A stretch of 64,000 bases of DNA. Source: Candidatus Dojkabacteria bacterium (lineage in GTDB: Bacteria > Patescibacteriota > Dojkabacteria > B142 > OLB20). Under the pieces are notes generated by a model. The model had not been told where the DNA came from. It worked only from the letters and a program-made list of their open reading frames with translations, and did not search any database. How positions within the stretch are numbered: position 1 is the first letter of the stretch; every line of letters begins with the position of its first letter. This document shows, piece after piece, positions 1 through 64,000 of this stretch. The stretch spans positions 12,141 through 76,140 of the forward strand of contig JBHHUN010000001.1 of NCBI GenBank assembly GCA_046753765.1. The letters run 5' to 3'. The translations under genes and the position numbers were made by a program.

Positions 1-1
1 T

Positions 2-283
2 CAGCCTGTAGTTGGACTTGGAGCCTTAAGCTTCTTTGCTTCAGTCGTAGCGGTAGAGTTAATTGTACGGTTGGGTACTTTTATTTCAGCCGAGAGCCAT
101 ATGCTTAAATCATTTCTTGTTTTTGTTGGAGCGTTAGTGATATATCACTTGCTGTCGCTGCTTTTCGGATACCACAATATTCAGCTTGACGCAGCGGTCA
201 TCTTTGTGAACCTGCTGGTATTCCTGGTAGTTATGTTAATCTACGGTAAACTAAAGCAACCGGAAAATGCATTTAAAACCTAG
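2..283 (+). CDS. 3' part of a polytopic membrane protein, possibly rod-shape protein MreD (5' end lies outside the window)
   Basis: Frame 2 is open from the window edge to TAA at 281-283. Hydrophobic helices are present (FLVFVGALVIYHLLSLLFG, AVIFVNLLVFLVVMLIYG). It sits directly upstream of PBP2 and overlaps it, as mreD does in mreBCD-mrdA clusters. No diagnostic motif, so the assignment is positional. Confidence 0.35.
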   Translation, partial: QPVVGLGALSFFASVVAVELIVRLGTFISAESHMLKSFLVFVGALVIYHLLSLLFGYHNIQLDAAVIFVNLLVFLVVMLIYGKLKQPENAFKT

Positions 284-2168
284 CCGCCAGCGCAACCGTA
301 TCGATTTTCTTTCCGTATCAGAGTCAAACTCTAGAAGTGGGATTGGTGGTTTTAACTGGAGGTTTGTCTCAGTGTACATACTCACAATTCTTGTCTTCAG
401 CTTTCTTTTTTATAATCTCTTTGACCTACAGATAATTGAAGGCAGCCAGAATCTGTTAATTGCCAGCAGAATCAACCAGATCAGTAGCAGGGTTCTTCCG
501 CCACGTGGGCTGATATTTGATACTCAGGGGCGTAAGCTTGCATATAACGTCCCGGCGTATTCTTTGTACGTCAATACATATGAGCTTGATAGCGAACAGG
601 AGGAGGGGCTCATAACAAAGGTAGCAGGTGTAATGAATGTGAATGCGAAACAGCTTACGAAAACATTCAGGTCAAAAGTATATAAAGATGGAGAGAGGAT
701 CTTGGCAAACAGGATTACGCTTAATGCAGATTTAAGGTTTGACCAGTATCTTGGTTTAGTGACCGTTCTTGACGAGCTGCCGGGTTTCAAGATAAATGTT
801 GAGCCAATAAGAAGATACGTCGACAGTAATTACTTCGCTCACCTGATCGGGTACGTTGGGGACCCCACACAAAGTGATGTTGAAAACGGCACTTATTCTG
901 AGTCGCAGATCGGTAAGGTTGGTATAGAGCTTTACTATGACGATGTTCTTAGAGGTGTAGAAGGAATCGAGGTAACTGAACAGGGCATCCTGGATAGTAG
1001 AGAAAGAGTGTATACACCCCAAGAGGCAAAATATGGTGACAATCTGTTTCTGACTGTCGACTCAAAGTGGCAGAAAAAGCTGACCAGTATAATGCGATCG
1101 CAACTGGACGAGGTCAAGGCCTTCGCAAGCTCAGGGGTAATAATGAACAGCGATACTGGTGAGATCAAAGCAATGGTGAGTATCCCCAGTTTCGACAACA
1201 ACCTGTTTGCAGGCGGTATTAGCGGAAAGGATTTTGCAAACCTGATTAATGATCCCAAAACACCACTGCTTAACAGAGCTATTGGTCTCCAGTTACCGCC
1301 GGGTTCGGTTTGGAAGGTGATAGGTGCAACGGCAGGTCTCGAAGAAGGTGTTATAACCGAACACACACGTTTTCTATCAGATCGGTGCCTGGAACTCCCG
1401 GGTGACGTTTTCTTCTGCGAGGCTGACAGTGGCTACATTGGTGAGGTAGACGTCAAAGAGGCAATAGCCCAATCAAGTAACATCTTTTTTTGTAAGGTTG
1501 CTCTTGAGCTGAACTCAGAGAGAAAAGGCATAAGAACTCTTATTGACTATGCTGAGCGCTACGGACTGGGGCAGACTACAGGTGTTGATCTGCCTGCTGA
1601 ACAGAAAGGAACAATGGCGTCCCCGGAGCTTAAGAATAAACTCTGGAATGAGCCTTGGTATCTTGGGGACGAGTGCAACACAATAATTGGGCAGGGGCTT
1701 GTTACGGTCACGCCAATCCAGATGGTAGTCGTTGCATCAGCGATCAACAATGGGGGGAAAGTAATCGAACCACACCTCCTCTCTAGGGTTGAGGACCAGT
1801 CAGGGAAGGTGGTTCTTGAGAAGGAAAAAAGTGTCGTTCGGAACCTTAACGTATCTGCAAATACGCTCCGGATAATTAAGGAGGGAATGCGTAGCTCTGC
1901 ACTTCATGGTACTGCGCAGAGTCTTGGAGGGCTTCCTGGAAACGTAGTTGCTAAAACGGGGTCATCAGATGCAGGTGAGTATATTCAGGGGAAGTATTAC
2001 GCGGGGGCCCACTCCTGGGTGATCGGTTGTTTCGACTATAACGGTGAGAATTTCTGTTTTATCACAATGCAGCAATGGGGTGGTCGCGGATACAAAACTG
2101 TACCAATTATGAAAAAATTCATAAATTGTCTTTACAATGACTTCCGAGGCAACTGTGAAAATATATGA
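267..2168 (+). CDS. mrdA: Penicillin-binding protein 2 (peptidoglycan D,D-transpeptidase)
   Basis: N-terminal TM helix (FVSVYILTILVFSFLFYNLF). All three transpeptidase motifs are present: SxxK (GSVWK), SxN (SSN) and KTG (VAKTGSS). The 633 aa length fits class B PBPs. It follows the mreD-like ORF. Confidence 0.8.
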   Translation: MHLKPSRQRNRIDFLSVSESNSRSGIGGFNWRFVSVYILTILVFSFLFYNLFDLQIIEGSQNLLIASRINQISSRVLPPRGLIFDTQGRKLAYNVPAYSLYVNTYELDSEQEEGLITKVAGVMNVNAKQLTKTFRSKVYKDGERILANRITLNADLRFDQYLGLVTVLDELPGFKINVEPIRRYVDSNYFAHLIGYVGDPTQSDVENGTYSESQIGKVGIELYYDDVLRGVEGIEVTEQGILDSRERVYTPQEAKYGDNLFLTVDSKWQKKLTSIMRSQLDEVKAFASSGVIMNSDTGEIKAMVSIPSFDNNLFAGGISGKDFANLINDPKTPLLNRAIGLQLPPGSVWKVIGATAGLEEGVITEHTRFLSDRCLELPGDVFFCEADSGYIGEVDVKEAIAQSSNIFFCKVALELNSERKGIRTLIDYAERYGLGQTTGVDLPAEQKGTMASPELKNKLWNEPWYLGDECNTIIGQGLVTVTPIQMVVVASAINNGGKVIEPHLLSRVEDQSGKVVLEKEKSVVRNLNVSANTLRIIKEGMRSSALHGTAQSLGGLPGNVVAKTGSSDAGEYIQGKYYAGAHSWVIGCFDYNGENFCFITMQQWGGRGYKTVPIMKKFINCLYNDFRGNCENI

Positions 2169-3214
2169 CCAGAAAAGAGAAGATTCTTCGCTTACAGCTA
2201 TCGCAAGTTGCCGGCATAGGGCCGGCTACATTCGTTAAGGTGCTCGAAAAGTTCGGCACCGTATCATCTTTCCTTGAGTGTGATTCCAGAGTAAAGAGTA
2301 AAATTATGCGAAATTGTCGTCTGTCGGGTAGTCTGGTGGGTTACGATTTTGATACGAGCGATTTTCTTGTTCTCGGTGAGCAGAACTACCCACATTTGCT
2401 CTCACAAATGAACGACCCACCGCCAGTAATTTTTAAATCCGGGAGTATTTCGGATCTTAATAACTGCAACTTTTTGAGTATAGTCGGTACCAGAAAACCG
2501 AGTGACTATGGAAATGAAATGGCGAGACAGATTACAACCCGTGCTGTCGAAAAAGGGTTCGTGGTTGTGAGTGGACTCGCGCTTGGTATAGATTCGGTTG
2601 CTCACAGGGCGGCCCTTGAGGCTGGGGGAGAGACGGTGGCAATACTCGGAACGGGAATAAGAAATGTGTATCCCAGAACCAATATTCCTCTTGCCAGCAA
2701 AGTCAAGAATAAGGGGCTCTTACTATCAGAGTTTCATAATCCACCCGATACCCAGAAACACCTTTTTCCAAGGCGAAACAGAATTATCGCTGGTATATCA
2801 ACGGCGACAATCGTCGTAGAAGCCCCTGAAAAAAGTGGGGCACTTATAACTGCAGACTTTGCATTTAACTACAATCGTTTTGTTTACGCTGTTCCTTCAA
2901 ATGCCAGCTCTTTTAGGGGAAGGGGCGGAAATAAGTTGATCCAGAGCAACAAAGCGAAGTTGTTCACGTCCATTGAAGATATCTTGGTTGACCTATCTCC
3001 AACCCTGACGGGTGACAGCCGACAATTGGATGAAAACCATGAAGACCCTCTTGTCACTGTTTTATGCTCAGGCGCCTCGAACTTTGATGAAATTTTAAAA
3101 TCTGTTAATATGACAGCTGCAAAGCTCAGGCAAAGCCTTACAGATCTTGAACTTAGGGGTGTAATTGCCAAAGACGTACTAGGTAACTATACTGTCCTGA
3201 CCACAAAATCATGA
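2165..3214 (+). CDS. dprA: DNA processing protein DprA (Smf)
   Basis: Rossmann-like DprA core (GLALGIDSVAHRAALEAGGETVAILGTGI...YP) and a C-terminal winged-helix-like tail. ATGA overlap with the PBP2 stop. Confidence 0.8.
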   Translation: MTRKEKILRLQLSQVAGIGPATFVKVLEKFGTVSSFLECDSRVKSKIMRNCRLSGSLVGYDFDTSDFLVLGEQNYPHLLSQMNDPPPVIFKSGSISDLNNCNFLSIVGTRKPSDYGNEMARQITTRAVEKGFVVVSGLALGIDSVAHRAALEAGGETVAILGTGIRNVYPRTNIPLASKVKNKGLLLSEFHNPPDTQKHLFPRRNRIIAGISTATIVVEAPEKSGALITADFAFNYNRFVYAVPSNASSFRGRGGNKLIQSNKAKLFTSIEDILVDLSPTLTGDSRQLDENHEDPLVTVLCSGASNFDEILKSVNMTAAKLRQSLTDLELRGVIAKDVLGNYTVLTTKS

Positions 3215-5451
3215 AATTAGTAATAGTCGAATCGCCTTCCAAGGCAAAAACAATCGAAAAGTATCTGGGGAAAGACTATAAGGTGATGGCCTCAAAGGGA
3301 CATATTGTAGACTTGCCCAAATCAGAGATAGGGATTAATGTGGACAATAAGTTCAAACCGACTTATGTAGTTACTAAAGAAGCATCTCTTAAGAAGCTTA
3401 AGGCTGCATTTAAAGATGCGGACGAGCTTGTACTGGCAGTTGATCCGGACAGGGAAGGAGAGGCAATTGGTTGGCATGTGGCACGTGAGCTTAAATTATT
3501 AAACGAGAAGGGGGATACTGTAAGGAGAGGCCGAAAGCTCAAAAGGATAGTCTTTACAGAGATAACAGAAGAAGCTGTTAGGCACGCAATCGCTAACCCC
3601 AGAGAGATAAACCTTAACTTAGTGAATGCACAGCAGGCCAGAAGAATCCTTGACAGACTTGTCGGGTACAAGCTTTCGCCTTTGCTTTGGAAGAAGATAC
3701 GGTTTGGTCTTTCGGCCGGGCGTGTTCAGTCTGTTGCTGTTAAATTGATCGTTGATAGAGAGCGTGAGCGTGATTTATTTAAGGCAGACGAGTATTGGGA
3801 TATTACTGCATTTCTGTCTCAAAGTGATGGAAAAGGCAGAGTCAAAGAGATAGTTAGAAAGGGCGAAGAGGAAAAGCCTGAATTTGATGCAAAGCTACTG
3901 CCATTTTTGCTTACAAAGATCAATGCAAAAAAGGCTGAGGTTGGTAACCATAAGGCTGTAGAGGGTATTTTTGCAAAACTTCGTGGACAGAAATGGATTA
4001 TTGATGGTATTGAGAGCAAAGAGGTGAAGCGTTCTCCAAAGCCACCATTCACAACGAGCACCCTACAGCAGGCGGCAGCGAACCGCTTTGGGATGACTGC
4101 GAGACAAACAATGAGTCTTGCACAGAAACTTTACGAATCCGGGCTTATAACTTACATGAGAACCGATTCGGTTACTTTGTCTAAAGCGGCCATCAATGAC
4201 GCAAGGAAGTACATCGGCAGCAAATTTGGTGACAAATTCATGCCTGGGCAACCAAGAGCGTATAAAACGAAATCAAAAGCCAGTCAGGAGGCACACGAGG
4301 CTGTTAGGCCGACCAACTTCAAGAAGCAGCCTGGAGAGTTCAAGCTTGAAGCCAAACAGGCAAAGATATACAAATTAATCTGGCAGCGTGCTCTGGCCTC
4401 ACAGATGGAAAACGCTAAACTAGAAAGCTCGGTTGTGAAGATAAAGATAGCGGAATATCTTTTTCAGTTGAATGGTCAGAAAATCCTGTTTCCGGGATTC
4501 CTTAAGGTGTACTCAGAAAAGGTGAGCGAGACTATTCTGCCATCCCTTAAAGAGGGACAGGAGCTTTATGCGAACACGGTCTTTGGTGACCAGCACTTCA
4601 CAAAACCTCCAGCAAGGTACTCAGAAGCGTCTCTTATTAAAGCACTCGAGGCAGCTGGTATCGGACGACCATCTACCTACGCCCCGATTATCTCAACAAT
4701 AATGACACGAAAATATGTTGAAAAAGATGGTCGCTACTTCTTCCCGACAGACACAGGAATAGTAGTTACAAAACTCCTTGAGACGCACTTTGAGGACATC
4801 GTTGATACCGATTTCACTGCAGAAATGGAAACGAGCCTTGATAAGATCGCCAGTGGAGAGCAGGATTGGGTGAAAATGCTTAGTGATTTCTACAAGCCAT
4901 TTATCAAAAACCTCGAAAAGAAAGATAAAGAGATAAAAAGGGAAGACTTCACAAAACTTGGTGACAGCGATAAAAAGTGTCCCCTCTGTAAAAAACCAAT
5001 GATAATCAAGCTGGGACGGTATGGTAGATTTTTAAGTTGTAGCGATTTTCCAGACTGCAAGGGAATGACATCAATGGATGGAAAAACTGAGGAAGATATC
5101 GCTCATGAGGCGCATACAGAGAAGTTCCTTGCGATTTATGCTCCTGCTCCCAAGACTGATGATGATAGGGATTATATCCTGAAGATTGGAAGATATGGAA
5201 AGTTCTTTGCTCATCCTGACTATCCGAAAGTTAAGGATGCTCGTCCACTTGAATACAACACAAAAATATTCAAAAAGGTCTATGGAACAGCACCCAAAGC
5301 AAAAGATGGAACTAAAATGATACTGCGGCGCGGACGTTTCGGTGAGTTTTGGGCCCATCCCGACTATCCTGACAAGAAGGAAGTTGTAAGAATTAACAAG
5401 AAAGAGATTGCAGCAAAAAAAGAGGAATTGGGAATCGCTTCTACTAACTAA
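3211..5451 (+). CDS. topA: DNA topoisomerase I
   Basis: Toprim N-terminus (MKLVIVESPSKAKTIEKYLG). Active-site Tyr context (GLITYMRTDS). C-terminal Cys4 zinc ribbons (CPLCKKPM...CSDFPDCKG). ATGA overlap with dprA. Confidence 0.9.
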   Translation: MKLVIVESPSKAKTIEKYLGKDYKVMASKGHIVDLPKSEIGINVDNKFKPTYVVTKEASLKKLKAAFKDADELVLAVDPDREGEAIGWHVARELKLLNEKGDTVRRGRKLKRIVFTEITEEAVRHAIANPREINLNLVNAQQARRILDRLVGYKLSPLLWKKIRFGLSAGRVQSVAVKLIVDRERERDLFKADEYWDITAFLSQSDGKGRVKEIVRKGEEEKPEFDAKLLPFLLTKINAKKAEVGNHKAVEGIFAKLRGQKWIIDGIESKEVKRSPKPPFTTSTLQQAAANRFGMTARQTMSLAQKLYESGLITYMRTDSVTLSKAAINDARKYIGSKFGDKFMPGQPRAYKTKSKASQEAHEAVRPTNFKKQPGEFKLEAKQAKIYKLIWQRALASQMENAKLESSVVKIKIAEYLFQLNGQKILFPGFLKVYSEKVSETILPSLKEGQELYANTVFGDQHFTKPPARYSEASLIKALEAAGIGRPSTYAPIISTIMTRKYVEKDGRYFFPTDTGIVVTKLLETHFEDIVDTDFTAEMETSLDKIASGEQDWVKMLSDFYKPFIKNLEKKDKEIKREDFTKLGDSDKKCPLCKKPMIIKLGRYGRFLSCSDFPDCKGMTSMDGKTEEDIAHEAHTEKFLAIYAPAPKTDDDRDYILKIGRYGKFFAHPDYPKVKDARPLEYNTKIFKKVYGTAPKAKDGTKMILRRGRFGEFWAHPDYPDKKEVVRINKKEIAAKKEELGIASTN

Positions 5452-5465
5452 ACACTTGCTTAGTG

Positions 5466-5474
5466 TGCTATAAT
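5466..5474 (+). promoter_or_regulatory. Extended -10 promoter element TGcTATAAT upstream of rpsB
   Basis: TG at 5466-5467 followed by TATAAT at 5469-5474, about 100 nt upstream of the rpsB ATG. The -35 is weak (aactaa). Confidence 0.35.
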
Positions 5475-5571
5475 CATTCCAAATTCACACACCCCTTTAA
5501 TTTATATTCCTTGTCACTTGAGGCATATGTCAAAGTGATCACAGGGGTGGAGGCGGAAAGGAGTAACAAGT

Positions 5572-6588
5572 ATGGCTACAACAAAAAAGACCGCTGCGTC
5601 TTCGAAAAAAGCAGCAAAGGCAGCGACTAAAGCTACCCCAAAAAGTTCTACCGTTAAGATGCCCGAAGTTCAGGAGTTCCTCAAAGCGGGGGTTCAGTTT
5701 GGACATCAATCTAAGAAATGGAACCCTAAGATGAAGAAGTTCATCTTCACAAAAAGGGATCAGATTCATATCATTGATATCTCGAAAACCCTCCCTGCAC
5801 TTGAGAAGGCGCTGATCTTCTTGCAACAGGTTGCCGAGAAAGGCAGTGTACTTTTCGTTGGAACCAAAAGACAGGCGGCAGAAATTACAAGGGAGCTTGC
5901 AATTGATGCTGGTGCTTTTTACATCAATCACAGGTGGCCTGGAGGACTACTGACTAACTTCAATATGCTTAAGAAAAGTTTAAAGGTCTTTAATGAACTT
6001 GAGGCCGAATTTGAGAGTGGGATTGAAGACCGTACAAAATTTGAGGTCTCACAGATGAAGAAGGAATGGGAAAAGATGAGCAGGCTCTATGAGGGGATCA
6101 AATCGATGGTTGACTTCCCAAAGGCTATTGTCGTTGTTGATACAAAATACGAGAGAAACACAATCAGAGAGGCAAAAAGTAAAGGAATTCCTGTTATTGG
6201 AATGGTCGACACAAATAGTGATCCGGCCAATATCGACTACCCGATCCCCGCCAATGACGATGCAGTCAGGTCTCTTAGATTGATACTTGGACTGTTGGCA
6301 GAAGCCGTTAAAAAGGGAAACAAGGGTAATGGGGTGAAGCACAAACTCAAAGATTATTCCAAGTTTGAAGTTAAACTGATTAAGACTGAAGTCAAGGCAG
6401 AAGACAAGGTTGAGATTGAAGTGGAATCGAGACCAGAACCGAAGGTGGTTAAACCAATTAAAGTTGTACCGACCGAAAGAAAGAAAGCGAAATCAACTGA
6501 AGGGAAGGGGCTTCTGGAACAAATGCAGGAAGAATCAGAAACCGCAAAAAGAAAAAAGGCTAAAAAGGTGAGAAGGGTAAAAAAATAG
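5572..6588 (+). CDS. rpsB: 30S ribosomal protein S2 with a roughly 90-aa Lys-rich C-terminal extension
   Basis: S2 core (FLKAGVQFGHQSKKWNPKMKKFIF...IHIIDISKT). AAGGAG Shine-Dalgarno 9 nt upstream. The C-terminal 90 aa are K/E-rich and have no counterpart in E. coli S2. Confidence 0.9.
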   Translation: MATTKKTAASSKKAAKAATKATPKSSTVKMPEVQEFLKAGVQFGHQSKKWNPKMKKFIFTKRDQIHIIDISKTLPALEKALIFLQQVAEKGSVLFVGTKRQAAEITRELAIDAGAFYINHRWPGGLLTNFNMLKKSLKVFNELEAEFESGIEDRTKFEVSQMKKEWEKMSRLYEGIKSMVDFPKAIVVVDTKYERNTIREAKSKGIPVIGMVDTNSDPANIDYPIPANDDAVRSLRLILGLLAEAVKKGNKGNGVKHKLKDYSKFEVKLIKTEVKAEDKVEIEVESRPEPKVVKPIKVVPTERKKAKSTEGKGLLEQMQEESETAKRKKAKKVRRVKK

Positions 6589-6619
6589 GCTAAAATACTT
6601 TTTATTATTAGGTTACAAA

Positions 6620-7231
6620 ATGAAGATTACATTAGATCAGATCAAAGAGCTCCGTACTAGAACAGGTGCTGGCGTCACGGCAGTTAAGCAGGCGCTCGAA
6701 GAGAGCAAGGGTGACACAGAAAAAGCCATAGCATCACTTCGTGAGAAGGGTATTGCAAAGGCTGCTAAAAGGGCAGATAAGCGTGCCAACAACGGTTTTA
6801 TTGCTCACTATATCCATGGAAATGGAAGCATGGGGGTTCTGCTTGAGCTAAATTCCGAAACAGACTTTGCAGCACGTAGTGAAGAGTTTCAAGAGTTGGC
6901 CAGGGAATTAGCAGTTCATGTTGCCGCTATGGATCCCGAGTACATAGCCATTGAGCACGTACCTCCTGAGGTTATTGAAAAAGAGGTTGAAATTGCTAAG
7001 AAAAGCGTTGATAAGGGCAAGCCAGATGAGGTTGTCAACAAGATCGTGGAAGGCAAGCTTGAGAAATTCTATAAAGAAGTCGTGCTACTCGAACAGGCAT
7101 ACGTTAAAGACGATAGTAAGCAGGTCAAAGATCTTTTAAACGAGGCTTTGGCAGCTATCGGTGAAAAGATTGAAGTCGGCAGGTTCTGTAGATTTAAGAT
7201 TGCAGGATCAGCAACAGCTTGTAACCTTTAA
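6620..7231 (+). CDS. tsf: Elongation factor Ts
   Basis: N-terminal UBA-like EF-Ts signature (IKELRTRTGAGVTAVKQALEES...EKAIASLREKG). Canonical rpsB-tsf-frr order. Confidence 0.9.
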   Translation: MKITLDQIKELRTRTGAGVTAVKQALEESKGDTEKAIASLREKGIAKAAKRADKRANNGFIAHYIHGNGSMGVLLELNSETDFAARSEEFQELARELAVHVAAMDPEYIAIEHVPPEVIEKEVEIAKKSVDKGKPDEVVNKIVEGKLEKFYKEVVLLEQAYVKDDSKQVKDLLNEALAAIGEKIEVGRFCRFKIAGSATACNL

Positions 7232-7233
7232 GC

Positions 7234-7788
7234 ATGAGTATACCTTTCGACAAAGCAGAATCGAAGTTTAAGGAGGTCGTTGAATTTCTAGGCTCCGAAC
7301 TTGTAGGAATGCGTGCAGGGAGAGCAAGTCCTGCCCTTGTTGAGAATATCCAGGTAGAAGCATACAGTCAGAAGATGCCGTTAAATCAGCTGGCAAACAT
7401 CATTGTTGTCGATGCCACGCTTATCACAGTAAAGCCTTGGGATAAGGCTACAATCGATGCTATAGAGAAGGCTCTCAAAGCGGCTGATCTTGGTATCAAA
7501 GTCCAGGCTGACGGCGAGCAATTAAGGTTACCAATCCCCCCGCTTACTGAGGAGCGCAGACAGGAATACGTAAAACTCATGAAAACGAAGCTTGAAGAGT
7601 CCAGAATTGCTATAAGACAGATAAGAAAAGATGTCCTTGACGGGCTTGAAGCAGACCAGGATAGAAAACTCATTACTGAAGACGATCACACAAGGCTTGA
7701 AAAAGAGTTACAGGGTCTTGTTGACAAGTATAACGACCAAATCAAAGAGATCGGAAAAGATAAGGAGGCAGAATTACTCGAAGTTTAG
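7234..7788 (+). CDS. frr: Ribosome recycling factor
   Basis: RRF signature (RAGRASPALVENIQVEAYSQKMPLNQLANI). 184 aa. Follows tsf. Confidence 0.9.
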   Translation: MSIPFDKAESKFKEVVEFLGSELVGMRAGRASPALVENIQVEAYSQKMPLNQLANIIVVDATLITVKPWDKATIDAIEKALKAADLGIKVQADGEQLRLPIPPLTEERRQEYVKLMKTKLEESRIAIRQIRKDVLDGLEADQDRKLITEDDHTRLEKELQGLVDKYNDQIKEIGKDKEAELLEV

Positions 7789-7803
7789 TTAGGATTCAAA
7801 TAT

Positions 7804-9399
7804 ATGGAGTTTGTTCTCTCTATTGCCATTTTTTTTCTTCTACTTGGACTGCTCATATTCGTTCATGAGCTGGGACATTTTTTGGCTGCCAAATGGTCGG
7901 GGGTTGTTGTGCAGGAATTCGCATTCGGGTTTGGGCCCTTGCTTTTCGCCAAACGGTTTAAGGGTACTGAATACCAGTTAAGGCTCTTCCCGTTAGGAGG
8001 GTTCGTAAAAATGCTGGGCGACCAGGATGCTACCAGTTTCTCAAGATACACTGCAAAAAAGTATGCCCGGTCAGACAAGAGGTATGCGCTTAAAGTTCTT
8101 AAAGAGGCTGGAATTGATCCTGTAAAAGATCCTTTCAGCAAAGTTGAAAACTTTGTCAAAGATGCCGGGAAGGAGCTCGAAAAAGATGACTTCATCAAAC
8201 TCAATAACTATTACGCTTTTGAGTATATTCCGTCTCACCCTGGTAACTATGATAACAAGAGAACAAGAAGCAGAATAATTATCAACGTTGCGGGTGTTGT
8301 AATGAACTTCTTTTTGGGTGCGTTGATTTTTTACCTGCTGTTCCAGTTTACTAATTACACGTCTGACCTTATTAAAATAGGTACGCCACCTCTGATTGGC
8401 GTCGAAACGTCGTCTCCACCTGCAATATTTAAGGTCTATACCGAAAGCAATGCAGACCTTGAGGGCGGAGTAATACTTATGGCAAACGGTGAAACCGTGA
8501 CCTCAGAAGATGAGTTTATAGCGTTAGTTGAGGCGAATGAGAATCAATCGGTAGAGATTGAGGTGTTCACACAGAACGGGTACGTTAGGCGACCAGTTGT
8601 CTTAAGTGGTGACGGTGTACAGACTAACTTTGACTCCGATGTCAGGGACAAGATAATTGTGCTTAGCGTTCAGGATGATTCTGCTGCAAGCGCAGCAGGG
8701 TTAGAGGCAGACAGTGTGATCATTGCCTTTAATGGCGAAGAGCTTGAAACAACTGATCGCATGCTGGAGCTACTCGATAGCAATCGTGGACAGGAGGTTG
8801 AGCTTGGGTACTATGACTCCAATGGTGACCTGCAAACCGCTGTTACTCAGCTTCCTGATCCGGCCGAAGGTGAGCCAATCCTCGGTGCATCCCTGGCATC
8901 TAACGATCCGTTTTACAGGGGGGCAGTCAGGGTTTCGTATCAAAACAACAAGCTGCTCAGCGGCCTATTACATGCTTTAAATACAGGAGCTTACACACTT
9001 ACAGGACTTGGTGAGCTGATCGGGCAGTCAATTGCACAGCGTAGTCTACAGCCTGTCTCGCAAGGCGTGAGTAGTATCGTTGGTGTGGCTGATATTATTT
9101 ATTCGCTGGTTCAGATCGATGATTTTCTGAATATTCTAAACTTCACGGGGCTTATAAGTATCACCTTGGCTGTCATGAACATTTTGCCAATACCGTTGTT
9201 AGACGGTGGTAATCTAGTCTTCATTCTTCTTGAAAAATTCAGAGGCAGGCCACTTTCAGAGAAAAAACAGGAGATAATTTCCAGATACACATTCTACATT
9301 CTGATCGTCCTATTCCTGCTTGTAATAGTCAAAGACGTATTTCAGTTCGACTGGCCTGGCCGGATTCTGGGGCTTATCAGGGGTATATTTGGAGGCTAG
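7804..9399 (+). CDS. rseP: RseP-like site-2 protease (M50 zinc metalloprotease with PDZ domain)
   Basis: HExxH in the first TM (VHELGHFLAA). Second zinc motif near the C-terminus (NILPIPLLDGG). A PDZ-like segment lies between them. Multiple TM helices. Confidence 0.8.
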   Translation: MEFVLSIAIFFLLLGLLIFVHELGHFLAAKWSGVVVQEFAFGFGPLLFAKRFKGTEYQLRLFPLGGFVKMLGDQDATSFSRYTAKKYARSDKRYALKVLKEAGIDPVKDPFSKVENFVKDAGKELEKDDFIKLNNYYAFEYIPSHPGNYDNKRTRSRIIINVAGVVMNFFLGALIFYLLFQFTNYTSDLIKIGTPPLIGVETSSPPAIFKVYTESNADLEGGVILMANGETVTSEDEFIALVEANENQSVEIEVFTQNGYVRRPVVLSGDGVQTNFDSDVRDKIIVLSVQDDSAASAAGLEADSVIIAFNGEELETTDRMLELLDSNRGQEVELGYYDSNGDLQTAVTQLPDPAEGEPILGASLASNDPFYRGAVRVSYQNNKLLSGLLHALNTGAYTLTGLGELIGQSIAQRSLQPVSQGVSSIVGVADIIYSLVQIDDFLNILNFTGLISITLAVMNILPIPLLDGGNLVFILLEKFRGRPLSEKKQEIISRYTFYILIVLFLLVIVKDVFQFDWPGRILGLIRGIFGG

Positions 9400-9454
9400 T
9401 ATCTGATATAATTAATCTCTCACTTGATTTCTTCTAGAACGGAGGTGTTAGTAA

Positions 9455-9667
9455 ATGTCAGTTATCGTTCATGATGACATGCCCATAGATCAGGCACTCA
9501 AGATGCTCTGGCGTGAGGCAAATAGAGAAAATATACCAGTTGAATTGTTAAAGAACCGTTACAGGGTCAAACCTGCTTCTGCCCGTCACGAGTTCAAGAA
9601 GTACTGGGAAAAAACCAAAAGGCGCCGAAAATCTGCTAAACGCAGACGCATCAGAGCAGGTAAATAA
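9455..9667 (+). CDS. rpsU: 30S ribosomal protein S21
   Basis: 70 aa. Aligns to S21 (VIVHDDMPIDQALKMLWRE...RYRVKPASARHEFKK + basic tail). GGAGGTG Shine-Dalgarno upstream. Confidence 0.75.
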   Translation: MSVIVHDDMPIDQALKMLWREANRENIPVELLKNRYRVKPASARHEFKKYWEKTKRRRKSAKRRRIRAGK

Positions 9668-9700
9668 AGCTTACCAAATCAACCAATTTACGATTATAAG

Positions 9701-11200
9701 ATGCCACAGGTTCTGTACCGCAAGTATAGATCACAGGATTTCTCGGAAGTTTACGGACAACAACAGGTTGTCAAGGTACTTAGGCAGGCTGTCAAAGACA
9801 GTTCTGTTGCACACGCGTACCTTTTTACCGGACCAAGGGGGACGGGGAAGACAAGCCTGGCTCGTATCCTTGCGAAAGCTGTAAACTGTCTTAGCTCCAA
9901 GAAGGGTGAACCCTGCAACAAGTGTGATAACTGCAATGCTATCAACGATAGCAGATTTTTGGACCTCGTAGAGATTGACGCAGCATCCAACAGGGGTATC
10001 GATGAGATTCGTGAGCTAAAAGAAAGGGTTGAATTCCTCCCGGCGGAAGGCAAGTTTAAGGTATACATCATAGATGAGGTGCATATGTTGACTCCTGAGG
10101 CATTCAACGCTCTCCTCAAGACATTGGAGGAGCCACCTGCAAAGGTTGTTTTTATTTTGGCAACAACAGAGGTACACAAGCTTCCCCTGACAATTATCTC
10201 ACGTACACAGAGGTTCGATTTCAGGCTGGCTAGTGATAATGACCTCAAATTAAAGCTTGAGAGGGTTCTTAAAGCTGAAAAGATTAAGTTTGAGGGGTCT
10301 GCGCTTGATCTGGTGATAGAGGCTGGACAGGGTAGCTTCAGGGACGCCGAGACCATTCTTGAGAAGGTTATTGCCAGCTACGGTTACCAAAAAGATGCAG
10401 AGATCAATAGGGATGACGTTGAGAAGGTGCTGGGTTATGCTGACACTCAACTTGTTAAGAAGATCTATGATGCTGTAATGGAGGGCAAGAGTAGCGTCAG
10501 TCTTAAACTTTTTCAAGAAGCTGAAAAGGGCGGTATTAATTTTGCGCAGCTTATTAGACAGCTGCTTGAGCTTGCCCGTCAAGACCTGCTAAGCAACATC
10601 AATGAAGGTGAGTCCGAATACGATCTAAAGAGGATTACAGCATTTATTAGTGAATTCTCTCAGGCAGCCTCCGAGCTGAAGTTTGCTCTTATCCCGGTAC
10701 TACCTTTAGAGGTAGCTGCAGTGAAGCTATCGGCGGAGCCTCACTCCGGTGGTGGGAGTGTGCCTATGCAACAGGGGCCTTCTCAACCTCCAAAAGCAGC
10801 AGAGACAAATGAATCGACTCTAAAATCTACTACAAAGAAGAAGAATAGACCGAATTCGTCAGGCAGTATTGTTGATATGGAGGAGTTGAGATCGAAATGG
10901 CGCGAGGTAATGAAGGGGGCCAAGAGTTTCAACCATCAGATGGTGAGTTTTTTGACAACTGCGATGGTGTCAGGGATAGAAGATAACGTGATCTATCTGC
11001 AGGTGCCGTTCGAATTTCACAAAAAGAGGCTCGAAGCTAAACGCAGTCAGGACGCTATGAAAGAGATAACAATGGGAATCTTTGGCGTTGAACTCGCAAT
11101 GCAGTGTAAAGTAGATAAGAAGCTGAACAAGCGAAAAGTCAAGAAGGGGAATGATTCAAACAGCGATTTAGTTGAATCGGTGTTTTCTGATATGATCTAG
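9701..11200 (+). CDS. dnaX: DNA polymerase III subunit gamma/tau
   Basis: AAA+ Walker A (GPRGTGKTS). Zinc module (CNKCDNCNAI). Box VII (SFRDAE). Followed by ybaB-recR. Confidence 0.85.
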   Translation: MPQVLYRKYRSQDFSEVYGQQQVVKVLRQAVKDSSVAHAYLFTGPRGTGKTSLARILAKAVNCLSSKKGEPCNKCDNCNAINDSRFLDLVEIDAASNRGIDEIRELKERVEFLPAEGKFKVYIIDEVHMLTPEAFNALLKTLEEPPAKVVFILATTEVHKLPLTIISRTQRFDFRLASDNDLKLKLERVLKAEKIKFEGSALDLVIEAGQGSFRDAETILEKVIASYGYQKDAEINRDDVEKVLGYADTQLVKKIYDAVMEGKSSVSLKLFQEAEKGGINFAQLIRQLLELARQDLLSNINEGESEYDLKRITAFISEFSQAASELKFALIPVLPLEVAAVKLSAEPHSGGGSVPMQQGPSQPPKAAETNESTLKSTTKKKNRPNSSGSIVDMEELRSKWREVMKGAKSFNHQMVSFLTTAMVSGIEDNVIYLQVPFEFHKKRLEAKRSQDAMKEITMGIFGVELAMQCKVDKKLNKRKVKKGNDSNSDLVESVFSDMI

Positions 11201-11245
11201 GTAGTTTGAAACTCAAGTATCAATTTAATTATTAGATGAATAACA

Positions 11246-11551
11246 ATGGCAGGTGCATTTAATCAGATGAAAGACCTCTACAAGATGCAAAAAGAAGCGC
11301 GTCAGATGCAAAAAAAGATGAAGAAGGTTAGAGTTACTGGCATGTCAGACGATGAGCTGGTCCATGTCACTATTAATGGTACACAGGAGCTTGAGGAGGT
11401 TGAGGTTGATGATCAGCTACTTGATATCCATCGCAAAAAAGATCTTCTTCGCGGCTTTAAGCAGGCAATGAAAGACTCTCAGAAGCGGTTGCAGAAGGAG
11501 ATGATGAAAGATATGGATATGGACAAGCTCAAAGGCATGCTCGGAGGGTAA
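11246..11551 (+). CDS. ybaB: Nucleoid-associated protein YbaB/EbfC
   Basis: 101 aa. YbaB signature (MKDLYKMQKEARQMQKKM...GMSDDELVHVTINGTQEL). Conserved dnaX-ybaB-recR synteny. Confidence 0.8.
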   Translation: MAGAFNQMKDLYKMQKEARQMQKKMKKVRVTGMSDDELVHVTINGTQELEEVEVDDQLLDIHRKKDLLRGFKQAMKDSQKRLQKEMMKDMDMDKLKGMLGG

Positions 11552-11554
11552 AAG

Positions 11555-12163
11555 ATGTCCAAACTACCGTCTTCGGTACAAAAACTGATCGAACATTTTG
11601 GTCGATTTCCGGGTGTTGGTCCCAAGTCAGCTGCAAGGATGGTCTTCTACTTATTAAACTCCCCGACAGATAGAACAGACGAGCTGGTTGGAGCGATTGA
11701 TGAGATGAAGTCTAGTATTGGGTTTTGTGAAATCTGCAACAATCTGGCAGAAAACGATGCTCACTGTTTGATCTGTTCCGATACCGAGCGTAGAGCTAAC
11801 CAATTGATGGTCGTTGAGGATGTTCTTGACCTTATCGCATTTGAAAGAACAGGTGATTACCTTGGTAAGTACCACGTCCTGGGCGGTGTAATATCACCGG
11901 TTCTTGGCATAGGTCCGGAGGACATCAACCTTACAGGTCTTTCCAAGAGGATTAATCTGCACAAGGGTGAGCTTGAGTTGATAATAGCAACGAATCCGAA
12001 TTTAGAGGGTGAGGCTACTGGTATGTATATAAAGGAAGAGCACAAAGACAAGGATGGAATCACTATAACCAGGATCGCCCGGGGTGTTCCGACAGGTGCC
12101 GACCTCGACTATGCTGATCGATTAACTCTCAAAAGAGCTCTTTCTGGGCGCACCTCACTTTAG
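11555..12163 (+). CDS. recR: Recombination protein RecR
   Basis: HhH (FPGVGPKSAARM). C4 zinc finger (CEICNNLAENDAHCLIC). Toprim (VVEDVLDLIAFERTG). Confidence 0.9.
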   Translation: MSKLPSSVQKLIEHFGRFPGVGPKSAARMVFYLLNSPTDRTDELVGAIDEMKSSIGFCEICNNLAENDAHCLICSDTERRANQLMVVEDVLDLIAFERTGDYLGKYHVLGGVISPVLGIGPEDINLTGLSKRINLHKGELELIIATNPNLEGEATGMYIKEEHKDKDGITITRIARGVPTGADLDYADRLTLKRALSGRTSL

Positions 12164-12317
12164 ACTCACGTGACAAGTATTCCCCCCATAGACGAAATGG
12201 GTATTATCCTGTAATAATACAGGTATGTAGTTTTCTGTGTTCACTAAACTCCGAGGATGTATTGTTATTTACTACACAATACTTCCAATTATATCTCTCG
12301 CGAGTTAGAATATCTGT

Positions 12318-13775
12318 ATGTTTAAATTCTACAATACGCTAAATAGAAAAAAGGAAAGTTTCACGGTGGAGCATGAGGGAAAAGTGTCAATGTACAACTG
12401 TGGGCCCACTGTATATTCCAGGCTTACAATTGGTAACTTACGAACTAATGTTTTTTCTGACTTACTTAGACGCTCATTAGAGTACGTTGGTTTCGAAGTG
12501 AAGCAGGTAATGAACATTACTGATGTTGGCCACCTGACTATGACCGATGAGCAGAAGAGAAAAAATGTTGATGCTGAGGTGACTGATACTGACGATGGTG
12601 TGGATCGCATGGAAAAGGCAGCGAAGAGAGACAATATGACAGTGTGGGAGGTCGCCAGCCACTACACAAAACTGTTCGTTGCGGATATGGATGAATTGAA
12701 CATTAAGCGACCACATGTGATGCCAAGGGCCACAGACCATATTGCCGAGCAGGTTACGATGATCAAGCAACTGATTGACAAAGGATATGCTTATGTTACG
12801 AAAACTGCGGTGTACTTTGATACCTCAAAATTCGCTGCTTACAGTCATCTTGCGGGACAAGACCTAAATGAGAAGCAGCAAGCTGTCCGCAATGATGTAG
12901 AACAAGATGAAACAAAAAGGCATCCTGCAGACTTTAGATTGTGGCAACTCAATAGGCCTGACCATGCGATGCAGTGGGATTCGCCCTGGGGGAAGGGTTT
13001 TCCTGGGTGGCACATTGAGTGTTCTGCTATGTCGCTCAGGTATCTGGGGCAACCCATAGATATTCATACGGGGGGAACAGACCATATCCCCGTGCATCAT
13101 ACAAACGAGATAGCCCAGTCAGAGGCGGCCACAGGCTCGAAATTCGTTAATTACTGGCTGCATGGAGCCTTTCTTACTGTTGATAACAAGCGCATGGGGA
13201 AAAGTCTCGGTAATGCATATACCCTTGCCGATGTTGAAGCAGAGGGTTTTGATCCACTTGACCTGAGGTATTTCTACCTGACTGCACACTACAGGCAGAT
13301 ATTAAATTTCACCTGGGAGGCGTTAGGTGCAGCAAGTGCAAGGCTCGTGAAGCTTGAAGGTGCTGTTGAGCAGTGGAGGCGTGAGAGTGGAGGCAGATCG
13401 GGGCAGATATTAAATGTATACAAAGATAAGTTCGTGGCTGCTATAAGTGATGATCTGAATATTCCAAAAGCTTTGGGAGTGGTTTCAGAGTTATTGGATG
13501 CAGATGAGAAAGCAGAAGACAGATTGGCTACATTGCTTGATTTTGATAAAGTTCTTGGGCTTGGGCTCTATAAGATCAATCTCTCAGAAGAGCAAAGAGA
13601 GGATATTGAGACTCTAGTCTCAGAAAGAAAAGATTTGCGCCATCAAAAGCAATGGAAAAAGGCCGATGCCATTCGTGACGAGTTGTTGACAAAGTATTCT
13701 GTGGAGCTTGATGATACAGATACTGGCACACAGTGGCGATGGGTACGCCCAAAAAGAAATAATAAAGAGTTATGA
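12318..13775 (+). CDS. cysS: Cysteinyl-tRNA synthetase with a non-canonical HIGH motif
   Basis: CysRS signatures are present: CGPTVY, WHIECSAMS, PVHHTNEIAQSE and a DALR-2-like C-terminus. Where HIGH is expected the sequence reads TIGN (YSRLTIGNLRT). The KMSKS position reads RMGKS. Confidence 0.8.
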   Translation: MFKFYNTLNRKKESFTVEHEGKVSMYNCGPTVYSRLTIGNLRTNVFSDLLRRSLEYVGFEVKQVMNITDVGHLTMTDEQKRKNVDAEVTDTDDGVDRMEKAAKRDNMTVWEVASHYTKLFVADMDELNIKRPHVMPRATDHIAEQVTMIKQLIDKGYAYVTKTAVYFDTSKFAAYSHLAGQDLNEKQQAVRNDVEQDETKRHPADFRLWQLNRPDHAMQWDSPWGKGFPGWHIECSAMSLRYLGQPIDIHTGGTDHIPVHHTNEIAQSEAATGSKFVNYWLHGAFLTVDNKRMGKSLGNAYTLADVEAEGFDPLDLRYFYLTAHYRQILNFTWEALGAASARLVKLEGAVEQWRRESGGRSGQILNVYKDKFVAAISDDLNIPKALGVVSELLDADEKAEDRLATLLDFDKVLGLGLYKINLSEEQREDIETLVSERKDLRHQKQWKKADAIRDELLTKYSVELDDTDTGTQWRWVRPKRNNKEL

Positions 13776-15232
13776 TGTCTATTAGTAAAATCAAGGAGGA
13801 AATTCCGGACTACGTGTACAGGGTAGCAGATAAGCTTTTAGACAGTGGCTTTGAGGCCTTTCTTGCGGGCGGTGCCGTGAAGGATTTACTCCTTGGGAGA
13901 GAGCCGAAGGATTATGACCTCGCTACAGACGCGATTCCGAGGCAGGTAGAAAAGATCTTCCCGGGTTCAGTCGCAACAAACGCTAGGTTTGGAACGGTTC
14001 TGGTCATCATGGATGATAAGCAGGGAGAACGGTTTGATGTAGAGGTAACAACGTATCGCAAAGAAGAGGAATATGTTGGAGGAAGGTGGCCTTCAAAGGT
14101 GGAGTTCACTAGTGAGATCGAGCAGGACCTTTCAAGAAGGGACTTTACTATCAACGCAATGGCCTTGAATCTGGCAAGGATTAACTCTCCTAGTGTGACT
14201 ACCGAGGAGTTGCTTATTGATCCATTTGGAGGTCAGGATGATCTCATTAAAGCTAAGCGGTTACGGGCGGTCAGGGATCCCTTAGAACGCTTTTCTGAAG
14301 ATGGACTGAGAGGATATAGAGCATGTAGATTGGCTGCTGAGCTTGGGTTTGAGATTGATTCCAATACTTTTGGAGCCATAAGCTCAACACTTCATATTGC
14401 CAGAAAGATATCTATTGAAAGGGTGCGAGATGAGCTGATCAAGCTTCTGCAGTACGCACCAAAGCCTTCGGTTGGTATCGAACTCATGCGTGAATCTGGA
14501 TTACTTGAGCTATTTTTGCCCGAACTGTTGGAGTTGAGAGGGATTGAGCAACCTGAATGGCACGTTGAAGATGTCTATAACCACAGTTTGAATACCCTTG
14601 ATATGGCTGAGGATTCTATTAAATTGGCTTCTTTACTTCATGATGTAGGGAAGGGGCGTACCAGGTCTGAGGATGAGAAGGGTGTTCACTTTTTCAGTCA
14701 TGACGTTGTGGGTGCTGAGATGACGCGAGAGATCCTCACAAGACTGAGATTTCCGAAAAGGGTTGTTGAAAAGACTGCTTCGTTGGTTCGCTGGCACATG
14801 TTTTATTATCCTTCTGCCGATTGGCGTAAAGATAATGAGGTCGATAATTCTTTGCTCAAGTCTTCCGGAGGGTGGACTGATGGTGCAATAAGAAGGTTTA
14901 TCAAAAATGTTGGTGTAGAGCTTATTGAGGACCTGTTTCGACTTAGGATAGCCGACGCAGCATCAAATCCAAAATCAGTTTTTAACCCTTTGGAAATCCA
15001 GGCCCTAGAAAACAGAATATCAGAGGTTAGGGCAAAAGAGATGGTGTTAAAAATATCTGATCTTGATATCTCGGGGGAAGACCTTAAGGGTTTGGGGATA
15101 AAGTCTGGTCCGGTGATGGGAAATATATTGAACCAATTACTGGATCGCGTTATAGATGAACCGTTCTTAAATGAGCGCGGAAAACTGCTTGATATTGTAA
15201 CTGAGTTACGTAAAGGAATTGACACTGAGTAA
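13772..15232 (+). CDS. cca: CCA-adding tRNA nucleotidyltransferase with HD domain
   Basis: Pol-beta NTase head (GGAVKDLLLGREPKDYDLAT). HD motif (LLHDVGKG). ATGA overlap with cysS. Confidence 0.8.
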   Translation: MMSISKIKEEIPDYVYRVADKLLDSGFEAFLAGGAVKDLLLGREPKDYDLATDAIPRQVEKIFPGSVATNARFGTVLVIMDDKQGERFDVEVTTYRKEEEYVGGRWPSKVEFTSEIEQDLSRRDFTINAMALNLARINSPSVTTEELLIDPFGGQDDLIKAKRLRAVRDPLERFSEDGLRGYRACRLAAELGFEIDSNTFGAISSTLHIARKISIERVRDELIKLLQYAPKPSVGIELMRESGLLELFLPELLELRGIEQPEWHVEDVYNHSLNTLDMAEDSIKLASLLHDVGKGRTRSEDEKGVHFFSHDVVGAEMTREILTRLRFPKRVVEKTASLVRWHMFYYPSADWRKDNEVDNSLLKSSGGWTDGAIRRFIKNVGVELIEDLFRLRIADAASNPKSVFNPLEIQALENRISEVRAKEMVLKISDLDISGEDLKGLGIKSGPVMGNILNQLLDRVIDEPFLNERGKLLDIVTELRKGIDTE

Positions 15233-15402
15233 ATATGTTGATTAGAGAAAGGTCTACATGAACTTCAAATGTTTGCGCAATATCAGAATCGAGAAAATCG
15301 GAAACGTATCATTAGAAATGTTACTAATATCGTTAATCTGCTGTAGGCTGGACTTTCAGCAATTGAGTATCGTTACTTTTTAAATATCATTGGGGAACAT
15401 TT

Positions 15403-16848
15403 ATGAAGATTACATTTTTAGGAGCTGCTCGGACTGTAACAGGCTCGTCGTATCTGATTGAGACTGGAAAGACTAAATTTCTCGTTGATGGTGGTATGTT
15501 TCAAGGTCGGGATGTCGAGCTGAGAAACCTTGAGCCACTTATATATGACCCCAGGAAGATCGACTTCATCATAGTCACACATGCACACATGGACCATACC
15601 GGTTTACTCCCCAGGATTGTTAAGGAGGGATTCCGTGGTGACATATATATGACGCCTCCTACAGCAGCTCTCAGCGAGATTTTACTTATTGACGCAGCTA
15701 AAATTCAAGAGAACAACGCAAAAAGTAACCAATTGAATGAAAAGTACAGTGAGGCAATGCCATATAAAGTAAATGTTGCCCTGTACACCACTCAAGATTC
15801 GGTGGATACGATTAATATGATGAAGTCAGTGGATTTCGACGTAGAAACAAAGATAGGCAACAATATCAGTTTTACCTACTTAAGGGCAGGACACATTTTA
15901 GGCGCAGCCAGTGTCAAACTAAATGTCGAAGGTAAAACATTGGTATTCTCGGGTGATCTTGGAAGAAATGAACAGTCTATTGTGAAAAAAGCAGAACTTC
16001 CTGAAAACATTCATGCTGATGTTATAGTTATGGAGTCTTTATATGGGGGCGTAGAACATCCTCTTCGGAAGAAGAGCATAAAATCACTGCTCAGAACTAT
16101 TAATACAACGCTCAACCGTGATGGTAATGTTATTATTCCATGCTTCGCGTTGCATAGAACTCAGGAGATATTAGAAATCTTGAAATATGCTTACGAAAAG
16201 GGCTCGGTGGACCAAACTGTACAAGTATTCCTTGATAGTCCCTTAGCAATTGCTGCCACGAAGATATACACACAGCATAGTGGTTACTTTAATTCCGGCA
16301 CTGATTACATCGAAAATGACCACGGATTGAGTCAGATTACTCCAAAAGTACATAAAAACGGAGGTGATCGCGGCGTTAATAGGTTTGATTTCGAACAACT
16401 TCAAATTGTCAAGCATCACAGGCAATCGCTTAAGCTTCTAAAAAGGAAAAAATCTATAATCATTGCAGGTAGTGGGATGGCTGAGGGCGGGAGGATACTA
16501 CACCATATAGCAGCAAATGCCCCCTCGCCAGATAGTTCAATCGTATTTGTTGGCTATCAAGCTGAAGGAACACTGGGCCGCAAGATAGTGGATGGTGCTA
16601 AGACGGTTAGAATTAATAAGAGGAAAAAAAGGATCAATGCAACAGTGAAGTATATTAGAGGGTTCTCAGCACACGCTGACAACAGTGACCTTTTGGAATG
16701 GCTTGGCAACATAAAAATTAGTAAGGAAGCGAAGATCTATCTCGTGCATGCTGAGCCCGAGAGAAGTGAGGATCTGAAGGACCAACTTCTTGCAACAGGA
16801 ATCAGAACGGCTATTCCAGACTGGAAGGAAACAGTGATCATCAAGTAA
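15403..16848 (+). CDS. MBL-fold / beta-CASP family ribonuclease (RNase J or CPSF-like)
   Basis: HxHxDH motif (HAHMDHTG). The beta-CASP segment includes a conserved H near the C-terminus (FSAHAD). 481 aa. Confidence 0.7.
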   Translation: MKITFLGAARTVTGSSYLIETGKTKFLVDGGMFQGRDVELRNLEPLIYDPRKIDFIIVTHAHMDHTGLLPRIVKEGFRGDIYMTPPTAALSEILLIDAAKIQENNAKSNQLNEKYSEAMPYKVNVALYTTQDSVDTINMMKSVDFDVETKIGNNISFTYLRAGHILGAASVKLNVEGKTLVFSGDLGRNEQSIVKKAELPENIHADVIVMESLYGGVEHPLRKKSIKSLLRTINTTLNRDGNVIIPCFALHRTQEILEILKYAYEKGSVDQTVQVFLDSPLAIAATKIYTQHSGYFNSGTDYIENDHGLSQITPKVHKNGGDRGVNRFDFEQLQIVKHHRQSLKLLKRKKSIIIAGSGMAEGGRILHHIAANAPSPDSSIVFVGYQAEGTLGRKIVDGAKTVRINKRKKRINATVKYIRGFSAHADNSDLLEWLGNIKISKEAKIYLVHAEPERSEDLKDQLLATGIRTAIPDWKETVIIK

Positions 16849-16979
16849 GAAAATTGAAAACGCTCTGAGTGCCGATTTAACCCCTGTGCATTATTGAAAT
16901 AGTGATTTCGTACGAGACTATTGCTACATACTTCGGAAATGAATTATGTATTCCTAAAGCAAGTGAGAGCGACATTGAG

Positions 16980-17008
16980 TTATTAAGTTCGGCGGAATAA
17001 GGTATAAT
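16980..17008 (+). promoter_or_regulatory. Sigma70-like promoter candidate upstream of ychF (TTATTA-17-TATAAT)
   Basis: -35-like TTATTA at 16980-16985, a 17 nt spacer, then TATAAT at 17003-17008, 28 nt before the ychF ATG. Confidence 0.3.
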
Positions 17009-17035
17009 AACCAGTACACTTTAATATCAATTCCA

Positions 17036-18127
17036 ATGGGACTTTCGCTTGGCATAGTAGGTATGCCGAATGTAGGCAAGTCGACTCTATTCAACTCGTT
17101 GACGAGCAATGAGATACCTGCAGAGAACTATCCTTTCTGCACAATTGATCCAAATGTTGGCGTCGTGGAGGTTGCAGACGAAAGGATTGCTAAACTCGCG
17201 AAAATCGTCAACTCGAGCAAACAAGTTAATGCGGTGATAGAATACTATGATATCGCCGGTTTGGTGAGGGGTGCCCATAGGGGTGAGGGGCTTGGCAATG
17301 AATTTCTAGGTCACATTCGGATAACAGATGCTATTGTCCATGTTTTGCGTGACTTTGTGTCTGATGATGTTGCACACGTAGAGAAACGTATTGATCCCAG
17401 AGAAGACCGAGAAATCATTGAGACTGAGTTGATTCTTAAAGATATAGCTACAATTGAAAAGAAAATTGAGTCTCTCAACCGAGAGGTCAGAAAAGATAAA
17501 AAGTTAATACCTTTCTTGGACCATCTACAGGAACTAATGTCTGCTTTGAGTGAGGGGGAATTAGCGAGAAGTGTAAACACCCACGGGGACGGCGTTATTG
17601 CGAATAGGCAGCAGTTGTTCTTATTGACTGATAAACCAGTAATCTTTGTTATTAATGGTGACTGGGAAAATATTACAACCGAGCTTGGCAGACAGTTAAG
17701 AGAAAAAATAGGAATTGAAGATGAGTATCCAGTTCTTCCGTTAAATATCAAAATTGAGGCTGAACTTGCTCAGCTTAATGATGCTGAACGTGAAGAGTTT
17801 AAGCAAGAGTTAGGCTTGAAGTACTCTGGTCTGGAGCAATTAACACGAGAAAGTTACAAGCTTCTAAATCTGATGACATTTTTCACTGCAGGTCAACAAG
17901 AGACTCGAGCATGGACGGTTAAAAATAATTCAACTGCACCCGAAGCTGCTGGTGTAATTCATACTGATTTCCAGAAAAATTTTATTGCTGCAGAGGTCTT
18001 GTCCTATAGCGATTTTGTTGAGTATGGTGGATGGTTGGGTGCGCGTGAACACGGAAAGGTTCGTTTGGAAGGCAGAGGATATGTTGTAAGAGAAGGTGAT
18101 GTAATGAATTTTAGACACGGCGCCTGA
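17036..18127 (+). CDS. ychF: Ribosome-binding ATPase YchF (Obg-family GTPase)
   Basis: G1 motif (GIVGMPNVGKSTLFNSLT). C-terminal TGS domain. 363 aa. Confidence 0.9.
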   Translation: MGLSLGIVGMPNVGKSTLFNSLTSNEIPAENYPFCTIDPNVGVVEVADERIAKLAKIVNSSKQVNAVIEYYDIAGLVRGAHRGEGLGNEFLGHIRITDAIVHVLRDFVSDDVAHVEKRIDPREDREIIETELILKDIATIEKKIESLNREVRKDKKLIPFLDHLQELMSALSEGELARSVNTHGDGVIANRQQLFLLTDKPVIFVINGDWENITTELGRQLREKIGIEDEYPVLPLNIKIEAELAQLNDAEREEFKQELGLKYSGLEQLTRESYKLLNLMTFFTAGQQETRAWTVKNNSTAPEAAGVIHTDFQKNFIAAEVLSYSDFVEYGGWLGAREHGKVRLEGRGYVVREGDVMNFRHGA

Positions 18128-18162
18128 TTTGCTAAAAAGCCTGCAAAAACACAACATTTATC

Positions 18163-18191
18163 TTGAGAGCGTAAGTGAAATTGATTAATAT
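18163..18191 (+). promoter_or_regulatory. Promoter candidate for the giant-gene locus (TTGAGA-17-TAATAT)
   Basis: TTGAGA at 18163-18168, a 17 nt spacer, then TAATAT at 18186-18191, about 112 nt upstream of the putative TTG start of giant gene 1. Confidence 0.35.
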
Positions 18192-18303
18192 GTAGTGAGG
18201 GTCGACCTCCTATTGTTTCTGTGCCTGAAAATTTTCTTTATTTTTGAAAATAAACACAGAATTGTTTGTGAATAATTTGCCAATACATGATCGGTAACTG
18301 CCC

Positions 18304-21300
18304 TTGCACACTGTCTTTCGTATATCAAAATTGAAACGCTTTTGTAGTCAAGATTTTGTACACTGGCTGGAAACCAGTAAAGGGTTTGTATTTTTTCTTG
18401 TTTTCATCATTTCAGTATCCCCCTGGTTGTATCTTTTTGTTAATCCCCAATCTGTTTCCGCGGATGAATGGTTTAGTGACTCCTGGGCATACAGAAAGGC
18501 AATAGATATTTCTGGCAACGCATCTGATTTGACCGACATTCAGTTTCAGGTAACCGGGGTCGATACCCAGGCGCTGTTCAACAGTGGCAAAGTGCAAAGT
18601 TGGTGCGAGGATATCCGTTTCACTAACCGCAATGGTCAACTTCTCGACTACTGGATTGAAGATGACGGCACTGACTGTGACGCCGACACTAGTACAGATT
18701 TCTGGGTTAAGCTGGACAGGGCTGAATCAGAAGGGACAAGGATTTTTATGTACTACGGCAATCCACTTGCAAGAGCCTACCAGTCAGGAAGCAGAACTTT
18801 TGATTTCTTCTCAAGTTTTGACGAATGGTATGACGAGGACTGGAAATTCAGAATAAGGCTTACCATTGACCATACGAAAGTTGAAGAAACAGTAGAGGAC
18901 TTTCCTGTTTATGTTGACCTGTCTGATCTCCCCGCTTCGTTTTTTAGTAATGTCCAAAGCGATGGTAGTGACATAGTAGTCACGAGGGTCGAGGATGCAG
19001 CGAAGCTATCAAGAGAGGTTGTCGCGATTAATACCGGCGGAAGTACCGGTGAACTTTGGTTTAGCGCCCCAAAACTATATACGCAGACAGATACCAGTTT
19101 CTACATCTACTATGGTAACGCTTCTGCAACAGAAACAAACAATTCCGGTACTTGGAATTCAAACTATGATCTGGTTTTTCATATGAATGAAGATCCTTCT
19201 GTTAGTACAGATGGAGATTGTGGTGGGGGGACTGATGAGGTGTGCGACTCCACTGTCAATAATAATGATGCGGATTCAAATGGCGGTATGACCACTGGTG
19301 ATCTTGTGGGTGGGCAGTTAGGGAGTGGAATCGATTTCGATGGTGGGGACGATTATTTGTCGATGAATGATGAATCTTCATCTGCCTTCACATATTCAGC
19401 TTGGTATAAGACTATAAATGAAACTGGAACTAAAATGATCCTGCAGACCAGTAACGGTCATTTACGCCTGCAGAATAATAATCATTTATTTAGTAATTTC
19501 GATAGCAGGAATGGGACAGGAAGTACTCACGAGGCTGCGATTTTAGGAAATGCAACTCAAGATATCTGGCATCATATAGCTATGTCAGTCACGTCCGGAC
19601 ATGTTGTCCAGGTTGTTCATGACGGTACTTCAATCTATAATACAACTCCTCCAACAGGATCTTCAACCTCAAACTATGCAAATGGGAAGGTAGGTGTTCG
19701 ATACCGAACTGCCCCCTCGGCAAATTTCTACGATTATTTTGAAGGGGTTCTTGATGAAGTACGAGTTGTTAATACAAACTTAGGATCAAATTGGATAAGC
19801 ACAGAGTACAACAACCAGAGCAGCCCAGGTACTTTCTACGGAATCAGCTCACAAGAAAGGAATGTACCTGTCTTTAGTAGTCCTGACTCCTGGTACAACG
19901 AAGCGTGGGCCAAGAGAGTTAAAGTTACTGTAAATAACTCAAAAGTAGATGAGGACGTAACAGGATTTCCGGTGTATCTGGATCTATCTCTTCTGGGAAC
20001 GAGTTTCTGGAACAATGTTGATGCGCAGGGCGACGATATTGTGGTAACTTCCGGTGACGGTGCCACAAAACTAGCACGGGAATTGGTTACAATTGATACA
20101 TCCGGAAAGACAGGAGAGCTGTGGTTTAACTCTGACCTCTCGAGCACGGTTGATACGGATGTTTACATCTATTATGGAAACGCTTCCGCAACTGAAACCA
20201 ACGATACATCAACTTGGAACAGTAACTTCCAGACAGTACACCATCTCGAAGAAGACCCCGGCGGCGTAGCACCACAGATGTCAGATAGTACATCAAATGG
20301 TTACAATGGTACTGCTAATGGTGGGATGACTAATGCCGACCAGGTTGCCGGCAAGATTGGGAACGCTTCTGACTTAGATGGTAACGATTTCTTTGCTACC
20401 ACCTATCAACCATCGGGCCAGACGGAGGTAAGTTTTTCTGCGTGGGTAAATCTGAGCACGAGCGGTATTGTATTTATAAATGGTTTCAATAGTGTCACAG
20501 ACGCATTTTACTTCTACCTGAGGGACTCTGACAATCTCCTTGGATGGGGTGTTGAAGGCGCAAATTTACAGGACCTCACCCAGACGTATGCACAGAGCGA
20601 GTGGCTATATGTCGTAGGAACATTTCAAAGTGGAACCACAAGTGGGAAGAAGATCTATTTAAACGGACAATTAGTAACATCTGCAACACAGACGGCAACG
20701 ATTACAGCCGCAACTGATTATGATATTGGTCAAAGATTCTCCGGAAACACTCTGACAGGAATGATGGATGAGACGAGGGTTGTAAACGCTGTCTTAAGCG
20801 GGAACTGGATATCAACCGAATATAGCAATCAAAATTCCCCATCAACCTTTTTTACGATTGGAAGTTCGGAGAGCAACTCTGCACCCCAGGCCAGTTGGTA
20901 CAACGGTGACTGGCAGTACAGGCAAAGGATAAGTATCCGGAACAGCCAGGTAGATACAGACCTTACAGACTTTCCTGTATATGTGGATCTCTCAAATATG
21001 GGTAGTGACTTCTTCCGGGAAGTTAAAAGTGACGGAAGTGATATTGTTGTGACCAGCTCTGATGGGTTTACTAAGCTGTCAAGGGAACTGGTGGCTATAG
21101 ATACCAGTGGAAGCACAGGCGAGCTGTGGTTTAAGGCGCCAAACCTTTATGATGCGTCAAACACCAGTTTTTATATCTACTTCGGGAATTCTTCCGCCGC
21201 AGAGATAAACTCTACTTCAACCTGGAAGTCAGATTACAAAGGGATATGGCATTTAGAAGGCGTATTCACTGATTCCACAACGAATGCCAACAATGGGACT

Positions 21301-24300
21301 GATAGCGGATCGAATGCAGCCACGGGGAGATTTGGGAACGCCAGGAGTTTTCCTGATACAGCTGATTTGGTCACTTTGGGAACAAGTGGGTACAGTGCCA
21401 GCAACACATATACTGTTGCAACATGGTTGAAACCAACAATAGATATAGATGCTCACGCATGGGAGGGTGGGAGTGTACTTTCTGCTCCTTCGCTGGAGGG
21501 GACCAGTGATTCGCTTTCATACTATGTAAACGGTGTCACGTCGATTAGTACCGGGAGTTTGACGAGCGGGCAGTGGTATTACGTTGTAGCTGTTTACGAC
21601 AAGGCCGGCACAACGCAAGAACTGTATGTTGACGGTGTATCAAAGGGAACGAATTCACTTGATATCACGGATACGTTTGGTGGTAATTTCTACCTTGGCA
21701 ACAGAGGGCTTGCTGGTGGTGGTGGGACTACGCGAAACTATGGAGGAACAATTGACGAGGTCAGGGTTACTAATACAGTTGTTAGTGGCACATGGATCTC
21801 AACAGAATACAACAACCAAAGCAGTCCAGGTAATTTTTATGGTGTTGGTGGAATTGAAAGTAGCAGCAACTGGAACAGCTTTGGAGGGCCTGATGTTTCT
21901 GGAGGCACAGCAACGCTCTCCTCTGTAGGGGATACAGAGGGTCTTGTCACAAGCACCCAGTTTTTAGAAAACTCTAAACTGATAGTCAGGGCTACCCAGA
22001 GCTCAACCAGTCTCAACACTGCAAGGTTGGGTTTCTCAAACAGTGGAATCAGCAGTACGTTCACAAATGATGATTCTGCAAGTTACCTGTTTGATTCGAG
22101 TACAGGAGCAAATTTCGAAATCTCCAATAGCAATGACGGCACTGCAACTGACGGCGCAGGCACCACAGTTGAGGATACTGTCACTCACGATCTGGAGGTC
22201 GGGTGGAGAAATGCAGCAGTAGATTTCAGGCTTGATAACGGAGCAGAGGGTACTGTCTCCACTAACCCACCCAATGAAAATATGAACGTAAGACTTGAGG
22301 TAGATACGACAGATGAGAGTGTAAGCATTGAATGGGTGGCCGTGGGCAACTATGACAGTAATCCGCCTAACAGTCAAGTGATAAACAGCGAAGAGGTTGG
22401 AGGTGGAGAGCTTGTCTACCTTCCGATGGACGAAAGCAGTGGTCAGAACGTAAACAATCTTGGAAGTCAGGCGGACATTATTGGTTTACTGGGAACAAAT
22501 GCTTTGTCTGAAAGCTCAGACCCATCCAGGGTAGATGAGTGTGCGAAAGGGAACTGTCTGGATTTTGATGGAACAGACGACGTTGTAACTGTCGCGGACG
22601 ATGACAGGATAGATTTTGATACAACAGATGACTTTACCATCACGACTTGGGTAAAGATAGAAGCTGCCACAAGTGAAAAAGTAATCTTTTCAAAACGGGT
22701 TCATACGGGTGCTACACCCGAAGAGGGGTACTTTGCCAGATTGAGAGCCACAGGTGAGGTTGAGTTCGGTATTGAACAGGCGAGCAATACCACAACTGAG
22801 GTTGGTGGTGTCGGAACTACGATTATTGACGATGACAGATGGCATCAAGTCGCATTCGTAAGAGATGTCACAGCTGACATGGTCAGGTATTATCTTGATG
22901 GGGTTCTTGAAGAAGAGCTTACAGATACCACAACTGCAACGCTAGCAAACACAGAGGATTTGCTGCTAGGCAAAAGGTCAGGAACAAATCCGGATTACAT
23001 GAATGGGCAGATAGATGAATTCAGGATATTCAGGAAAGCACTTACTGCAGCAGAAATACTTGGTCAGTTTAATGAGAGTGGTTCTGTTCTGGGGACTGAT
23101 ACTAATAATCTACGGGATGGATTAGTAGGTTGGTGGAAATTGGATGAGGAAAGCTGGAACGGAACAAGTAATGAGGTTGTAGATTACAGTGGGCTGGACC
23201 ATCACGGTAATCGCAATGGGAACGCAACAACAACTGGTGGACACTTTGGGAATGCAGGAACGTTTGATGGTAATGGCGACTATGCAGGGTTTGCAGATAC
23301 AGTAGATCACGAGCCGGCTTCAACAGTTACGGTTTCTGCATGGGTATACCCAAACAATGTAGCAACTTGGCATCAAGTAGTAGTGAAGAGGTACTCCGAA
23401 GCCAGTAATCCATGGGACTCATATATGCTTGCCTCAACTGGTGTTGGAGCAAGTAATAAGTGGAGGTTTTGTGTGTCTAACGGGACTTCTGGCAGCTCAG
23501 TATGTGCGGATGATACTGAAGTAATCACTGCAAACACATGGGTCCATCTTGTAGGAAGATACGATGGAAGTGATGTAAAGCTGTTTGTTGATGGTGTGGA
23601 AAAGTCATCTGTGAGCAAGACAGGAAACATCGGATACTCTTCAATTGGGTTACGAATTGGGATCTCAACTCCAACACAACCGACCCAGTGTATGAATGGA
23701 AAGATTGATGAAGTGCGTCTGTATAACCGTGCTTTATCATTAACAGAAATTGAAACGCTCTACGAATACAGGGCCCCTTCAGTAGCACACTGGAAATTTG
23801 ACGAGACCTCTGGGACGACAGCGTATGATTCAAGCATCAACGGATACAATGGAACCCTCACCAATATGGCCGAGGCTGATCATATTGATGGGAAGGTCGG
23901 GGGAGCCCTTGATTTTGATGGAATTGATGGCTATGTCACTGCTGGAGATAATCTTGTAGGCCTAACATTTCCTGTAACTGTCAGTTTCTGGATCAATCCG
24001 GATGCCACAGAGGGCGCCAATATTTTCTCGACAGATTCGTGGAATGTCGCAGCAAACTATGCTGGGATTGCTATAGTTCTGTCTGCGACTAATCAGGTCA
24101 ATCTTATGTATGGTGATGGTACCGGTTCTGGGTCGGCAGACAGAAGATCAGGTACAACAACGGCAACTCTATCAACCGGAACTTGGCATCACGTTACGGG
24201 GATAATCAGGGGAGCGACCGATATGGAAGTGTTCATCAATGGAGTATCTTCTGCACTGACATATTCTGGAACGGGAGGATCGATGGTGCAGACAAGTGAT

Positions 24301-26457
24301 CCCATTCTCATTTCTACAACGGTGCTTCCACTTGACGGTCAGTTAGATGATATAAGGGTCTACGACTACGAACGTACTCCTGCAGAGATTGGATCGGAGT
24401 ACGCACAGGGAGCGAGGGCTGCAGTTCCACAGAACGAGTTAGTTGGTCACTGGAAGATGGATGAGTCAAGTTGGAATGGCACAGCTGATGAGGTCATAGA
24501 TTCCAGTGGACTCGGAAATCATGGGACATCTTCAAACGGAGCCACGACAACAGTTGGAAAGATCAGTAGGGCGGGTATCTTTGATGGGAGCAATGATTCG
24601 GTCACAGTGGCCGATGTGAATGAACTGGACATGGGGACAAATGATTTCTCGATCACAGCCTGGGTAAAAACAGATAATGCAGGGGCGGATATGCGTGTTA
24701 TCTTTGGGGATGGCAATATGCAAGGTGGTGGAGACAATTCCTACGCTGTTTTATTACATGATAATAAGCCTGCTTTTGAACTTTACGACAACACGACTTA
24801 TTTAAGCAGAACTACTACTGCAAGTAGCACAACCGTAAACGATGGGAAGTGGCATCATTTAGCTTTTGTTTTTGACCGGAGCGGATCCGGGTCTATCTAT
24901 ATCGATGGCGTTTTTGATAAAGCCACGAGCATATCTTCAATTGGAAGTTTGGACAACACAAGAGGAGGGGCGATTGGAAATCAACCTACCAGAGCGTTTT
25001 ATTATGCTGGGCAGATCGACGAACTGAGGGTTATCCGCAGAGTCTTAAGTGATGAAGAGGTCTATAGCTTGTATGACTCTTTTTACGATGTAACAGTCTC
25101 CGAACGAAAACAAGCGGGAGAGGAAGTGCTCTATCTGCCTCTAAACGAAAAGTCGGGCTTGACGGCGGAAGACATCAGTGGTAATGGCTACAACGGAACA
25201 CTTAACAACACAGAAGACAGTGACCATCGTTTTGGGAAAATTGACTATTCAGTAGATTTGGACGGATCAAATGAGTACATAAGTGTCTCAGATAATAATG
25301 ATTTCTCTCCCTCAGTGACCGGAGCTGTGACAATGAGTGCCTGGATTAGGCCGGATACAATTGTCGCAGGAAACACATACATACTTACAAAAGGAGACAC
25401 ATCAAACTACGAGTATGCAATATGGCTTGGTACCGGTGGAGAGGTTGGTTGCACAGCATGGACACTCGCAGGCTTAAATCACCTTGCTGTCTCAGGCTCA
25501 ACATCAACCAGTGCAAACGAGTGGCATCATGTTGCCTGTGTCATTGAGCACAATTCGGAGATGAATATATATTTGGATGGCGCATCGGAAGGAACAGATA
25601 GTACACCTTCATCTACGATGGGTAACGGTACTGCTGATGTTCAGATTGGGAAGAGAGGAGATGATGTGGGGAATGAATTTGACGGCAGGGTAGATGAAGT
25701 AAAAATCTGGGATTTTGCCCTGAGTACCCGACAGATAGCAATGGAGTACAACGGCGGAAAACCTGTTAGTCACTGGCGGATGGATAGGCGAGAAGGAAAT
25801 ATGGCATATGACTACTCTGAAAATGGAAACCATACTCAATTGATTAATATGGCTCCAGCTTCCGACTGGCTTTCGGGGACAAGTTGCAGGATGAATGGGT
25901 GCTTAGACTTTGATGGTATTAACGACAGGCTTTGGGTAGCAGACGATGATCTCTTTGATGCGTCGCTAAACGATAGAAGTTATTCAGCATGGGTGAAGAT
26001 GCCATCTGATATCAGCGCCGGGATCGGTACTATCAGAGCGATTGTCTCAAAAGTGGCTCCATCTCTGCAGGAGCCACGATTTGACGTTGACGTTCTCAAA
26101 TCTTCTGGCTTCGTTGTGTTTGAAATTGAGTCCTCAACAAACGGAGATCTTACAAATATCACTGGAACAACCGACCTTAGGGACAACCAATGGCATCATA
26201 TCGTAGCGGTCAGAGATCGCAAGAATGATGAACTGAGGCTTTACGTTGACGGTGCGCAGGATGCGTCTCCTGTGACCGATGGAGACCAGGATGCATCAAA
26301 TAGTGGAGCTCTTTACATAGGTGATTGGGCCCCCGATCTTAGTAACGGAAGGAACTTTCTGGGACAGTTGGATGAAGTGAAGGTTTTTAATTACGCATTG
26401 ACTGATGCCGATGTACTTCTAGATTATAACCTGGGGTCAGCAATCAGATATGAGTAA
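18304..26457 (+). CDS. Giant membrane-anchored surface protein (2717 aa): 4 DUF2341-like repeats plus about 10 LamG/ConA-like lectin domains
   Basis: Single ORF of 8.15 kb. A non-ATG start is needed: TTG at 18304, and the first in-frame ATG lies after the TM helix. TM anchor FVFFLVFIISVSPWLYLF. DUF2341-like repeats have the pattern W.YR..I.I...DFPV.VDL...GsDI.V....LSRELV.IDT.G.TGELWF...YIYYGN. LamG_3-like units repeat (LVGWWKLDE...DSSGngnnGT...DFDG.DDYV...SAWV...WHHVA...LYVDGV...IDEVR.YNRALS..EI). The stop overlaps the start of the next gene (ATGAGTAA). Confidence 0.75.
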   Translation: MHTVFRISKLKRFCSQDFVHWLETSKGFVFFLVFIISVSPWLYLFVNPQSVSADEWFSDSWAYRKAIDISGNASDLTDIQFQVTGVDTQALFNSGKVQSWCEDIRFTNRNGQLLDYWIEDDGTDCDADTSTDFWVKLDRAESEGTRIFMYYGNPLARAYQSGSRTFDFFSSFDEWYDEDWKFRIRLTIDHTKVEETVEDFPVYVDLSDLPASFFSNVQSDGSDIVVTRVEDAAKLSREVVAINTGGSTGELWFSAPKLYTQTDTSFYIYYGNASATETNNSGTWNSNYDLVFHMNEDPSVSTDGDCGGGTDEVCDSTVNNNDADSNGGMTTGDLVGGQLGSGIDFDGGDDYLSMNDESSSAFTYSAWYKTINETGTKMILQTSNGHLRLQNNNHLFSNFDSRNGTGSTHEAAILGNATQDIWHHIAMSVTSGHVVQVVHDGTSIYNTTPPTGSSTSNYANGKVGVRYRTAPSANFYDYFEGVLDEVRVVNTNLGSNWISTEYNNQSSPGTFYGISSQERNVPVFSSPDSWYNEAWAKRVKVTVNNSKVDEDVTGFPVYLDLSLLGTSFWNNVDAQGDDIVVTSGDGATKLARELVTIDTSGKTGELWFNSDLSSTVDTDVYIYYGNASATETNDTSTWNSNFQTVHHLEEDPGGVAPQMSDSTSNGYNGTANGGMTNADQVAGKIGNASDLDGNDFFATTYQPSGQTEVSFSAWVNLSTSGIVFINGFNSVTDAFYFYLRDSDNLLGWGVEGANLQDLTQTYAQSEWLYVVGTFQSGTTSGKKIYLNGQLVTSATQTATITAATDYDIGQRFSGNTLTGMMDETRVVNAVLSGNWISTEYSNQNSPSTFFTIGSSESNSAPQASWYNGDWQYRQRISIRNSQVDTDLTDFPVYVDLSNMGSDFFREVKSDGSDIVVTSSDGFTKLSRELVAIDTSGSTGELWFKAPNLYDASNTSFYIYFGNSSAAEINSTSTWKSDYKGIWHLEGVFTDSTTNANNGTDSGSNAATGRFGNARSFPDTADLVTLGTSGYSASNTYTVATWLKPTIDIDAHAWEGGSVLSAPSLEGTSDSLSYYVNGVTSISTGSLTSGQWYYVVAVYDKAGTTQELYVDGVSKGTNSLDITDTFGGNFYLGNRGLAGGGGTTRNYGGTIDEVRVTNTVVSGTWISTEYNNQSSPGNFYGVGGIESSSNWNSFGGPDVSGGTATLSSVGDTEGLVTSTQFLENSKLIVRATQSSTSLNTARLGFSNSGISSTFTNDDSASYLFDSSTGANFEISNSNDGTATDGAGTTVEDTVTHDLEVGWRNAAVDFRLDNGAEGTVSTNPPNENMNVRLEVDTTDESVSIEWVAVGNYDSNPPNSQVINSEEVGGGELVYLPMDESSGQNVNNLGSQADIIGLLGTNALSESSDPSRVDECAKGNCLDFDGTDDVVTVADDDRIDFDTTDDFTITTWVKIEAATSEKVIFSKRVHTGATPEEGYFARLRATGEVEFGIEQASNTTTEVGGVGTTIIDDDRWHQVAFVRDVTADMVRYYLDGVLEEELTDTTTATLANTEDLLLGKRSGTNPDYMNGQIDEFRIFRKALTAAEILGQFNESGSVLGTDTNNLRDGLVGWWKLDEESWNGTSNEVVDYSGLDHHGNRNGNATTTGGHFGNAGTFDGNGDYAGFADTVDHEPASTVTVSAWVYPNNVATWHQVVVKRYSEASNPWDSYMLASTGVGASNKWRFCVSNGTSGSSVCADDTEVITANTWVHLVGRYDGSDVKLFVDGVEKSSVSKTGNIGYSSIGLRIGISTPTQPTQCMNGKIDEVRLYNRALSLTEIETLYEYRAPSVAHWKFDETSGTTAYDSSINGYNGTLTNMAEADHIDGKVGGALDFDGIDGYVTAGDNLVGLTFPVTVSFWINPDATEGANIFSTDSWNVAANYAGIAIVLSATNQVNLMYGDGTGSGSADRRSGTTTATLSTGTWHHVTGIIRGATDMEVFINGVSSALTYSGTGGSMVQTSDPILISTTVLPLDGQLDDIRVYDYERTPAEIGSEYAQGARAAVPQNELVGHWKMDESSWNGTADEVIDSSGLGNHGTSSNGATTTVGKISRAGIFDGSNDSVTVADVNELDMGTNDFSITAWVKTDNAGADMRVIFGDGNMQGGGDNSYAVLLHDNKPAFELYDNTTYLSRTTTASSTTVNDGKWHHLAFVFDRSGSGSIYIDGVFDKATSISSIGSLDNTRGGAIGNQPTRAFYYAGQIDELRVIRRVLSDEEVYSLYDSFYDVTVSERKQAGEEVLYLPLNEKSGLTAEDISGNGYNGTLNNTEDSDHRFGKIDYSVDLDGSNEYISVSDNNDFSPSVTGAVTMSAWIRPDTIVAGNTYILTKGDTSNYEYAIWLGTGGEVGCTAWTLAGLNHLAVSGSTSTSANEWHHVACVIEHNSEMNIYLDGASEGTDSTPSSTMGNGTADVQIGKRGDDVGNEFDGRVDEVKIWDFALSTRQIAMEYNGGKPVSHWRMDRREGNMAYDYSENGNHTQLINMAPASDWLSGTSCRMNGCLDFDGINDRLWVADDDLFDASLNDRSYSAWVKMPSDISAGIGTIRAIVSKVAPSLQEPRFDVDVLKSSGFVVFEIESSTNGDLTNITGTTDLRDNQWHHIVAVRDRKNDELRLYVDGAQDASPVTDGDQDASNSGALYIGDWAPDLSNGRNFLGQLDEVKVFNYALTDADVLLDYNLGSAIRYE

Positions 26458-29400
26458 GGCAAGGTCAAAACTTAGAACGTATCCTCTCAGGCATTGGCGC
26501 TGGCTTTGGAGCACAAAGGTTCCCGTGATATTCCTCGTACTGATGTTCCTGATTGGTGCTGTATTTGGACATCTCATCACACCCCGTAAAGCAAAAGCAG
26601 AATGGTACAACGATCTCTGGGCGTACAGAAAACAGATCGATATCTCAGGTAACGCGAGCGACCTAACTGACATTCAGTTCCAGGTAACCGGAATAGACAC
26701 TAGTGCTCTGTACTCGGTCGGTAAACTCCAGGTAGATTGTCAAGATATTAGATTTACTGATGTTCAAGGGAATCTTTTGCCTTACTGGGTCGAGGATGAT
26801 GGGATTGACTGCAGTGACGATACGACAACAGATTTTTGGGTGAGACTTCAGAGAGCTGAATCAGAAGGCACAACCATCTTCATGTACTATGGGAATCCCG
26901 ATGCTGGAGCGGGAGGGTCTGGAGATAAGACATTCGAGTTTTTCGATGACTTTTCTGAATCGATCGTAGACTGGTACAGTTCGCTGTGGTCATTCAGAAT
27001 CAGGCTGAGCGTTCAGAAATCAAAGGTTGATGCGGCACTCACTGATTTCCCGGTTTTTGTTGACCTCTCGGATTTACCAGGTCACTTCTTCAGTAATGCA
27101 GATAGTGGCGGTAATGATCTTGTTGTCACATCCTCAGACGGAACGAAACTGGATAGAGAGTTGGTGAGTATTGATACCACAGCTAGAACTGGTGAGCTGT
27201 GGTTCAGGGGGGATCTCAATGCTACTACGGATACAGACTTTTTCATCTACTATGGCAATGGGTCAGCATCTGAGACAAATGCGACTGGGACGTGGACTTC
27301 AGCCTATGCAGTTGTTCAACATCTGAATGAGGATCCGTCGGGAGGTGCTCCTCAGATGCAGGATAGTACCTCTAATAACAATGACGGGACTTCCAATGGA
27401 ACCATGGCCACTAGTGACCTGGTCAATGCAGTAGTGGGAGACGGTCTTCAGTTTGATGGTTCCAATGATTACATCTCCTTAAGCGGAGTAAATGCTACGA
27501 ACAAACTGACAGTTTCAGGATGGTTCTATCTTGAGGAATACGGCGGAGCATGTGATGGTGGGATTACAAGGGCTAATGCGTCAAATCCATACGGAGGCTT
27601 CCTACTTTCTCCTTGTTCGAACGGTACGCCAGCCATATTTAATTTTGCTGTCGCTAACTCAACAACCTGGCAGGAGGTACTAAGCAGTACAGATAAGCTC
27701 ACCGGAAGATGGTATTATGTCGTGGGAGTTTACGATGCATCGGTCAGTAGTATGAAGATATACTTCGATGGGGTCCAAGATAACTCTGCAAGTGCAACCG
27801 GGAATGTGAGAGACAACAGTGAAGCATTGCGTATAGGTCTGAATCAAACTAGTTACATGAAAGGGACTATTGATGAGGTCAGAGTTACCAGCGATGCAAA
27901 ATCGGCCAATTGGATCGCTGCGGAATACAGTAATCAAATTGACCCAGGTAACTTTTATCATCTGGGAGAACCTGAGACTGAAACATCGAGAGTCCTGCGC
28001 CCACGTCAGTGGACGGATACAGGTTCACCTGCATATACCTCAGGTGCCGTTAGCTTTTCATATGCACTAGGACAGGAAGGGATCCTCTCGACTTCACAAT
28101 TTAGCTCTGATTCGAAACTAGTTTTCAGGAGTACTGAGTCAGCAACAAGTCTGGATGATGGAAGAGTAGGTTTATCTAATACAGCACTTACGACTTCGTA
28201 TAATACTGATGATGCGGCAAGCTATCTGTTTGATTCATCCACAGGGGCAAACTTTGAACGGGAAGCGGTCAATGAGGGTATAGCAACTAGTTCTGCTGGC
28301 TCTACAATTGAGGATACATCCGCGCACGACTTTGAGATCGGTTGGACAGCAACAACGGTGGATTACAGGATTGACAATGCGACGGATGGATCGATAGTCA
28401 CTAACCTTCCTGATGAAAGCATGAATATCAGGATAGAGGTTAATAATACCAGTGAGAGCTTATCTGTAGACTGGGTGGCTGTTGCAAGCTATAACTCAGA
28501 TCCACCTGATACGCAAAATGTCGGGACCGAAGAAATCGGACCGGGACCGTTAGTTTATCTGAAGCTTGATGAAGGGCAGGGGCAGACAGCTAGTAATTCT
28601 GGCAGCGGTGGATCACAGCTTGACGGATATCTTGGTGTAGATAGTTTCGGCACAAGCAACGATCCATCCTGGACAGATGAGTGTATTTCTGGCGGCTGCC
28701 TGAAATTTGATGGCGTGGACGATGCATTTGAAATCCCAGACAATGACCTGATCGATTTCGGTACGGACGATTTTAGCGTCTCAATGTGGATGAACTTCGG
28801 TGATCAAGCCGGAGGTACGCACAACTACTCAATTGCGTTTATGAAGTCTGACAAGACAAGTTCTCCTTATGCAGGTATGACTGCTTTTGTGGACACACCA
28901 TATAGTTCGCCAAATGGAGGTGTTCAATTCAGGCTCGATAGCAACAATGAGGCAGAATCTACAACAACAGGAATGGATGATAGTCGTTGGCGGCACTATG
29001 TGTTTGTAAGGAGTGGGACAACTTTGGAGATATACATTGACGGGATTCTGAATAAATCACAATCTGTGTCAAGTATTGATATTTCAGACACTGCAAATCT
29101 ACGGTTTGGTGCGAATCAGCCGGTCGTTACAGATCAGAATTTTCAGGGCATGATGGATGAAATCAAAGTGTATGACTATGCCATCGATCAAGAGAAAGTG
29201 CTTGCGGAGTTAAACACTTATGCAGATGTTCTCGGGACTGACACCAATGGGCTTCGTGATGGCCTGGTTGGCTGGTGGAAGATGGATGAAGTCAGTGCGA
29301 ATACATGTTCAGGGGGTAATAATGACTCGTGTGATTCTTCTGGAAGTGGTAATGATGCAGCTTGGGCAAATAATGTTGCTGCAACTGCAGGTATTCTGGG

Positions 29401-32400
29401 TAGTGGAACGGTGTTTGATGGAACAGACGATTACATCAGAGATTCATCTCCAGTGGGAATGCCGACAGGTGCAAGTCCAAGAACTGTTTCCGCGTGGGTC
29501 AAACTTAATGCTCTTGGGACCAAGCAAGTTATCTTCCAGTACGGACCACCTTCAATCACAAGAAACACTCTTTTGATGGATATCAGCACAGCAAATAAAC
29601 CTGAGTTTACTTCTTGGGCTGATGGTGCAACTTCTACTACATCCCTTACAACAGGAATCTGGTATCACTTAGTTGGCACATATGATGGGGATCTTACTAT
29701 GAAAATCTATATTGACGGAGATCTGGACACAACACATACACTTGGGGGACAACTGATTTCTACTGTGGACGGCACCGGTGTTAACATGGGGGCATGGCAG
29801 GCTGGGGTTTTAGATGATCTGAATGGGAGCTTGGATGAAGTACGTGTTTACAACAAAGAACTAAGTGCAGCAGAGATAGCTAAGTTATACGAATATCGAC
29901 CTGGACCAGTGGCACGCTGGAAATTTGACGAAAAAAGCGGAACAACAGCATACGACTCATCTATCAGTGCAAATAACGGTACACTTACTGGAATGGATGG
30001 TGCAACAGATTGGGTTCAGGGGAGAACGGGAGGAGCTTTAGATTTTGATGGAATAAATGATTATGTATCTGTGGCTGACGATGACGACCTGGACTTTATT
30101 GCTGGCGCAAGCTTCAGTATCGCAGCGTGGTTTAAGACTACTGGTGCGGTGGCAGCTACGCAGCAGTTGGTAGGTAAAGGTGGTTTGGGCAATTCGATTG
30201 GGTATTCACTCTATTTGGATGCAACTGGCAATGTTGTATGCGGGATAGATGATGATGCAGTAACGTTTCCTGAAGATAGTGTTACAAGTAGTGCTGATCA
30301 AGATGATAGTGCATGGCACCACGTTGCCTGTGTCAAGGATGCTGGTTCAAGCATTAGACTCTATGTTGATGGCGTAGAGACCGGAACTGCTGATACGACC
30401 ATTTCTGCAACAGGGACTTTAGCCAGTGCTGATGCAGCTGTGATTGGGGGTCAATCTGGTGCCAACTACTTTAGTGGACGTGTTGATGACGTAAGAATGT
30501 ACGATTATGATCTGACCACATCTGAAGTTTTCAATCTATATTCCAGTTCAACAAGTAGTTCTAAGAATCCGTACAAGAAAGTGATTTCACTCTCGCCATC
30601 AACGCCCTCAGCCAACTACCAGGTGAGAGTTCCTTTGACTTCAGCTGAAATCGATTACACAAAAACTCAAGATGCTGGTGAAGATATTCGATTTGAAGAT
30701 CTTGGCGGCAGTCCACTGGACTTCTGGATTGAGAGTTGGGATGAATCCGGGACGTCAGTGGTTTGGGTAGAGGCTGCAGCGTCCGGTACTTCTTCTATTG
30801 TCATGACATACGGAAATACGGCTCTGTCGTCAGCAAGCAATGGTACGAACACATTTTTGTACTTCACAGATCTTACCTCTGATCCAGGATTAACAGGTAC
30901 AAACAGCACGAACAGCTATGCGTATTATGATGGGACAAACGATCGGATCTACTTCCAGTTTCGACGTGATAGCAGCTCAAACGTGGATCGCTACTGGACC
31001 TTACCATCCGCAATTACGGAGGACTCAATTGCAACGGATTATTCTGTCCAGAGGTATTACTATATAAGTCACGGAAAATATGGGGATAAGTTTGGATCTG
31101 TAGGGCTGTCCACGGGAACGGCCGATCCACGCACCAGTATGATTGGAAGTGGGTACACGATGGATACAGACTATGGTGTAAGTGTACCGACGTTCGTGGG
31201 AAGAGTTGCCAACTCCAGCTCGTACTCTGATATTGGTCCCTGGACAGCAAGTAATACTACCGTGTACCAGATGAGTACGGGTCTAGATGGAACATACGCC
31301 AGTAAAACTGTGTATCAGAACGGTACTCAGGTTAACACCGGAAATATCACTGTTTCGGGGCAGACTGCTAGTTATACTGAGTTCAATATCTACAGGCAAA
31401 ATTACGGGCATTCGCAGGATTATGCCACTCATAGATGGTATCTGGATGATATCCGCGTACGAAAGTTTGATCAAAACGAACCCGTCGCAACAGTTGGAGA
31501 AGAGGAGGCTAATGCGGTTGCTTTGAAAGTGAACACCGAGAGAGAAGCTAGTGGCCCACTTCTTAAGTTGAATCTTGATGAGAAATCCGGGACGACAGCT
31601 ACGGATTCCAGTGGGAACGGAAATAACGGAACGCTAAATGGTTTTATGACTGACAGCGACTGGGTGCACGGGAAGGTGGGCAATGCACTGGATTTTGATG
31701 GTGTCGATGATTTTGTCGAAGTGGCTAATGAATCGTATTTTGATCAAACTACCACACTAACGGTCGCTGGCTGGGTATATCTATCGGACTCCTCAAGGAG
31801 TTCATTTGCATCGAAAGGAACTGGGGCGAGTGCGGATGGTGGCTGGAGCTGGGACTATGGTGGATTCAATGCAGGACAGGTAGAATTTGGTGTTAACGGT
31901 GGCTCCTTGATCTACATGACGGTTGGAGCTGCAATGAGTATTAACGAGTGGCATTACGTTGTTGGAGTGTTCGATAGTTCACTTTCCGGCAATAGCAGAT
32001 TATCCCTCTATATAGATGGTGTAAAACAGACCGGTACATATACGAACAGTGGGACATTCACTACAATAACCCCTAATAATAACAGTGTGATGGTCGGGTC
32101 AAAGGATGGTGCGATTAGGTTCACTGGGAAGATTGATAAGGTACGGGTATGGGATAGAGCTCTCACTGCTCGTGAGGCAGCTATTGAATACAACGGTGGA
32201 AAACCAGTAGGATGGTGGAAGATGGATAGAGGGGAGGGCAATACAGCATATGATTACTCCGGAAATGGGAACAATGGGACACTTACGAATATGGCTCCTG
32301 CGTCGGACTGGCTTGGCTCGCAAAGTTGTAAACTAAACAGCTGTTTGGATTTTGATGGTTCGGATGATTATATTGTCGGGAATCACAGCTCAAGTTTGAA

Positions 32401-32869
32401 TTTTAATCCAAACAATCAATATACGATAGAGGCTTGGGTATATCCGAGGTCAACTGCCAACAACCCTGCAATTTATAGGAAAGGTGGGTCAGGTGGAAGC
32501 GAGGTAATCATTTTGGATATTATTGCTGGGAAGTGGCGATTGGTATCCAGAAATACTGGTGGTACCGCCTATAGAGCAACCGGTAACGCCGCTGTCACCG
32601 CTAATCAATGGTCGCATCTAATTGGAGTTATGGATGGCTCAATGCTATATTTGTATGTAAATGGAAAGTTGACTGATACCGCGGCCTTTGCAGGTAGTTT
32701 GGGTACCTCAACAGTCGGTTGGGCAATAGGTAACAGACCAGACACATTCTCTGCCACACAGCAATTAGACGGAATCGTTGACGAATTAAAGGTCTATAAC
32801 TATGCGTTTTCGAAGGAAGATAGAGATAGGTCTTATATCTCGCAGGGTGCCGCCTTGAGGTTCGAATAG
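26450..32869 (+). CDS. Giant membrane-anchored surface protein, paralogue of the previous gene (2139 aa): DUF2341-like plus LamG arrays plus a unique C-proximal module
   Basis: ATG start. TM anchor VIFLVLMFLIGAVFG. The N-terminus is near-identical to gene 1 (WYNDLWAYRKQIDISGNASDLTDIQFQVTG). 2 N-terminal and 1 internal DUF2341-like units (GEDIRFEDLGGSPLDFWIESWDESGTSVVWV). About 8 LamG_3-like domains. A W/Y-rich roughly 280-aa module ends RWYLDDIRVRKF. Confidence 0.75.
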   Translation: MSKARSKLRTYPLRHWRWLWSTKVPVIFLVLMFLIGAVFGHLITPRKAKAEWYNDLWAYRKQIDISGNASDLTDIQFQVTGIDTSALYSVGKLQVDCQDIRFTDVQGNLLPYWVEDDGIDCSDDTTTDFWVRLQRAESEGTTIFMYYGNPDAGAGGSGDKTFEFFDDFSESIVDWYSSLWSFRIRLSVQKSKVDAALTDFPVFVDLSDLPGHFFSNADSGGNDLVVTSSDGTKLDRELVSIDTTARTGELWFRGDLNATTDTDFFIYYGNGSASETNATGTWTSAYAVVQHLNEDPSGGAPQMQDSTSNNNDGTSNGTMATSDLVNAVVGDGLQFDGSNDYISLSGVNATNKLTVSGWFYLEEYGGACDGGITRANASNPYGGFLLSPCSNGTPAIFNFAVANSTTWQEVLSSTDKLTGRWYYVVGVYDASVSSMKIYFDGVQDNSASATGNVRDNSEALRIGLNQTSYMKGTIDEVRVTSDAKSANWIAAEYSNQIDPGNFYHLGEPETETSRVLRPRQWTDTGSPAYTSGAVSFSYALGQEGILSTSQFSSDSKLVFRSTESATSLDDGRVGLSNTALTTSYNTDDAASYLFDSSTGANFEREAVNEGIATSSAGSTIEDTSAHDFEIGWTATTVDYRIDNATDGSIVTNLPDESMNIRIEVNNTSESLSVDWVAVASYNSDPPDTQNVGTEEIGPGPLVYLKLDEGQGQTASNSGSGGSQLDGYLGVDSFGTSNDPSWTDECISGGCLKFDGVDDAFEIPDNDLIDFGTDDFSVSMWMNFGDQAGGTHNYSIAFMKSDKTSSPYAGMTAFVDTPYSSPNGGVQFRLDSNNEAESTTTGMDDSRWRHYVFVRSGTTLEIYIDGILNKSQSVSSIDISDTANLRFGANQPVVTDQNFQGMMDEIKVYDYAIDQEKVLAELNTYADVLGTDTNGLRDGLVGWWKMDEVSANTCSGGNNDSCDSSGSGNDAAWANNVAATAGILGSGTVFDGTDDYIRDSSPVGMPTGASPRTVSAWVKLNALGTKQVIFQYGPPSITRNTLLMDISTANKPEFTSWADGATSTTSLTTGIWYHLVGTYDGDLTMKIYIDGDLDTTHTLGGQLISTVDGTGVNMGAWQAGVLDDLNGSLDEVRVYNKELSAAEIAKLYEYRPGPVARWKFDEKSGTTAYDSSISANNGTLTGMDGATDWVQGRTGGALDFDGINDYVSVADDDDLDFIAGASFSIAAWFKTTGAVAATQQLVGKGGLGNSIGYSLYLDATGNVVCGIDDDAVTFPEDSVTSSADQDDSAWHHVACVKDAGSSIRLYVDGVETGTADTTISATGTLASADAAVIGGQSGANYFSGRVDDVRMYDYDLTTSEVFNLYSSSTSSSKNPYKKVISLSPSTPSANYQVRVPLTSAEIDYTKTQDAGEDIRFEDLGGSPLDFWIESWDESGTSVVWVEAAASGTSSIVMTYGNTALSSASNGTNTFLYFTDLTSDPGLTGTNSTNSYAYYDGTNDRIYFQFRRDSSSNVDRYWTLPSAITEDSIATDYSVQRYYYISHGKYGDKFGSVGLSTGTADPRTSMIGSGYTMDTDYGVSVPTFVGRVANSSSYSDIGPWTASNTTVYQMSTGLDGTYASKTVYQNGTQVNTGNITVSGQTASYTEFNIYRQNYGHSQDYATHRWYLDDIRVRKFDQNEPVATVGEEEANAVALKVNTEREASGPLLKLNLDEKSGTTATDSSGNGNNGTLNGFMTDSDWVHGKVGNALDFDGVDDFVEVANESYFDQTTTLTVAGWVYLSDSSRSSFASKGTGASADGGWSWDYGGFNAGQVEFGVNGGSLIYMTVGAAMSINEWHYVVGVFDSSLSGNSRLSLYIDGVKQTGTYTNSGTFTTITPNNNSVMVGSKDGAIRFTGKIDKVRVWDRALTAREAAIEYNGGKPVGWWKMDRGEGNTAYDYSGNGNNGTLTNMAPASDWLGSQSCKLNSCLDFDGSDDYIVGNHSSSLNFNPNNQYTIEAWVYPRSTANNPAIYRKGGSGGSEVIILDIIAGKWRLVSRNTGGTAYRATGNAAVTANQWSHLIGVMDGSMLYLYVNGKLTDTAAFAGSLGTSTVGWAIGNRPDTFSATQQLDGIVDELKVYNYAFSKEDRDRSYISQGAALRFE

Positions 32870-33190
32870 CTCCCGAATCAAGGTGTCTTTACTAATTATT
32901 AGCAAGGGTGGCCCTCGTCTGATAATAAAGGGGGTATAAATTCCTGGTTTAGCCCAATCCTTTCTTGATCATCGTTGCATTCGTTGAACCGATAGCCCTT
33001 AAGCTAATAGCCCTTGAAGTCAGTCATTGCCATTATCTAATACTTCAAATATGCTTTGGAAGTAGAAAATTAAGAGTTTTTGTTATGAAACATTACTCAA
33101 AAACGTACAAAAGTGCACAAATGGTATTGCTACTAACCTTTTGTTGCATTAATATGTATTAGGCAACGAAATTAAGATAGGTAAATTTAT

Positions 33191-36100
33191 ATGCTGCCTT
33201 TGCATTTTACTGTCAAACAACTGCCATTTAGAGCATTCTATGGGAGATTACTCCGTGTATTCACCCTTTTTGCATCTTTCGTGATAGTCTCGGCCCTATT
33301 CCTGCTTGTATCCCAAACGGTGAGCGCTACAGTTAATAGCACAATGAACTTCCAGGGGAAGGTTGTAAATCTCTCCGACGGTACGAACATCGTAGCTGGT
33401 TCCCCGAGCTGTGTTGCAGCAGGCGCCGATACCTGTGACTTCAGGGCAAGCATATACACCGATTCTACAGGTGGAACACTCCTTTGGCAGGAACCACAAA
33501 GTAACGTTGAGCTAGGTGACTATGAGGGTGTGTTTAATCTTTCACTAAACTCTGTGTGTGCCAGCTGGAGCAGCCCCGGCGGTAGCTGTTCAGGTTCAGG
33601 CCTAACGTGGGGGAGTGATTCAACGATCTATCTGCAGATAGAGTTTGATGATGACGGTAACGGCGACTTTGTCAGTGCTGAGACATTTACCAGAAAACTG
33701 CTGACTAGTGTCCCTTACGCCTACGAGGCTGATCAGCTTGATGGTATTGACTCAACCGGGTTTGTCCAGCTTGCGCCAGGCAGTGTACAGACAACCGGGA
33801 ATACCACTAATCCATTGATCTATCTAAACGAAAATGGTACCGGAACGCCTAATTTGCTACAACTGCAAGTCGCCGGCAGTGATATCGCAACCATAAATAA
33901 TTCAGGCGATCTCACCATAACGGGTGATGCAAACATCAATGGGGGCACTATCAACTCCACCTCTGTGTTGACTTTCAACGACAGTAACACTTTGGATATT
34001 GCCTTTAGTGATGCTTCCAACACTACGTTGCCAGTAGGTACAAATTCCATTTTGCACGCATTAAATGCTGCATCTGGAGGTGGAGGCGGGCTCTGGACCA
34101 TCAATGCTAACGTAACCTATCTTACCTCCTCTGGTTCAGATCTATCGCTCGCTTCCACCTTAGTATCTGCATTCAGTGTTGATGAAAGCGAAAACCTGGT
34201 TAGAGTAGGAGACGGTTCTTCCAGCAACGGTAAGATCGACTTCTACTCATCAACTGGGGATACGGGGAGATTTGAATACATAACAGACACACTGCAGTGG
34301 AGTGGAGGGAGTGTGAGAATTGCCAATAATACGTCTGTAAATTTCGGATCCTCAGATCAGATACAGGTTCTTTACGACAGCACTACTGATACGAGGCTGG
34401 AATTTTCAGATGGCACTAATTTACTGCTCGCACTTGATGACGCGGGCACTACCGGCGATCTCCTTGTTACCGGAACTGTAAGTATCGGAGGAAGCTCAAA
34501 TGATGTGCTAGCAACCAGTGCAGCAGCGGGGGCTGCTACCAGCAGTTTATACTGGGGAAACCAGACAGTGTGTCTTGCTGACGGAACTGGTTGCAGCACT
34601 GACTACGGACTCTGGGAGGCGCTATCTTTTAATACAGGTGCCAATACTGGAACATTTGAAAACGACAACGATGTAATCGTTGGAACGTGGGCTGGTGACG
34701 ATACGCCATTGACCAATACCGGCTTTGTTTTAGACAGTACCACAGCAGACGATCTTTTTGTACTCGATCTGCTTGGTGTTGGGGATAGTTTGTACGTAGA
34801 AAACAACATCGTTGCCGGAAGTGGAGCACTTACGCTTAGTGACAGTGGTATTACAGATGGCGACTCGAATCTTGTGCTTACTGCAACGGGGGCAAATGTA
34901 GTCCAGATCAGTGATGCCCTTACTGTGACTGGCGGAACTGCTACATTCTCGGGCGGTAACGTTATTGTGCAGCATACAACACCTTATGACATCGTTATTG
35001 ATAATTCGACGGTAGGAGTTCCAACGGGAGGGAATCTGGCAAGCGATTCAGGCTACCTAACTCTCAGGGGAAACTTCTTTGACGATACCCCTGACACTGA
35101 CACTGAGCTCGACATGAGCTTGCTTATGGACGTTACTGACGGTTCCACATATCGGCTTGGATTTTATAACGATGGAAAGGCAGCTGAGATTGGAAGCCTT
35201 GATGAGTCAGGGAATCTACAGGTTGACGGAACACTTAATCTAGGTACAAACACTGCAGACGTACTTAGCGTTGGAGCTGGAACTGCAGCAAATGGTGATC
35301 TCTACTGGGGTGACGATCTGCTTTGTGATACAAGTCAGTCCAATTGTGGATGGGCAGCTGGTGGATCGACGCTCTTCACTGACGGAGGGACACTCACGTA
35401 TCTTACACAGACAGCCGATGATTTTGCCATCGGCGGAAGTGCCTTGGCCTCACCATTTAGTGTGGACACAGATATAAATACAGTGAGGATTGGTGACGGG
35501 ACTAGTGACGTTAATGATCCAACAGTGACTTTCTATGCCAGCAATGCAGTCGATTCCGGAAGTATTATCTATCTGGATGCGGACGGGTTTCAGTTTAGCG
35601 GTGGAGATGTGCTAGTAGGAGCTGCGAGCGAAACTATAGCGGGTGCAGGGTTCGTATTGAACGGGGACGATCTGTTCGTAAACGGCCAGCTTGGTGTTGA
35701 GGGAGATATCTACACAGACGCAGATCTTACACTTCAATCAGATGTAGACACGACTGGAGTAGGGGATATCACTATTAACTTCGGAGGAACGAACACGGAG
35801 ACCATTGCCTGGATAGCATCGCTTGACGGTTTCCAGGTATCGGACGATCTTTTGCCTTCCACTGATGACGCACTTGATCTTGGTTCGAATACGCTAAGAT
35901 GGCGTGATCTTTACACAGGCCCCGGGACGATACATGTAGGAACATCAACCTCAGATGAAGGTACCCTCAGCTATAACACAACCACAAATGACTTAGCCAT
36001 TGAGAGCACTGGAGATCTGGTTCTCTTAAGTGGGGGTGGATATGTAGGGATTGGAACTGCAACGACAACTGCATTTCTGGATATAACCGCTCCTACCACC

Positions 36101-39100
36101 AGTGCGGCACAGATTAACTTAAGCCCTTCTGTCGCTGTCGATCCTAGTGCTCCAGTTAATGGTGACATGTGGTACAACGGTACTAATCTCAACTTCTATA
36201 ACGGGTCAGTGACGACAGATCTACTAGCCGGGTCGTCAAGTCTATGGACTGATGGCGGAACATTGACCTATCTAACAAGCACAACAGATGATGTTGTATT
36301 TGGAGGAACAACAAGCGCAGGGCCATTCTTCTTTGATACAAGTGCTGGCAAGCTGACACTGAACACTGTTGGAGCTGGAGCGGGGATAGCTCTTGGCGAT
36401 GACACTCTACTTTATGATGGTGGAACCAATTTAATTCAGACAGCTGACTCATTCACAATAGGCGGACAGCTCACAGTGTCGTCAACGGGCTCTAGCGGTG
36501 GACTTGTCATTGGCGATGACACAAATTTGTACGACAACGGTACGAATCTGTTACAGACAGATGACTCATTCACTGTTGGTGGGGCTTTAAGTGTTACTGG
36601 TGGAGCTGCAACTGTTTCAGGTGGTGGTTTGACAGTCACTGGTGGCAATGTATTAGTGCAGGGGACAACCCCACTTGATGTAATAGTTGATAACTCTACT
36701 ACAGGCACAACAGCTAATTCTGGGGCTTTATATCTGCGGGGTAATTACTTCAATGTAAGTGATACCGAGATAGATATGAGTATCCTTCTTAATGTTACAG
36801 ATAATACCGATTACAAGATAAGTTTCTATGATGACGGCCAGGTAGCAGAAGTTGGTAGCATTGACCAGAGTGGGAATCTGCAGGTTGATGGCAATTTTAA
36901 TCTAGGAACAGATACTGCTGATGTGTTGAGTGTAGGGACAACAGGGTCGACTGCTATAGGTGATCTCTATTGGGGTGATGATCTTATTTGTGACTCAAGC
37001 CAAGCCAACTGTGGTATTGCTTTTGGCGGATCCTCACTGTTTACAGATGGAGGGGCACTCACATACTTAACTCAAACAACAGATGATTTCTCAGTTGGAG
37101 GAACAGCGCTTGCTTCGGCATTTAGCGTTGATGTTTCCGCAAACACAGTAAGGATTGGGAGTGGTGCAACAGCCGATGCAGTTTTAAGCATGTTTGCCAG
37201 TGACGCAAGTACAGGCACAATCACATTCACTACAAGTGACAGGTGGGAGTTTTCAGGCGGGGATATATTGTTATCCGATGACCAGTCAATGTTCTTTGGG
37301 ACCGATGCAGACGCTTTCTTTAGGTATGACGAGCTTACAGATAACAGGCTGGAATTTGGATTTGGCGCAAACCAGTTCGGTTACATCGATGATGTTGCTG
37401 CTCAAACATATGGCGACTTCCTCTTTAATGGAACAACTACGTTGGGAACGGGTCTGGCAGGTACTGAAACTGCTCTTTACATTAATCCGACGACCGGATT
37501 CACAGGTACGCTTCTAGATATCGATGTCAATGGTAGTGATATCTTTGCAGTTTCCACTACGGGAATTACAGCCAATGTACCTGCTACATTTGCCAGTGCA
37601 GGGGACGTACAGATAGCGAACGATCTTGCATTTACGAATTCGACTTCATCAAACATCACCTCTGATGCACCTCTATATATTACTGCAGGTGATATTGCCA
37701 GTAGCGAAGATCTGTATCTCTCCGCGAACAACGCAGGATATGTGATTGTAGATGATCGACTTGAGGTAGCAGACTTAATACACCTTGGAAATGCGAGTGC
37801 AAACAACTATCTGGCAACCAGCGTTCAGACAAATACACCGACAACAGACCTGTATTGGGGGGATAAACTCGTTTGTGATGTCAGTGAGGCAAACTGCGGG
37901 AATATCTGGACAGACTCAGGAACGGTCTCATACCTGACTAGCACAACCGATGACTTTGCAATAGGGGGAACGTCTCTTACAGCGTCTCTCAGTATGGACG
38001 TTAGTGCTAACTTGCTCCGCGTCGGAACAGGTGCAACTGCGAACGGGAAGATAGATCTATACTCATCTAATGGAAATTCAGCTAGGCTTGAGTTGACCAC
38101 GACTGATACTGTCGAACTTAATAATGCGGGGTTCGTATTCAATCAGGCCGGAGATGCTGTTGATTTTGTTATCGAAGGTGATACCGATGCAAACCTGATA
38201 ACAGCAGATGGTAGTACCGATAGGGTTGGAATCGGTGTAGCTGTGCCTGATGCATTCTTTGATGTTAAGCCTGCGACAGCCGGAAGTGCTTCGATTAACA
38301 TTTCATCTTCTGCAACAGTTAATCCTTCGGTGCCGGTAGATGGTGACATGTGGTACAACGGTACAAATTTATACTTCTATGATGGGTCTAGTACTATAGA
38401 CATCCTTGCAGGCGGATCTGGATCGAGCAAGTGGACAGATGGAGGAACGTTAACATATTTAACCAGCATTACGGATGATCTTGCAGTCGGTGCTTCAAGT
38501 GCTGTTGCTCCTTTATATATTGATGTTGATACTAACCTAATAAGAATTGGAGATGGTGCAAGTGATGTCAATGATCCTACACTGACATTTTATGCGAGTG
38601 ATGCTGTAGATAGCGGAAGTTTGATCTTCCAGGATGACGATTCATTCTTTTTAAGTGGCGGATCGGTAATGATTGGAGCTGCAGCAGAAACAATTGCCGG
38701 TACAGGCTTCGTTGTTGACGGTGACGACGTATTTATAGCAGGTATGCTCGGTGTCGAAGGTGACATCTATTCCGATGGTGATCTATATATTCAATCGGAC
38801 TTAGATACTACCCTAGCTGGAGATATATCGATCAATTTTGGGGGCACTAACACTGAGATACTTAAATGGGATGCAACTAATGATGCCTTCAGCTTATCTG
38901 ATGACTTCCTCCCTGCTACCAATGATGTCAGTACATTAGGCATAGATACACTACGTTGGGCCGACCTCTTCCTGGGGCCGAATACGTTGCACATTGGAAC
39001 CTCAACATCTGATGAAGGTACTGTCAGTTACGACACAACAGCAAATAATCTCCTGATTGATTCAACGGGTAACCTCGTCCTGCTGAATGGTGGTGGCAAC

Positions 39101-42100
39101 GTTGGTATAGGTACAACCACAACTAATGCCTTTCTTGATATTACAGCTCCAACGACAGCTTCTGCGCAACTCAATCTATCCCCATCGATAGCAGTTGATC
39201 CTTCTGCACCAGTAGATGGTGACATGTGGTACAACGGCACAAATCTATACTTCTATGATGGATCGAGTAATACAGATCTTCTAGCGGGCGGGGGTAGCAC
39301 GTTGTTTACTGACGGTGGAGCAGTGACGTACCTCACAAGTACAACAGATGACTTCGCCCTTGGTGGATCAACATTAGCAGCGTCAGTGTTTGCAGTTGAT
39401 GAGTCAACTGGAGACTTTTACTTTGGATCTGACAACACAACTGATCCCAGCTTACTCTTTGAAGCCTCAGACGCTGATGCCGGACAGATTGATTTTACTA
39501 CCAATGACCGCTTTGAACTGATCGGTGCCGGATTGCTGTTAGATGACGACCAGTCACTCTTCTTTGGCGCAAATGCAGATGCTTACTTCAGTTATGATGA
39601 GCTAACCGATGACCGTCTCGAGTTTGGCTTTGGGGCTAATCAATTCGGATACATTGATGATGTGACGGCCCAAACTTATGGAGACTTCAATTTCGCAGGA
39701 ACGACCAGCTTAGGTACGGCACTTGCAGGCACTGAAACAGCGTTGTACATCAATCCCACAACTGGATTTACTGGAACTTTACTTGATATTGATGTGGACG
39801 GGGCAGATATATTTACAGTAACTTCAACAGGCATTACAGCTGATGTCCCTGCAACATTTAACAGTGCTGGTGATGTGTCGATCGCTAACGATATCAACTT
39901 CACTAACGGCTCATCGTCAACTATCACTTCATTGGCACCGCTTTACATCACTGCTGGGGACGCAGTGAGCAACGACAGTTTGATCTTGAGTGCCCAAAAT
40001 GCTGGGTATGTAATTGTTGACGACCGCTTGCAGGTGGAGGATATAATTCATCTTGGAGGTTCAGCAGACAACTTCCTTGCAGCTTCATCACAAACTAATG
40101 CAGCAACCGATGACCTTTACTGGGGCGATAAACTGCTCTGTGACGCCAGTGTGGCAAATTGCGGATATGTAACCACAGCGCTTTGGGCTGATGGAACTAG
40201 CGGGTACTACAGCAACACAGAATCGGTAATTGTAGGTGCTGATGCAGCATTCAGTTATGTAACCACTCCCGGAGCGGGGGACTTAAAGGTGGCAGATGAT
40301 TTCGAAGCAGCAGATGATGGTTTTATAGGTGGGGATCTAGTTGTTGGTGCGTCAACAAGCTCGACAGACACAATCTCAGACGCTGGGTTTGTCCTTGGTG
40401 GAGATGACCTTTTTGTTGCTGGTCTGTTAGGGGTCGAAGGCGCTATTTATACAGATGATGATCTATATTTACAAACGGACATAGACACCACCCTGGCTGG
40501 AGATATATCGATCAATTTTGGGGGCACAAATACAGAGATATTCAAATGGGATGCAACGGCAGATGCCTTTGATCTTTCGGATGATATTACTGTAAATGGG
40601 AATATCACGATTTCTGGTGCAGCTGCCGGACTCGTCTATGCAAATGTAGCAACAGGAAGTGCGCCAACCTGTGATTCAACGACTGTCGGGACAACAATAT
40701 ACAACCGTGACGCTGCTGAGGACGGAACTATCTATCTGTGTAGGCAAAATACTGCAGGTGCATATGAGTGGAGAGACATTACAAACGGTGCTGGAACCCC
40801 TGACATAGCCGAGTTCGTTAGAACAAACGACACCACCATCGAAGCGGGTGATATTGTGAGCGTTTCACTAGAAGACTACCAAGAAGAGAATATCTACAAC
40901 CGCTTCCTTGTTGAGAAGTCAAACACTACCAATGTCGGTAGGCTTATGGGTATCATATCAACAGACCCTGGGATCTTACTTAACACGGCAAATGATCCCA
41001 ACGAACAGCAGGATCTTACAAACCTCCGCCCGCTGGCTCTTGCAGGTAGGGTACCAGTCAAAATATCAGCTGCATCAGCTGATATAGTCAAGGGTGATCC
41101 GATATCGGCTTCAGATAAGGATGGGCAGGGACAAAAACTTCAGGGCAGTGGGATGATTGTTGGTATCGCCCTTGAAGAATGGACATCTACTAGCGGAGAC
41201 ACAGATGTTATGGTGTTGATTAAGAATACTCACTATGATTCTGCGACTGAGGAAGGGACATTATATCTTGGGGAAAGTGGAAAGGGACTGATCTCCTTTA
41301 ATGAAGAGACTGGTACTTTTGAGTTTGACTCCAATGGAGACGGAATCCCAGAGATGAGCCTTGGTGAGAACAACGAGATTGAGGTTGCGCAAGATGTTCT
41401 TCCTAAGAGTTCGCCTGCGACCCTCACTGATGAGAGTGGTCAACAAATCACAGATGGAATTGATCTGGGCAGTCCGGAAGCCTATTTTGACGATGTTTAT
41501 GCAAACACATTCCATGGTCAGGATTTAGCGATCAATAATTTCGATGTTGCCGAAGAATACTTGGTTGAGGATATGACAATCATGGCAGGGGATGTGGTTA
41601 GATTCAAGAAGGACAGTTCTGACAGTCTCTTTGTTGAACGCACCGACGAAGCACAGGATAAATATGCGATTGGTGTGATAAGCACAAAGCCCGGCTTATA
41701 CTTAAAGGACTGGCAGGAAGACCGTGAGAGCGGTAGACCTGTAGCATTGGCGGGGCGTGTGCCTGTCAAAGTTACAGACGAGAATGGTCCAGTACACCGA
41801 GGTGACTTTTTGACTCCCGCAAGCACACCGGGCTACGCGATGAAGGCGGTGAGGGGTGGTGTGATAATCGGCAGGGCAATGGAAGATTTTGATCCAGATT
41901 TTTTCGATAGTGGGGACAGTGAGATGGTAACGGCCACGCTCGGGAGTGCACTCGCAACAGCTGAAGAAGAGATTGCAGAGCTGGTTGAAAGTGGGGAGCT
42001 TAGTGACGGGGAAGCAACCGAATTCTTGTACAGTATCCAGGAGGAGGTAACGGCTGAGTATGATGAACAAGAAGAAGCCGAGATGATTGAGAATGAGCTG

Positions 42101-42742
42101 ATGCAGGAAGGAACTGAAACTGCCCAACAGATAGCAAATTCCGAAAAAACCGATCCCAAAAAAGAACAGGCTCTTAAGAATCTACAAGATGACCTGGAAG
42201 CAGAGCTGCAAGACCAGGCAGAGTATACAAAAGGTCGAGTCATGATGTTTGTAGATGTCAGTTTTGTAAACAGTGAGATATTTGGTCAGAAAGATAATCT
42301 ACTATCCGCTCTAAAGATTGAAAGCTTTGCCCTTGCTAACGGAGACAATCTCTTTGAGATTAATGACAATGTGGAAAGTACAAAACTCAAGGTGAATGTC
42401 TCAGATCTGATCGTCGCCGGATCGCTCACAGTAGAAGGCGATCTAGATGTTCTTGGAATCCTCTTTGCGCAGGAGGCTGCAACAAATAGCCTATTTGTTG
42501 AACGAAAAATCAATGTCGGGACAGAAGACCACCAAGCCGCAGGCGAGGTGACTCTTAAAGGTGGTATGACAAAGATCACTGTTGAAAATAATCAAATAAC
42601 TCCATATTCCTCAGTCCATATAACAAAAGATCAGTTTGTCAATTACAGAGTCATAGACATGAAACCCGGAATTGGATTCACTATACAAATTGATGATGCT
42701 ATCGACAACGATACAGTCTTCAACTACTTCATTATTAACTAA
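33191..42742 (+). CDS. Giant secreted or anchored fibre-like protein (3183 aa) built from duplicated modules
   Basis: 9.55 kb ORF with ATG start and an N-terminal hydrophobic signal/anchor (VFTLFASFVIVSALFLLV). At least 8 copies of a LYWGDDL(L/I)CD..Q.NCG...LFTDGG.LTYLT.T.DDF..GG motif. Three large module types are each present twice at 75-85% aa identity. The C-terminus carries a twice-repeated roughly 140-aa domain (AGD.V......GVIST.PG......PLALAGRVPVKV...G.I..GD.L..S..PG.AMK), an acidic coiled-coil tract and a final roughly 160-aa domain. Confidence 0.7.
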   Translation: MLPLHFTVKQLPFRAFYGRLLRVFTLFASFVIVSALFLLVSQTVSATVNSTMNFQGKVVNLSDGTNIVAGSPSCVAAGADTCDFRASIYTDSTGGTLLWQEPQSNVELGDYEGVFNLSLNSVCASWSSPGGSCSGSGLTWGSDSTIYLQIEFDDDGNGDFVSAETFTRKLLTSVPYAYEADQLDGIDSTGFVQLAPGSVQTTGNTTNPLIYLNENGTGTPNLLQLQVAGSDIATINNSGDLTITGDANINGGTINSTSVLTFNDSNTLDIAFSDASNTTLPVGTNSILHALNAASGGGGGLWTINANVTYLTSSGSDLSLASTLVSAFSVDESENLVRVGDGSSSNGKIDFYSSTGDTGRFEYITDTLQWSGGSVRIANNTSVNFGSSDQIQVLYDSTTDTRLEFSDGTNLLLALDDAGTTGDLLVTGTVSIGGSSNDVLATSAAAGAATSSLYWGNQTVCLADGTGCSTDYGLWEALSFNTGANTGTFENDNDVIVGTWAGDDTPLTNTGFVLDSTTADDLFVLDLLGVGDSLYVENNIVAGSGALTLSDSGITDGDSNLVLTATGANVVQISDALTVTGGTATFSGGNVIVQHTTPYDIVIDNSTVGVPTGGNLASDSGYLTLRGNFFDDTPDTDTELDMSLLMDVTDGSTYRLGFYNDGKAAEIGSLDESGNLQVDGTLNLGTNTADVLSVGAGTAANGDLYWGDDLLCDTSQSNCGWAAGGSTLFTDGGTLTYLTQTADDFAIGGSALASPFSVDTDINTVRIGDGTSDVNDPTVTFYASNAVDSGSIIYLDADGFQFSGGDVLVGAASETIAGAGFVLNGDDLFVNGQLGVEGDIYTDADLTLQSDVDTTGVGDITINFGGTNTETIAWIASLDGFQVSDDLLPSTDDALDLGSNTLRWRDLYTGPGTIHVGTSTSDEGTLSYNTTTNDLAIESTGDLVLLSGGGYVGIGTATTTAFLDITAPTTSAAQINLSPSVAVDPSAPVNGDMWYNGTNLNFYNGSVTTDLLAGSSSLWTDGGTLTYLTSTTDDVVFGGTTSAGPFFFDTSAGKLTLNTVGAGAGIALGDDTLLYDGGTNLIQTADSFTIGGQLTVSSTGSSGGLVIGDDTNLYDNGTNLLQTDDSFTVGGALSVTGGAATVSGGGLTVTGGNVLVQGTTPLDVIVDNSTTGTTANSGALYLRGNYFNVSDTEIDMSILLNVTDNTDYKISFYDDGQVAEVGSIDQSGNLQVDGNFNLGTDTADVLSVGTTGSTAIGDLYWGDDLICDSSQANCGIAFGGSSLFTDGGALTYLTQTTDDFSVGGTALASAFSVDVSANTVRIGSGATADAVLSMFASDASTGTITFTTSDRWEFSGGDILLSDDQSMFFGTDADAFFRYDELTDNRLEFGFGANQFGYIDDVAAQTYGDFLFNGTTTLGTGLAGTETALYINPTTGFTGTLLDIDVNGSDIFAVSTTGITANVPATFASAGDVQIANDLAFTNSTSSNITSDAPLYITAGDIASSEDLYLSANNAGYVIVDDRLEVADLIHLGNASANNYLATSVQTNTPTTDLYWGDKLVCDVSEANCGNIWTDSGTVSYLTSTTDDFAIGGTSLTASLSMDVSANLLRVGTGATANGKIDLYSSNGNSARLELTTTDTVELNNAGFVFNQAGDAVDFVIEGDTDANLITADGSTDRVGIGVAVPDAFFDVKPATAGSASINISSSATVNPSVPVDGDMWYNGTNLYFYDGSSTIDILAGGSGSSKWTDGGTLTYLTSITDDLAVGASSAVAPLYIDVDTNLIRIGDGASDVNDPTLTFYASDAVDSGSLIFQDDDSFFLSGGSVMIGAAAETIAGTGFVVDGDDVFIAGMLGVEGDIYSDGDLYIQSDLDTTLAGDISINFGGTNTEILKWDATNDAFSLSDDFLPATNDVSTLGIDTLRWADLFLGPNTLHIGTSTSDEGTVSYDTTANNLLIDSTGNLVLLNGGGNVGIGTTTTNAFLDITAPTTASAQLNLSPSIAVDPSAPVDGDMWYNGTNLYFYDGSSNTDLLAGGGSTLFTDGGAVTYLTSTTDDFALGGSTLAASVFAVDESTGDFYFGSDNTTDPSLLFEASDADAGQIDFTTNDRFELIGAGLLLDDDQSLFFGANADAYFSYDELTDDRLEFGFGANQFGYIDDVTAQTYGDFNFAGTTSLGTALAGTETALYINPTTGFTGTLLDIDVDGADIFTVTSTGITADVPATFNSAGDVSIANDINFTNGSSSTITSLAPLYITAGDAVSNDSLILSAQNAGYVIVDDRLQVEDIIHLGGSADNFLAASSQTNAATDDLYWGDKLLCDASVANCGYVTTALWADGTSGYYSNTESVIVGADAAFSYVTTPGAGDLKVADDFEAADDGFIGGDLVVGASTSSTDTISDAGFVLGGDDLFVAGLLGVEGAIYTDDDLYLQTDIDTTLAGDISINFGGTNTEIFKWDATADAFDLSDDITVNGNITISGAAAGLVYANVATGSAPTCDSTTVGTTIYNRDAAEDGTIYLCRQNTAGAYEWRDITNGAGTPDIAEFVRTNDTTIEAGDIVSVSLEDYQEENIYNRFLVEKSNTTNVGRLMGIISTDPGILLNTANDPNEQQDLTNLRPLALAGRVPVKISAASADIVKGDPISASDKDGQGQKLQGSGMIVGIALEEWTSTSGDTDVMVLIKNTHYDSATEEGTLYLGESGKGLISFNEETGTFEFDSNGDGIPEMSLGENNEIEVAQDVLPKSSPATLTDESGQQITDGIDLGSPEAYFDDVYANTFHGQDLAINNFDVAEEYLVEDMTIMAGDVVRFKKDSSDSLFVERTDEAQDKYAIGVISTKPGLYLKDWQEDRESGRPVALAGRVPVKVTDENGPVHRGDFLTPASTPGYAMKAVRGGVIIGRAMEDFDPDFFDSGDSEMVTATLGSALATAEEEIAELVESGELSDGEATEFLYSIQEEVTAEYDEQEEAEMIENELMQEGTETAQQIANSEKTDPKKEQALKNLQDDLEAELQDQAEYTKGRVMMFVDVSFVNSEIFGQKDNLLSALKIESFALANGDNLFEINDNVESTKLKVNVSDLIVAGSLTVEGDLDVLGILFAQEAATNSLFVERKINVGTEDHQAAGEVTLKGGMTKITVENNQITPYSSVHITKDQFVNYRVIDMKPGIGFTIQIDDAIDNDTVFNYFIIN
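34940..35500 (+). repeat. Intragenic duplicated module C, copy 1 (copy 2 at about 36605-37165)
   Basis: The protein segment ATFSGGNVIVQHTTPYDIVIDNST...LYWGDDLLCDTSQSNCG...VRIGDG is repeated as ATVSGG...VLVQGTTPLDVIVDNST...LYWGDDLICDSSQANCG...VRIGSG. Coordinates are approximate, within about 15 nt. Confidence 0.6.
35485..36205 (+). repeat. Intragenic duplicated module B, copy 1 (copy 2 at about 38541-39265; partial third copy at about 40440-40600)
   Basis: VRIGDGTSDVNDPTVTFYASNAVDSG...INFGGTNTE...LRWRDLY...GDMWYNGTNLNFYNG versus IRIGDGASDVNDPTLTFYASDAVDSG...INFGGTNTE...LRWADLF...GDMWYNGTNLYFYDG. A stretch of more than 30 bp is DNA-identical (38816-38848 = 40496-40528). Confidence 0.65.
37195..37880 (+). 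repeat. Intragenic duplicated module A, copy 1 (copy 2 at about 39462-40150)
   Basis: ASDASTGTITFTTSDRWEF...LEFGFGANQFGYIDDVAAQTYGDF...ALYINPTTGFTGTLLDIDVNGSDIF...DLYWGDKLVCD versus ASDADAGQIDFTTNDRFEL...LEFGFGANQFGYIDDVTAQTYGDF...ALYINPTTGFTGTLLDIDVDGADIF...DLYWGDKLLCD. Confidence 0.65.
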
Positions 42743-42808
42743 CCAGAGCCTTTGGGTGAAGTGTGCACTTTCTTTCGGTGTATCTTGAGTGGCAAATGCA
42801 GTGGTTTA

Positions 42809-42837
42809 TTGACACTTCGATGGTGTCGTTGTAGTGT
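42809..42837 (+). promoter_or_regulatory. Promoter candidate upstream of 42859 (perfect -35 TTGACA, weak -10)
   Basis: TTGACA at 42809-42814. 17 nt downstream the -10 reads only tagtgt. A TATATA-rich stretch follows. Confidence 0.2.
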
Positions 42838-42858
42838 ATATGTTATATAAATCCTCCT

Positions 42859-43353
42859 ATGTATCAACAAAGTCAAAGAGAAGTGATTGGCACTCTGGAC
42901 AGTGATTCTGGGCGTTTAGTCGAGGGGTTGTTAAAACTGATCCTGCTAGTAGTGATCTTTTTGCTTGGTGGTCTTGCATATAAGTTAGCTAATGAGGGTG
43001 GAGTACTTCCTGAACAGTTGTCATCTGGTTCCCGATCGAGTGAGAATGTCAGCGCAGGAGGCAACAGTAGTAGCGAGTTGTCAGTGGAGGAGGCTGTTGA
43101 AAAGATAATGTTGATCTCAACAGATGAAACACCAACGGTTGCGACAATTGTTGATAGTGAAAAACTCAAACAAGCCAACCCGGATTTCTACCAGAACACA
43201 CTAGATGGAGACCAGCTGCTGATTTACAGCAACCGGGCGATCATTTACAGGGCTCAGGACGGTCTGATCATCAATGTCCTCCCCATCACGAGGGATGATC
43301 TAAAGGATTCGGTAACACAAGTTGCTGGGGAAGAGACGGAAGCTCTCGAATAA
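42859..43353 (+). CDS. Single-pass membrane protein with one copy of a roughly 55-aa repeat shared with 43740..44444 and 52657..53781
   Basis: N-terminal TM helix (LKLILLVVIFLLGGLAYKLA). The C-terminal region VATIVDSEKLKQANPDFYQNTLDGDQLLIYSNRAIIYRAQDGLIINVLPI matches the repeats in the other two proteins. No known-family match recognised. Confidence 0.5.
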   Translation: MYQQSQREVIGTLDSDSGRLVEGLLKLILLVVIFLLGGLAYKLANEGGVLPEQLSSGSRSSENVSAGGNSSSELSVEEAVEKIMLISTDETPTVATIVDSEKLKQANPDFYQNTLDGDQLLIYSNRAIIYRAQDGLIINVLPITRDDLKDSVTQVAGEETEALE

Positions 43354-43493
43354 GTCCCCTTGTTCATATCATTTGATCGGATATTTAGGCTGAATAGTGC
43401 ACTTGTTATCAGTTTCTTTCGGTCTCATATGACTCTCGGATAGAGTCTTTTTACAATAATGCATAAAAAATATCTTTTTTCTTGTACTAAATC

Positions 43494-43519
43494 TTGACTC
43501 GACTGAATATATCTATAAT
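43494..43519 (+). promoter_or_regulatory. Orphan promoter-like element TTGACT-14-TATAAT in a long intergenic region
   Basis: TTGACT at 43494-43499 and TATAAT at 43514-43519. The 14 nt spacer is shorter than optimal. It lies about 50 nt upstream of a strong hairpin terminator. Confidence 0.2.
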
Positions 43520-43569
43520 AATGAATTAGCTTTTTGCACTTGTAACTATTTTAGCTGCCTAAGCTTTAC

Positions 43570-43610
43570 AAAAAATTCAAGCCTGCACAGCTTGAATTTT
43601 TTCTTTTTAC
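43570..43610. terminator. Rho-independent (bidirectional) terminator hairpin
   Basis: Perfect 13-bp inverted repeat AAAAAATTCAAGC (43570-43582) / GCTTGAATTTTTT (43590-43602) around a 7-nt loop. It is flanked by an A-run on the 5' side and TTCTTTTT on the 3' side. Confidence 0.5.
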
Positions 43611-43739
43611 CCACAAACGAGCATTCAATATTTGTGAATATTATGTTGGCATAGACCTCTTGATCTGATAGTCTGTATCTACACCCAATTTTTACTGTTT
43701 GTTTGGTACTTCTTATTCATAAATATTAGAATCACAACA

Positions 43740-44444
43740 ATGCACGCACAAAACTTGCCCACAAACAATCAACCCACTGCAAATCAGATGGGGCATCCCT
43801 CACCAACTTCGGCTCCCTCTAGAGGAAGCAAAATAGCTGTCCTCTTTGGAATTGCAGTTGTCTTGTTTGTCCTTCAATTGGTAACACTGTATTTAGTAGT
43901 GAATCCGCCTTACCTTGCTCAGCAGAACCTTACAAGACAGGTAATAGATGAGGTATCCCAGATGGTCGAAGTAAATCCATTTGAAACACCTATTGTTAGT
44001 GTTGTTGCAGATGCGGAAAGCTTAAGGTCCGCTAATAACATCCAGGGAGATGTCTATGCAAACGCACAGGACGGTGACTATGTTCTTGGATTTTCAGATA
44101 AGATGGTAATCTATCGAAGAGAGACTGGAGAGGTTGTTTATGAGGGGGAGAGTCCCGGATCGATACTAAATAAAAACCAACAGAATCTTAGACAGAGCGT
44201 TATCAACGCAGCTCAAACAAAGGGTCTTATCCCTGAGGGAGAAGAGGTAAATCCACAAATGTCTGTGGTCACAGATCCTGCGGTACTGCGTAGCCAGGAT
44301 GCCAGTTTCTACGCAAACGTACAGGAAGGTGACGTTATTGCTGTATTTCCTAGCAAACAACTGATAGTGCTTGTAAGGGCAAATGAGTCAGGAACATCGG
44401 TTATACAGTCAGGAAGCTATACAACCTCAATAAACTCTAACTAA
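43740..44444 (+). CDS. Single-pass membrane protein with two copies of the shared roughly 55-aa repeat
   Basis: TM helix (IAVLFGIAVVLFVLQLVTLYLVV). Repeat 1: IVSVVADAESLRSANNIQGDVYANAQDGDYVLGFSDKMVIYRRETGEVVYEG. Repeat 2: MSVVTDPAVLRSQDASFYANVQEGDVIAVFPSKQLIVLVRANESGTSVIQSG. Confidence 0.5.
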   Translation: MHAQNLPTNNQPTANQMGHPSPTSAPSRGSKIAVLFGIAVVLFVLQLVTLYLVVNPPYLAQQNLTRQVIDEVSQMVEVNPFETPIVSVVADAESLRSANNIQGDVYANAQDGDYVLGFSDKMVIYRRETGEVVYEGESPGSILNKNQQNLRQSVINAAQTKGLIPEGEEVNPQMSVVTDPAVLRSQDASFYANVQEGDVIAVFPSKQLIVLVRANESGTSVIQSGSYTTSINSN

Positions 44445-44462
44445 AGTTCTGCTGCACGGATG

Positions 44463-44491
44463 TTCAAATTTTTGGATAAGTGTGGTATTAT
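44463..44491 (+). promoter_or_regulatory. Promoter candidate for the rpsF-ssb-rpsR operon (TTCAAA-17-TGgTATTAT, extended -10)
   Basis: TTCAAA at 44463-44468, a 17 nt spacer, a TG at 44483-44484, then TATTAT at 44486-44491, about 55 nt upstream of the rpsF ATG. Confidence 0.4.
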
Positions 44492-44545
44492 CACTGCAAC
44501 TACCCAAACAGATATAATTTATAGATAATAAAGAGCTGGAAGCGC

Positions 44546-44824
44546 ATGAAATATGAATTGATGGTGATCCTGAAGCCCTTACTTCCCGAAGATATCCGCA
44601 CAGGAATCCAAAAAAAGCTCGAAGCTTTAGTGAAGAAGGCTAAGGGGGCAATGGTCTCACAGGATGTGTGGGGGAAAAGGCACCTTGCATACCCGATCAC
44701 AAACCACAACGAGGGTTACTACATAGTGTACAACCTCGAGCTGGAACCTGCCTTAATTGATGAGTTCGAGAAAGAGCTCAAGCTTATGGGTGATGTGTTG
44801 AGGTATCTTCTGGCTAAGAAATAA
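44546..44824 (+). CDS. rpsF: 30S ribosomal protein S6
   Basis: 92 aa. S6 signature (YELMVILKP...WGKRHLAYPI...GYY). Followed by ssb and rpsR. Confidence 0.85.
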   Translation: MKYELMVILKPLLPEDIRTGIQKKLEALVKKAKGAMVSQDVWGKRHLAYPITNHNEGYYIVYNLELEPALIDEFEKELKLMGDVLRYLLAKK

Positions 44825-44849
44825 TATTTAACCTTTTACTTAAGAAGAG

Positions 44850-45401
44850 ATGGCTACATCGAGATCACTAAATAAGGTTTTGTTAATTGGTAATCTGACC
44901 AGAAACCCTGTGCTCCGAAGCACGGCAAACAATGCCACAGTATGTACGTTTGGTCTTGCAACCAACGATTCCTGGAAAGACTCAAGCGGAAACCTTCAAG
45001 AGAGGACTGAATTTCACAATCTAGTCTCATGGAATAAACTGGCTGAGATCTGCGCACAGATATTGGCAACAGGAATGCTTGTCTGGATAGAAGGAGAGCT
45101 TCGAACCAGAACATGGGAAGATATGAACGGCAATCGCAGATACAAAACAGAGATCAAGATCAACGATATGAAGTTACTTGATGATAAAGGGAAAAAGGGA
45201 GTTGGTATTGAAGCAGCCAAGGCTGAAGGCGAAGGGGGAGGGGCCACTAACGCTGGCGAGGACAGCAAATCTGTGGATAAAGGAAACGATTCTGATGATT
45301 CAAAGTCCGAAGAAAAGACCAAAAGCACGAAAGTCTCCGAAGTCGCAGAAGAAGACCCAGCGGAAGATGCTACAGAAGATGACGGAGAAGATCTATTCTA
45401 A
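44850..45401 (+). CDS. ssb: Single-stranded DNA-binding protein
   Basis: OB fold (VLLIGNLTRNPVLRSTANNATVCTFGLATN...RTEFHNLVSWNKLAE). G-rich linker. Acidic tail ending EDDGEDLF. Confidence 0.85.
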   Translation: MATSRSLNKVLLIGNLTRNPVLRSTANNATVCTFGLATNDSWKDSSGNLQERTEFHNLVSWNKLAEICAQILATGMLVWIEGELRTRTWEDMNGNRRYKTEIKINDMKLLDDKGKKGVGIEAAKAEGEGGGATNAGEDSKSVDKGNDSDDSKSEEKTKSTKVSEVAEEDPAEDATEDDGEDLF

Positions 45402-45410
45402 ACTAGAAAC

Positions 45411-45653
45411 ATGGCAAAGACTCACAAAAAGAAAAAACTCAAGAAATTTCATAAGCCATCGTGTCCCTTTAAGGGCAGAACAGAGCTTATTGATTATAAG
45501 GATGTATACAGGTTAAAGAAGTTTGTAACAACTCGTGGCAGAATGCTGCCACCCGAACGCACTGGAGTGAGTCCTAGGTGCCAGCGCAAGTTAGCTGTTG
45601 AGATAAAAAAGGCAAGATATATGGCACTGTTGCCATATAACGAATTGATCTGA
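45411..45653 (+). CDS. rpsR: 30S ribosomal protein S18
   Basis: 80 aa. S18 signature ([52 protein letters not shown]). Confidence 0.85.
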
Positions 45654-45681
45654 CGCCCATTAGTTAAAATCAGGACTGTCC

Positions 45682-47754
45682 ATGGCTAAACAGCTACATA
45701 ATCTCCTTCTTGGAAAACATTTCGGGATTGAGACAACGCTAGTGGATCATAAAGACAGCGGATACAAATTAAAGAACGCCACCCTATTCAGAATTCCTCA
45801 GTACCTAACACCCAAGCATTTAGACGATTCAGAAACGATTGGGCGTGACATCATTTATGCTAACGATGCAGACACCTGGGGGACAAAACTGTCGGCCAGG
45901 TATATGATTGTACCAAACCAATCGAGCAGTGTAGAGATTTCTCAGCTTAGTCAGGTACTTGATAGAAAACTGGCGGTGATCGAGCTGACGTTTGACTACA
46001 TAAAAATAACGTCAGACTCTGACGACGTGATGATCCCCTTTGACGGTGAACAGCTCTCCCTCACGAAGAGCGTGCGAAAGTTAGCTAAGGATATGGGACT
46101 CAGTAACTCAAAATTGACATCGGCGCTAATTAACGCTCCCGTAGTTGCAACAGACGTTCTCTCAAAAGTGTTTAACGCACGGTTGCTGATGCAGATTCTG
46201 CGTTCCCAATCTATACAACTTTTAGAGTTTGAGCAGGTGATATTTACTGGTGAGATGGTCTGGAGTAGATGGGTTGATATCTCAGGGATACTTGCGATAT
46301 TTGAGCTTATCTTTGCAGGCAGAAAAGTTGAGATTCTCATTGACTTCAACGCGATTTTTCAACTTTTACTAATGTCAGAATTGAAGATAAAAGAATTGAG
46401 TCGACTGAACGGTGAGCTCCTGAAGCCTCAGGTTACGTGGATAGATGACAGGTCGCTTCTGACCAAAAATCGAAAACTGCATGAGTTGGATCTCAAGAAA
46501 AAGGGGGGAGAAAAAAAACTAATCCTTACGAAAGACAGGATCGGACTGTTTGATCTTAGAGAGAGTGGATATAAGTTAGCTGGAAGAGAAATTACGAGGT
46601 ATATCTATATCAATGTGTTCGTTAGTGTTGCTAGGCTTGTCGATAGCGCGAATACAAAAAAATACGAACAGGCATGGGTGCAACCGTTGGAATGGGATAG
46701 TCAGTATGCAAATGTAAAATATTGGCCTCTGCCAAGACTATGGGTAGATGAGTCACAACACATGTTGAGCCAAAGTGATTTCTCGAGCTACAGTCTGGAT
46801 CTCAATAAGGGAAGCAAGGTAAGCGACAATCAAGACTTTGGAAAGTATACAAGTAGTACAATGACGGTTTTCAATTACCAAAGTCATGCCGGTGAAATTA
46901 AAAGTCACTTGCAGGTTAACGATCACCAGCATGTAAAAAAGGGATCGCGGCTAACGATAGTTCCTACACTGGGAGGTGTCTGGGATAAGTACCTAACTGC
47001 GCCACACGACGGCAGAATTGATCTCAGGCTCATTGATGATGGAATAATTCTTCTTAAGGTAGATGAAGAAAAAGCTCTTAACTTCAGGTTTCCGATGCAT
47101 ATTAGTAACAAGCTGAAATCGGGTGGATTTGTTTTTAAAGCAACATCACTAAACTTCCCCCTGGCACAGTGGTCTGGCAGACAGGTCTCTGGCTATTTGG
47201 CATCTTCTGTCACAGAGGTTGATTCTGGTCAGAAGATCATAATAATGGACGATGTTTCAGAGTTTGACTTGAGCATTGAGAAGATATTTGAGAGGCAGAT
47301 CGCCGCGATTCTATTTCGCAGGTCTTCACGAAACTCATATGTAAACTTCATAAAATCCAATATCAGGCAGTTGAAGGTCTTGTCCTTTGGATTGCTAACT
47401 GGGTTTGAAGAGAAGATGGAAGCAGAGATAAAACTAAAGCTAGAAGAGTATCTGGGCGAGTTTGCTTTGATCGATAGGGGAGCACTCAGTATTCCATTAA
47501 ATGTCTCTAGATCAAAATTTGTAATGGGTAATAGTGACGACACTCGGCAGTTAAGCTTTAGTCTAAAGGATTTTACCGGTCAGCTTTGTAAGGGAGAAAC
47601 AATCAAAGTTTTTAGTTATCTTGACACAGAAGCTTATGTTAGAATAGAGAAGGTTCATTCCGACAGTGATGCACTTGGGGTTAATAGCACAGGTGCATTT
47701 GACTTTAATATCATTAATTCACAGCCCTTAATCTTAAGATATGGAACAGACTAA
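45682..47754 (+). CDS. Hypothetical protein (690 aa), no recognisable domain
   Basis: Long clean ORF with ATG start, no TM or signal peptide. It sits where rplI would be expected after rpsR. Its 3' end overlaps the ctpA start by 14 nt. No motif I can assign. Confidence 0.5.
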   Translation: MAKQLHNLLLGKHFGIETTLVDHKDSGYKLKNATLFRIPQYLTPKHLDDSETIGRDIIYANDADTWGTKLSARYMIVPNQSSSVEISQLSQVLDRKLAVIELTFDYIKITSDSDDVMIPFDGEQLSLTKSVRKLAKDMGLSNSKLTSALINAPVVATDVLSKVFNARLLMQILRSQSIQLLEFEQVIFTGEMVWSRWVDISGILAIFELIFAGRKVEILIDFNAIFQLLLMSELKIKELSRLNGELLKPQVTWIDDRSLLTKNRKLHELDLKKKGGEKKLILTKDRIGLFDLRESGYKLAGREITRYIYINVFVSVARLVDSANTKKYEQAWVQPLEWDSQYANVKYWPLPRLWVDESQHMLSQSDFSSYSLDLNKGSKVSDNQDFGKYTSSTMTVFNYQSHAGEIKSHLQVNDHQHVKKGSRLTIVPTLGGVWDKYLTAPHDGRIDLRLIDDGIILLKVDEEKALNFRFPMHISNKLKSGGFVFKATSLNFPLAQWSGRQVSGYLASSVTEVDSGQKIIIMDDVSEFDLSIEKIFERQIAAILFRRSSRNSYVNFIKSNIRQLKVLSFGLLTGFEEKMEAEIKLKLEEYLGEFALIDRGALSIPLNVSRSKFVMGNSDDTRQLSFSLKDFTGQLCKGETIKVFSYLDTEAYVRIEKVHSDSDALGVNSTGAFDFNIINSQPLILRYGTD

Positions 47755-48967
47755 CAGCCCCAAAACAGCCACAAGAGTACTACTTATATTTATCGGCTTG
47801 GTAATATTTTTTGTGGTTGGGTTTTACCTCGGGAGGGTTGATTTAAACAATGCTGTGGCGGGTGGCCCCGAAGTGGATGGATATACGATTAGTGGTGAGC
47901 TAAAAGAGACCAGGGACAACGTCAACGTTAACCTCCTGTGGGAGGTCTGGTCACTTCTTGAGAGGGAGTACATTGAAAAGACAATCGTTGGTCAAGAGCT
48001 TCTGTATGGCTCAGTCAGGGGGTTAGTTTCAGGGCTAAACGACCCATACACAGCTTTCTTAACCCCAACGGAAACAAATGACTACTTCAGCGCGAACAAA
48101 GGTGAGTTTGAAGGTATTGGAACAACACTTCGTCAGGATGGTGAATTCGTCGCTGTCGAAAGCCCTATTGATGGTGCTCCAGCACAAAAAGCTGGGCTTG
48201 AACCGGGGGACCTGATTCTTGAGGTAGATGGTGAGGATATGCAGGGGATATCAGTATTCGAGGTGGCTGCGACTATCCGTGGAGAAGCAGGTACAGATGT
48301 AACGCTTTCGATCTTTCGACCGAAGAACAGTGAGCAATTTGATGTCACAATAAACAGGGCAAAGATCGATATTGATAATATTTCACTTGAACATCTTGAG
48401 GACGATCTTTACAAAGTTAAAATCTTTAAGTTTACAGAAGAATCTGTTCAGGCCTTCAATAACCAATGGGATGATGTCGTTTCACAGATAGAGAAAAAAA
48501 ACGCTAAAGCATTGGTCATTGACCTTCGCAATAATCCAGGTGGATTTGTAAACTCCGTTGAGTATGTACTTGGTGACTTCCTTAAAAAAGGTACACTGAT
48601 ATTCAGTGAAGAGGATAGAAATAGTAAAAAAGTTGAGCACAGAGTCGATAGAAATGGGAGACTCACAGATATGCCAATAGTTGTGATTGTTAACCAAGGA
48701 AGTGCATCTGCCTCAGAGATCTTTGCCGGCGCTCTCCAAGACCATAAGAGAGCCGAAGTGATTGGTACAGAGACTGTTGGAAAAGGCGTAGAGCAGCGCC
48801 TCATCACATTAAGTGATGGTTCAACACTACAGTTGGTATTTCAGAAGTGGCTTACACCAAGTGGGAAAAATATAAGTGAAGATGATCCTATTATGCCTGA
48901 CGAGGAAGTTAAGGAGTATCAGGAACAGGAGGATAAAGCGCTCGAGAAAATTAAATCACTATTATAA
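47741..48967 (+). CDS. ctpA: Carboxy-terminal processing protease (S41, Ctp/Prc) with PDZ
   Basis: N-terminal TM. PDZ (GLEPGDLILEVDGEDMQG). S41 motifs (DLRNNPGGFVNSV; GSASASEIFAGALQDHKRA). Confidence 0.85.
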   Translation: MEQTNSPKTATRVLLIFIGLVIFFVVGFYLGRVDLNNAVAGGPEVDGYTISGELKETRDNVNVNLLWEVWSLLEREYIEKTIVGQELLYGSVRGLVSGLNDPYTAFLTPTETNDYFSANKGEFEGIGTTLRQDGEFVAVESPIDGAPAQKAGLEPGDLILEVDGEDMQGISVFEVAATIRGEAGTDVTLSIFRPKNSEQFDVTINRAKIDIDNISLEHLEDDLYKVKIFKFTEESVQAFNNQWDDVVSQIEKKNAKALVIDLRNNPGGFVNSVEYVLGDFLKKGTLIFSEEDRNSKKVEHRVDRNGRLTDMPIVVIVNQGSASASEIFAGALQDHKRAEVIGTETVGKGVEQRLITLSDGSTLQLVFQKWLTPSGKNISEDDPIMPDEEVKEYQEQEDKALEKIKSLL

Positions 48968-48985
48968 TTTGAGTGTAGACTATCA

Positions 48986-50218
48986 ATGAACGAAGCGAAC
49001 AAGATTAAAACCGATAAGGCAGAAGATTCCAAAAAAAAGAGGAAAGGGCTTGGATTTAAGAGAAAGCTAACCTGCTCAGTGGTGGTGTTATTCATCGTTA
49101 CAATCTGTTTCTCAGTGTTTGGAATACTTTGGTATGGCGGATTCATCAGGCAGTTCACCTGTGACAGGGTGGTCGCTGGTTCACAGATTCACACTTCATT
49201 CGATTGTGATTTAAGCTCTTCGAATGATGATCAAAGTAGATCTGAGTACGTTACCAAACAACTTGAACCGAGGGACGATATCGTTGTTTCCGATCTTGAA
49301 GAGGTTATTACGAAAGTATTTAATGAAGCAAGTCCTGCTGTCGTGGGAATTGGAATCAAAGGCAATGACTTTGGTGCCGATCAGGTGATAGGTACTGGCT
49401 TCTTGGTCACCGAGAACGGTCTGATAGTAACAAATCGGCATGTTGTCGAATCAACCAAAGAAGACTACTTTGTCAACCTCAAGGACAGTGAAGAGAGTAT
49501 TTCCGTAACTGAGATATTCCGCGATCCAGTGAATGATCTGGCTCTTATTAGAATCGAAAAGGATGAGCTTTCTTCCCTTCCGCTCGGAGATTCCGATAAC
49601 CTTATGCAGGGCCAGACAGTAATTGCAATTGGCAACCCTCTAGGAAAGTACTCGGGAACTGTAACTTCGGGTATCATTAGCGGTCTTAACCGTGAGGTTG
49701 ACATCAGTGAGGGATTTTTTTCAAGCGCCTTCGAGACCTATGAAGATGTCATTCAGACTGACGCCGCTATCAACCCCGGAAATTCAGGCGGTCCACTGCT
49801 AAATTCGAACGGCGAGGTCATCGGAATTAACTTTGCGACTGTCTCGGGCGCAGACAATCTTTCTTTTGCCATTCCAATTAACAGAATTAAAAGCAGGATA
49901 TCCGAGTTGAATGAACATGGGCGGTTCAGGATACCGTTTGTAGGCGTTGAATACCGTATGCGGATAGTCTTCCTTGATAATACCTCAACTATTGGTGCAG
50001 AAGTCAGCAGGGTGCTGAAGGGAGAGTCGGCCGACAAGGCAGGGCTAAAGCGTGGTGATATTATCGTTGAGTTCAATGGATCTGATCTTGAAGACGAGAG
50101 TTTGTTCTCACTCATTCAAAAAACTGAGATCGGTGATGAGGTAGATCTGGTTATCCTGCGAGCAGGAAAAACCTTCAATGCAACGCTTAAAATTGGGGAG
50201 AGGGGTTCTGATTTTTAA
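48986..50218 (+). CDS. htrA: HtrA/DegP-family serine protease with C-terminal PDZ
   Basis: Catalytic triad contexts (TNRHVV; DLALIRI; GNSGGPLLN). PDZ (GLKRGDIIVEFNG). N-terminal TM anchor. Confidence 0.85.
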   Translation: MNEANKIKTDKAEDSKKKRKGLGFKRKLTCSVVVLFIVTICFSVFGILWYGGFIRQFTCDRVVAGSQIHTSFDCDLSSSNDDQSRSEYVTKQLEPRDDIVVSDLEEVITKVFNEASPAVVGIGIKGNDFGADQVIGTGFLVTENGLIVTNRHVVESTKEDYFVNLKDSEESISVTEIFRDPVNDLALIRIEKDELSSLPLGDSDNLMQGQTVIAIGNPLGKYSGTVTSGIISGLNREVDISEGFFSSAFETYEDVIQTDAAINPGNSGGPLLNSNGEVIGINFATVSGADNLSFAIPINRIKSRISELNEHGRFRIPFVGVEYRMRIVFLDNTSTIGAEVSRVLKGESADKAGLKRGDIIVEFNGSDLEDESLFSLIQKTEIGDEVDLVILRAGKTFNATLKIGERGSDF

Positions 50219-51105
50219 GGCTTTGTGATCTCGAAGACCCTGTCATGGCCGGCAAGATCTTTGTGTAGTGACAGATTAAGTTTTAAGTCAGGTATATTGT
50301 TCGCCAGGGCTTTTATCCGCTCTTCAGTCTCTTGAGCTAAAGTGCTATGTATCTCAGCTAAAGCAATCCCTCCCATTGCAAGATTCTTGCTGAGTATTCT
50401 TATTAGCAGGGGAAAGTACTTTAGTCCGTCTTCTCCGCCGTCTAGAGCAGCTACAGGCTCATATTTACGCACTGTTACACTTAGGTCTGGCAATTCGTCT
50501 GTGGGTATATAGGGAAGATTGGCCGTGATTATGTCATACTGATTGTTTGTTTGAAAATCATTAATATCTTCCTGGATAAATCGTACCTGCCCTGAAACAC
50601 TTTGAGTGTTTACGTTTCTCTTGGCAACAGAGATTGCTCCTGTGGATACATCAACTGCGTCAAAAATGGTCTTTTTGGGAGAGGACTTCGCGATGCTAAT
50701 GGGGATATTACCGCTTCCAGTAGCAAGATCCAACCCGAAGAGCTGTTCTTTGTTGCTGCTCTCAATATGTTTCAAGGCAAGCTCAACTACTAATTCAGTT
50801 TCCGGCCTCGGGATCAGTGTGTCCCTGTTGACCTCGAATTTAAGTCCCCAGAATTCTTTTGAGCCTTCAATGTATGCAAGTGGCTCTCCGTGGGTACGTC
50901 TAGTGATGAGTTTCTTGAGTCCGGAGAGCTGGTCCTCAGTAAGTACTTCTTCGCCATGGGCGATGATATATTCTCGTGGTCGCCTCAGCAAGTGAGATAT
51001 CAGCAGCTCAGCATCCAGTTGCGGACTTTCGCTTTGTTTCAATTGGGAGACGGTTACTCGTAATGCTTCCCCGATTGTACTTGCTGTTGTGTTCTCGGGT
51101 CTCAT
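50215..51105 (-). CDS. prmC: Release-factor glutamine N5-methyltransferase PrmC/HemK
   Basis: SAM-binding motif (LDLATGSGNIPIS). The motif IV position reads NLPY (ITANLPYIP) instead of NPPY. It lies immediately downstream of prfA, with a 4-nt overlap. Confidence 0.8.
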   Translation of the reverse strand: MRPENTTASTIGEALRVTVSQLKQSESPQLDAELLISHLLRRPREYIIAHGEEVLTEDQLSGLKKLITRRTHGEPLAYIEGSKEFWGLKFEVNRDTLIPRPETELVVELALKHIESSNKEQLFGLDLATGSGNIPISIAKSSPKKTIFDAVDVSTGAISVAKRNVNTQSVSGQVRFIQEDINDFQTNNQYDIITANLPYIPTDELPDLSVTVRKYEPVAALDGGEDGLKYFPLLIRILSKNLAMGGIALAEIHSTLAQETEERIKALANNIPDLKLNLSLHKDLAGHDRVFEITKP

Positions 51106-52151
51106 TGTGCCTTGATGAGCTCTTCACTTGTTGCTGTAATCACATCTTCAAGGTCTCCATCCAGTATTCCGCTCAAATTATGCCAGCTTTTTTTGATTCT
51201 GTGGTCTGTAACTCTGCTCTGTGGAAAGTTATATGTTCGTATCTTCGCAGAGCGATCCCCACCACGAATGGCGGATTGTCGTTGATCCCTTTCCTCATCC
51301 ATCTGTTTTTGTGTCTCGAGGTCGTAAAGTCTGCTTTTTAAAACCTTTAGCGCCTTAGTCCTGTTTTTTAGCTGGGACTTTTCATCCTGGCACGTGACAA
51401 CGATTCCCGTTGGAACGTGTGTCATCCTCACGGCTGAGTCAGTAGTATTCACACTTTGCCCACCAGGCCCGCTGGAACGGTAAACATCAACTTTCAGATC
51501 CTCATCTTTAACCTCAATCTCAACATCATCTACCTCGGGCATTACAACTACTGAGGCAGCTGAGGTATGGATCCTCCCTGATGATTCTGTAGCAGGGACT
51601 CGTTGTACACGGTGCACTCCGCTTTCATACTTAAGCTTTCCATAGACACTTTCACCTCTCACAAAGAAGATAATCTCTTTGAATCCGCCTGTATCCGATG
51701 GAGCGTCACTTATAAGTTCGATCTTCCAATTCATCTTTTCTGCAAAACGACTATACATTCTGAAAAGCTCAGCGGCAAACAGTGCTGCCTCTTCACCACC
51801 GGCACCTGCTCTGATCTCAACTATACTATCGCGGATATCATTGGGGTCAGTTACTCTTGTAAGTTCTGTGAAATCACTGTGAAGATTATTTAGGGTCGCT
51901 TCGTTTTGAGCGAGTTCGTCGGCATAGAAAGCCAGAAGCTCCTGGGATTTTTCGTCTTTTATTAACTGCGTTGTTTCCTTTATCTCTCTATTCAGGTCTG
52001 TGATTTCTTGTGCAAGTGCGTACCTGTCGGCTAGTGCAGCGCGTTCGCGTGACAGCTTCTGAAGCAGGGCAGAATTGCTCACTACCTTCGGGTCCGACAA
52101 CATTTTTGTTAGTTCATCGTACCTGGTTACTGTTTCGGCAATTGTGTCCAT
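51102..52151 (-). CDS. prfA: Peptide chain release factor 1
   Basis: GGQ motif (GPGGQSVNTTDSAVRMTH). PxT-type tripeptide region (PATESSGRIHTSAASV). 349 aa. Confidence 0.9.
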   Translation of the reverse strand: MDTIAETVTRYDELTKMLSDPKVVSNSALLQKLSRERAALADRYALAQEITDLNREIKETTQLIKDEKSQELLAFYADELAQNEATLNNLHSDFTELTRVTDPNDIRDSIVEIRAGAGGEEAALFAAELFRMYSRFAEKMNWKIELISDAPSDTGGFKEIIFFVRGESVYGKLKYESGVHRVQRVPATESSGRIHTSAASVVVMPEVDDVEIEVKDEDLKVDVYRSSGPGGQSVNTTDSAVRMTHVPTGIVVTCQDEKSQLKNRTKALKVLKSRLYDLETQKQMDEERDQRQSAIRGGDRSAKIRTYNFPQSRVTDHRIKKSWHNLSGILDGDLEDVITATSEELIKAQ

Positions 52152-52199
52152 GAGAGATATCGCACCTTTATTAGTGCAATTGTAACAATTAGAGGTGGG

Positions 52200-52526
52200 T
52201 TATTGAAGCTGCTTGAGCATGTCGCGCAGAGTGAGGTTTTTGCTGCCATCGACTTTTTTCACTTTACCCTTGTTCCTGCGTTTCTTCGCCTTTTCGCGTT
52301 TGCTGACACGCTTTGTGCCAGAAGCAGACTTACGTTTCTTTTCGAATTTCTTTACCAAGTTTTCAGTGTCAACGATCCTGTGTTTGCCTGTGTAGAAGGG
52401 ATGTGAGGTACTAGTCACCTCAACGGTGATCTCTTCTTTTGTGCTGGCCAGGTTGAAACTCTTCCCAGTGGAAAGATCTGTTACTTTGGCGTTTGTATGT
52501 GTTGTTGGGTGGATTCCTTTTTTCAC
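52200..52526 (-). CDS. rpmE: 50S ribosomal protein L31 (non-zinc type) with a Lys-rich C-terminal extension
   Basis: MKKGIHPTTHT...HPFYTGK matches L31. No CxxC motifs. About 45 extra K/R-rich residues at the C-terminus. Confidence 0.75.
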   Translation of the reverse strand: MKKGIHPTTHTNAKVTDLSTGKSFNLASTKEEITVEVTSTSHPFYTGKHRIVDTENLVKKFEKKRKSASGTKRVSKREKAKKRRNKGKVKKVDGSKNLTLRDMLKQLQ

Positions 52527-52656
52527 AAAATATTTGTCCCAAGTTAATCAGGTAGATGCAATTATAGCAGCTAAAACACCTTCCCGGCAAGCTCACATTC
52601 TTGACTATACGTCCTTTTTTATGTAGTTTGAGTGTACATTTAAAGATAAATCTGCC

Positions 52657-53781
52657 ATGGCAAAAAAAGCCCCAAAAAGTAAGAAAACTAGCAAAAGAAA
52701 ATCTAGTAAAGCAAAAAAGTCAGAGAAAGAGACAGTAAAAAGGTCGGCAGAGAAAGATAAAGCAGAAAACTCAGATAAGTTTGTTCCTACGTTTCTTGGT
52801 GGTGCCAAGTCAAAAGCAGCCGCTAAGGCCAAGAAGGTGGAAGAGGTGGAAGAGGATGTTGTCGAAGAAGCCCCTGCCGAAGAAGAAGCCCCTGCTGAAG
52901 TTTCTGAGGAGAGTGAAGTAATAGGGAAAGAAACCGAAACAAATGCAGAGCCAGAAGATCAACCAGCAGGAAGCAGATTCAGTTCTCTTATGCGGGCAAA
53001 AGGTGAGGCAGACGAGGGTGCGATCGGTGGAGATGAGGAGGAAGACAAGGGGGAGAAAAAAAGCAAGAAGAGTTTCTATATCGTTGTTGGAGTATCACTT
53101 GTTTTAATAGTAATTGCTTTTGCCTATTTGCTTATTTCCCGGAATAATCAAACTTCAGAAGTAACACCAACGGATGATCAGATGACGACCGACACAACTG
53201 AGGTCGAACTTGTTCGGAGTACAGTCGATCTGTTGGCAGAGGTTGCTGAGCTCCCCAATGAGATCCCACTTGTTGCAACTATCAACGATTTGGAACAGTT
53301 TAAAGAAGTCGATGCAGCTTTTTATGCGAAAGCCTATATTGGTTATAAGGTTATCATATATCAAGAGTCAAATATGGTTTTTCTGTTCAATGAGACTACC
53401 AATAAGGTTGTAAATATCGGGACGCTAAGTCAGGTGCCGTCAATAGATGAGATTGAACTCGAAGAAACAACTGGCACGGTTGATGAGATTTCCGGACTAA
53501 CAATCTTGATTTTGAATGGAACAACAGCTCCTGGTATAACCCTCGGCTATCAAGGGGAGATAGAAGATCTTAGTGGCGATTACACTGTCACCGACAGGGC
53601 CACAGCTGAGATCCTTGGGTATGCTGAAACAAAGCTGTATGACCTCACAGATGGTACAAAAGAAAACAATATTAAAACTCTTGCAGATGCTCTTGGGATT
53701 GAAGTGGTCGAAGGTCTACCTAATGCCGAACTAGAATCAGATACGGATGTCGTGATAATCTTGGGAGAAGACAGGATTTAG
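52657..53781 (+). CDS. Membrane protein with K/E-rich N-terminal tail, one copy of the shared roughly 55-aa repeat and a C-terminal LytR_C-like domain
   Basis: The N-terminal 130 aa are Lys/Glu/Ala-rich and of low complexity. TM helix (FYIVVGVSLVLIVIAFAYLLI). Repeat: LVATINDLEQFKEVDAAFYAKAYIGYKVIIYQESNMVFLFNETTNKVVNIG. The C-terminus LTILILNGTTAPGIT...TKLYD...TDVVIILGED resembles the LytR_C pattern (V.VLNGtg..G.A......v.vvLG.D). Confidence 0.55.
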   Translation: MAKKAPKSKKTSKRKSSKAKKSEKETVKRSAEKDKAENSDKFVPTFLGGAKSKAAAKAKKVEEVEEDVVEEAPAEEEAPAEVSEESEVIGKETETNAEPEDQPAGSRFSSLMRAKGEADEGAIGGDEEEDKGEKKSKKSFYIVVGVSLVLIVIAFAYLLISRNNQTSEVTPTDDQMTTDTTEVELVRSTVDLLAEVAELPNEIPLVATINDLEQFKEVDAAFYAKAYIGYKVIIYQESNMVFLFNETTNKVVNIGTLSQVPSIDEIELEETTGTVDEISGLTILILNGTTAPGITLGYQGEIEDLSGDYTVTDRATAEILGYAETKLYDLTDGTKENNIKTLADALGIEVVEGLPNAELESDTDVVIILGEDRI

Positions 53782-53875
53782 TTTTCAACTGCCCTCAAAT
53801 ACTGCCATCTTGCTTTTAACGCCCATCAAGAATCGGGTATAATATCAAACCTCGTTAATTTATTAATTGATTTAG

Positions 53876-54433
53876 ATGGTTTTACGCAATGTAAAAGGAA
53901 ACCTAGTCCTTGAAGGTAAGGACGTTAAGGTGTTAGTAGCTACAGCCAAGGGCAAGGATGCCGGAGGCAAGGTTGAACCTGACATCATACTGTCAAACAG
54001 AGATGATTTACAGCCTACGGAGGGCCAGAGTTTAATAGATTCCGCTGGTGAATATGAGATTAAAGATGTTTTTGTTTATGCATTAAGTACAAATGGAGAT
54101 AAATTAGTAGATCTGTTCAGCATCGACCTTGAGAATATAAAGATAGTATATGTTGATGAGCAGACCCGCCAGATAGGAAAGAAGGTGCTTGACCAGGTAG
54201 GTATAGCGAATATTGTAGTGATCGATATGGAAAACAGTAGTCTCGAAGAGAAGGTGAATGTTATCCGTGTGCTCGATCCTGAGTATCTAATACCTCTTGG
54301 TTCGCAAGAAGTGATTAAAAAGCTGGCCAAGCAGTTGGAGCTTGAAATTCCTGATACAGAGAAGAAATTCAAGATCAGGAGTTCAGAATTGAGCGAAGAA
54401 GATTATGGGCTGAAGCTGGTACTATTGCAATAA
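53876..54433 (+). CDS. Hypothetical protein (185 aa), histidine-free, weak resemblance to a degenerate MBL-fold
   Basis: ORF with ATG start directly upstream of dnaB, in the position rplI usually occupies. No L9 signature. The pattern KVLVATAKG...PDIIL / GEYEIKDVFV loosely recalls small MBL-fold hydrolases, but the protein contains no His at all. Confidence 0.4.
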   Translation: MVLRNVKGNLVLEGKDVKVLVATAKGKDAGGKVEPDIILSNRDDLQPTEGQSLIDSAGEYEIKDVFVYALSTNGDKLVDLFSIDLENIKIVYVDEQTRQIGKKVLDQVGIANIVVIDMENSSLEEKVNVIRVLDPEYLIPLGSQEVIKKLAKQLELEIPDTEKKFKIRSSELSEEDYGLKLVLLQ

Positions 54434-54437
54434 TATA

Positions 54438-55772
54438 TTGATGAGCGATTTAAAGTTACCGCCACAGAACCTCGAAGTAGAACAATCAGTTCTTGGGGCT
54501 CTTCTTATCGACGAGGATGCCATATACAAAATCGCTGAATTTTTGCTACCTGAACATTTCTACCGTGAGACACATCAGAAGATCTATGCAGTAATGCAGG
54601 GGCTCGTATCTCAGCAGAAGGCTATCGATGTACTAACTGTTTCGGCGGAGCTTAAAAAGAAGCGACAACTTAAACAGGTCGGGGGAACTGCATTTTTGTC
54701 TGAACTTGTAGCTAACGTCCCTACTGCGGGGCATATTGAGGAGTACGGTCATATTATCAAGGATGCAAGTGTAAGACGAAAGCTCATTGGTGTTGCAGCA
54801 ATGCTTGATGAGATGGCATACAAAGAAGACGAAGAACTGATTGACCTGCTCGATAAGGCAGAAAGGGACCTACTTGGGATAGCAGAATCGCATACAGACA
54901 GTGACTTTGTACATGTAGCAAAGCTTCTCGAGGAATCATATGAACGTGCCGAAGAACTTAACAAAGACCCCGGAAAATTAAGGGGAATCGCATGTGGTTT
55001 CAACTACCTGGATGGAATCCTGGGGGGCTTTCAGGAGTCAGACTTAGTAATACTTGCTGCAAGACCCTCTGTCGGAAAGACTGCGCTGGCTCTGGATATT
55101 GCAAGGCATGCTTCAGTTACTGAAGGGAAGAATATTGGTATCTTCTCTCTTGAGATGTCGAACACGCAATTAATGGATAGACTGTTGTCGATGCAGGTTG
55201 GAGTTGGACTATGGAACCTGCGTATGGGAAAGATATCTGATGACGCCTTTTCAAGGCTTGCTGAAGCGATGGGAGTTCTTTCAGAAGCAAATCTCTACAT
55301 TGATGACACTCCGGGAATTGGAATAATGGAGATGCGCACAAAAGCCAGACGACTGAAGGTCGAAAAAGGTTTGGATATGGTAATTGTCGACTATCTACAG
55401 CTGATGGCGGGACGTCGCCAGGAGAGCAGGGTGCAAGAGGTGTCTGAGATCTCAAGATTTCTCAAATCGATGGCGAGGGAGCTTGAGATTCCTGTTCTTG
55501 CGCTTTCTCAACTTAGTAGATCGGTTGAGCAGCGAGGTGGCGATGGTGTGCCACAACTTTCCGATCTTCGTGACTCAGGATCCATTGAACAGGACGCTGA
55601 TGTTGTTATATTTCTGAGCAAAATGGGGGGAGGCGAAGAAGAAGAGGTTAATGAAAACAGAATGCTGACAGTTGCAAAACACAGAAACGGTCCGACAGGT
55701 GCGGTTGAGCTCTTTTTTGTTGGTGAGCAGGCGCGTTTTCGGGAACTCGATAAACATCACGGTAGCACCTAG
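54438..55772 (+). CDS. dnaB: Replicative DNA helicase DnaB
   Basis: N-terminal DnaB domain (PPQNLEVEQSVLGALLIDEDA). Walker A (AARPSVGKTALALDIA). Walker B/RecA fold (IVDYLQLM). Arginine finger region. No intein. Confidence 0.9.
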   Translation: MMSDLKLPPQNLEVEQSVLGALLIDEDAIYKIAEFLLPEHFYRETHQKIYAVMQGLVSQQKAIDVLTVSAELKKKRQLKQVGGTAFLSELVANVPTAGHIEEYGHIIKDASVRRKLIGVAAMLDEMAYKEDEELIDLLDKAERDLLGIAESHTDSDFVHVAKLLEESYERAEELNKDPGKLRGIACGFNYLDGILGGFQESDLVILAARPSVGKTALALDIARHASVTEGKNIGIFSLEMSNTQLMDRLLSMQVGVGLWNLRMGKISDDAFSRLAEAMGVLSEANLYIDDTPGIGIMEMRTKARRLKVEKGLDMVIVDYLQLMAGRRQESRVQEVSEISRFLKSMARELEIPVLALSQLSRSVEQRGGDGVPQLSDLRDSGSIEQDADVVIFLSKMGGGEEEEVNENRMLTVAKHRNGPTGAVELFFVGEQARFRELDKHHGST

Positions 55773-55840
55773 ACGGTTAGCGACAAATATCTTATCATAA
55801 AGCTATCTCATATCCAGTTTTAGATTAGACGTAGGGTTTT

Positions 55841-56206
55841 ATGGGGAAGAAACTACTAATTGTTGAGGACGAGAAGCCCATAGCACGCGCGTTGGAGCTG
55901 AAGCTTTCTAACTCGGGGTTCGAAGTGACTGTAGCCCTAGATGGCCAGAAGGCGATTGATCTGGTAGATAACGGTGAGTTTGACCTCATCCTACTGGATC
56001 TGGTTATGCCAAATCTGGATGGCTTTGGATTTCTCACGCAGCTGAAAGAGAAAGGGAAAAAGATCCCCGTTATTGTAACTTCCAACCTAAGCCAGGATGA
56101 AGACATCGAGAAGGCCAAACAGATGGGGGCAGTTGGATACTACGTGAAATCTAACACACCGCTCGCTGATATCGTAGATAAAATCAATCAATATTTCGCT
56201 AAATGA
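55841..56206 (+). CDS. Stand-alone response-regulator receiver domain (CheY/PilH-like)
   Basis: 121 aa. Receiver motifs (LIVEDEKP; DLILLDLVMPNLDG; VIVTSNL...K). No output domain. ATGA overlap with pilB. Confidence 0.8.
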   Translation: MGKKLLIVEDEKPIARALELKLSNSGFEVTVALDGQKAIDLVDNGEFDLILLDLVMPNLDGFGFLTQLKEKGKKIPVIVTSNLSQDEDIEKAKQMGAVGYYVKSNTPLADIVDKINQYFAK

Positions 56207-57864
56207 GACTGGATGACAAACGCATACGGGATCTACTGCTCAAGAACAGTTACGTAAGTAAAGACGACATCAAAGCAGCTGAGAAGTATGCAAAAGAAAG
56301 AAATGCGACCGTTGTAGACTACCTGCTCAAGGAGGAATTGATTAATAAGGACCTTCTGGGGCAGGCGATAGCAGAGTTCTACAAGGTAAATTATGCTGAC
56401 CTTAACACTAACATCCCTACCCGTGAAGATGTACTTAAGATTCCTGCAGATATTGGAAAGAAATATCGGCTGGTCATAGCAAACCAAACCACAGACAGCT
56501 ATACGATTGCAACTGATAATCCTCAACAAAAAGGACTGTTACCGGCACTTAAAGATCTTTTCAGAAATAAAAAAATAACTCTAGCATTCTCAATCCCAGA
56601 AGACATCGATGCGTCTCTTGTGCATTATCGTGAACCCCTCGAAACCAGGTTTAAGAAGATTCTTGAGAACTCTGAGAGTGTTGCGCCTGAGGTTGTAGTT
56701 GAGATAATTGATGATGCAATAGTTGATGGGGCCTCGGATATTCATTTTGAACCACAGGAGAAAGATGTTCTAATCCGTGTCAGAATCGATGGTGTATTGC
56801 GTGAAGCTGCCCGTATAGGTAAAAAGTACTACGACAATATTCTAAACCTGATCAAAGTAAACGCACATATGAGAATCGATGAGCACAATGCAGCCCAAGA
56901 TGGTTCGATGCGAATTGTTAAGGGCGACAGGAGAGTTGACATGCGTGTGTCTGTCATGCCCACCCTCGACGGTGAGAAGATCACTGTCAGGATACTCTCG
57001 GAATATGTAAGCAAGTTCTCCCTCTCTGACATAGGTTTGTCCGAACGAGACCAGGATCTGTTTATCGAAGCCGGAAAGAAGCCATTTGGGATGATTCTGG
57101 TTACTGGTCCAACTGGGTCAGGAAAAACGAGTAGCCTATACTCTCTAATCAGGATTTTAAACACTCCAGAGGTAAATGTAACGACAATCGAAGATCCTGT
57201 TGAATACAAAATCAAAGGCGTGAATCACATTCAGGTTAACACTCAAACAGAACTTACTTTTGCAAAGGGTTTGAGGTCAATCGTCAGGCAAGATCCTGAT
57301 ATCATCCTAGTTGGAGAGATACGTGACCAGGAGACAGCCGAAATAGCTGTTAACGCTGCACTGACCGGACATCTTCTATTATCAACATTTCATGCTAATG
57401 ACGCTGCAACCTCTATTCCGAGATTGCTTGACATGGGAATTGAATCGTTTCTGCTTGCATCAACCTTAGAGCTGGTTGTGGCACAAAGACTGGTCAGAAA
57501 GATCTGCCTTGCTTGTCGTATCAGCAGAAAATACACAAGAGCAGCTCTTGTAAAAGAGCATCCCTTTCTCGATGATTATCTATCTAAGAAGAAGAAAGAG
57601 TTTACACTCTATGACACAAAGCCCTGCAAAGCGTGTCCGGGGGGTGGTTTTCAGGGAAGGACTGCAATCTTTGAGTTCATTAAAGTGACAAGGGAGATGC
57701 GGGATTTAATCCTTCAGGACCCCTCTACAAATGAGATTCTTGACCTGGCAAAAAAACAGGGTTTTGTCACAATGTTCGAAGATGGTTTGGATAAGGTTTT
57801 CAATGGAATTACCACATTGGATGAGCTTTTGCGTGTGGCTAAGCCACCGGAGACCCATGCTTAA
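56203..57864 (+). CDS. pilB: Type IV pilus assembly ATPase PilB (GspE family)
   Basis: N-terminal GSPII_E_N region. Walker A (GPTGSGKTS). Walker B/Asp box (DPDIILVGEIRD). His box (LLSTFHAND). Tetracysteine (CLACR...CKACPGGG). Confidence 0.9.
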   Translation: MRLDDKRIRDLLLKNSYVSKDDIKAAEKYAKERNATVVDYLLKEELINKDLLGQAIAEFYKVNYADLNTNIPTREDVLKIPADIGKKYRLVIANQTTDSYTIATDNPQQKGLLPALKDLFRNKKITLAFSIPEDIDASLVHYREPLETRFKKILENSESVAPEVVVEIIDDAIVDGASDIHFEPQEKDVLIRVRIDGVLREAARIGKKYYDNILNLIKVNAHMRIDEHNAAQDGSMRIVKGDRRVDMRVSVMPTLDGEKITVRILSEYVSKFSLSDIGLSERDQDLFIEAGKKPFGMILVTGPTGSGKTSSLYSLIRILNTPEVNVTTIEDPVEYKIKGVNHIQVNTQTELTFAKGLRSIVRQDPDIILVGEIRDQETAEIAVNAALTGHLLLSTFHANDAATSIPRLLDMGIESFLLASTLELVVAQRLVRKICLACRISRKYTRAALVKEHPFLDDYLSKKKKEFTLYDTKPCKACPGGGFQGRTAIFEFIKVTREMRDLILQDPSTNEILDLAKKQGFVTMFEDGLDKVFNGITTLDELLRVAKPPETHA

Positions 57865-59261
57865 TGAAAATTGATAAAACTGCCCCCAAAAAGAAAAAGA
57901 AGTTAACTTTTGCTTCTAAAGTAAAGAGGGTGCTTACAACTCCTATAGGGGGACTAACTAAAGAAAAGGAGTTGTTTATCCAAAACCTCTCAATGCTTAT
58001 TACCTCTGGGCTGGATGTAATAACAGCTTTGAAAGCCACGCAGTTTGATATCCGTTCCAGACGAATGCGTGAGCTGACGGATCAGATTACCGCAGATGTT
58101 AACGCGGGATCGCCTATGTGGAAAGCATTTGAAGAAAATAATCTTCTCCCCAGCTATATGGTTGCTCTTGTTAGAATTGGTGAAGAGACCGGGAAGCTCC
58201 CCGAGAACTTAATAATCATTGTTGAACAGCAACAAAAAACAAGACTGTTCAAATCGAAAATCATTTCAGCAATGATCTACCCTGCGATAATATTTGGCCT
58301 GAGTATCTTTATAGGGATCGGGATCTTTGTATTTGTCCTGCCGAGACTTTCTAACGTCTATAACGCACTTGGTATTGATCTTCCTTTTATCACAAAGGTA
58401 ATGATATTTACAGGGACGTTTCTGCGTGACTACGGAATTATCGTTTTACCTCTTGCTGGTTTATTAATAGCAATAGTCTTTTACTTCCTTTTTGTGAGAG
58501 AGCGGAGTAAGCATGTTGGCCAGCGAATGATCTTTTCGATCCCTGCGTTGAGAGGGATCGTCAGGAATATCGAGATTGCCAGGTTTGGCTTTATGTTCTC
58601 AACTTTGCTTGAAGCAGGACTGCCAATCCTGGATGCAATTTCATCTTTAGGCAGGTCAACAGGTTACTATAACTACAGTAAATTCTATCGCCATCTCGAA
58701 CGGATGATTGAGGAGGGCTATACTTTTCAACAGGCGTTCAAGAGATTTAAAAAAATAGAAAAGATCTTTCCGGTACCAATACAACAGATTGTAATTGCCG
58801 CTGAAAACTCTGGAAGGCTAATGAAATCTTCTTCGCAGATAGGCACAAGTTTTGAAGAGAAGATCGACTCCTCGAGCAAGAATCTTGCAGTCGTTCTTGA
58901 ACCATTAATGCTCATTATCGTGTGGCTGGGTGTTGTGTTTGTGGCTCTTTCGGTCATATTCCCTGTTTATAATCTTGTTGGTGGAGTTGGTCAAAGTAAC
59001 GGTAATGGGTCGGTTTCGTCTCCAGTGGTTGATTTCAACAAAGCAGGAACACTCACAGTCGTGTCTGATCAGGAGCAGGTAAATGTATACAAAGACCCAG
59101 CAGACGAATCTCCCGTAGAAAGTACAATTGAGAGTGGAATTACCCTAAGATTCACGGCGACAAAAGACGGTTGGGTGAAAATTGTGATTGATGAAACTAC
59201 TCAGGATACAGGATGGATTCAAGAAGAACTGGTTCAAATAATAGTTGATCTATCAGAATAG
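57864..59261 (+). CDS. pilC: Type IV pilus platform protein PilC (GspF family) with a C-terminal SH3b-like extension
   Basis: Two GspF repeats (LSMLITSGLDVITAL...; LLEAGLPILDAISSL...). 3 TM segments. An extra roughly 85 aa follow the last TM (VNVYKDPADESPVESTIESGITLRFTATKDGWVKIVIDETTQDTGWIQEELV). TAATG overlap with pilB. Confidence 0.85.
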   Translation: MKIDKTAPKKKKKLTFASKVKRVLTTPIGGLTKEKELFIQNLSMLITSGLDVITALKATQFDIRSRRMRELTDQITADVNAGSPMWKAFEENNLLPSYMVALVRIGEETGKLPENLIIIVEQQQKTRLFKSKIISAMIYPAIIFGLSIFIGIGIFVFVLPRLSNVYNALGIDLPFITKVMIFTGTFLRDYGIIVLPLAGLLIAIVFYFLFVRERSKHVGQRMIFSIPALRGIVRNIEIARFGFMFSTLLEAGLPILDAISSLGRSTGYYNYSKFYRHLERMIEEGYTFQQAFKRFKKIEKIFPVPIQQIVIAAENSGRLMKSSSQIGTSFEEKIDSSSKNLAVVLEPLMLIIVWLGVVFVALSVIFPVYNLVGGVGQSNGNGSVSSPVVDFNKAGTLTVVSDQEQVNVYKDPADESPVESTIESGITLRFTATKDGWVKIVIDETTQDTGWIQEELVQIIVDLSE

Positions 59262-59263
59262 CG

Positions 59264-59710
59264 ATGACAAAGCAAAGACTACAGCAAGCGTTTACATTAT
59301 TCGAGCTACTCCTGTCGATGTCGCTGTTGGCAATGGTTGCAGCTTTTTCAGTACCGCTCTACCAGAGTTTTCAGACCAGCAACGATCTTGAGTTGACGGC
59401 CGATATAACTACTCAGTCACTCAGAAGAGCGCAGTCATTGGCTATGAGTGGTGATGGTGATGCAAATTGGGGTGTATATATCCAGAACGGGAGTGTCACG
59501 TTATTTCAAGGTGACGATTACGCCACGAGGGATACAAGCTTTGATGAAGACCTGGAGATTAGCGACAAGATAAACCTCTCAGGGCTAAGTGAGCTCGTTT
59601 ATGAGAAATTTACGGGTGATCCTTCAGCGACAGGTACGATCAATCTCTCCATAGCCAGTGGCGAAACAAGAATTATTACGATTAATTCAAGGGGTACAGT
59701 AGATTTCTAA
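59264..59710 (+). CDS. Prepilin-type minor pilin/pseudopilin (GspH/FimT-like)
   Basis: Class III signal: MTKQRLQQA | FTLFELLLSMSLLAMVAAF, with Glu at +5. 148 aa. Confidence 0.7.
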   Translation: MTKQRLQQAFTLFELLLSMSLLAMVAAFSVPLYQSFQTSNDLELTADITTQSLRRAQSLAMSGDGDANWGVYIQNGSVTLFQGDDYATRDTSFDEDLEISDKINLSGLSELVYEKFTGDPSATGTINLSIASGETRIITINSRGTVDF

Positions 59711-59711
59711 G

Positions 59712-62261
59712 ATGAACCGGAACAAGAAATTAAAATCATTTAGTCTTGTAGAAGTACTGTTGGCAATGACGTTGCTGGGTATTATCATGATGTCGTTGGC
59801 TGGAGCTCTTGGCTTCGGTCAAGAGAGCAGCCTTGCTGCTGGCAATACTGCAAGAGCAAGTTTGATCGCTGATGAGGGGGTTGAGGCTGTAGATAATATT
59901 GCCGATGAGGACTTTGCGAATCTTGTCGATGGTACGTACGGACTTGCTGTGTCAGGAGGGGTCTGGACGTTCTCGGGAACGAGTGATACTACAGATATTT
60001 TCGAGAGAGTAGTCACGATTTCAACGGTTGATACGTATACTAAGCAGGTAACATCTGAGGTCACCTGGAGCCAGGGGGCAGGTCAGCTACCACGAGTAGT
60101 TACGGTTGACTCGTACGTCTCTGACTGGTCTCGACTTGTGGTTACATCAAATAGCACATTCCGAGCAACCGAATACTACCTGGGAACTGGCGTTTTTTCG
60201 GGAAATTCGTATAGCCTTACTTTGAATCAGGACCTTGAAAGTAATTACTTTGTTATCGTTCAGGGGAGTGACGGCAACGGAAGTCGCAGAGGGACCCGTG
60301 GACCAGATGAAAATTACGTCTCGCTTACAGCTGACCCATTTGGGACAGGTGCCCTCGGAACATCGGGAGGAACGGCTATCCTTGGTTTCACTAGACAGAA
60401 CAGTGTTAACAGCTGGGTAGGGGTAGTAACAGTTGTTGAGTGTCTTGGAGACTGTAATGCCTCTGGGTTTGAACTGTTGGATGTTGAGAGGGTGACTCAT
60501 TCAGGCACAGCAACATCGGGTAGTGTTACAACTACTTCCTGGTCAGATATTGGTCAGGTGATGTTGATGGGTGGGTTCAATGGTTCGGGTTGTGACACAA
60601 CCCAGACAAGGAGTTTTAGGTCCAAAGTGTGTCATGTGAGGATGTATCCTTCAGGATCAAATACAGTAAACTGGACTCGTAACTCCGGTGGTGCCTCGTT
60701 GAGAACTGCAACCAGCACAACGATGGTAGTAGAGTGGGGCAGTGAGTGGACCATCCAGAGGGCAAACGTGACAGGAAACAACGGTGGTAACGGTGCTGAT
60801 GCCACTGGAGAGTACTCAAACGGGGCCATTTCAGGTGTTGCCAGAGATAACACCTGGGTGTGGGGCACTGGACACACTAACGACCAGGGGATCGGTGATG
60901 CAGCCGAAGGCGTGCTGGTTACTCTGGGTGACGGGGTCAATCAGAATGGAACAGAAACGCAGGTGTCCGTTGGAATGGAGTACGGAGGGAATTCCATGAA
61001 TTTCGAGGTTTATGCGCTCACACATCCCGATCTGGCAGTTGACTATCGCTTCAAGGCAGATGGGCATGCTGGCAATCTGACACTAGATACTACAGTAGAC
61101 TCTGCGTCGGATGTTGATGCGCGCATGGCGTTGATTTATAACGGCCAGAACGGGACCGGAAACGCCTATCCACGTCCGCACTTCTCGGCGCGGTACATAA
61201 ACAACACTACGGTCAGGGCTGAACGAAGACGCACAGGCCAAAACTGGCCTGCATGGATTCAGGGGATTAACTTCTCTGCTATTACCTATAGTACGGGGGG
61301 CGGTGGTACCGGCGACTGGAGTGCACCGCTTCAGCAAAGCCAGATCAACCTGGCAGGCAATGAAAACGCTCTGGGGGTTAGGGTGCAGGGAAATTACGCT
61401 TACGTTGTAAGGGACATCGCCGGCACAAATTTCGTAGTTGTAGATATCAGTAACCTATCAACCCCTTTGGTAGTTGGATCCCTGAGTTTACCTGATAAAC
61501 CGACATCTGTTGCTGTGGGTAGTGCTTATGTAGGCAGCAAAAGTAATTCGGGGGAGTTGCAAATAGTTGATGTTTCAACACCATCCAGTCCGAGCCATGT
61601 CGGAACATACAATGCTGCTGGAGACAAAGATGCTAAGGCGCTAACTGTTGATGGAACAACGGTTTATCTTGTTAAGAAGAAGGAAGGTGGTGGTGATGAG
61701 CTGTTTATTATTAATGTTTCGATACCGGCCAGTCCATCGCTAATCAGTTCACTTGAGCTGGGTGACGAAGCGAAAGGTGTGGTTAAGATAGGCAACTATC
61801 TCTACATTGGAAATAAAAGCAACTCCCAGGAACTGCAGGTTATCGATGTAACTACTCCCGCAACCCCAAGCATTGCAGGCAGCCTGGACTTGAGCGGGAA
61901 TGACGATCCTGAATCTATTGATGGTGCCGGATCAATGATAATACTTGGCCGAAGAAACGATGTTTACGTAATTGATATCTCAACCCCAACTTCACCAACT
62001 GTATTAGGCTCATTCAATGCCGGTGGCAAAGTAAAGGGTGTATCATACCATCCTTCATCAGATTACATTTTTCTGGCAACCGAGAACGGCTCACAGGAGT
62101 TTCAGGTCGTTGACATCTCATCCCCTGCAAGTATTACTTTGGTAGGAGGACTTAATGTTTCCGGGAAACTAAAGGGCATTGACTACTCTCCGGGACTGGA
62201 TAGGGCGTTTGGGGCAAGTGATTCAAACTCAGAAGAATTTATTATCTTTCAGCCACAGTAA
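59712..62261 (+). CDS. Giant PilV-like prepilin (849 aa) fused to an LVIVD-repeat beta-propeller
   Basis: Class III signal: MNRNKKLKS | FSLVEVLLAMTLLGIIMMSLAGALGFGQ (PilV-like). The C-terminal roughly 330 aa carry at least 5 LVIVD-type repeats (GNYAYVVRD..., FVVVDISNLSTP, LQIVDVSTPSSP, LQVIDVTTPATP, VYVIDISTPTSP, FQVVDISSPASI). Confidence 0.7.
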   Translation: MNRNKKLKSFSLVEVLLAMTLLGIIMMSLAGALGFGQESSLAAGNTARASLIADEGVEAVDNIADEDFANLVDGTYGLAVSGGVWTFSGTSDTTDIFERVVTISTVDTYTKQVTSEVTWSQGAGQLPRVVTVDSYVSDWSRLVVTSNSTFRATEYYLGTGVFSGNSYSLTLNQDLESNYFVIVQGSDGNGSRRGTRGPDENYVSLTADPFGTGALGTSGGTAILGFTRQNSVNSWVGVVTVVECLGDCNASGFELLDVERVTHSGTATSGSVTTTSWSDIGQVMLMGGFNGSGCDTTQTRSFRSKVCHVRMYPSGSNTVNWTRNSGGASLRTATSTTMVVEWGSEWTIQRANVTGNNGGNGADATGEYSNGAISGVARDNTWVWGTGHTNDQGIGDAAEGVLVTLGDGVNQNGTETQVSVGMEYGGNSMNFEVYALTHPDLAVDYRFKADGHAGNLTLDTTVDSASDVDARMALIYNGQNGTGNAYPRPHFSARYINNTTVRAERRRTGQNWPAWIQGINFSAITYSTGGGGTGDWSAPLQQSQINLAGNENALGVRVQGNYAYVVRDIAGTNFVVVDISNLSTPLVVGSLSLPDKPTSVAVGSAYVGSKSNSGELQIVDVSTPSSPSHVGTYNAAGDKDAKALTVDGTTVYLVKKKEGGGDELFIINVSIPASPSLISSLELGDEAKGVVKIGNYLYIGNKSNSQELQVIDVTTPATPSIAGSLDLSGNDDPESIDGAGSMIILGRRNDVYVIDISTPTSPTVLGSFNAGGKVKGVSYHPSSDYIFLATENGSQEFQVVDISSPASITLVGGLNVSGKLKGIDYSPGLDRAFGASDSNSEEFIIFQPQ

Positions 62262-62263
62262 AG

Positions 62264-62779
62264 ATGAGAAAACCCAGAACAAGAAAAGCATTTACTTTGG
62301 TTGAAATTATCCTTTATGTCGGACTGGTCTCCATGCTTTTGGTTGTAGTGGCCGGATTCCTCACATCTGTGCTTCAGTCGCGAGAACGTTCTGAAACAGT
62401 ATCAGAGGTGGACAGTCAGGGCGTGAAGGTTATGCAGGACATAATTCAGACAGTTAGAAACGCACAGGCAATAAACTCTCCAACACAAGGTAACTCGGCT
62501 GCAACACTTTCGCTTGATGTTGTCGATGGTGGGGCAGACCCTACTGTCTACGACCTGTCAGGTGGAGCACTCACAATCACCGAAGGAGGCGGCGCGGTAG
62601 TAGACCTGACTTCTGGCAGGGTTACTGCCTCGGGGCTTGTGTTTGAAAATTTGACTCGCCCGGGCACAGACGGCATAGTAAGAATAGAATTCACCCTCAC
62701 CCACGTTAATCCTGAAGGCAGATTTGAGTACGATTATGCGCAAATATTTTACGGCTCAGCAAATCTGAAACAGAATTAA
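62264..62779 (+). CDS. Prepilin-type minor pilin/pseudopilin
   Basis: Class III signal: MRKPRTRKA | FTLVEIILYVGLVSMLLVVVAGF. 171 aa. Confidence 0.7.
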   Translation: MRKPRTRKAFTLVEIILYVGLVSMLLVVVAGFLTSVLQSRERSETVSEVDSQGVKVMQDIIQTVRNAQAINSPTQGNSAATLSLDVVDGGADPTVYDLSGGALTITEGGGAVVDLTSGRVTASGLVFENLTRPGTDGIVRIEFTLTHVNPEGRFEYDYAQIFYGSANLKQN

Positions 62780-62782
62780 AAT

Positions 62783-63166
62783 ATGAAGGCATACATATCT
62801 TTAATAACAGTAATAATAGTGAGCTTTGTCGCAGTGGGCATCACTGTCACATTTATTATGCTTGGTATTGGGGCGACGCAAACAAGTGAATCACTCGAAC
62901 TTTCAATAAAGGCAAAAGCCCTTGCAGATGCCTGTGCTCAGGATGGGCTCGAAACTATAAGGGAGAACACAAGCTACACTGGTACAACTAATTTATCACT
63001 TGGTGAAGGTAACTGTTCTTTCACTGTGACAAATCAGGGTGGTGAGGTACGTAGAATTGAAGTAACTGGCACGGTCGACACAGTTATCCGTAAGGTACTA
63101 ATTACAACAAGTCAGCTAAACCCACAGATACTGATTTCAAGCTGGCAGGAAGTTGCAGATTTTTGA
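62783..63166 (+). CDS. PilX-like minor pilin (PilX_N-type N-terminus)
   Basis: An N-terminal hydrophobic segment is followed by GATQTSESLELSIKAKALADACAQDGLE, which matches the PilX_N pattern (Q.S......A...AEAGLE). 127 aa. Last gene of the pilin run. Confidence 0.45.
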   Translation: MKAYISLITVIIVSFVAVGITVTFIMLGIGATQTSESLELSIKAKALADACAQDGLETIRENTSYTGTTNLSLGEGNCSFTVTNQGGEVRRIEVTGTVDTVIRKVLITTSQLNPQILISSWQEVADF

Positions 63167-63282
63167 GTAATCACAAATTGAATAAAAGACTGTCCGAACA
63201 AATAAATGAGCTTCTTGGCGATGATTATCAGGTTCCTCCCGAACTGGAGGGAATATTTGAGAAAATAAATTCTCAATATGAT

Positions 63283-64000
63283 ATGTGCGATAAACACTCG
63301 CTTTACGAGATGATTTTCAACAACGTTGGAGATATCATCACTTATGTTAGCAAGACCGGTAAGATCCTGGATGTTAATAAGAAAGTCGAAGACATTCTCG
63401 GCTATAAAGCAGATGAACTCATAGGTCAGAACTTCCTCACTCTTGGAATTCTCAATTCAGACAATCTCAAGAGGATGGCGGCTTTGTTCAAAGAGGGGAT
63501 GATGAAAGGCATAGTTCAAAACCCGGTCGAGGTAGCAATAAACGCAAGGGATGGTCATCTCGTCCATTTTGAAGTTCGTACAGGCGTTATTAAAAAGGAG
63601 GGAAAGGTTGTTTCAATGTTCAGTATCCTTCGAGATATCACAATTAAGAAGCTTGCCGAAAAAAAGGAGAAAGAGGTTACGCAGCAACTATCAGAAAATA
63701 ACTCCATACTGAAGATCATTGCGGACACTTCGACTAGTTTTGTCAACGTCCAATCTGGTGAATTGACTAATAAGATTAGTGAAGCACTGGAGCTGCTCGG
63801 TAATTCTACGGATGCTGACAGGTGCTACATCATAATGTACTCCGATGATTTGACGACAATGACGAATACGCACGAGTGGGTAAGAGAGGGTATATCATCT
63901 CAGAAAGAGCACCTCCAAGCAATAGCCTCTGATAGTTTTCCCTGGATGCTTGAGAAGATGAAGAGAAGTGAAAAGGTTATGTTCTCCAATCTTGATGATA
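63283..64000 (+). CDS. PAS-domain sensor protein (probable histidine-kinase N-terminus), 3'-truncated by the window edge
   Basis: The frame is open from 63163 to the window end. First ATG at 63283. An alternative TTG at 63163 overlaps the upstream stop. PAS-like segments (YEMIFNNVGDIITYVSKTGKILDVNKKVEDILGYKADELIGQNF; DADRCYIIMYSDDLTTMTNTHEWVREG). Confidence 0.55.
   Translation, partial: MCDKHSLYEMIFNNVGDIITYVSKTGKILDVNKKVEDILGYKADELIGQNFLTLGILNSDNLKRMAALFKEGMMKGIVQNPVEVAINARDGHLVHFEVRTGVIKKEGKVVSMFSILRDITIKKLAEKKEKEVTQQLSENNSILKIIADTSTSFVNVQSGELTNKISEALELLGNSTDADRCYIIMYSDDLTTMTNTHEWVREGISSQKEHLQAIASDSFPWMLEKMKRSEKVMFSNLDD

What the first reader, a model, noticed from the sequence alone, without database searches (positions are those of the whole stretch)
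12318..13775. CysRS with HIGH replaced by TIGN and KMSKS by RMGKS while the zinc/cysteine-binding site is intact
The protein is clearly cysS: CGPTVY, WHIECSAMS, PVHHTNEIAQSE and a DALR-2-like C-terminus. At the position of the class I HIGH signature, however, the DNA (12421-12456) reads ...TAT TCC AGG CTT ACA ATT GGT AAC TTA CGA ACT, giving YSRLTIGNLRT, so both His are lost. The KMSKS loop reads RMGKS.

HIGH and KMSKS are the ATP-binding signatures of class I aaRS, which is established knowledge. Loss of both His is unusual for a presumably essential synthetase. It could mean a non-canonical catalytic solution, a paralogue with another role alongside a second cysS elsewhere, or a sequence error.
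Basis: partly seen in the sequence, partly recalled or inferred. Interest (0 to 1): 0.55.

Follow-up and report, generated by a model that had tools for sequence, protein, structure and literature searches.

The report
Cysteinyl-tRNA synthetase with altered signature motifs
This is the ordinary cysteine-charging enzyme of a tiny-genome (Dojkabacteria/CPR) bacterium, but it belongs to a natural lineage in which the two textbook ATP-site motifs have changed together (HIGH to TIGN, KMSKS to RMGKS), a conserved and apparently compensated variant rather than an error or a broken gene.

Summary
ORF 12318-13775 (+) is a full-length cysS (TIGR00435 434 bits, cut-off 340). It reads T37-I-G-N40 where E. 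coli has H37-I-G-H40, and R292-M-G-K-S where E. coli has KMSKS. The zinc/cysteine site is intact (C28, W231, C235, H260, E264).

It is not a sequencing error. The pair TIGN+RMGKS is conserved in all 11 closest Dojkabacteria/WS6 homologues, with different synonymous codons, and recurs in many other CPR lineages. "Both His lost" overstates it. Asn at position 4 (HIGN) is the norm for this CysRS subfamily, so only the first His is unusual. TIGN is exactly the HIGH-equivalent of bacterial TrpRS.

Loss of the first His is coupled to the KMSKS loop. Among 341 relatives, 60 of 80 non-His proteins have Arg at loop position 1, against 27 of 261 His proteins. In 120 closely related Bathyarchaeia CysRS, 0 of 69 non-His proteins keep Lys there, against 25 of 51 His proteins.

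Best reading: a functional housekeeping CysRS in which Arg292/Gly294 take over the role of the lost His. That mechanism is inferred, not shown. No second cysS was found, but no whole genome could be scanned. I rate it a new variant of a known enzyme, of moderate interest.

The parts
12318..13775 (+). cysS, cysteine--tRNA ligase, 485 aa
   Evidence: ORF. PF01406 3e-95; TIGR00435 433.9 bits, cut-off 340. Identical to P0001, 'MAG: cysteine--tRNA ligase [Candidatus Dojkabacteria bacterium]'. AF2 pLDDT 90.9; best PDB match 1u0b_B with TM 0.79/0.83.
12399..12416 (+). CGPTVY; C28 is the first Zn ligand (E. coli C28)
   Evidence: C28, G29, T31, V32 and Y33 invariant in alignment A1
12426..12437 (+). 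[quoted passage not shown]
   Evidence: Gap-free alignment to HIGN of 3sp1 and HIGH of 1li5 and the MAFFT map. Codons ACA ATT GGT AAC. N-cap of helix 38-56.
12519..12536 (+). TDVGHL motif (T68-L73) that defines this CysRS subfamily (E. coli has TDIDDK); H72 invariant
   Evidence: T68, D69, G71 and H72 invariant in A1. All 80 non-His relatives have G-H here. H72 invariant in 120 Bathyarchaeia proteins.
12540..12581 (+). lineage-specific 14-residue insertion (aa 75-88)
   Evidence: Gap against 3sp1. Present in 40/80 non-His and 9/261 His relatives. Lower model confidence, pLDDT 69-83.
12606..12608 (+). R97, equivalent of E. coli K73 (first Lys of KIIK); co-varies with T37 in CPR proteins
   Evidence: not coupled in the Bathyarchaeia set
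13008..13022 (+). WHIEC: W231 (E. coli W205) and Zn ligand C235 (E. coli C209)
13095..13109 (+). HHTNE: Zn ligands H260 (E. coli H234) and E264 (E. coli E238)
13191..13205 (+). RMGKS (R292-S296), in the place of KMSKS; second Lys (K295) and Ser retained
   Evidence: M293, K295 and S296 invariant in A1; codons CGC ATG GGG AAA AGT
13215..13217 (+). A300 (E. coli F274 of SLGNF); co-varies with T37/R292 in CPR proteins
13428..13739 (+). C-terminal helical (DALR_2-like, aa 371-400) and anticodon-binding (CysS_C-like, aa 428-474) region
   Evidence: Weak Pfam matches of 22.5 and 20.3 bits. TIGR00435 aligned to residue 474. Strands 462-475 in the model, and TM 0.79 to the tRNA complex 1u0b.
13772..13775 (+). 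ATGA overlap of the cysS stop with the start of cca (tRNA nucleotidyltransferase, 13772-15232)
   Evidence: the same cysS-cca adjacency in L081 and L085

Best explanation
The gene encodes what appears to be the organism's only cysteinyl-tRNA synthetase, and it is functional. It belongs to a natural variant of the 'TDVGHL/HIGN' CysRS subfamily. In this variant the first histidine of the HIGH signature has been replaced by Thr, giving TIGN, the form bacterial TrpRS uses. The KMSKS loop has become RMGKS.

Proposed mechanism (inferred). In class I synthetases the first HIGH histidine and the first basic residue of the KMSKS loop both help hold the phosphates of ATP in the transition state. Here the guanidinium of Arg292, on a loop made more flexible by Gly294, supplies the contact that His37 used to give. 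Thr37 only caps the helix and may give a weaker hydrogen bond. Asn40, Lys295, Ser296 and the zinc site work as in other CysRS.

What is shown: the identity of the gene, the intactness of every other catalytic residue, conservation of the variant, and its statistical and evolutionary coupling to the loop change. What is inferred: that the enzyme is active, and that Arg292/Gly294 compensate for His37.
For: Gene identity and integrity
- Passes the cysS equivalog threshold and aligns over its full length.
- Confident CysRS fold.
- Zn ligands, W231, T68, G39, N40, M293, K295 and S296 are invariant or nearly so.

Housekeeping setting
- The array topA-rpsB-tsf-frr-rseP-dnaX-ybaB-recR-cysS-cca-RNase J-like-ychF is conserved in the window, in the complete genome CP129475.1 and in a WS6 OLB20-type contig.
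- Cys codons are in use, including the RecR and TopA zinc fingers.

Conservation
- 11 of 11 nearest homologues have T[IV]GN+RMGKS.
- Thr and Arg are kept through synonymous codon changes.

Coupling
- In 341 relatives, R292 occurs in 60/80 non-His against 27/261 His proteins, and G294 in 63/80 against 31/261. Fisher p ~1e-28, not corrected for phylogeny.
- A rough NJ+Fitch count gives 20 His-loss events. Six are tied to Arg, while Arg lineages make up ~5% of branches.
- In 120 Bathyarchaeia CysRS (>=75% identical to the query, the TIGN Bathyarchaeia CysRS L016), Lys at loop position 1 is present in 25/51 His proteins, with 9 K<->R switches. It is present in 0/69 of the more divergent non-His proteins. 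The states form an ordered series HIGN/KMAKS - HIGN/RM[AS]KS - HIGN/RMGKS - TIGN/RMGKS.
- Seven TIGN/TVGN proteins that lack Arg have [AP]MHKS, i.e. a His inside the loop.

Precedents
- TIGN is the functional HIGH-equivalent of TrpRS (PMC10201369, PMC3684856).
- In the CysRS paralogue MshC, the first Lys of KMSKS and a HIGH histidine bind the same oxygen of a phosphate mimic (PMC9736012).
- His45 of HIGH and the KFGKT loop of TyrRS are described as catalytic and transition-state stabilising (PMC1950313).
Against: - No activity data exist for any TIGN CysRS.
- The coupling is not absolute. 20 of 80 non-His relatives keep Lys at loop position 1, and 12 of them also lack Arg97. TrpRS combines TIGN with KMSKS. 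Arg is therefore not strictly required for life without the first His.
- The trees are neighbour-joining on divergent sequences, and the Fisher tests ignore shared ancestry.
- In the Bathyarchaeia set the His/non-His split is a single event.
- No coordinates were available to check that Arg292 can reach the phosphate site.
- A second cysS elsewhere in the genome was not excluded by a whole-genome scan.
Confidence: 0.7

Rival explanations
1. Near-neutral drift. In this CysRS subfamily the first HIGH histidine contributes little. This could be because the invariant His72 of the TDVGHL motif, or other groups, already cover its role. On this view it is lost repeatedly without any need for compensation, and the association with RMGKS is mostly shared ancestry.
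For: Non-His residues (T, Q, S) appear in many separate places of the tree, about 20-26 parsimony events. 20 of 80 occur with a normal K-type loop. Close pairs differ only at this residue: L032 TIGN/KMSKS vs P0124 HIGN/KMSKS at 70% identity, and P0037 QIGN/KMSKS vs P0035 HIGN/KMSKS at 69%. All non-His proteins have His72.
Against: Non-His proteins with a K-type loop are almost all singletons. The diversified, long-lived non-His clades carry RMGKS. In Bathyarchaeia, Lys at loop position 1 flips 9 times in the His clade and never appears among 69 more divergent non-His proteins. The non-Arg exceptions there carry a His in the loop.
Confidence: 0.2
2. A specialised paralogue. On this view the TIGN protein has a role other than general tRNA-Cys charging, for example an MshC-like ligase, a CysRS*-like enzyme for a special tRNA, or a regulator. 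A canonical cysS elsewhere in the genome does the housekeeping.
For: Known CysRS paralogues exist: MshC and CysRS* (PMC9437257). Other genomes labelled Dojkabacteria carry HIGN-type genes, namely L001 in CP129477.1 and P0034/BDQ04791.1. No whole-genome scan was possible.
Against: - Scores above the cysS equivalog cut-off and far below the MshC cut-off, 200 vs 485 bits.
- Keeps the C-terminal anticodon-binding region that MshC and CysRS* lack.
- Sits in a conserved housekeeping array, 4-nt overlapped with cca.
- No second copy in 64 kb.
- None of the HIGN-type hits related to L001 comes from a contig of the same length as a TIGN-bearing contig. Conversely, no TIGN-type hit comes from the L001 genome. 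This suggests the two types are alternatives, not partners.
Confidence: 0.06
3. Sequencing or assembly error, or a decaying gene.
For: The source is a metagenome-assembled genome; read support could not be inspected.
Against: - Intact 485-codon ORF.
- The motif pair is identical in 11 independently assembled relatives at 62-65% identity, and present in dozens more.
- Synonymous codon variation over conserved Thr and Arg.
- A two-base difference between His and Thr codons.
- All other catalytic residues are invariant.
Confidence: 0.01
4. The changes reflect loss or retuning of the PLP-dependent cysteine persulfide synthase side activity reported for CysRS, rather than anything about aminoacylation.
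For: In E. coli CysRS, K73, K76, K266 and K269 bind PLP. Each K->A mutant loses persulfide synthesis while keeping translation (PMC5660078). Here the equivalents of K73 and K266 are both Arg (R97, R292), which cannot form a Schiff base. Both co-vary with T37 in CPR proteins.
Against: This does not explain the loss of the HIGH histidine. In Bathyarchaeia, TIGN/RMGKS proteins mostly keep Lys at the K73 position. Arg292 also occurs in many His-bearing proteins. It is compatible with, not an alternative to, the main explanation.
Confidence: 0.1

Closest known systems
Bacterial/archaeal CysRS of the TDVGHL/HIGN type (e.g. Borrelia burgdorferi CysRS, PDB 3SP1)
   Same: Same family, domain order and length. 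Gap-free alignment over the HIGH region; Asn at motif position 4; TDVGHL and DDGxD[KR]M motifs; Zn ligands; KMSKS-loop position.
   Different: The first motif residue is Thr instead of His. The loop is RMGKS instead of KMSKS. There is a 14-residue insertion after TDVGHL.
E. coli CysRS (PDB 1LI5, 1LI7, 1U0B)
   Same: Best structural match (TM 0.79/0.83 to the tRNA complex). All four Zn ligands, W205 and T68 equivalents conserved. Identical numbering up to residue 68.
   Different: HIGH/KMSKS against TIGN/RMGKS. TDIDDKIIK against TDVGHL...DRMEK. K73->R, K266->R, S268->G, F274->A.
Bacterial TrpRS (TIGN + KMSKS)
   Same: Uses exactly T-I-G-N as the HIGH-equivalent, so Thr at this position is compatible with efficient amino-acid activation in a class I fold (PMC10201369, PMC3684856).
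   Different: Different subclass (Ic, dimeric) and not homologous beyond the Rossmann core. TrpRS keeps Lys at KMSKS position 1. The resemblance is convergent.
TyrRS (HIGH + KFGKT)
   Same: A class I enzyme with Gly at loop position 3. Its HIGH His45 and the mobile KFGKT loop are the classic transition-state stabilisers (PMC1950313; details from my own knowledge of the Fersht mutagenesis work).
   Different: Keeps the first His and the first Lys. No natural His-less form was compared here.
MshC (Cys:GlcN-Ins ligase), the CysRS paralogue
   Same: Same catalytic fold and Zn site. Its structure shows KMSKS Lys1 and a HIGH His contacting one phosphate-mimic oxygen, which supports the proximity argument (PMC9736012; Foldseek TM 0.70).
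   Different: MshC lacks the anticodon-binding domain. This protein scores 200 bits against an MshC cut-off of 485.
Bathyarchaeia CysRS cluster (L016, L019, P0384-P0503)
   Same: The same TIGN+RMGKS pair, in an archaeal group only ~49% identical to the window protein. Intermediates HIGN/RMGKS and HIGN/RM[AS]KS, and the canonical HIGN/KMAKS, all lie within the same tight cluster (about 75-96% identity to the query L016; >=67.5% pairwise among the non-His members).
   Different: Lys rather than Arg at the K73-equivalent. Tyr/Phe rather than Ala at position 300. Further variants exist: [AP]MHKS and SIGN/RMGRS.

Membership tests
Cysteine--tRNA ligase (CysRS; TIGR00435 / PF01406) | Sequence scores above the curated family threshold over the full length | tested here: met
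   TIGR00435 433.9 bits (cut-off 340), residues 3-474. PF01406 319 bits (cut-off 27). Two narrower NCBIfam cysS models (NF011108, NF011107) are matched below their own cut-offs.
Cysteine--tRNA ligase (CysRS; TIGR00435 / PF01406) | Class I Rossmann-fold catalytic domain with the CysRS architecture | tested here: met
   AF2 pLDDT 90.9, pTM 0.86. The top 13 PDB hits are CysRS chains, with MshC next (ranks 14-16); 1u0b_B has TM 0.79/0.83.
Cysteine--tRNA ligase (CysRS; TIGR00435 / PF01406) | Zinc/cysteine-binding residues (E. coli C28, C209, H234, E238; W205) | tested here: met
   C28, C235, H260, E264 and W231 aligned and invariant
Cysteine--tRNA ligase (CysRS; TIGR00435 / PF01406) | HIGH signature with histidine at position 1 | tested here: not met
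   T37-I-G-N40. Gly and the position-4 Asn (the subfamily norm) are kept.
Cysteine--tRNA ligase (CysRS; TIGR00435 / PF01406) | KMSKS signature | tested here: inconclusive
   RMGKS: the first Lys is Arg and the first Ser is Gly. Met, the second Lys (K295) and the final Ser are kept.
Cysteine--tRNA ligase (CysRS; TIGR00435 / PF01406) | C-terminal helical and anticodon-binding domains | tested here: met
   Full-length alignment to cysS models and to 1li5/3sp1 up to residue ~474. The model has helices 333-460 and strands 462-475. Pfam domain models are only borderline: DALR_2 22.5/22 and CysS_C 20.3/23.
Cysteine--tRNA ligase (CysRS; TIGR00435 / PF01406) | ATP-dependent charging of tRNA-Cys | not testable with these tools
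   Needs enzyme assays or complementation.
Cysteine--tRNA ligase (CysRS; TIGR00435 / PF01406) | Only cysS of the genome (housekeeping copy) | tested here: inconclusive
   No second copy in the 64-kb window. Conserved housekeeping synteny. No shared contig between TIGN-type and HIGN-type hits. Whole genomes could not be scanned.
MshC (mycothiol Cys ligase, TIGR03447) | Score above the family threshold; no anticodon-binding domain | tested here: not met
   200.2 bits against a cut-off of 485.1, matching only residues 77-398. A C-terminal tRNA-binding region is present.
CysRS* (SelC*-specific CysRS of Desulfobacterales) | Lacks the anticodon-binding domain; linked to selC*/selB* genes (PMC9437257) | tested here: not met
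   C-terminal domain present. The neighbours are recR and cca, with no tRNA gene in the window.

The most novel reading that the evidence does not exclude
TIGN/RMGKS CysRS, together with its relatives TIGN/[AP]MHKS and SIGN/RMGRS, would be a distinct catalytic solution for a class I synthetase. In it, the transition-state-stabilising group normally supplied by the first HIGH histidine has been moved to the KMSKS loop, as Arg at loop position 1 or His at loop position 3. This solution would have been reached along the same constrained mutational path, K->R, then S/A->G, then H->T (direction uncertain), independently in CPR bacteria and in Bathyarchaeia. That would amount to a natural double-mutant cycle for HIGH-KMSKS coupling.
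Probability: 0.4. Interest if true: 0.55.

Novelty: new variant of a known kind. Interest (0 to 1): 0.38.

Why it matters
HIGH and KMSKS are the defining signatures of class I aminoacyl-tRNA synthetases, and annotators and textbooks treat them as near-invariant. This case shows that an essential synthetase can lose the first HIGH histidine in whole lineages of CPR bacteria and Bathyarchaeia. It also shows that the loss is tied to specific changes in the KMSKS loop.

That gives enzymologists a ready-made set of natural intermediates for testing how the two motifs share the work of ATP activation: HIGN/KMAKS, HIGN/RMAKS, HIGN/RMGKS, TIGN/RMGKS, TIGN/AMHKS and SIGN/RMGRS.

It also warns against calling such genes pseudogenes or paralogues on motif grounds. 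It is not a new kind of system: the protein is a CysRS and is already annotated as such.

Tried and rejected
- **Alternative HIGH motif.** I looked for one elsewhere in the N-terminus. There is none; the alignments are gap-free from residue 1 to 73.
- **RNA leader or terminator around cysS.** Rfam found no match (E<=1) in 11900-14100. Promoter and terminator consensus hits do not exceed the shuffles.
- **tRNA genes in the window.** None, so tRNA-Cys could not be examined.
- **Second aaRS in the window as a control for HIGH conservation.** None found.
- **Genome-contig scan.** It could not be used to test for a second copy. It did reveal the Bathyarchaeia TIGN genes and the HIGN-type gene of Dojkabacteria CP129477.1.
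- **Synteny as an orthology test.** The HIGN-type genes of other Dojkabacteria (L001, P0034) lie in different neighbourhoods, so this says nothing either way.
- **Cluster-member look-up for taxonomy.** It gave only one useful name.
- **Bootstrap supports.** Values from my NJ run were lost on export. I rely on pairwise identities of close pairs instead.
- **Literature searches.** Searches for a described TIGN or HIGN CysRS, or for CPR aaRS motif variants, found nothing relevant. This covers the held library only.
- **His avoidance by the proteome.** Rejected: the protein has 16 His.
Full report
**1. What is in the sequence**

The ORF 12318-13775 on the + strand encodes 485 residues. It matches the class I CysRS catalytic domain (PF01406, E 3e-95). 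It exceeds the curated threshold of the cysS equivalog model TIGR00435 (433.9 bits against 340), aligned from residue 3 to 474. The same protein exists in public data as 'MAG: cysteine--tRNA ligase [Candidatus Dojkabacteria bacterium]' on a 113,719-bp contig (P0001).

- CGPTVY: aa 28-33
- TIGN: aa 37-40, window 12426-12437
- WHIEC: aa 231-235
- HHTNE: aa 260-264
- RMGKS: aa 292-296, window 13191-13205

The quoted DNA string is correct, but it lies at 12414-12446 rather than 12421-12456.

**2. Is TIGN really at the HIGH position?**

Yes. HMMER aligns residues 1-73 without a gap to E. coli CysRS (1li5) and Borrelia CysRS (3sp1). T37-I-G-N40 falls on H37-I-G-H40 and on H-I-G-N respectively.

A MAFFT map of 346 sequences gives the following E. 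coli -> window equivalences:
- C28=C28
- H37->T37
- H40->N40
- T68=T68
- K73->R97
- K76=K100
- W205=W231
- C209=C235
- H234=H260
- E238=E264
- K266->R292
- S268->G294
- K269=K295
- S270=S296
- F274->A300

The AlphaFold2 model is confident (pLDDT 90.9, pTM 0.86). It puts T37 at the N-cap of helix 38-56, immediately after strand 22-27 and the CGPTVY loop, which is where HIGH sits in class I enzymes. The best structural match is the E. coli CysRS-tRNA complex 1u0b_B (TM 0.79/0.83), followed by other CysRS, then MshC, then MetRS.

**3. One correction to the observation**

'Both His are lost' is true only against the E. coli motif. This protein belongs to the CysRS subfamily marked by TDVGHL instead of TDIDDK. 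In that subfamily the fourth motif residue is normally Asn. N40 is present in at least 90% of 54 aligned homologues, and HIGN is by far the commonest form among 341 relatives. The only unusual substitution in HIGH is therefore His37->Thr. [quoted passage not shown]

**4. Not an error, and not private to this genome**

All 11 nearest homologues (62-65% identity; Dojkabacteria and WS6 OLB20 where named) read T[IV]GN and RMGKS. T/Q/S-IGN with RMGKS continues through dozens of further hits. Those that carry a name are from Patescibacteria: WWE3, CPR3 and 'Patescibacteria group'.

The residues are held through synonymous change. Thr is ACA in the window, L081 and L085, ACG in L016, and ACC in L019, L049 and L032. 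Arg292 is CGC, AGA or CGG. His (CAY) to Thr (ACN) needs two base changes.

The protein has 16 histidines, so there is no general His avoidance. The window's proteins use cysteine (91 Cys in 19,314 residues, including the RecR and TopA zinc fingers), so tRNA-Cys must be charged.

**5. Genomic setting**

The gene lies in a housekeeping array: PBP2-dprA-topA-rpsB-tsf-frr-rseP-dnaX-ybaB-recR-cysS-cca-beta-CASP RNase-ychF, followed by giant surface-protein genes. The cysS stop overlaps the cca start by 4 nt (ATGA, 13772-13775). The same array surrounds the TIGN cysS of the complete 1,172,464-bp Dojkabacteria chromosome CP129475.1 (P0011, L081) and of a WS6 OLB20-type contig (P0006, L085). No T-box or other Rfam element and no convincing terminator precede the gene.

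**6. Is there a second cysS?**

- There is none in the 64-kb window (tblastn with E. coli CysRS).
- Other genomes labelled Dojkabacteria carry HIGN-type genes. These are CP129477.1 (L001, HIGN/KMAKS, 46% identical) and BDQ04791.1/P0034 (HIGN/KMGKS). They lie in different neighbourhoods.
- A search seeded with the L001 protein listed no hit from a contig of the same length as any TIGN-bearing contig. The search seeded with the window protein listed no hit from the L001 chromosome.

This is what one expects if the two types are alternatives, but it is not a whole-genome test. The question stays formally open.

**7. Distribution and coupling: first data set**

I aligned 346 sequences: 268 proteins translated loci, and E. 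coli. Of the 341 with both motifs aligned, 80 have T, Q or S at HIGH position 1.
- 60 of the 80 have Arg at KMSKS position 1, against 27 of 261 His-bearing proteins.
- 63 of the 80 have Gly at loop position 3, against 31 of 261 (Fisher p about 1e-28, uncorrected for phylogeny).
- Positions 97 (K->R, E. coli K73) and 300 (F->A) co-vary as well.

On a rough neighbour-joining tree that excluded these columns, parsimony needs about 20-26 changes between His and non-His. Six of 20 inferred losses occur on or after a K->R change, although Arg lineages make up only about 5% of His-state branches.

Close pairs show that the switch is recent and repeated:
- P0063 HLGN/RMGKS vs P0078 TLGN/RMGKS: 80% identical
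- P0051 HIGN/RMGKS vs P0084 QIGN/RMGKS: 71%
- P0061 HIGN/KMGKS vs P0056 QIGN/KMGKS: 72%
- P0124 HIGN/KMSKS vs L032 TIGN/KMSKS: 70%

The coupling is a strong tendency, not a law. 20 non-His proteins keep Lys, though almost all of these are singletons. The diversified non-His clades all carry RMGKS.

**8. Distribution and coupling: an independent replicate in archaea**

The genome scan turned up Bathyarchaeia CysRS with TIGN/RMGKS (L016, L019). They are 78-79% identical to a Bathyarchaeota HIGN/KMAKS protein (L033), yet only about 49% identical to the window protein.

A search seeded with L016 returned 120 proteins, all at least 75% identical to it. Their states are:
- HIGN with KMAKS (25), RM[AS]KS (10), RMGKS (15), TMSKS (1)
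- TIGN/TVGN with RMGKS (48), RMGRS (1), AMHKS (5), PMHKS (2)
- SIGN with RMGRS (13), RMGKS (1)

No non-His protein has Lys at loop position 1: 0 of 69 against 25 of 51.

On the tree, Lys and Arg interchange 9 times inside the His clade (mean identity 86.8%). Lys never appears in the more divergent non-His set (mean identity 79%). The only departures from Arg there are Ala or Pro, always accompanied by a His at loop position 3.

The states form an ordered series: HIGN/KMAKS - HIGN/RM[AS]KS - HIGN/RMGKS - TIGN/RMGKS. TIGN/KM[AS]KS is never observed. The direction is uncertain. With the outgroups used, the non-His forms are basal, but the sample was seeded from a TIGN protein.

The Zn ligands, W231, G39, N40 and H72 are invariant in all 120. 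These are working enzymes under purifying selection.

**9. How it most likely works**

The following rests on established class I enzymology, from my own knowledge of the TyrRS work of Fersht and colleagues. PMC1950313 summarises it as 'the catalytic His45' of HIGH and the K230FGKT234 mobile loop that 'stabilize[s] the transition state'. Both the first HIGH histidine and the first basic residue of the KMSKS-type loop act on the pyrophosphate part of ATP in the transition state.

In the CysRS paralogue MshC, a closed-loop structure shows the first Lys of KMSKS (K289) salt-bridged, and the HIGH His55 hydrogen-bonded, to the same oxygen of a phosphate mimic (PMC9736012). The two motifs therefore meet at the phosphate site in this fold.

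From this and the covariation I infer the following. Arg292, on a loop loosened by Gly294, supplies the interaction lost with His37. In a few Bathyarchaeia proteins a His at loop position 3 does so instead. Thr37 keeps the helix N-cap and perhaps a weak hydrogen bond, as in TrpRS. Everything else works as in other CysRS: Asn40, Lys295, Ser296, the zinc site and tRNA binding.

- Shown: identity, integrity, conservation and coupling.
- Inferred: activity and the compensating contact.
- I could not inspect model coordinates, so no distance supports the inference.

**10. Rivals**

- **Near-neutral loss of a dispensable His.** This is the main alternative. The K-loop exceptions, and the invariant His72 of TDVGHL in every non-His protein, speak for it. 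The Bathyarchaeia asymmetry and the short life of the K-loop non-His forms speak against it.
- **A specialised paralogue.** Unlikely. The protein passes the cysS threshold and fails the MshC threshold. It keeps the anticodon-binding region that MshC and CysRS* lack (PMC9437257). It also sits in a conserved housekeeping array.
- **Error or pseudogene.** Excluded in practice.
- **A side hypothesis.** The equivalents of two of the four PLP-binding lysines of E. coli CysRS (K73, K266; PMC5660078) are Arg here, so the reported persulfide synthase activity may be lost. This does not explain the His loss. In Bathyarchaeia the K73 position mostly stays Lys.

**11. Comparison with what is known, and novelty**

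The protein is a member of the CysRS family by every testable criterion except the canonical form of the two signatures. It works like a CysRS and most resembles the HIGN/TDVGHL type (3SP1). Its HIGH-equivalent is identical to that of TrpRS, by convergence.

I found no paper in the held library that describes TIGN, QIGN or SIGN forms of CysRS or their link to RMGKS. That is absence in that library only. Degenerate class I signatures are well known in other families.

I therefore rate it a new variant of a known kind, of moderate interest. It remains an ordinary essential enzyme doing, in all likelihood, its ordinary job.

Noticed in passing
window 18304-26457, 26450-32869, 33191-42742: Three consecutive giant ORFs of 2717, 2139 and 3183 aa. 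The first two carry 9 and 6 Laminin_G_3/ConA-like lectin repeats plus DUF2341. The third has no Pfam match. A giant ORF follows ychF at the same place in relatives L081 and L085. They are probably cell-surface proteins of an episymbiotic CPR cell.
   Followed up: partly
window 13772-13775: The cysS stop codon overlaps the start codon of cca (tRNA nucleotidyltransferase with HD domain) in ATGA. The cysS-cca adjacency is conserved in relatives, which suggests translational coupling of two tRNA-handling enzymes.
   Followed up: partly
window 12540-12581 (aa 75-88 of CysRS): A 14-residue insertion right after the TDVGHL motif. It is present in 40/80 non-His relatives but only 9/261 His-bearing ones. 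It is modelled with lower confidence, pLDDT 69-83. Function unknown.
   Followed up: partly
L049 (6001-7419) and proteins P0408, P0473, P0496 etc.: Bathyarchaeia CysRS with TIGN plus PMHKS or AMHKS. The basic residue at KMSKS position 1 is gone and a histidine appears at loop position 3, as if the His had moved from HIGH to the loop.
   Followed up: partly
proteins P0415, P0420, P0425, P0426, P0440, P0448, P0460, P0483 and others: Bathyarchaeia CysRS with SIGN plus RMGRS. Here even the second, normally invariant lysine of KMSKS is arginine, and some read SLRN instead of SLGN. There are 13 such clusters, with all Zn ligands intact.
   Followed up: partly
L001 (CP129477.1), L084 (P0034), versus window: Genomes all labelled 'Candidatus Dojkabacteria' carry three different CysRS types: HIGN/KMAKS, HIGN/KMGKS and TIGN/RMGKS. 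They are only 46-50% identical and lie in unrelated neighbourhoods. This points to deep divergence or gene replacement within the class.
   Followed up: partly
window 45682-47754 and 52657-53781: ORFs of 690 and 374 aa with no Pfam match at E<=1e-5.
   Followed up: no
L085 5210-6791 and 9446-10898: In this Logan-assembled relative, dnaX and cca are each split into two called genes. These are probably frameshift errors of that assembly rather than biology.
   Followed up: no
window 56203-62261: Type II/IV secretion ATPase (T2SSE) and platform protein (T2SSF with a C-terminal SH3 domain), followed by an 849-aa LVIVD-repeat protein. This is the pilus machinery typical of CPR bacteria.
   Followed up: no

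Follow-up and report, generated by a model that had tools for sequence, protein, structure and literature searches.

Three giant exported proteins of a Candidatus Dojkabacteria bacterium, including a probable MAT-like surface fiber with a predicted gp12-type cassette

All 21 Bdellovibrio MAT proteins carry a beta-rich domain of ~130 aa right after the signal peptide, and their fibers were located experimentally on the predator surface, where they bind prey glycans (Caulton et al. 2024, PMC10769870). The D4 domains of the phage proteins gp12 and Dpo31 (the latter starting at Asp664) are auto-chaperones that are later removed (PMC13317679, PMC4690869). Giant DUF2341 proteins have already been published for Patescibacteria, including the DUF2341/FhaB giants of Patescibacterium danicum (PMC11809585), and DUF2341 proteins are also found in archaeal pilus loci (PMC4858521). 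Finally, WxL-WxLIP (Csc) complexes are known from Enterococcus and Lactobacillus.

We analyzed a window of 64,000 nt from a contig listed at NCBI as a Candidatus Dojkabacteria MAG (CPR). Three consecutive giant genes of this window encode what we judge, with some confidence, to be exported surface-adhesion proteins of the cell, the third being a MAT-like fiber with a gp12-type cassette. To our knowledge, little is known, besides type IV pili, about the means by which the ultra-small cells of CPR/Patescibacteria locate a host and keep hold of it, and very few of them have been cultured.

The three-gene region and its surroundings

The ORF listing gave three intact, back-to-back frames on the plus strand, in agreement with the initial annotation: gene 1 (18304-26457; 2717 aa, TTG start), gene 2 (26450-32869; 2139 aa, ATG start), and gene 3 (33191-42742; 3183 aa). 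Together they hold 8039 residues in ~24 kb, and the listing contains no further ORF of at least 150 aa inside the region on either strand. The start of gene 1 is uncertain (TTG at 18304 vs 18427 in one Logan gene call). In each protein a single segment, spanning residues ~23-46, is strongly hydrophobic; it is followed by an Ala-X-Ala-like site, and export signals were called from this combination of segment and cleavage-site motif. All three are rich in G/T/S/D/N and contain 0.5-0.6% Cys, so the hydrophobic N-terminal signal and the extracellular-type, Cys-poor composition first proposed for them were recovered.

The immediate upstream neighbor of gene 1 is ychF. The initial annotation had placed the genes between ychF and rpsF, which holds for ychF but not for rpsF (44546-44824), as two small membrane-protein genes intervene between it and gene 3; rpsF-ssb-rpsR and further housekeeping genes make up the other neighbors. 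The closest synteny was with WS6 OLB20, across CysS-CCA-RNaseJ-YchF-fiber, which, like the NCBI classification, fits the small-genome CPR host that had been supposed. The source organism is probably a tiny, host-dependent bacterium. In OLB20, the ortholog of gene 3 (65% identity, 1939 aa) directly follows ychF, and genes 1 and 2 are absent between the two.

These surroundings bear on whether the block could have been left by a prophage, acquired as a mobile island, or produced in assembly as a chimera of collapsed repeats. Such an origin would be in line with the phage-like C-terminal cassette of gene 3, described below, and with a GC content slightly above that of the flanks (0.45-0.48 vs 0.41-0.45). 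However, housekeeping genes stand on both sides, no phage, integrase, other mobility, or tRNA genes were found at the region, and an Rfam search of it returned no family. The expectations for a prophage tail fiber also failed on the signal peptides that the proteins carry and on an empty PHROGs search, and no MAT_N relative was found among 2.9 million viral contigs with the pattern used. Since the ychF-fiber position is kept in OLB20 and mobility genes and tRNA are missing, the region does not qualify as a mobile island, and the initial label of "island" was abandoned insofar as it implies an acquired block. At the DNA level, repeats are diverged (no more than 84% identity, over stretches of up to 220 nt), which makes a collapse of repeats unlikely; no tandem repeats of note were found in the region, GC skew runs continuous into the flanks, and at the 5' end two independent Logan assemblies match window positions 15036-20127 with 0-1 mismatch. 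On the strength of the housekeeping flanks, the OLB20 synteny, and the diverged repeats, the prophage, mobile-island, and repeat-collapse readings were dropped as largely refuted, and we give them hardly any probability.

A promoter had been proposed upstream of gene 1, at 18163-18191. The element found there by a consensus scan (18163-18194, plus strand) matches at 9/12 positions, with a -35 TTGAGA (18163-18168), a spacer of 17 nt, and a -10 TAATAT (18186-18191); taken singly, such a match is no excess over shuffled sequence. What speaks for the proposal is that the -10 lies inside an 11-mer, ATTAATATGTA (18184-18194), which recurs identically at 33148-33158, within a second promoter-like element upstream of gene 3 (33127-33158, plus strand; TTGCTA, spacer of 17 nt, TAATAT). 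This second element was missing from the scan list because it matches at only 8/12 positions. The exact 11-mer is confined to the upstream regions of genes 1 and 3 (expected number 0.05; at least two copies in 0/100 shuffles), and these regions are alignable. The near-identical putative promoters suggest that genes 1 and 3 are co-expressed.

DUF2341-LamG proteins encoded by genes 1 and 2

The DUF2341 and LamG similarities initially seen in genes 1 and 2 were confirmed by Pfam searches, with both domains above gathering scores: Laminin_G_3 (PF13385; cutoff 27.6) with E 1e-185 and 610 bits in gene 1 and E 1e-136 and 451 bits in gene 2, and DUF2341 (PF10102; cutoff 23.4) with E 1e-25 and 90.5 bits in gene 1 and E 4e-38 and 130 bits in gene 2. 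In gene 1, a signal or anchor with the hydrophobic segment (aa 1-53, 18304-18462) precedes four DUF2341 domains (from aa 97, 217, 572, and 907; 18592-21237) and nine LamG domains (from aa 346, 692, 1009, 1422, 1655, 1872, 2094, 2320, and 2537; 19339-26406), all on the plus strand; of the earlier count of four DUF2341 and about ten LamG, the former stands and the latter becomes nine by HMM. Gene 2, also on the plus strand, combines a signal (hydrophobic segment; aa 1-50) with three DUF2341 domains (aa 93, 217, and 1406) and six LamG domains (aa 336, 754, 990, 1200, 1750, and 1969), likewise by HMM. As had been supposed, the two genes are, judging by their sequences, paralogs (33% identity over 2172 aa and 44% in the first 546 aa). 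They have in common the mature N-terminus (E)W(F/Y)xDxWxYR, located after a signal-peptidase-I-like AXA site, and a homolog at another locus (L028) has an equivalent mature start, W..D.W.YR. The ATG of gene 2 and the stop of gene 1 overlap by 8 nt, an arrangement indicative of translational coupling. The DUF2341-LamG unit, of ~350 aa, is a widespread building block, and the exported strings of such units would act as multivalent lectin-like binders. Matches of both genes to TafC (haloarchaeal Tat-fimbria, NCBIfam) covered the LamG part only and fell far below cutoff, and those to Toxin_R_bind_N, Sialidase, and Pentaxin were LamG-fold cross-matches; all were set aside.

The initial annotation regarded this architecture as undescribed, but gene 2 is already listed at NCBI under the name "DUF2341 domain-containing protein" (MFQ5492567.1). 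Because giant DUF2341 proteins were already reported in Patescibacteria, genes 1 and 2 are ordinary for their group and singly add little. Like the published giants and the archaeal DUF2341 proteins, they are very large, exported proteins with DUF2341 repeats, here in a CPR genome, with a presumed role in adhesion or host interaction. They differ in pairing DUF2341 with six to nine LamG domains, in having no FhaB, and in adjoining a MAT-like fiber gene outside a pilus locus.

An alternative would make genes 1 and 2 accessory adhesins of type IV pili, associated with the pilus or its tip, rather than free-standing surface lectins. DUF2341 is annotated as a predicted part of type IV pili-like systems, and large DUF2341 proteins occur in archaeal T4P loci (PMC4858521, PMC11809585); one homolog (P0329) bears a prepilin N_methyl motif, and the window itself contains PilB, PilC, and pilin-like genes (56203-62779). 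Genes 1 and 2, however, lack the prepilin G|F-x-x-x-E motif, no N_methyl match was obtained in genes 1-3, and the conserved mature start follows a site of the signal-peptidase-I type. The pilus module, which was initially described as lying next to the region, begins with PilB at 56203, 13.5 kb or about 14 genes downstream of gene 3 and behind housekeeping genes, and in other genomes it is with a fiber that the DUF2341/LamG giants are associated, by linkage or by fusion. We therefore consider pilus-associated adhesins unlikely.

Architecture of the gene 3 fiber

Gene 3 is a hypothetical protein at NCBI, and the full protein has no Pfam match; its homologs were sought with N- and C-terminal pieces as queries. 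The signal peptide or anchor (aa 1-46, 33191-33328, plus strand), which contains the sole hydrophobic segment, ends in SQTVSA, with TVNS following, and relatives are alignable across it. Next comes an N-terminal beta-rich base domain (aa ~47-194, 33329-33772, plus strand). Residues 37-194 matched NCBIfam NF053851 (Bdello_MAT_N) with E 5e-7 over model positions 2-160 of 162, at 29.7 bits for a cutoff of 60, and the model matched 5/6 members of the gene 3 family (best E 6.8e-15). The near-full model coverage and the matches in relatives, together with a score below the cutoff, support a domain homologous to the Bdellovibrio MAT N-terminal domain but outside the curated subfamily. An AF2 model of the base domain, built from 6 sequences, had a pLDDT of 52.6, too poor for a fold search.

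The shaft (aa 195-2470, 33773-40600, plus strand) was delineated by self-comparison and motif listing. Its ~2,300 aa form a mosaic of internally duplicated stretches that have diverged to 40-78% protein identity, with motifs of several kinds: five "LYWGxxxxCx6CG" loops, "LWTDGGTLTYLTSTTDDF" nodes, and "DLGSNTLRWRDLY" / "VGIGT...AFLDI". For the shaft, searches of Pfam, PHROGs, and PDB sequences yielded no match; PHROGs gave only noise on gene 3, and PDB sequence searches gave nothing meaningful, whether the query was the whole protein, the last 713 aa, or a segment of the shaft. Such a mosaic, with a phage-fiber-like C-terminal cassette at its end, agrees with the fiber-like repeat protein initially described.

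The cassette is preceded by a segment with a Cys pair (Cys2494/Cys2517; aa 2471-2537, 40601-40801), located directly before the first DxAE boundary. Two G2-like modules follow, copy 1 (aa 2538-2664, 40802-41182), which starts with DIAEF, and copy 2 (aa 2785-2900, 41543-41890), which starts with DVAEEY and is a predicted auto-chaperone beta domain of the phi29 gp12 type. The copies are 29-36% identical, and copy 1 retains the near-invariant residues of the family. Further along are an acidic helical region (aa ~2911-3009, 41921-42217), with four long helices predicted by AF2, and a C-terminal beta-sandwich (aa ~3117-3183, 42539-42739; AF2 pLDDT above 90); all of these lie on the plus strand. 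The sandwich has a weak Pfam match to K1-lyase_C (E 0.004), and in Foldseek it matched phage tailspikes and K1-lyase_C proteins, in each case at the C-terminal domain.

When the AF2 model of the cassette (monomer, pLDDT 79.9) was used in a viral fold search, phage "preneck appendage" and K1-lyase_C proteins came out on top, with E values down to 3e-10, and the modeled gene 3 modules appear to be folded like the C-terminal fragment of gp12 (3GQH). A profile aligned to 3gqh_A with an E value of only 0.17, the alignment beginning exactly where the cleaved gp12 fragment does; DIAE at 2538 and DVAE at 2785 both fall on residues 1-4 of 3gqh_A, and within DxAE the D, A, and E each show at least 90% conservation among 48 homologs. 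With Peptidase_G2 (PF11962; threshold 25 bits), neither gene 3 nor its isolated modules gave a match, and the homologs P0205 (26.1 bits) and P0228 (28.1 bits) passed at profile positions 15-102. It should be noted that the link to gp12 rests mainly on the predicted fold, because the PF11962 threshold was missed and the E value at the sequence level was 0.17.

This cassette sets gene 3 apart from both published classes of MAT C-termini (S74 and non-S74 tip): no S74 match was found in Pfam, and no SDxxxK motif in the protein. The gp12/G2-type end may be functionally analogous to the S74 end. Approximately 30 of the best 150 cassette-bearing proteins also have a MAT-like base domain (lengths 1000-3764 aa). 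Relative to phi29 gp12 (Peptidase_G2; 3GQH, 3SUC) and Dpo31 D4, the gene 3 module is tandem-duplicated and followed by an extra beta-sandwich, it lies under the Pfam threshold, its cleavage is putative, and the cassette is carried by a cellular, Sec-exported fiber rather than a virion tailspike. Two tandem modules, the first of them internal, are also unlike phage intramolecular chaperones.

The cleavage site of gp12 is located before Asp692 of DFAE. The conserved acidic residues at this boundary are reportedly held to be catalytic in gp12, by Xiang et al. in 2009 and by MEROPS, and the same 2009 work is said to make domain release dependent on ATP. ATP is unavailable outside the cell, which counts against a release of this kind in gene 3. 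By analogy with gp12, the gene 3 cassette would nucleate trimerization starting at the C-terminus and might then be cut before the conserved Asp of DxAE (D2538 and/or D2785), exposing the tip; if cut at the first DxAE, aa 2471-2537 would be a candidate mature tip. It is also conceivable, although we hold it to be the less probable course, that the gp12-like modules stay uncleaved as permanent trimeric knobs on the fiber, like phage capsid decoration proteins or the base of a head fiber, with the terminal beta-sandwich as the receptor-binding tip.

Phage depolymerase tailspikes usually end in gp12-type cassettes and K1-lyase_C domains, LamG folds are found in glycosidases and sialidases, and there were weak matches to the Sialidase N-terminal domain and to alginate lyases. 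The region could accordingly be degradative, with a depolymerase of the tailspike kind encoded by gene 3 and carbohydrate-active enzymes directed at the host envelope by genes 1 and 2. We find this improbable: Pfam, NCBIfam, and PHROGs detected no catalytic domain in the 8039 residues, no match to a pectate-lyase-type beta-helix was obtained, and the shaft consists of fiber-type repeats. The adhesive fiber remains the preferred reading of gene 3.

Related loci and possible role in host attachment

Two genes downstream of gene 3 are candidate partners of the fiber and may serve its anchoring or assembly. The first, tm164 (42859-43353, plus strand), starts 116 nt past gene 3 and encodes a single-pass membrane protein with a conserved ectodomain of ~65 aa; the second, tm234 (43740-44444, plus strand), is a paralog with two copies of the ectodomain. 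Homologs of tm164 lie directly downstream of fiber genes in other Patescibacteria, and an ortholog of tm234 lies downstream of the OLB20 fiber (L003, 18563-19300). Genes of this family, TMdom, were found at most 300 nt downstream in 7/46 loci, a count that rises when split fibers are included; no relative of the family was found in the PDB.

The architecture of gene 3 recurs across Patescibacteria. In 48/59 related loci, the fiber is flanked by a WxLIP-like cassette of three to five genes, absent from our 64,000-nt window. Half of the cassette genes are WxLIP-like (Pfam WxLIP_PGBD match in 13/40; PDB EfmWxLIP1, E 0.003), and the WxLIP-like proteins have a signal and a C-terminal TM anchor. These flanking genes recall the Csc complexes, with the differences that the partner family, casA/B, contains fn3 only and gave no WxL HMM match, and that the link to the fiber is known from gene neighborhood alone. 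A WxL-like C-terminal motif considered in casA/B was dropped for want of such a match.

Fibers and DUF2341-LamG proteins are also associated elsewhere. In L028, a fiber gene, a DUF2341/LamG giant, and a TMdom gene form a single operon-like row, and in L048 and L047, base domain, shaft, and two DUF2341-LamG units are fused in one ORF. The sole PDB sequence match of the L048 tip region was the MAT Bd3182 (8ojn, E 1.5e-3), and an S74-like motif was seen in it by eye.

Gene 3 thus resembles the Bdellovibrio MATs in its signal peptide and the conserved, beta-rich base domain directly behind it (an HMM match under the cutoff), its long mosaic fiber body with a swappable C-terminal end and a phage-type folding cassette, a fused relative (L048) that matches a solved MAT tip, and, on the producer's side, a lifestyle based on attachment to other bacteria. 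It differs in scoring below the family cutoff, in being 2-5 times longer (3183 aa), in ending in two gp12/G2-type modules and not in S74, in a shaft without sequence similarity to solved MAT tips, and in its producer, which belongs to the CPR and presumably lacks an outer membrane. Because the base domain is homologous to that of prey-binding MAT fibers, the attachment apparatus originally proposed for the region has become more plausible.

The most likely role, by analogy with these fibers, is host attachment via a long trimeric fiber and multivalent lectins. Gene 3 would be exported by its Sec signal and retained on the producer surface by the base domain; its shaft of duplicated beta modules would be stabilized by short disulfide loops, and its end would be made up of a pair of auto-chaperone modules like that of phi29 gp12, followed by a helical bundle and the small beta-sandwich. 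Trimer formation, cleavage, surface retention, and host-cell binding are what we infer for it, and the locus is a plausible candidate for the apparatus with which such bacteria take hold of a host. A 3183-aa "hypothetical protein" would then become a concrete MAT-like, phage-fiber-like adhesin with a base, a shaft, a cassette, and candidate cleavage sites.

More tentatively, gene 3 may represent a widespread, undescribed host-recognition organelle of Patescibacteria: a cell-anchored, phage-derived trimeric fiber with a MAT-type base, a gp12-type folding cassette, swappable modules that include DUF2341-LamG, and dedicated docking partners, acting as a main determinant of the hosts to which a CPR episymbiont can attach. 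Literature searches returned no paper connecting CPR fibers with MAT proteins or gp12-type chaperones. If the MAT-like reading of gene 3 holds, one fiber design would underlie Bdellovibrio predation and CPR episymbiosis, two unrelated lifestyles, and the variable distal modules could serve for predicting or engineering host range and for fishing out the hosts of uncultured lineages.

Docking in such an organelle would be by the small TMdom proteins here and by the WxLIP-like cassette in most other lineages. As to dimensions, extrapolation from the Bd3182 fiber (~550 Å for ~760 residues) gives a possible length of ~150-200 nm for the gene 3 fiber.

Three giant genes downstream of ychF

The initial annotation described three back-to-back plus-strand ORFs of 2717, 2139 and 3183 aa, and the ORF listing returned exactly these: gene 1 (18304-26457, with a TTG start), gene 2 (26450-32869) and gene 3 (33191-42742), with no ORF of at least 150 aa on the opposite strand within them. 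The description of their products was also borne out. Each has a single strongly hydrophobic segment at about residues 23-46, followed by an Ala-X-Ala-like site, with no second membrane-like segment in any of the three; Gly, Thr, Ser, Asp and Asn are abundant, and Cys accounts for 0.5-0.6% of residues. In the NCBI annotation of this Candidatus Dojkabacteria MAG, gene 2 is a "DUF2341 domain-containing protein" and gene 3 is "hypothetical protein ACE5DX_00190". No significant tandem repeats were found in the DNA of the three genes. Repeat collapse in this 24 kb region seems unlikely, because the dispersed DNA repeats are diverged (no more than 84% identity across stretches of up to 220 nt) and because two Logan assemblies, made independently from different runs, agree with positions 15036-20127 at 0-1 mismatch, an agreement that covers this interval only.

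The flanks consist of housekeeping genes, nearly all of them on the same strand. Before gene 1 are PBP2, dprA, topA, rpsB, tsf, frr, rseP, dnaX, recR, cysS, cca, an RNase-J-like gene and ychF; after gene 3 come two small membrane-protein genes, rpsF-ssb-rpsR, a 690-aa ORF, the S41 protease and HtrA genes, prmC, prfA and dnaB, with prmC and prfA the sole minus-strand genes of at least 150 aa in the window. GC skew is positive in 31/32 windows across 1-64000, which, together with the strand bias, is consistent with a single leading-strand replichore arm. The GC content of the three genes is barely above that of their flanks. The window holds no tRNA gene and no Rfam family, and neither an integrase nor a phage gene is among its annotated genes. 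No Pfam model matches the 690-aa ORF (45682-47754), which lies between rpsR and the S41 protease gene and whose N-terminus is not hydrophobic.

The promoter proposed at 18163-18191 is unremarkable when taken alone (9/12 consensus match); its -10 element, however, lies in an 11-mer, ATTAATATGTA, that recurs 5' of gene 3. This 11-mer has exactly two copies in the 64 kb, upstream of gene 1 (18184-18194) and 33 nt upstream of gene 3 (33148-33158), against a chance expectation of 0.05 per window, and none of 100 shuffles contained two copies. The two upstream regions can also be aligned through an A-rich tract and a TTGAGA/TTGCTA element with 17-nt spacing. The common 11-mer and the alignable regions suggest similar promoters, in which case the gene 1-2 pair and gene 3 may be co-expressed.

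Gene 3, a probable MAT-like fibre with a predicted gp12-type cassette

What this analysis adds lies in gene 3 rather than in genes 1 and 2. Gene 3 as a whole has no Pfam match. Its residues 37-194 weakly match positions 2-160 of the 162-position NCBIfam model NF053851, the N-terminal domain of the mosaic adhesive trimer (MAT) fibres of Bdellovibrio. When the first 230 residues were used alone, the match reached an E-value of 5e-7 at 29.7 bits, under the cutoff of 60, and 5/6 sequences in an alignment with the closest relatives of gene 3 matched the model, with a best E-value of 6.8e-15. All 21 MATs carry a beta-rich domain, conserved and about 130 aa long, directly after the signal peptide; it is proposed to sit at the predator surface, and some family members were shown to be surface-located and glycan-binding (PMC10769870). 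We read the base domain of gene 3 as a probable homolog of the MAT domain, though not a member of the curated subfamily from Bdellovibrio. AF2 modeled this base domain with a pLDDT of just 52.6, too low for use.

The shaft, residues ~195-2470, is a mosaic of diverged segmental duplications with recurrent motifs along its length. Self-comparison paired aa 754-1047 with 1773-2067 (64-73% identity), 1276-1585 with 2031-2343 (66-78%), and 576-809 with 1139-1361 (about 60%). All 16 cysteines of gene 3 fall into eight close pairs (74/82, 123/133, 461/468, 712/719, 1267/1274, 1562/1569, 2317/2324 and 2494/2517), five of which sit in a repeated motif, LYWGxxxxCx6CG; along the shaft, this arrangement suggests short disulfide loops outside the cell. 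No sequence similarity between the shaft and solved structures was detected. The Bd3182 fibre, of about 760 residues, has been modeled at ~550 Å (PMC10769870), and a fibre of ~2,500 residues might, by extrapolation, reach some 150-200 nm.

The last 713 residues gave 11,124 matches at E ≤ 1e-3 among 1.84 billion representative proteins. These concentrate on a module of about 120 aa that is present twice in gene 3 (aa 2538-2664 and 2785-2900) and that is joined elsewhere to varied N-terminal parts, including beta-propellers, FG-GAP, LVIVD and collagen. The named matches are mostly from CPR bacteria (WS6, Parcubacteria, Woesebacteria, Doudnabacteria and Uhrbacteria). Two homologs of the module passed the Pfam Peptidase_G2 threshold, under which gene 3 itself stays. 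A 48-sequence alignment shows a D-x-A-E motif at the module start in which D, A and E hardly vary, and the module profile places this motif at residue 1 of PDB 3GQH, which is the C-terminal piece that cleavage releases from phi29 gp12, with an E-value of just 0.17. An AF2 model of aa 2770-3183 built with the same alignment had a mean pLDDT of 79.9, and both the beta module and the final ~65 residues exceeded 90. Foldseek agreed with the tie to the phi29 gp12 auto-chaperone, and the best matches in a viral structure library were proteins annotated as phage preneck appendages and proteins with a K1-lyase_C domain (E down to 3e-10). From these lines together, gene 3 is predicted to end in a duplicated phage tailspike-type folding cassette, after which come four helices and a small beta-sandwich. 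The cassette would be of the gp12 type rather than the S74 type.

Both the gp12 domain and its counterpart in Dpo31, D4, which starts at Asp664, are auto-chaperones: they aid trimerisation and are removed (PMC13317679, PMC4690869). It is possible, though we consider it rather unlikely, that the cassette of gene 3 stays uncleaved: phage capsids also use this fold for a trimeric knob that is permanent, and of the two module copies in gene 3 the first is internal.

A fibre family of Patescibacteria and its neighbors

Gene 3 is a long member of a family rather than a singleton, as about 30 of the best 150 cassette-bearing representatives also begin with a MAT-like domain, these 30 or so being 1000-3764 aa long. 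A scan of one genome per species detected the base domain at 42 loci, nearly all in Patescibacteria (Dojkabacteria, Saccharibacteria, Moranii-, Levyi- and Roizmanbacteria), and another 80 loci came from a metagenome scan. Many MAGs labeled uncultured Gammaproteobacteria/Pseudomonadales also carry this fibre together with the flanking WxLIP-like cassette described below (loci L011, L017, L018, L021-L028, L030, L031 and L035-L040). These labels may be wrong, since the flanking genes are close kin of those at a Levyibacteria locus (e.g., L024 vs L032, E 1.7e-190).

The initial annotation had termed the three genes an island, a term that is wrong or at best loose. WS6 OLB20 has the order cysS-cca-RNaseJ-ychF-fibre, with no gene 1 or 2, and its fibre is 65% identical to gene 3 over 1939 aa. 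Because this order is kept, gene 3 was inherited vertically at its ychF-adjacent position, and genes 1 and 2 are a lineage-specific insertion or were lost in OLB20; acquisition of all three genes together is argued against. The OLB20 orthologue (L003:9959-17541) is broken between the two gp12-like modules, giving a 2145-aa ORF and a 397-aa ORF in different frames with a 43-nt overlap. A frameshift error, a pseudogene or a genuine arrangement of two genes could account for the split.

A WxLIP-like cassette of 3-5 genes from two families flanks the MAT-like fibre gene in 48/59 loci with at least 3 kb of upstream sequence (genome and metagenome sets). Its genes encode proteins of ~310-390 aa with a signal peptide (e.g., L008:5370-9831, L024:3224-8706 and L072:3108-9073). 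The first family, with a signal and a C-terminal TM anchor, resembles WxL-interacting proteins (Pfam WxLIP_PGBD in 13/40; PDB EfmWxLIP1, E 0.003); the second has an fn3-like match only and ends in DYxDTLTxVAAGxF. This cassette is not beside the fibre in Dojkabacteria loci, nor is it anywhere in the window.

The two small membrane-protein genes after gene 3 belong to another family of neighbors, TMdom, single-pass proteins with a conserved ectodomain of about 65 aa (consensus ETPTVATVxDxxKLxxQxFFxxAxNGDKVLIYxxxxKAILYRPS) and, in some, a LytR_C-like tail. The first, tm164 (42859-43353), begins 116 nt after gene 3 and is followed by its paralogue tm234 (43740-44444), which has an orthologue in OLB20; further members lie at 52657-53781 and at L008:12942-13472, L009:14005-14496 and L096:15552-16700, among others. 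A TMdom gene is within 300 nt 3' of the fibre in 7/46 loci, and in several more it directly follows a split fibre or an intervening giant gene; the position straight after a fibre gene recurs across several classes of Patescibacteria. These proteins have no relative in Pfam or PDB and are candidate anchor or assembly partners.

Gene 3 appears to be a MAT-like, phage-fibre-like protein of a widespread Patescibacteria family with conserved neighbors. Our literature search found no paper describing a MAT-like, gp12-cassette fibre family in this group.

DUF2341-LamG proteins and their link to the fibre

Genes 1 and 2 had been read as paralogues built from DUF2341 and LamG domains, and Pfam confirmed these domains, with Laminin_G_3 at E-values of 1e-185 and 1e-136 and DUF2341 well over threshold. 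Matches to Toxin_R_bind_N, Laminin_G_1/2, the Sialidase N-terminal domain and Pentaxin were set aside as cross-matches within one shared jelly-roll fold. With HMMs made from the internal copies, we counted four DUF2341 and nine LamG domains in gene 1, and three and six in gene 2. The two proteins are paralogues, with 33% identity over 2172 aa (44% over the first 546 aa). Translational coupling is suggested by the 8-nt overlap between the ATG of gene 2 and the stop of gene 1. The novelty claimed for them was not upheld. DUF2341-LamG units of about 350 aa are common as proteins or modules in metagenomes and CPR bacteria (including a 547-aa protein of WS6 OLB20), published giant DUF2341-bearing proteins of Patescibacteria have been read as adhesins (PMC11809585), and domain searches found no catalytic domain; genes 1 and 2 are therefore large representatives of a known kind of protein.

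This kind of protein also accompanies the fibre elsewhere. At locus L028, the gene after the fibre encodes a 1509-aa DUF2341 and LamG protein that shares 26% identity with gene 1 across 1474 aa; a TMdom gene comes next. On two metagenome contigs (L048:522-6422, Ga0163154_10008790; L047:3833-8668, Ga0163147_10012236), a single polypeptide combines a signal, a MAT-like base, gene-3-like shaft modules and two DUF2341-LamG units, and L076 and L083 also join the base domain with LamG. The sole PDB sequence match of the L048 tip region is the MAT Bd3182 (8OJN, E 1.5e-3), beyond which an S74-like motif (SSFRYKENI...LGFVAEE) was recognised by eye. From these fusions and neighborhoods, we infer a functional tie between the two kinds of protein. 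The outline first proposed, exported lectin arrays and a fibre in a CPR bacterium, was right, and the three proteins plausibly serve attachment, with trimerisation, cleavage, anchoring and host binding all putative.

DUF2341 proteins of archaeal type IV pilus loci have been proposed as pilus-tip adhesins (PMC4858521). Here, the pilus module described as adjoining is so only loosely, as its first gene, pilB (starting at 56203 and followed by pilC and pilin-like genes), is 13.5 kb past gene 3. Directly 3' of pilB and pilC lie genes for a giant 849-aa pilin-like protein (59712-62261), with a prepilin N_methyl motif and then LVIVD beta-propeller repeats, and for a 171-aa pilin-like protein (62264-62779; KAFTLVEI). 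LVIVD repeats are also fused to some homologs of the gp12-like module (P0205, P0219).

Follow-up and report, generated by a model that had tools for sequence, protein, structure and literature searches.

Tandem giant genes of a Candidatus Dojkabacteria genome encode predicted secreted proteins with DUF2341, GH16-like and LamG domains

Results

Two overlapping giant genes

Two giant genes lie side by side in a 64,000-nt stretch, hereafter the window, of a Candidatus Dojkabacteria MAG contig, from an uncultured member of the candidate phyla radiation. Both, with all of the features described within them, are on the + strand. Gene 1 is an uninterrupted reading frame between positions 18304 and 26457 (2717 codons, counted from the first TTG). 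With our preferred start codon, TTG 18331, the coding sequence spans 18331-26457 and specifies 2708 amino acids. Gene 2 (26450-32869; 2139 amino acids) is intact and identical to MFQ5492567.1. In GenBank, both are already labelled "DUF2341 domain-containing protein", the record for gene 1 being MFQ5492566.1. As the original prediction stated, the genes overlap, stop on start. The 8 nt shared are 26450-26457 (ATGAGTAA), with the gene 2 ATG (26450) and the gene 1 TAA (26455-26457) both inside GATATGAGTAAGG. From this overlap, it is reasonable to infer that translation of gene 2 is coupled to that of gene 1. Co-transcription is probable, and ribosomes terminating on gene 1 would probably translate gene 2. 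Note that a further giant gene, gene 3, adjoins the pair and encodes a fibre-like protein. Together, the three adjacent genes take up about 24 kb of chromosome.

Gene 1 was said to need a start codon other than ATG, and this is so. There is an in-frame stop codon upstream (18295-18297) and the first in-frame ATG is codon 149 (nt 18748). Conversely, in-frame TTGs are available at 18304, 18331 and 18427. The deposited protein, MFQ5492566.1 (2676 amino acids), begins at TTG 18427 and so has a truncated signal peptide. Hence, a TTG further upstream is needed. We favour TTG 18331, and TTG 18304 is also possible. All other called genes in the window begin with ATG, so initiation of gene 1 at TTG is inferred only from the conserved signal peptide of homologues. 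The start region also contains a 15-codon upstream open reading frame with an ATG start (MIGNCPCTLSFVYQN and a stop; 18287-18334), read from the sequence. Its TGA overlaps TTG 18331, as TTGA. Speculatively, translation of this small reading frame may be coupled to initiation of gene 1.

Conserved protein termini

The predicted signal peptide region of gene 1 (18331-18465) has a basic n-region, the hydrophobic core FVFFLVFIISVSPWLYLFV, and VSA followed by DEW. In gene 2, the equivalent region (26450-26599) has AKA followed by EW. Hence, predicted cleavage sites are between VSA and DEWFSDSWAYRK in gene 1, and between AKA and EWYNDLWAYRK in gene 2. A hydrophobic core and AXA directly precede W..W.YR in gene 1, gene 2, and all relatives inspected. 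Similarly, AXA followed by a DUF2341 unit of the first (D1) type is found in P0123-P0135, P0006 and P0001, and the hydrophobic helix of gene 1 is conserved in P0006. A transmembrane helix had been proposed here for gene 1. While the hydrophobic segment is real, we find it likelier to be the h-region of a signal peptide that can be cleaved. Export by the Sec pathway, and cleavage after AXA, would be expected.

The opposite end of each protein is also conserved. Gene 1 finishes with GSAIRYE (26434-26454) and gene 2 with GAALRFE (32846-32866), resembling the family-wide ...G(A/S)ALR(F/Y)E-COOH. More broadly, ...G(A/S)(A/I/L)(L/I)R(F/Y/I)E ends both proteins and 15 other sequences: P0123-P0133 and four genes from family loci (OLB20, GCA_964437465.1), one of which duplicates P0133. 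Besides the N-terminal hydrophobic segment, we found nothing in either protein for anchoring to the cell wall or membrane.

A shared order of domains

Both proteins have the same order of parts: Sec-type signal peptide, DUF2341, inserted cassettes, a module that we call X, an array of LamG_3 domains, and the conserved ...A(I/L)R(Y/F)E. In Pfam searches, Laminin_G_3 (PF13385) scored 610 and 451 bits for gene 1 and gene 2 respectively (cut-off 27.6; E 1e-185 and 1e-136), over 9 and 6 stretches. DUF2341 (PF10102) scored 90.5 and 130.2 bits (cut-off 23.4; E 1e-25 and 4e-38). Our own HMM map, made independently, gave LamG totals of 9 and 6, and DUF2341 totals of four and three.

In gene 1, the first DUF2341 unit, D1, covers 18466-18825 (amino acids 55-174). 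The end of D1, TFDFFSSF (18796-18819), is equivalent to strand 1 of the GH16-like module of simpler relatives. Three DUF2341-LamG cassettes are next (18823-21798). These are D2 with LamG1 (18823-19176 and 19339-19797), D3 with LamG2 (19888-20238 and 20377-20811), and D4 with LamG3 (20893-21246 and 21352-21798). Module X (21841-22428; amino acids 1180-1375) is followed by an array of six LamG_3 units (22567-26415), at 22567-23058, 23266-23751, 23917-24390, 24583-25062, 25261-25737 and 25912-26415. Gene 2 has one inserted cassette, rather than three, a difference that the original prediction missed. Its N-terminal part (26450-27916) consists of the signal peptide, D1 (26600-26962, with the X strand TFEFFDDF at 26930-26953), D2 (26969-27316) and LamG1 (27455-27916). 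Module X (27977-28564; amino acids 510-705) precedes LamG units 2-4 (28709-29200, 29417-29878 and 30047-30529), an extra unit (30548-31684), and LamG units 5-6 (31697-32179 and 32354-32821). The extra unit has a D1-type DUF2341 (30548-30883; amino acids 1367-1478, Pfam E 1e-14 as an isolated unit) and a W/Y module (30884-31684).

Two earlier descriptions of these regions need adjusting. The LamG framework motifs are present (DG.DDY, TvSAWv, WhHvvgV.D, iY.DGv and G.iDEVRVyn.aLs..eI), but the units downstream of module X number six in gene 1 and five in gene 2, not 8-10 in each. Likewise, gene 2 does contain an internal DUF2341, and a module unmatched in the gene 1 sequence, but the latter is only modestly W/Y-rich (W+Y is 10.8%, versus 7.1% across the whole protein). 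We conclude that these extras repeat the D1 and X arrangement in a second, divergent form.

An AF2 model of a DUF2341-LamG cassette was obtained with pLDDT 87 and pTM 0.89. The LamG domain has a beta-sandwich jelly-roll fold, like those of solved lectin and carbohydrate-binding (CBM) domains, and the top match of the LamG cassette was an arabinanase domain that binds carbohydrate. We identified no residues for ligand binding in either protein and, apart from the GH16-like module X, no candidate catalytic domain with Pfam.

Module X resembles GH16 enzymes but is probably not catalytic

The claim of a shared internal module was correct; the two copies of X are 46-48% identical. Each is a GH16-like (ConA-like) beta-jelly roll, without the ExDxE motif in gene 1, and the nearest relatives by both sequence profile and fold are GH16 enzymes. 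Even so, neither copy has a Pfam GH16 match at E <= 5. A conserved DD motif sits on the strand that bears the GH16 catalytic residues. Here, in an ungapped extension of the HMMER alignment, lichenase EIDIE aligns to DDSAS or DDAAS. Across 24 family members, the catalytic columns are D, D, S/A, A, and variable or gap, so that Asp occupies the nucleophile position, with a variable residue or a gap where the acid/base would be. Since EIDIE aligns to DDSA(x), the GH16 active site is not kept, and module X is probably non-catalytic. Compared with GH16 beta-glucanases (lichenases such as 1GBG and 3I4I), module X has DD(S/A)A(x) in place of the catalytic ExDx(x)E. Unlike these enzymes, it is one part of a giant array that is not enzymatic, and an inserted cassette of 343 or 1014 amino acids parts its first strand from the remainder.

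When 1.84 billion cluster representatives were searched exhaustively, only 56 proteins carried module X. Genes 1 and 2 were the top two matches; as their modules had gone into the profile, this is self-recovery. The scores of relatives were 120-190 bits.

Old paralogues in a wider family

Gene 1 and gene 2 are collinear, both by BLASTP and by segment alignment. The N-terminal DUF2341 unit has 70% amino acid identity, rising to 90% in a 30-aa window. About 75% DNA identity had been reported for this region. While the conservation is evident, that figure describes the best stretch only, and the example cited is 45/63 (71%). Over its full length, the first DUF2341 unit has 63% nucleotide identity, and 37% at third positions. 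The N-terminus, the middle module and the regions between LamG units are conserved between genes (48-71% amino acid identity). Conversely, Pfam-defined LamG cores of matched units are 27-36% identical, and 22-40% across all unit pairs. The proposal of a duplicated and diverging pair is thus supported: these are collinear paralogues, with a conserved scaffold and divergent LamG cores. Note that divergence of the cores could result from relaxed constraint instead of diversifying selection. All segments have 26-47% identity at third codon positions. Hence, these positions are saturated, the duplication is old, and dN/dS is not computable.

Long near-identical DNA repeats are absent between 18200 and 32900. 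The closest pair matches at 89% over 27 nt, and the longest pair, of 67 nt, at about 70%. We considered, and rejected, a target of a diversity-generating retroelement, given the lack of near-identical repeats and of any reverse transcriptase among window ORFs of >= 150 aa.

The gene 2 architecture, including the extra DUF2341 and W/Y unit, recurs in two further Dojkabacteria genomes, OLB20 (547 + 1520 aa) and CP129477 (1767 aa). Other Dojkabacteria also have tandem arrays of the family, 2-4 genes long and with the same architecture: four genes in CP129477.1, two genes 1 nt apart in JGI 3300068448, and at least three in OLB20. Genes 1 and 2 belong to an unnamed Dojkabacteria family that we define by its parts: signal peptide, DUF2341, GH16-like module, LamG array and ALRFE. 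With saturated third positions, no long repeats, and relatives that share architecture and arrays, the pair is neither private nor recent.

Discussion

Patescibacteria depend on other cells, and the molecules used for attachment are largely unknown. We think it somewhat better than even (roughly 55%) that genes 1 and 2 represent a Dojkabacteria-specific, tandemly amplified family of secreted, glycan- or glycoprotein-binding proteins for attachment or host recognition. Most likely, they function as multivalent glycan-binding adhesins; a role in sugar binding and adhesion is suggested by the signal peptide and the lectin/CBM-type folds. Briefly, each protein would be exported by Sec, using the N-terminal signal peptide with its AXA site, as a chain in which 6-9 LamG_3 domains join the DUF2341 units and a single GH16-like jelly roll. 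The bacterium, ultrasmall and host-dependent, would thereby bind another cell or surface through glycans or glycoproteins exposed there. The conserved N-terminal module, segments between LamG units, and C-terminal ...ALRFE would provide the scaffold, and divergent LamG cores may give each paralogue different binding specificities.

Alternatively, CBM-like LamG domains might hold environmental or host glycans for nutrient scavenging, with the GH16-like module as a divergent glycanase or transglycosylase. The arabinanase match, the proximity of module X to GH16 in profile and fold, and the DD motif on the catalytic strand are all consistent with polysaccharide capture and processing. We nevertheless regard this as unlikely: ExDx(x)E is missing, with Asp at the nucleophile position and a variable or gapped acid/base position in 24 members, Pfam finds no GH16 in either module at E <= 5, and neither protein gave a match to another catalytic domain. 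Every recognised fold is of a ligand-binding type, which argues against structural envelope proteins (S-layer-like, coat or fibrils) that lack a specific ligand. In such proteins, the LamG units would have diverged simply because constraint is low, or through antigenic drift driven by phages or predators. The conserved scaffold segments and termini beside variable cores, the fibre-like product of gene 3, and the commitment of about 24 kb to three giant genes, when genomes of relatives are about 1.1 Mb (CP129477.1, 1,090,595 bp), would fit. However, we found no S-layer homology, anchor domain or self-assembly motif in either protein, and consider a purely structural role improbable.

A link to type IV pili seems equally improbable. 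DUF2341 has been connected with type IV pili systems (PMC4858521; annotation quoted in PMC11809585), and a PilY1-like role has been proposed at archaeal type IV pili loci. PilB, PilC and pilins are encoded in the window, at 56203-62779, about 23 kb downstream, and P0087, a distant DUF2341-LamG relative, has a pilin N-terminal methylation motif. Genes 1 and 2 could then specify tip or accessory adhesins with a PilY1-like role. Yet their signals are of the Sec type, with AXA, rather than prepilin (class III), and neither matches PF07963 (N_methyl), a model that does detect the true pilins at 59712 and 62264. Furthermore, housekeeping genes (SSB, Ctp, HtrA, PrmC, RF1 and DnaB) separate the pilus genes from genes 1-3, and arrays in other genomes are not beside pilus genes within the flanks examined.

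Returning to attachment or host recognition, a bolder and rather doubtful extension would make the tandem genes and gene 3 parts of one Dojkabacteria-specific, modular apparatus for recognising hosts, with host range set by fast-diversifying LamG cores. Displayed on the conserved scaffold, such cores would resemble phage receptor-binding proteins in this respect, and the loop between GH16-like strands 1 and 2 would be an insertion hot-spot for new binding cassettes.

The locus is an ordinary, though elaborate, example of surface proteins, and not a new kind of system. Ultrasmall Dojkabacteria probably use such proteins to attach to other cells. The domain map of this lineage-specific candidate family defines scaffold and variable parts, the nested insertion and the C-terminal motif. 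With the public gene 1 start corrected, it should help with annotation and, once there are Dojkabacteria co-cultures, with the choice of targets.

Several known proteins are comparable. For giant DUF2341-containing proteins of Patescibacteria, a part in adhesion or in interaction with hosts has been proposed (PMC11809585). These DUF2341/FhaB proteins (Patescibacterium danicum) are from the same phylum-level group, very large, secreted, and have at least one DUF2341. Domain counts are available only for those exceeding 4000 aa, whereas genes 1 and 2 encode 2.1-2.7 kaa, have no FhaB domain, and form a narrower family. In DPANN symbionts, host recognition is the role proposed for surface proteins with multiple LamG domains (PMC10266531). 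SVXNc_0801-0831 of the ultrasmall ectosymbiont Ca. Nanohalococcus occultus are similarly clustered or operonic, secreted, multi-ConA-like/LamG genes, adjoining a fibre- or adhesin-like giant gene as genes 1 and 2 do. However, they are archaeal, with at most five LamG domains, and no DUF2341 or GH16-like module is reported. TafC, the tip subunit of haloarchaeal Tat-fimbriae (NF052521; PMC11821415), places a LamG-type domain outward on an appendage. Genes 1 and 2 match TafC through LamG only (model positions about 148-367), at 217.6 and 169.6 bits against a 410-bit cut-off, and lack a Tat signal and a TafA-like donor-strand domain. We therefore rejected that identity. A clostridial neurotoxin match (PF07953; 107.7 bits in gene 1) was also rejected. 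It falls on LamG units, with no other toxin domain found, and is a fold resemblance within the same clan.

Finally, CPR and Omnitrophota commonly encode short proteins of about 350-390 aa with the DUF2341-LamG cassette that genes 1 and 2 carry as insertions, at 30-43% identity over the cassette (e.g. P0047, Ca. Wolfebacteria A2755_00680). These are single, stand-alone cassettes without D1, GH16-like module, LamG array or ALRFE. Some have other N-termini, and one has a pilin N_methyl motif.

Two overlapping giant genes in the window

In the window, a stretch of bacterial chromosome, nearly all genes are on the + strand. Three giant ORFs lie after YchF, itself preceded, in order, by PBP2, DprA, TopA, S2, Tsf, RRF, RseP, DnaX, RecR, CysS, the CCA enzyme and a beta-CASP RNase. 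Downstream are SSB, a Ctp protease, HtrA, PrmC and RF1 (minus strand), and then DnaB and the genes of a type IV pilus. Both genes considered here are on the + strand: gene 1 has its first possible TTG start at 18304 and ends at 26457, and gene 2 runs from an ATG to 32869. As originally predicted, stop and start overlap; ATGAGTAA is common to the gene 2 ATG (26450) and the gene 1 TAA (26455-26457). Scans for terminators and promoters near gene boundaries gave nothing decisive, and Rfam had no match in the whole window. Exact look-up identified the public records as MFQ5492566.1 (gene 1) and MFQ5492567.1 (gene 2). Both bear the deposited title 'MAG: DUF2341 domain-containing protein [Candidatus Dojkabacteria bacterium]' and belong to a 113,719-bp contig.

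Genes 1 and 2 are collinear paralogues

BLASTP matches between the products of the two genes occur in the same order. The proposed pair of collinear paralogues is real and intact. Amino acid identity is 70% in D1, the first DUF2341 unit, 57% in D2, the DUF2341 type of the inserted cassettes, and 46% in a shared internal module, X. The stretches between Pfam LamG envelopes are 48-71% identical, and the LamG cores 27-36%. Note that the first strands of each LamG (hWKfDE...DSSGNGNNGT) fall inside these inter-LamG segments. At the DNA level, the N-terminus was said to be about 75% identical. It is indeed conserved, but the figure was overstated, since the stretch cited matches at 45 of 63 positions (71%) and D1 is 63% identical.

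Identity at third codon positions is 26-47% in every segment compared, meaning that synonymous sites are saturated. Long near-identical DNA repeats were absent from the region of the two genes, and tandem repeats from either gene. Because third positions are saturated and near-identical repeats are missing, we conclude from the sequence that the duplication is old. The lack of both repeat types also led us to reject recent gene conversion or DGR-type diversification, of which the region gives no sign. With synonymous sites saturated, dN/dS across the LamG copies, a test suggested earlier, is uninformative. Similarly, one-to-one orthology of LamG units is unresolvable from the cores; all pairs are 22-40% identical, and neighbour-joining trees of the last two units (no bootstrap values) are star-like, with genes 1 and 2 unpaired. 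Collinear correspondence of the units is visible only in the inter-unit segments.

Domain organisation

Pfam detects Laminin_G_3 (E 1e-185 and 1e-136) and DUF2341 in both proteins. The remaining matches (Toxin_R_bind_N, Laminin_G_1/2, Sialidase N-terminal domain and Pentaxin) are same-clan overlaps on the LamG units. Units were mapped with HMMs built from the two proteins themselves. In gene 1, a predicted signal peptide is followed by D1, three DUF2341(D2-type)-LamG cassettes, X and six LamG units. Gene 2 likewise opens with a predicted signal peptide and D1, and has a single D2-LamG cassette ahead of X; three LamG units come next, then a DUF2341 with an extra module (W/Y), and finally two LamG units. 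Each gene had been credited with 8-10 LamG units downstream of X; the map gives 6 and 5, from totals of 9 and 6. The triple cassette of gene 1 had been overlooked. The LamG framework motifs described earlier are present in the 15-unit consensus.

The cassette was modelled with AF2 from 55 sequences, mainly stand-alone proteins of ~330-400 aa from CPR and other phyla (pLDDT 87, pTM 0.89). Listed with this model are the botulinum and tetanus Hc N-domains, CBM40 sialic-acid modules, pentraxins and the lectin module of the Streptococcus sanguinis pilin PilC.

Module X resembles GH16 domains and appears to be interrupted

In isolation, neither X nor W/Y matched Pfam at E <= 5. A word-indexed homologue search with X was empty despite the existence of 45%-identical relatives, a sensitivity artefact. 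Exhaustive HMMER searching of 1.84 billion cluster representatives detected X in 56 proteins at E <= 1e-3, including 11 at E <= 1e-30. The best matches are mostly proteins of 1,650-1,850 aa, and the top matches looked up (P0124-P0128 and P0132) mostly have a Ca. Dojkabacteria label or are from ~1-Mb contigs. A 24-member X profile matches Bacillus GH16 lichenases in PDB (E 3e-6), and the AF2 model is an all-beta sandwich (pLDDT 86). The lichenase catalytic EIDIE pairs with DDSAS/DDAAS, and the family has D-D-(S/A)-A-(variable or gap) at these positions. Neither the nucleophile nor the acid/base glutamate of GH16 is kept. Given the profile match, the modelled sandwich and the lost glutamates, X is a GH16-like jelly roll, and probably a non-catalytic one. 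The module is shared, as first described, and the label 'unknown' can be dropped.

In simpler relatives, '...TFEFFDDFxGxxLxxxxWxxxGxP...', the beginning of X, comes straight after D1. The strand TF(D/E)FF..F is retained right after D1 in gene 1, gene 2 and the genes of OLB20. The rest of X ('W..G.P..') resumes 1014 aa on in gene 1, and 343 aa on in gene 2, past the cassette or cassettes. Since one strand of X stays behind D1 and the remainder resumes beyond, the cassettes appear to have entered the GH16-like domain in its first loop. A different insert, resembling discoidin/F5_F8-type-C sequences, occupies the D1-X loop of the 1848-aa relative P0123 (residues ~135-344). This putative discoidin-like insert may be a sign that the loop takes up inserts repeatedly.

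In the extra unit of gene 2, the internal DUF2341 (aa 1367-1478) most resembles the D1 type (32% identical to that of gene 1, E 9e-9). Segments of a 1520-aa OLB20 gene and a 1767-aa CP129477 gene share 46% identity with the W/Y module (aa 1479-1745), and the C-terminal 84 columns of the module's profile align to X (probability 86%, E 5e-6), with 'DDIRVRKF' opposite 'DWVxVxKY'. Because a D1-type DUF2341 precedes a module whose profile aligns to X, the unit looks like a second, divergent D1 and X pair. An internal DUF2341 and a module with no counterpart in gene 1 had both been correctly noted; 'W/Y-rich' describes only a modest excess (10.8% tryptophan plus tyrosine, against 7.1% in the whole protein).

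The gene 1 start and export signals

The gene 1 frame is closed upstream by TAA (18295-18297) and the earliest in-frame ATG is codon 149, so a non-ATG start is needed, as predicted. Among ~32 window ORFs, only gene 1 has this requirement; for DnaB, a TTG is listed at 54438 with an ATG immediately after. The deposited start, TTG 18427 (MYLFVNPQSVSADEW...), splits the hydrophobic segment FVFFLVFIISVSPWLYLFV and leaves the public protein without a signal peptide. All relatives inspected have a basic n-region, a hydrophobic core and an AXA abutting W..W.YR of the first DUF2341. The core itself can be aligned between one relative, P0006, and gene 1. Because 18427 cuts a core that relatives keep, sequence comparison indicates that the true start must be TTG 18331 or TTG 18304. 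As most window genes lack a Shine-Dalgarno sequence, which is therefore an uninformative guide, we infer a preference for 18331 from its A-rich upstream context, like that of other window genes, and the Lys-Arg that comes next. A 15-codon ATG uORF (MIGNCPCTLSFVYQN, 18287-18334) ends in a TGA that overlaps TTG 18331 as TTGA. It could hand terminating ribosomes to the non-ATG start.

The AXA sites are VSA before DEW in gene 1 and AKA before EW in gene 2. This pattern, found in both proteins, is more in line with a cleavable Sec signal peptide than with a permanent membrane anchor. Hence, the hydrophobic segment noted at the gene 1 N-terminus stands, but probably not as a TM helix.

A lineage-specific multigene family

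The closest relatives are only 40-45% identical, and a contig scan with the gene 2 N-terminus found four loci, all distant. OLB20 (WS6) has at least three family genes in tandem, four are consecutive in the 1.09-Mb genome CP129477.1, and a JGI contig has two, 1 nt apart. In OLB20 (JYNZ01000005.1, 3837-16362), members look split, into 1523 and 518 aa and into 547 and 1520 aa, and the tails of the 1523-aa and 547-aa products look out-of-frame. This makes frameshifts or errors in assembly more likely than genuinely short genes. The 547-aa and 1520-aa products together are collinear with gene 2 (41-43% identity). In a neighbour-joining tree of D1 (no bootstrap values), paralogues cluster by genome. 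Almost every complete member has ...G(A/S)ALR(F/Y)E as its C-terminus (GSAIRYE in gene 1, GAALRFE in gene 2). Since this motif resembles the LamG-opening hWKfDE strand, it may be a structural capping strand.

We conclude that genes 1 and 2 exemplify a lineage-specific multigene family that had already been annotated. The details of the original prediction were mostly right, apart from the LamG count and the inflated DNA identity. To these we add identities for the 'unknown' modules, the apparent nested insertion, the C-terminal motif and a corrected gene 1 start.

Possible functions

Both proteins combine a predicted signal peptide with lectin/CBM-type folds. We infer that they are exported, multivalent glycan-binding attachment proteins. 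This agrees with published proposals, both on the giant DUF2341 proteins found in Patescibacteria (PMC11809585) and on proteins with several LamG domains in DPANN symbionts (PMC10266531). Other explanations are glycan processing by module X, which is probably non-catalytic, a purely structural coat, and association with pili. The last draws on a link between DUF2341 and type IV pili (PMC4858521). We also considered TafC, the tip protein of haloarchaeal Tat fimbriae (PMC11821415). Membership was rejected; the NCBIfam model matches in its LamG part and nothing beyond, with a score under the cut-off.

Gene 3 and other genes of the window

The adjacent giant ORF, gene 3 (33191-42742), encodes 3183 aa with a predicted signal peptide (..TVSA before TV) and repeated fibre-like segments, and has no Pfam match. 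Two regions are 44% identical to a 1882-aa Peptidase_S74-containing protein (11960-17608 of its locus), which stands after DUF2341/LamG genes in GCA_964437465.1. Similar adjacency was not seen in the CP129477.1 or JGI arrays, and in OLB20, CobW and ZnuA genes come after the array.

Four further ORFs without a Pfam match (164-690 aa) are at 45682-47754, 42859-43353, 43740-44444 and 52657-53781; the 690-aa protein sits immediately 3' of SSB. In the type IV pilus block (56203-62779), a PilB-like ATPase (56203-57864) and a PilC-like platform protein that has an SH3 domain at its C-terminus (57864-59261) are followed by a pilin-like protein of 849 aa that contains LVIVD repeats (59712-62261) and by a pilin of 171 aa (62264-62779).
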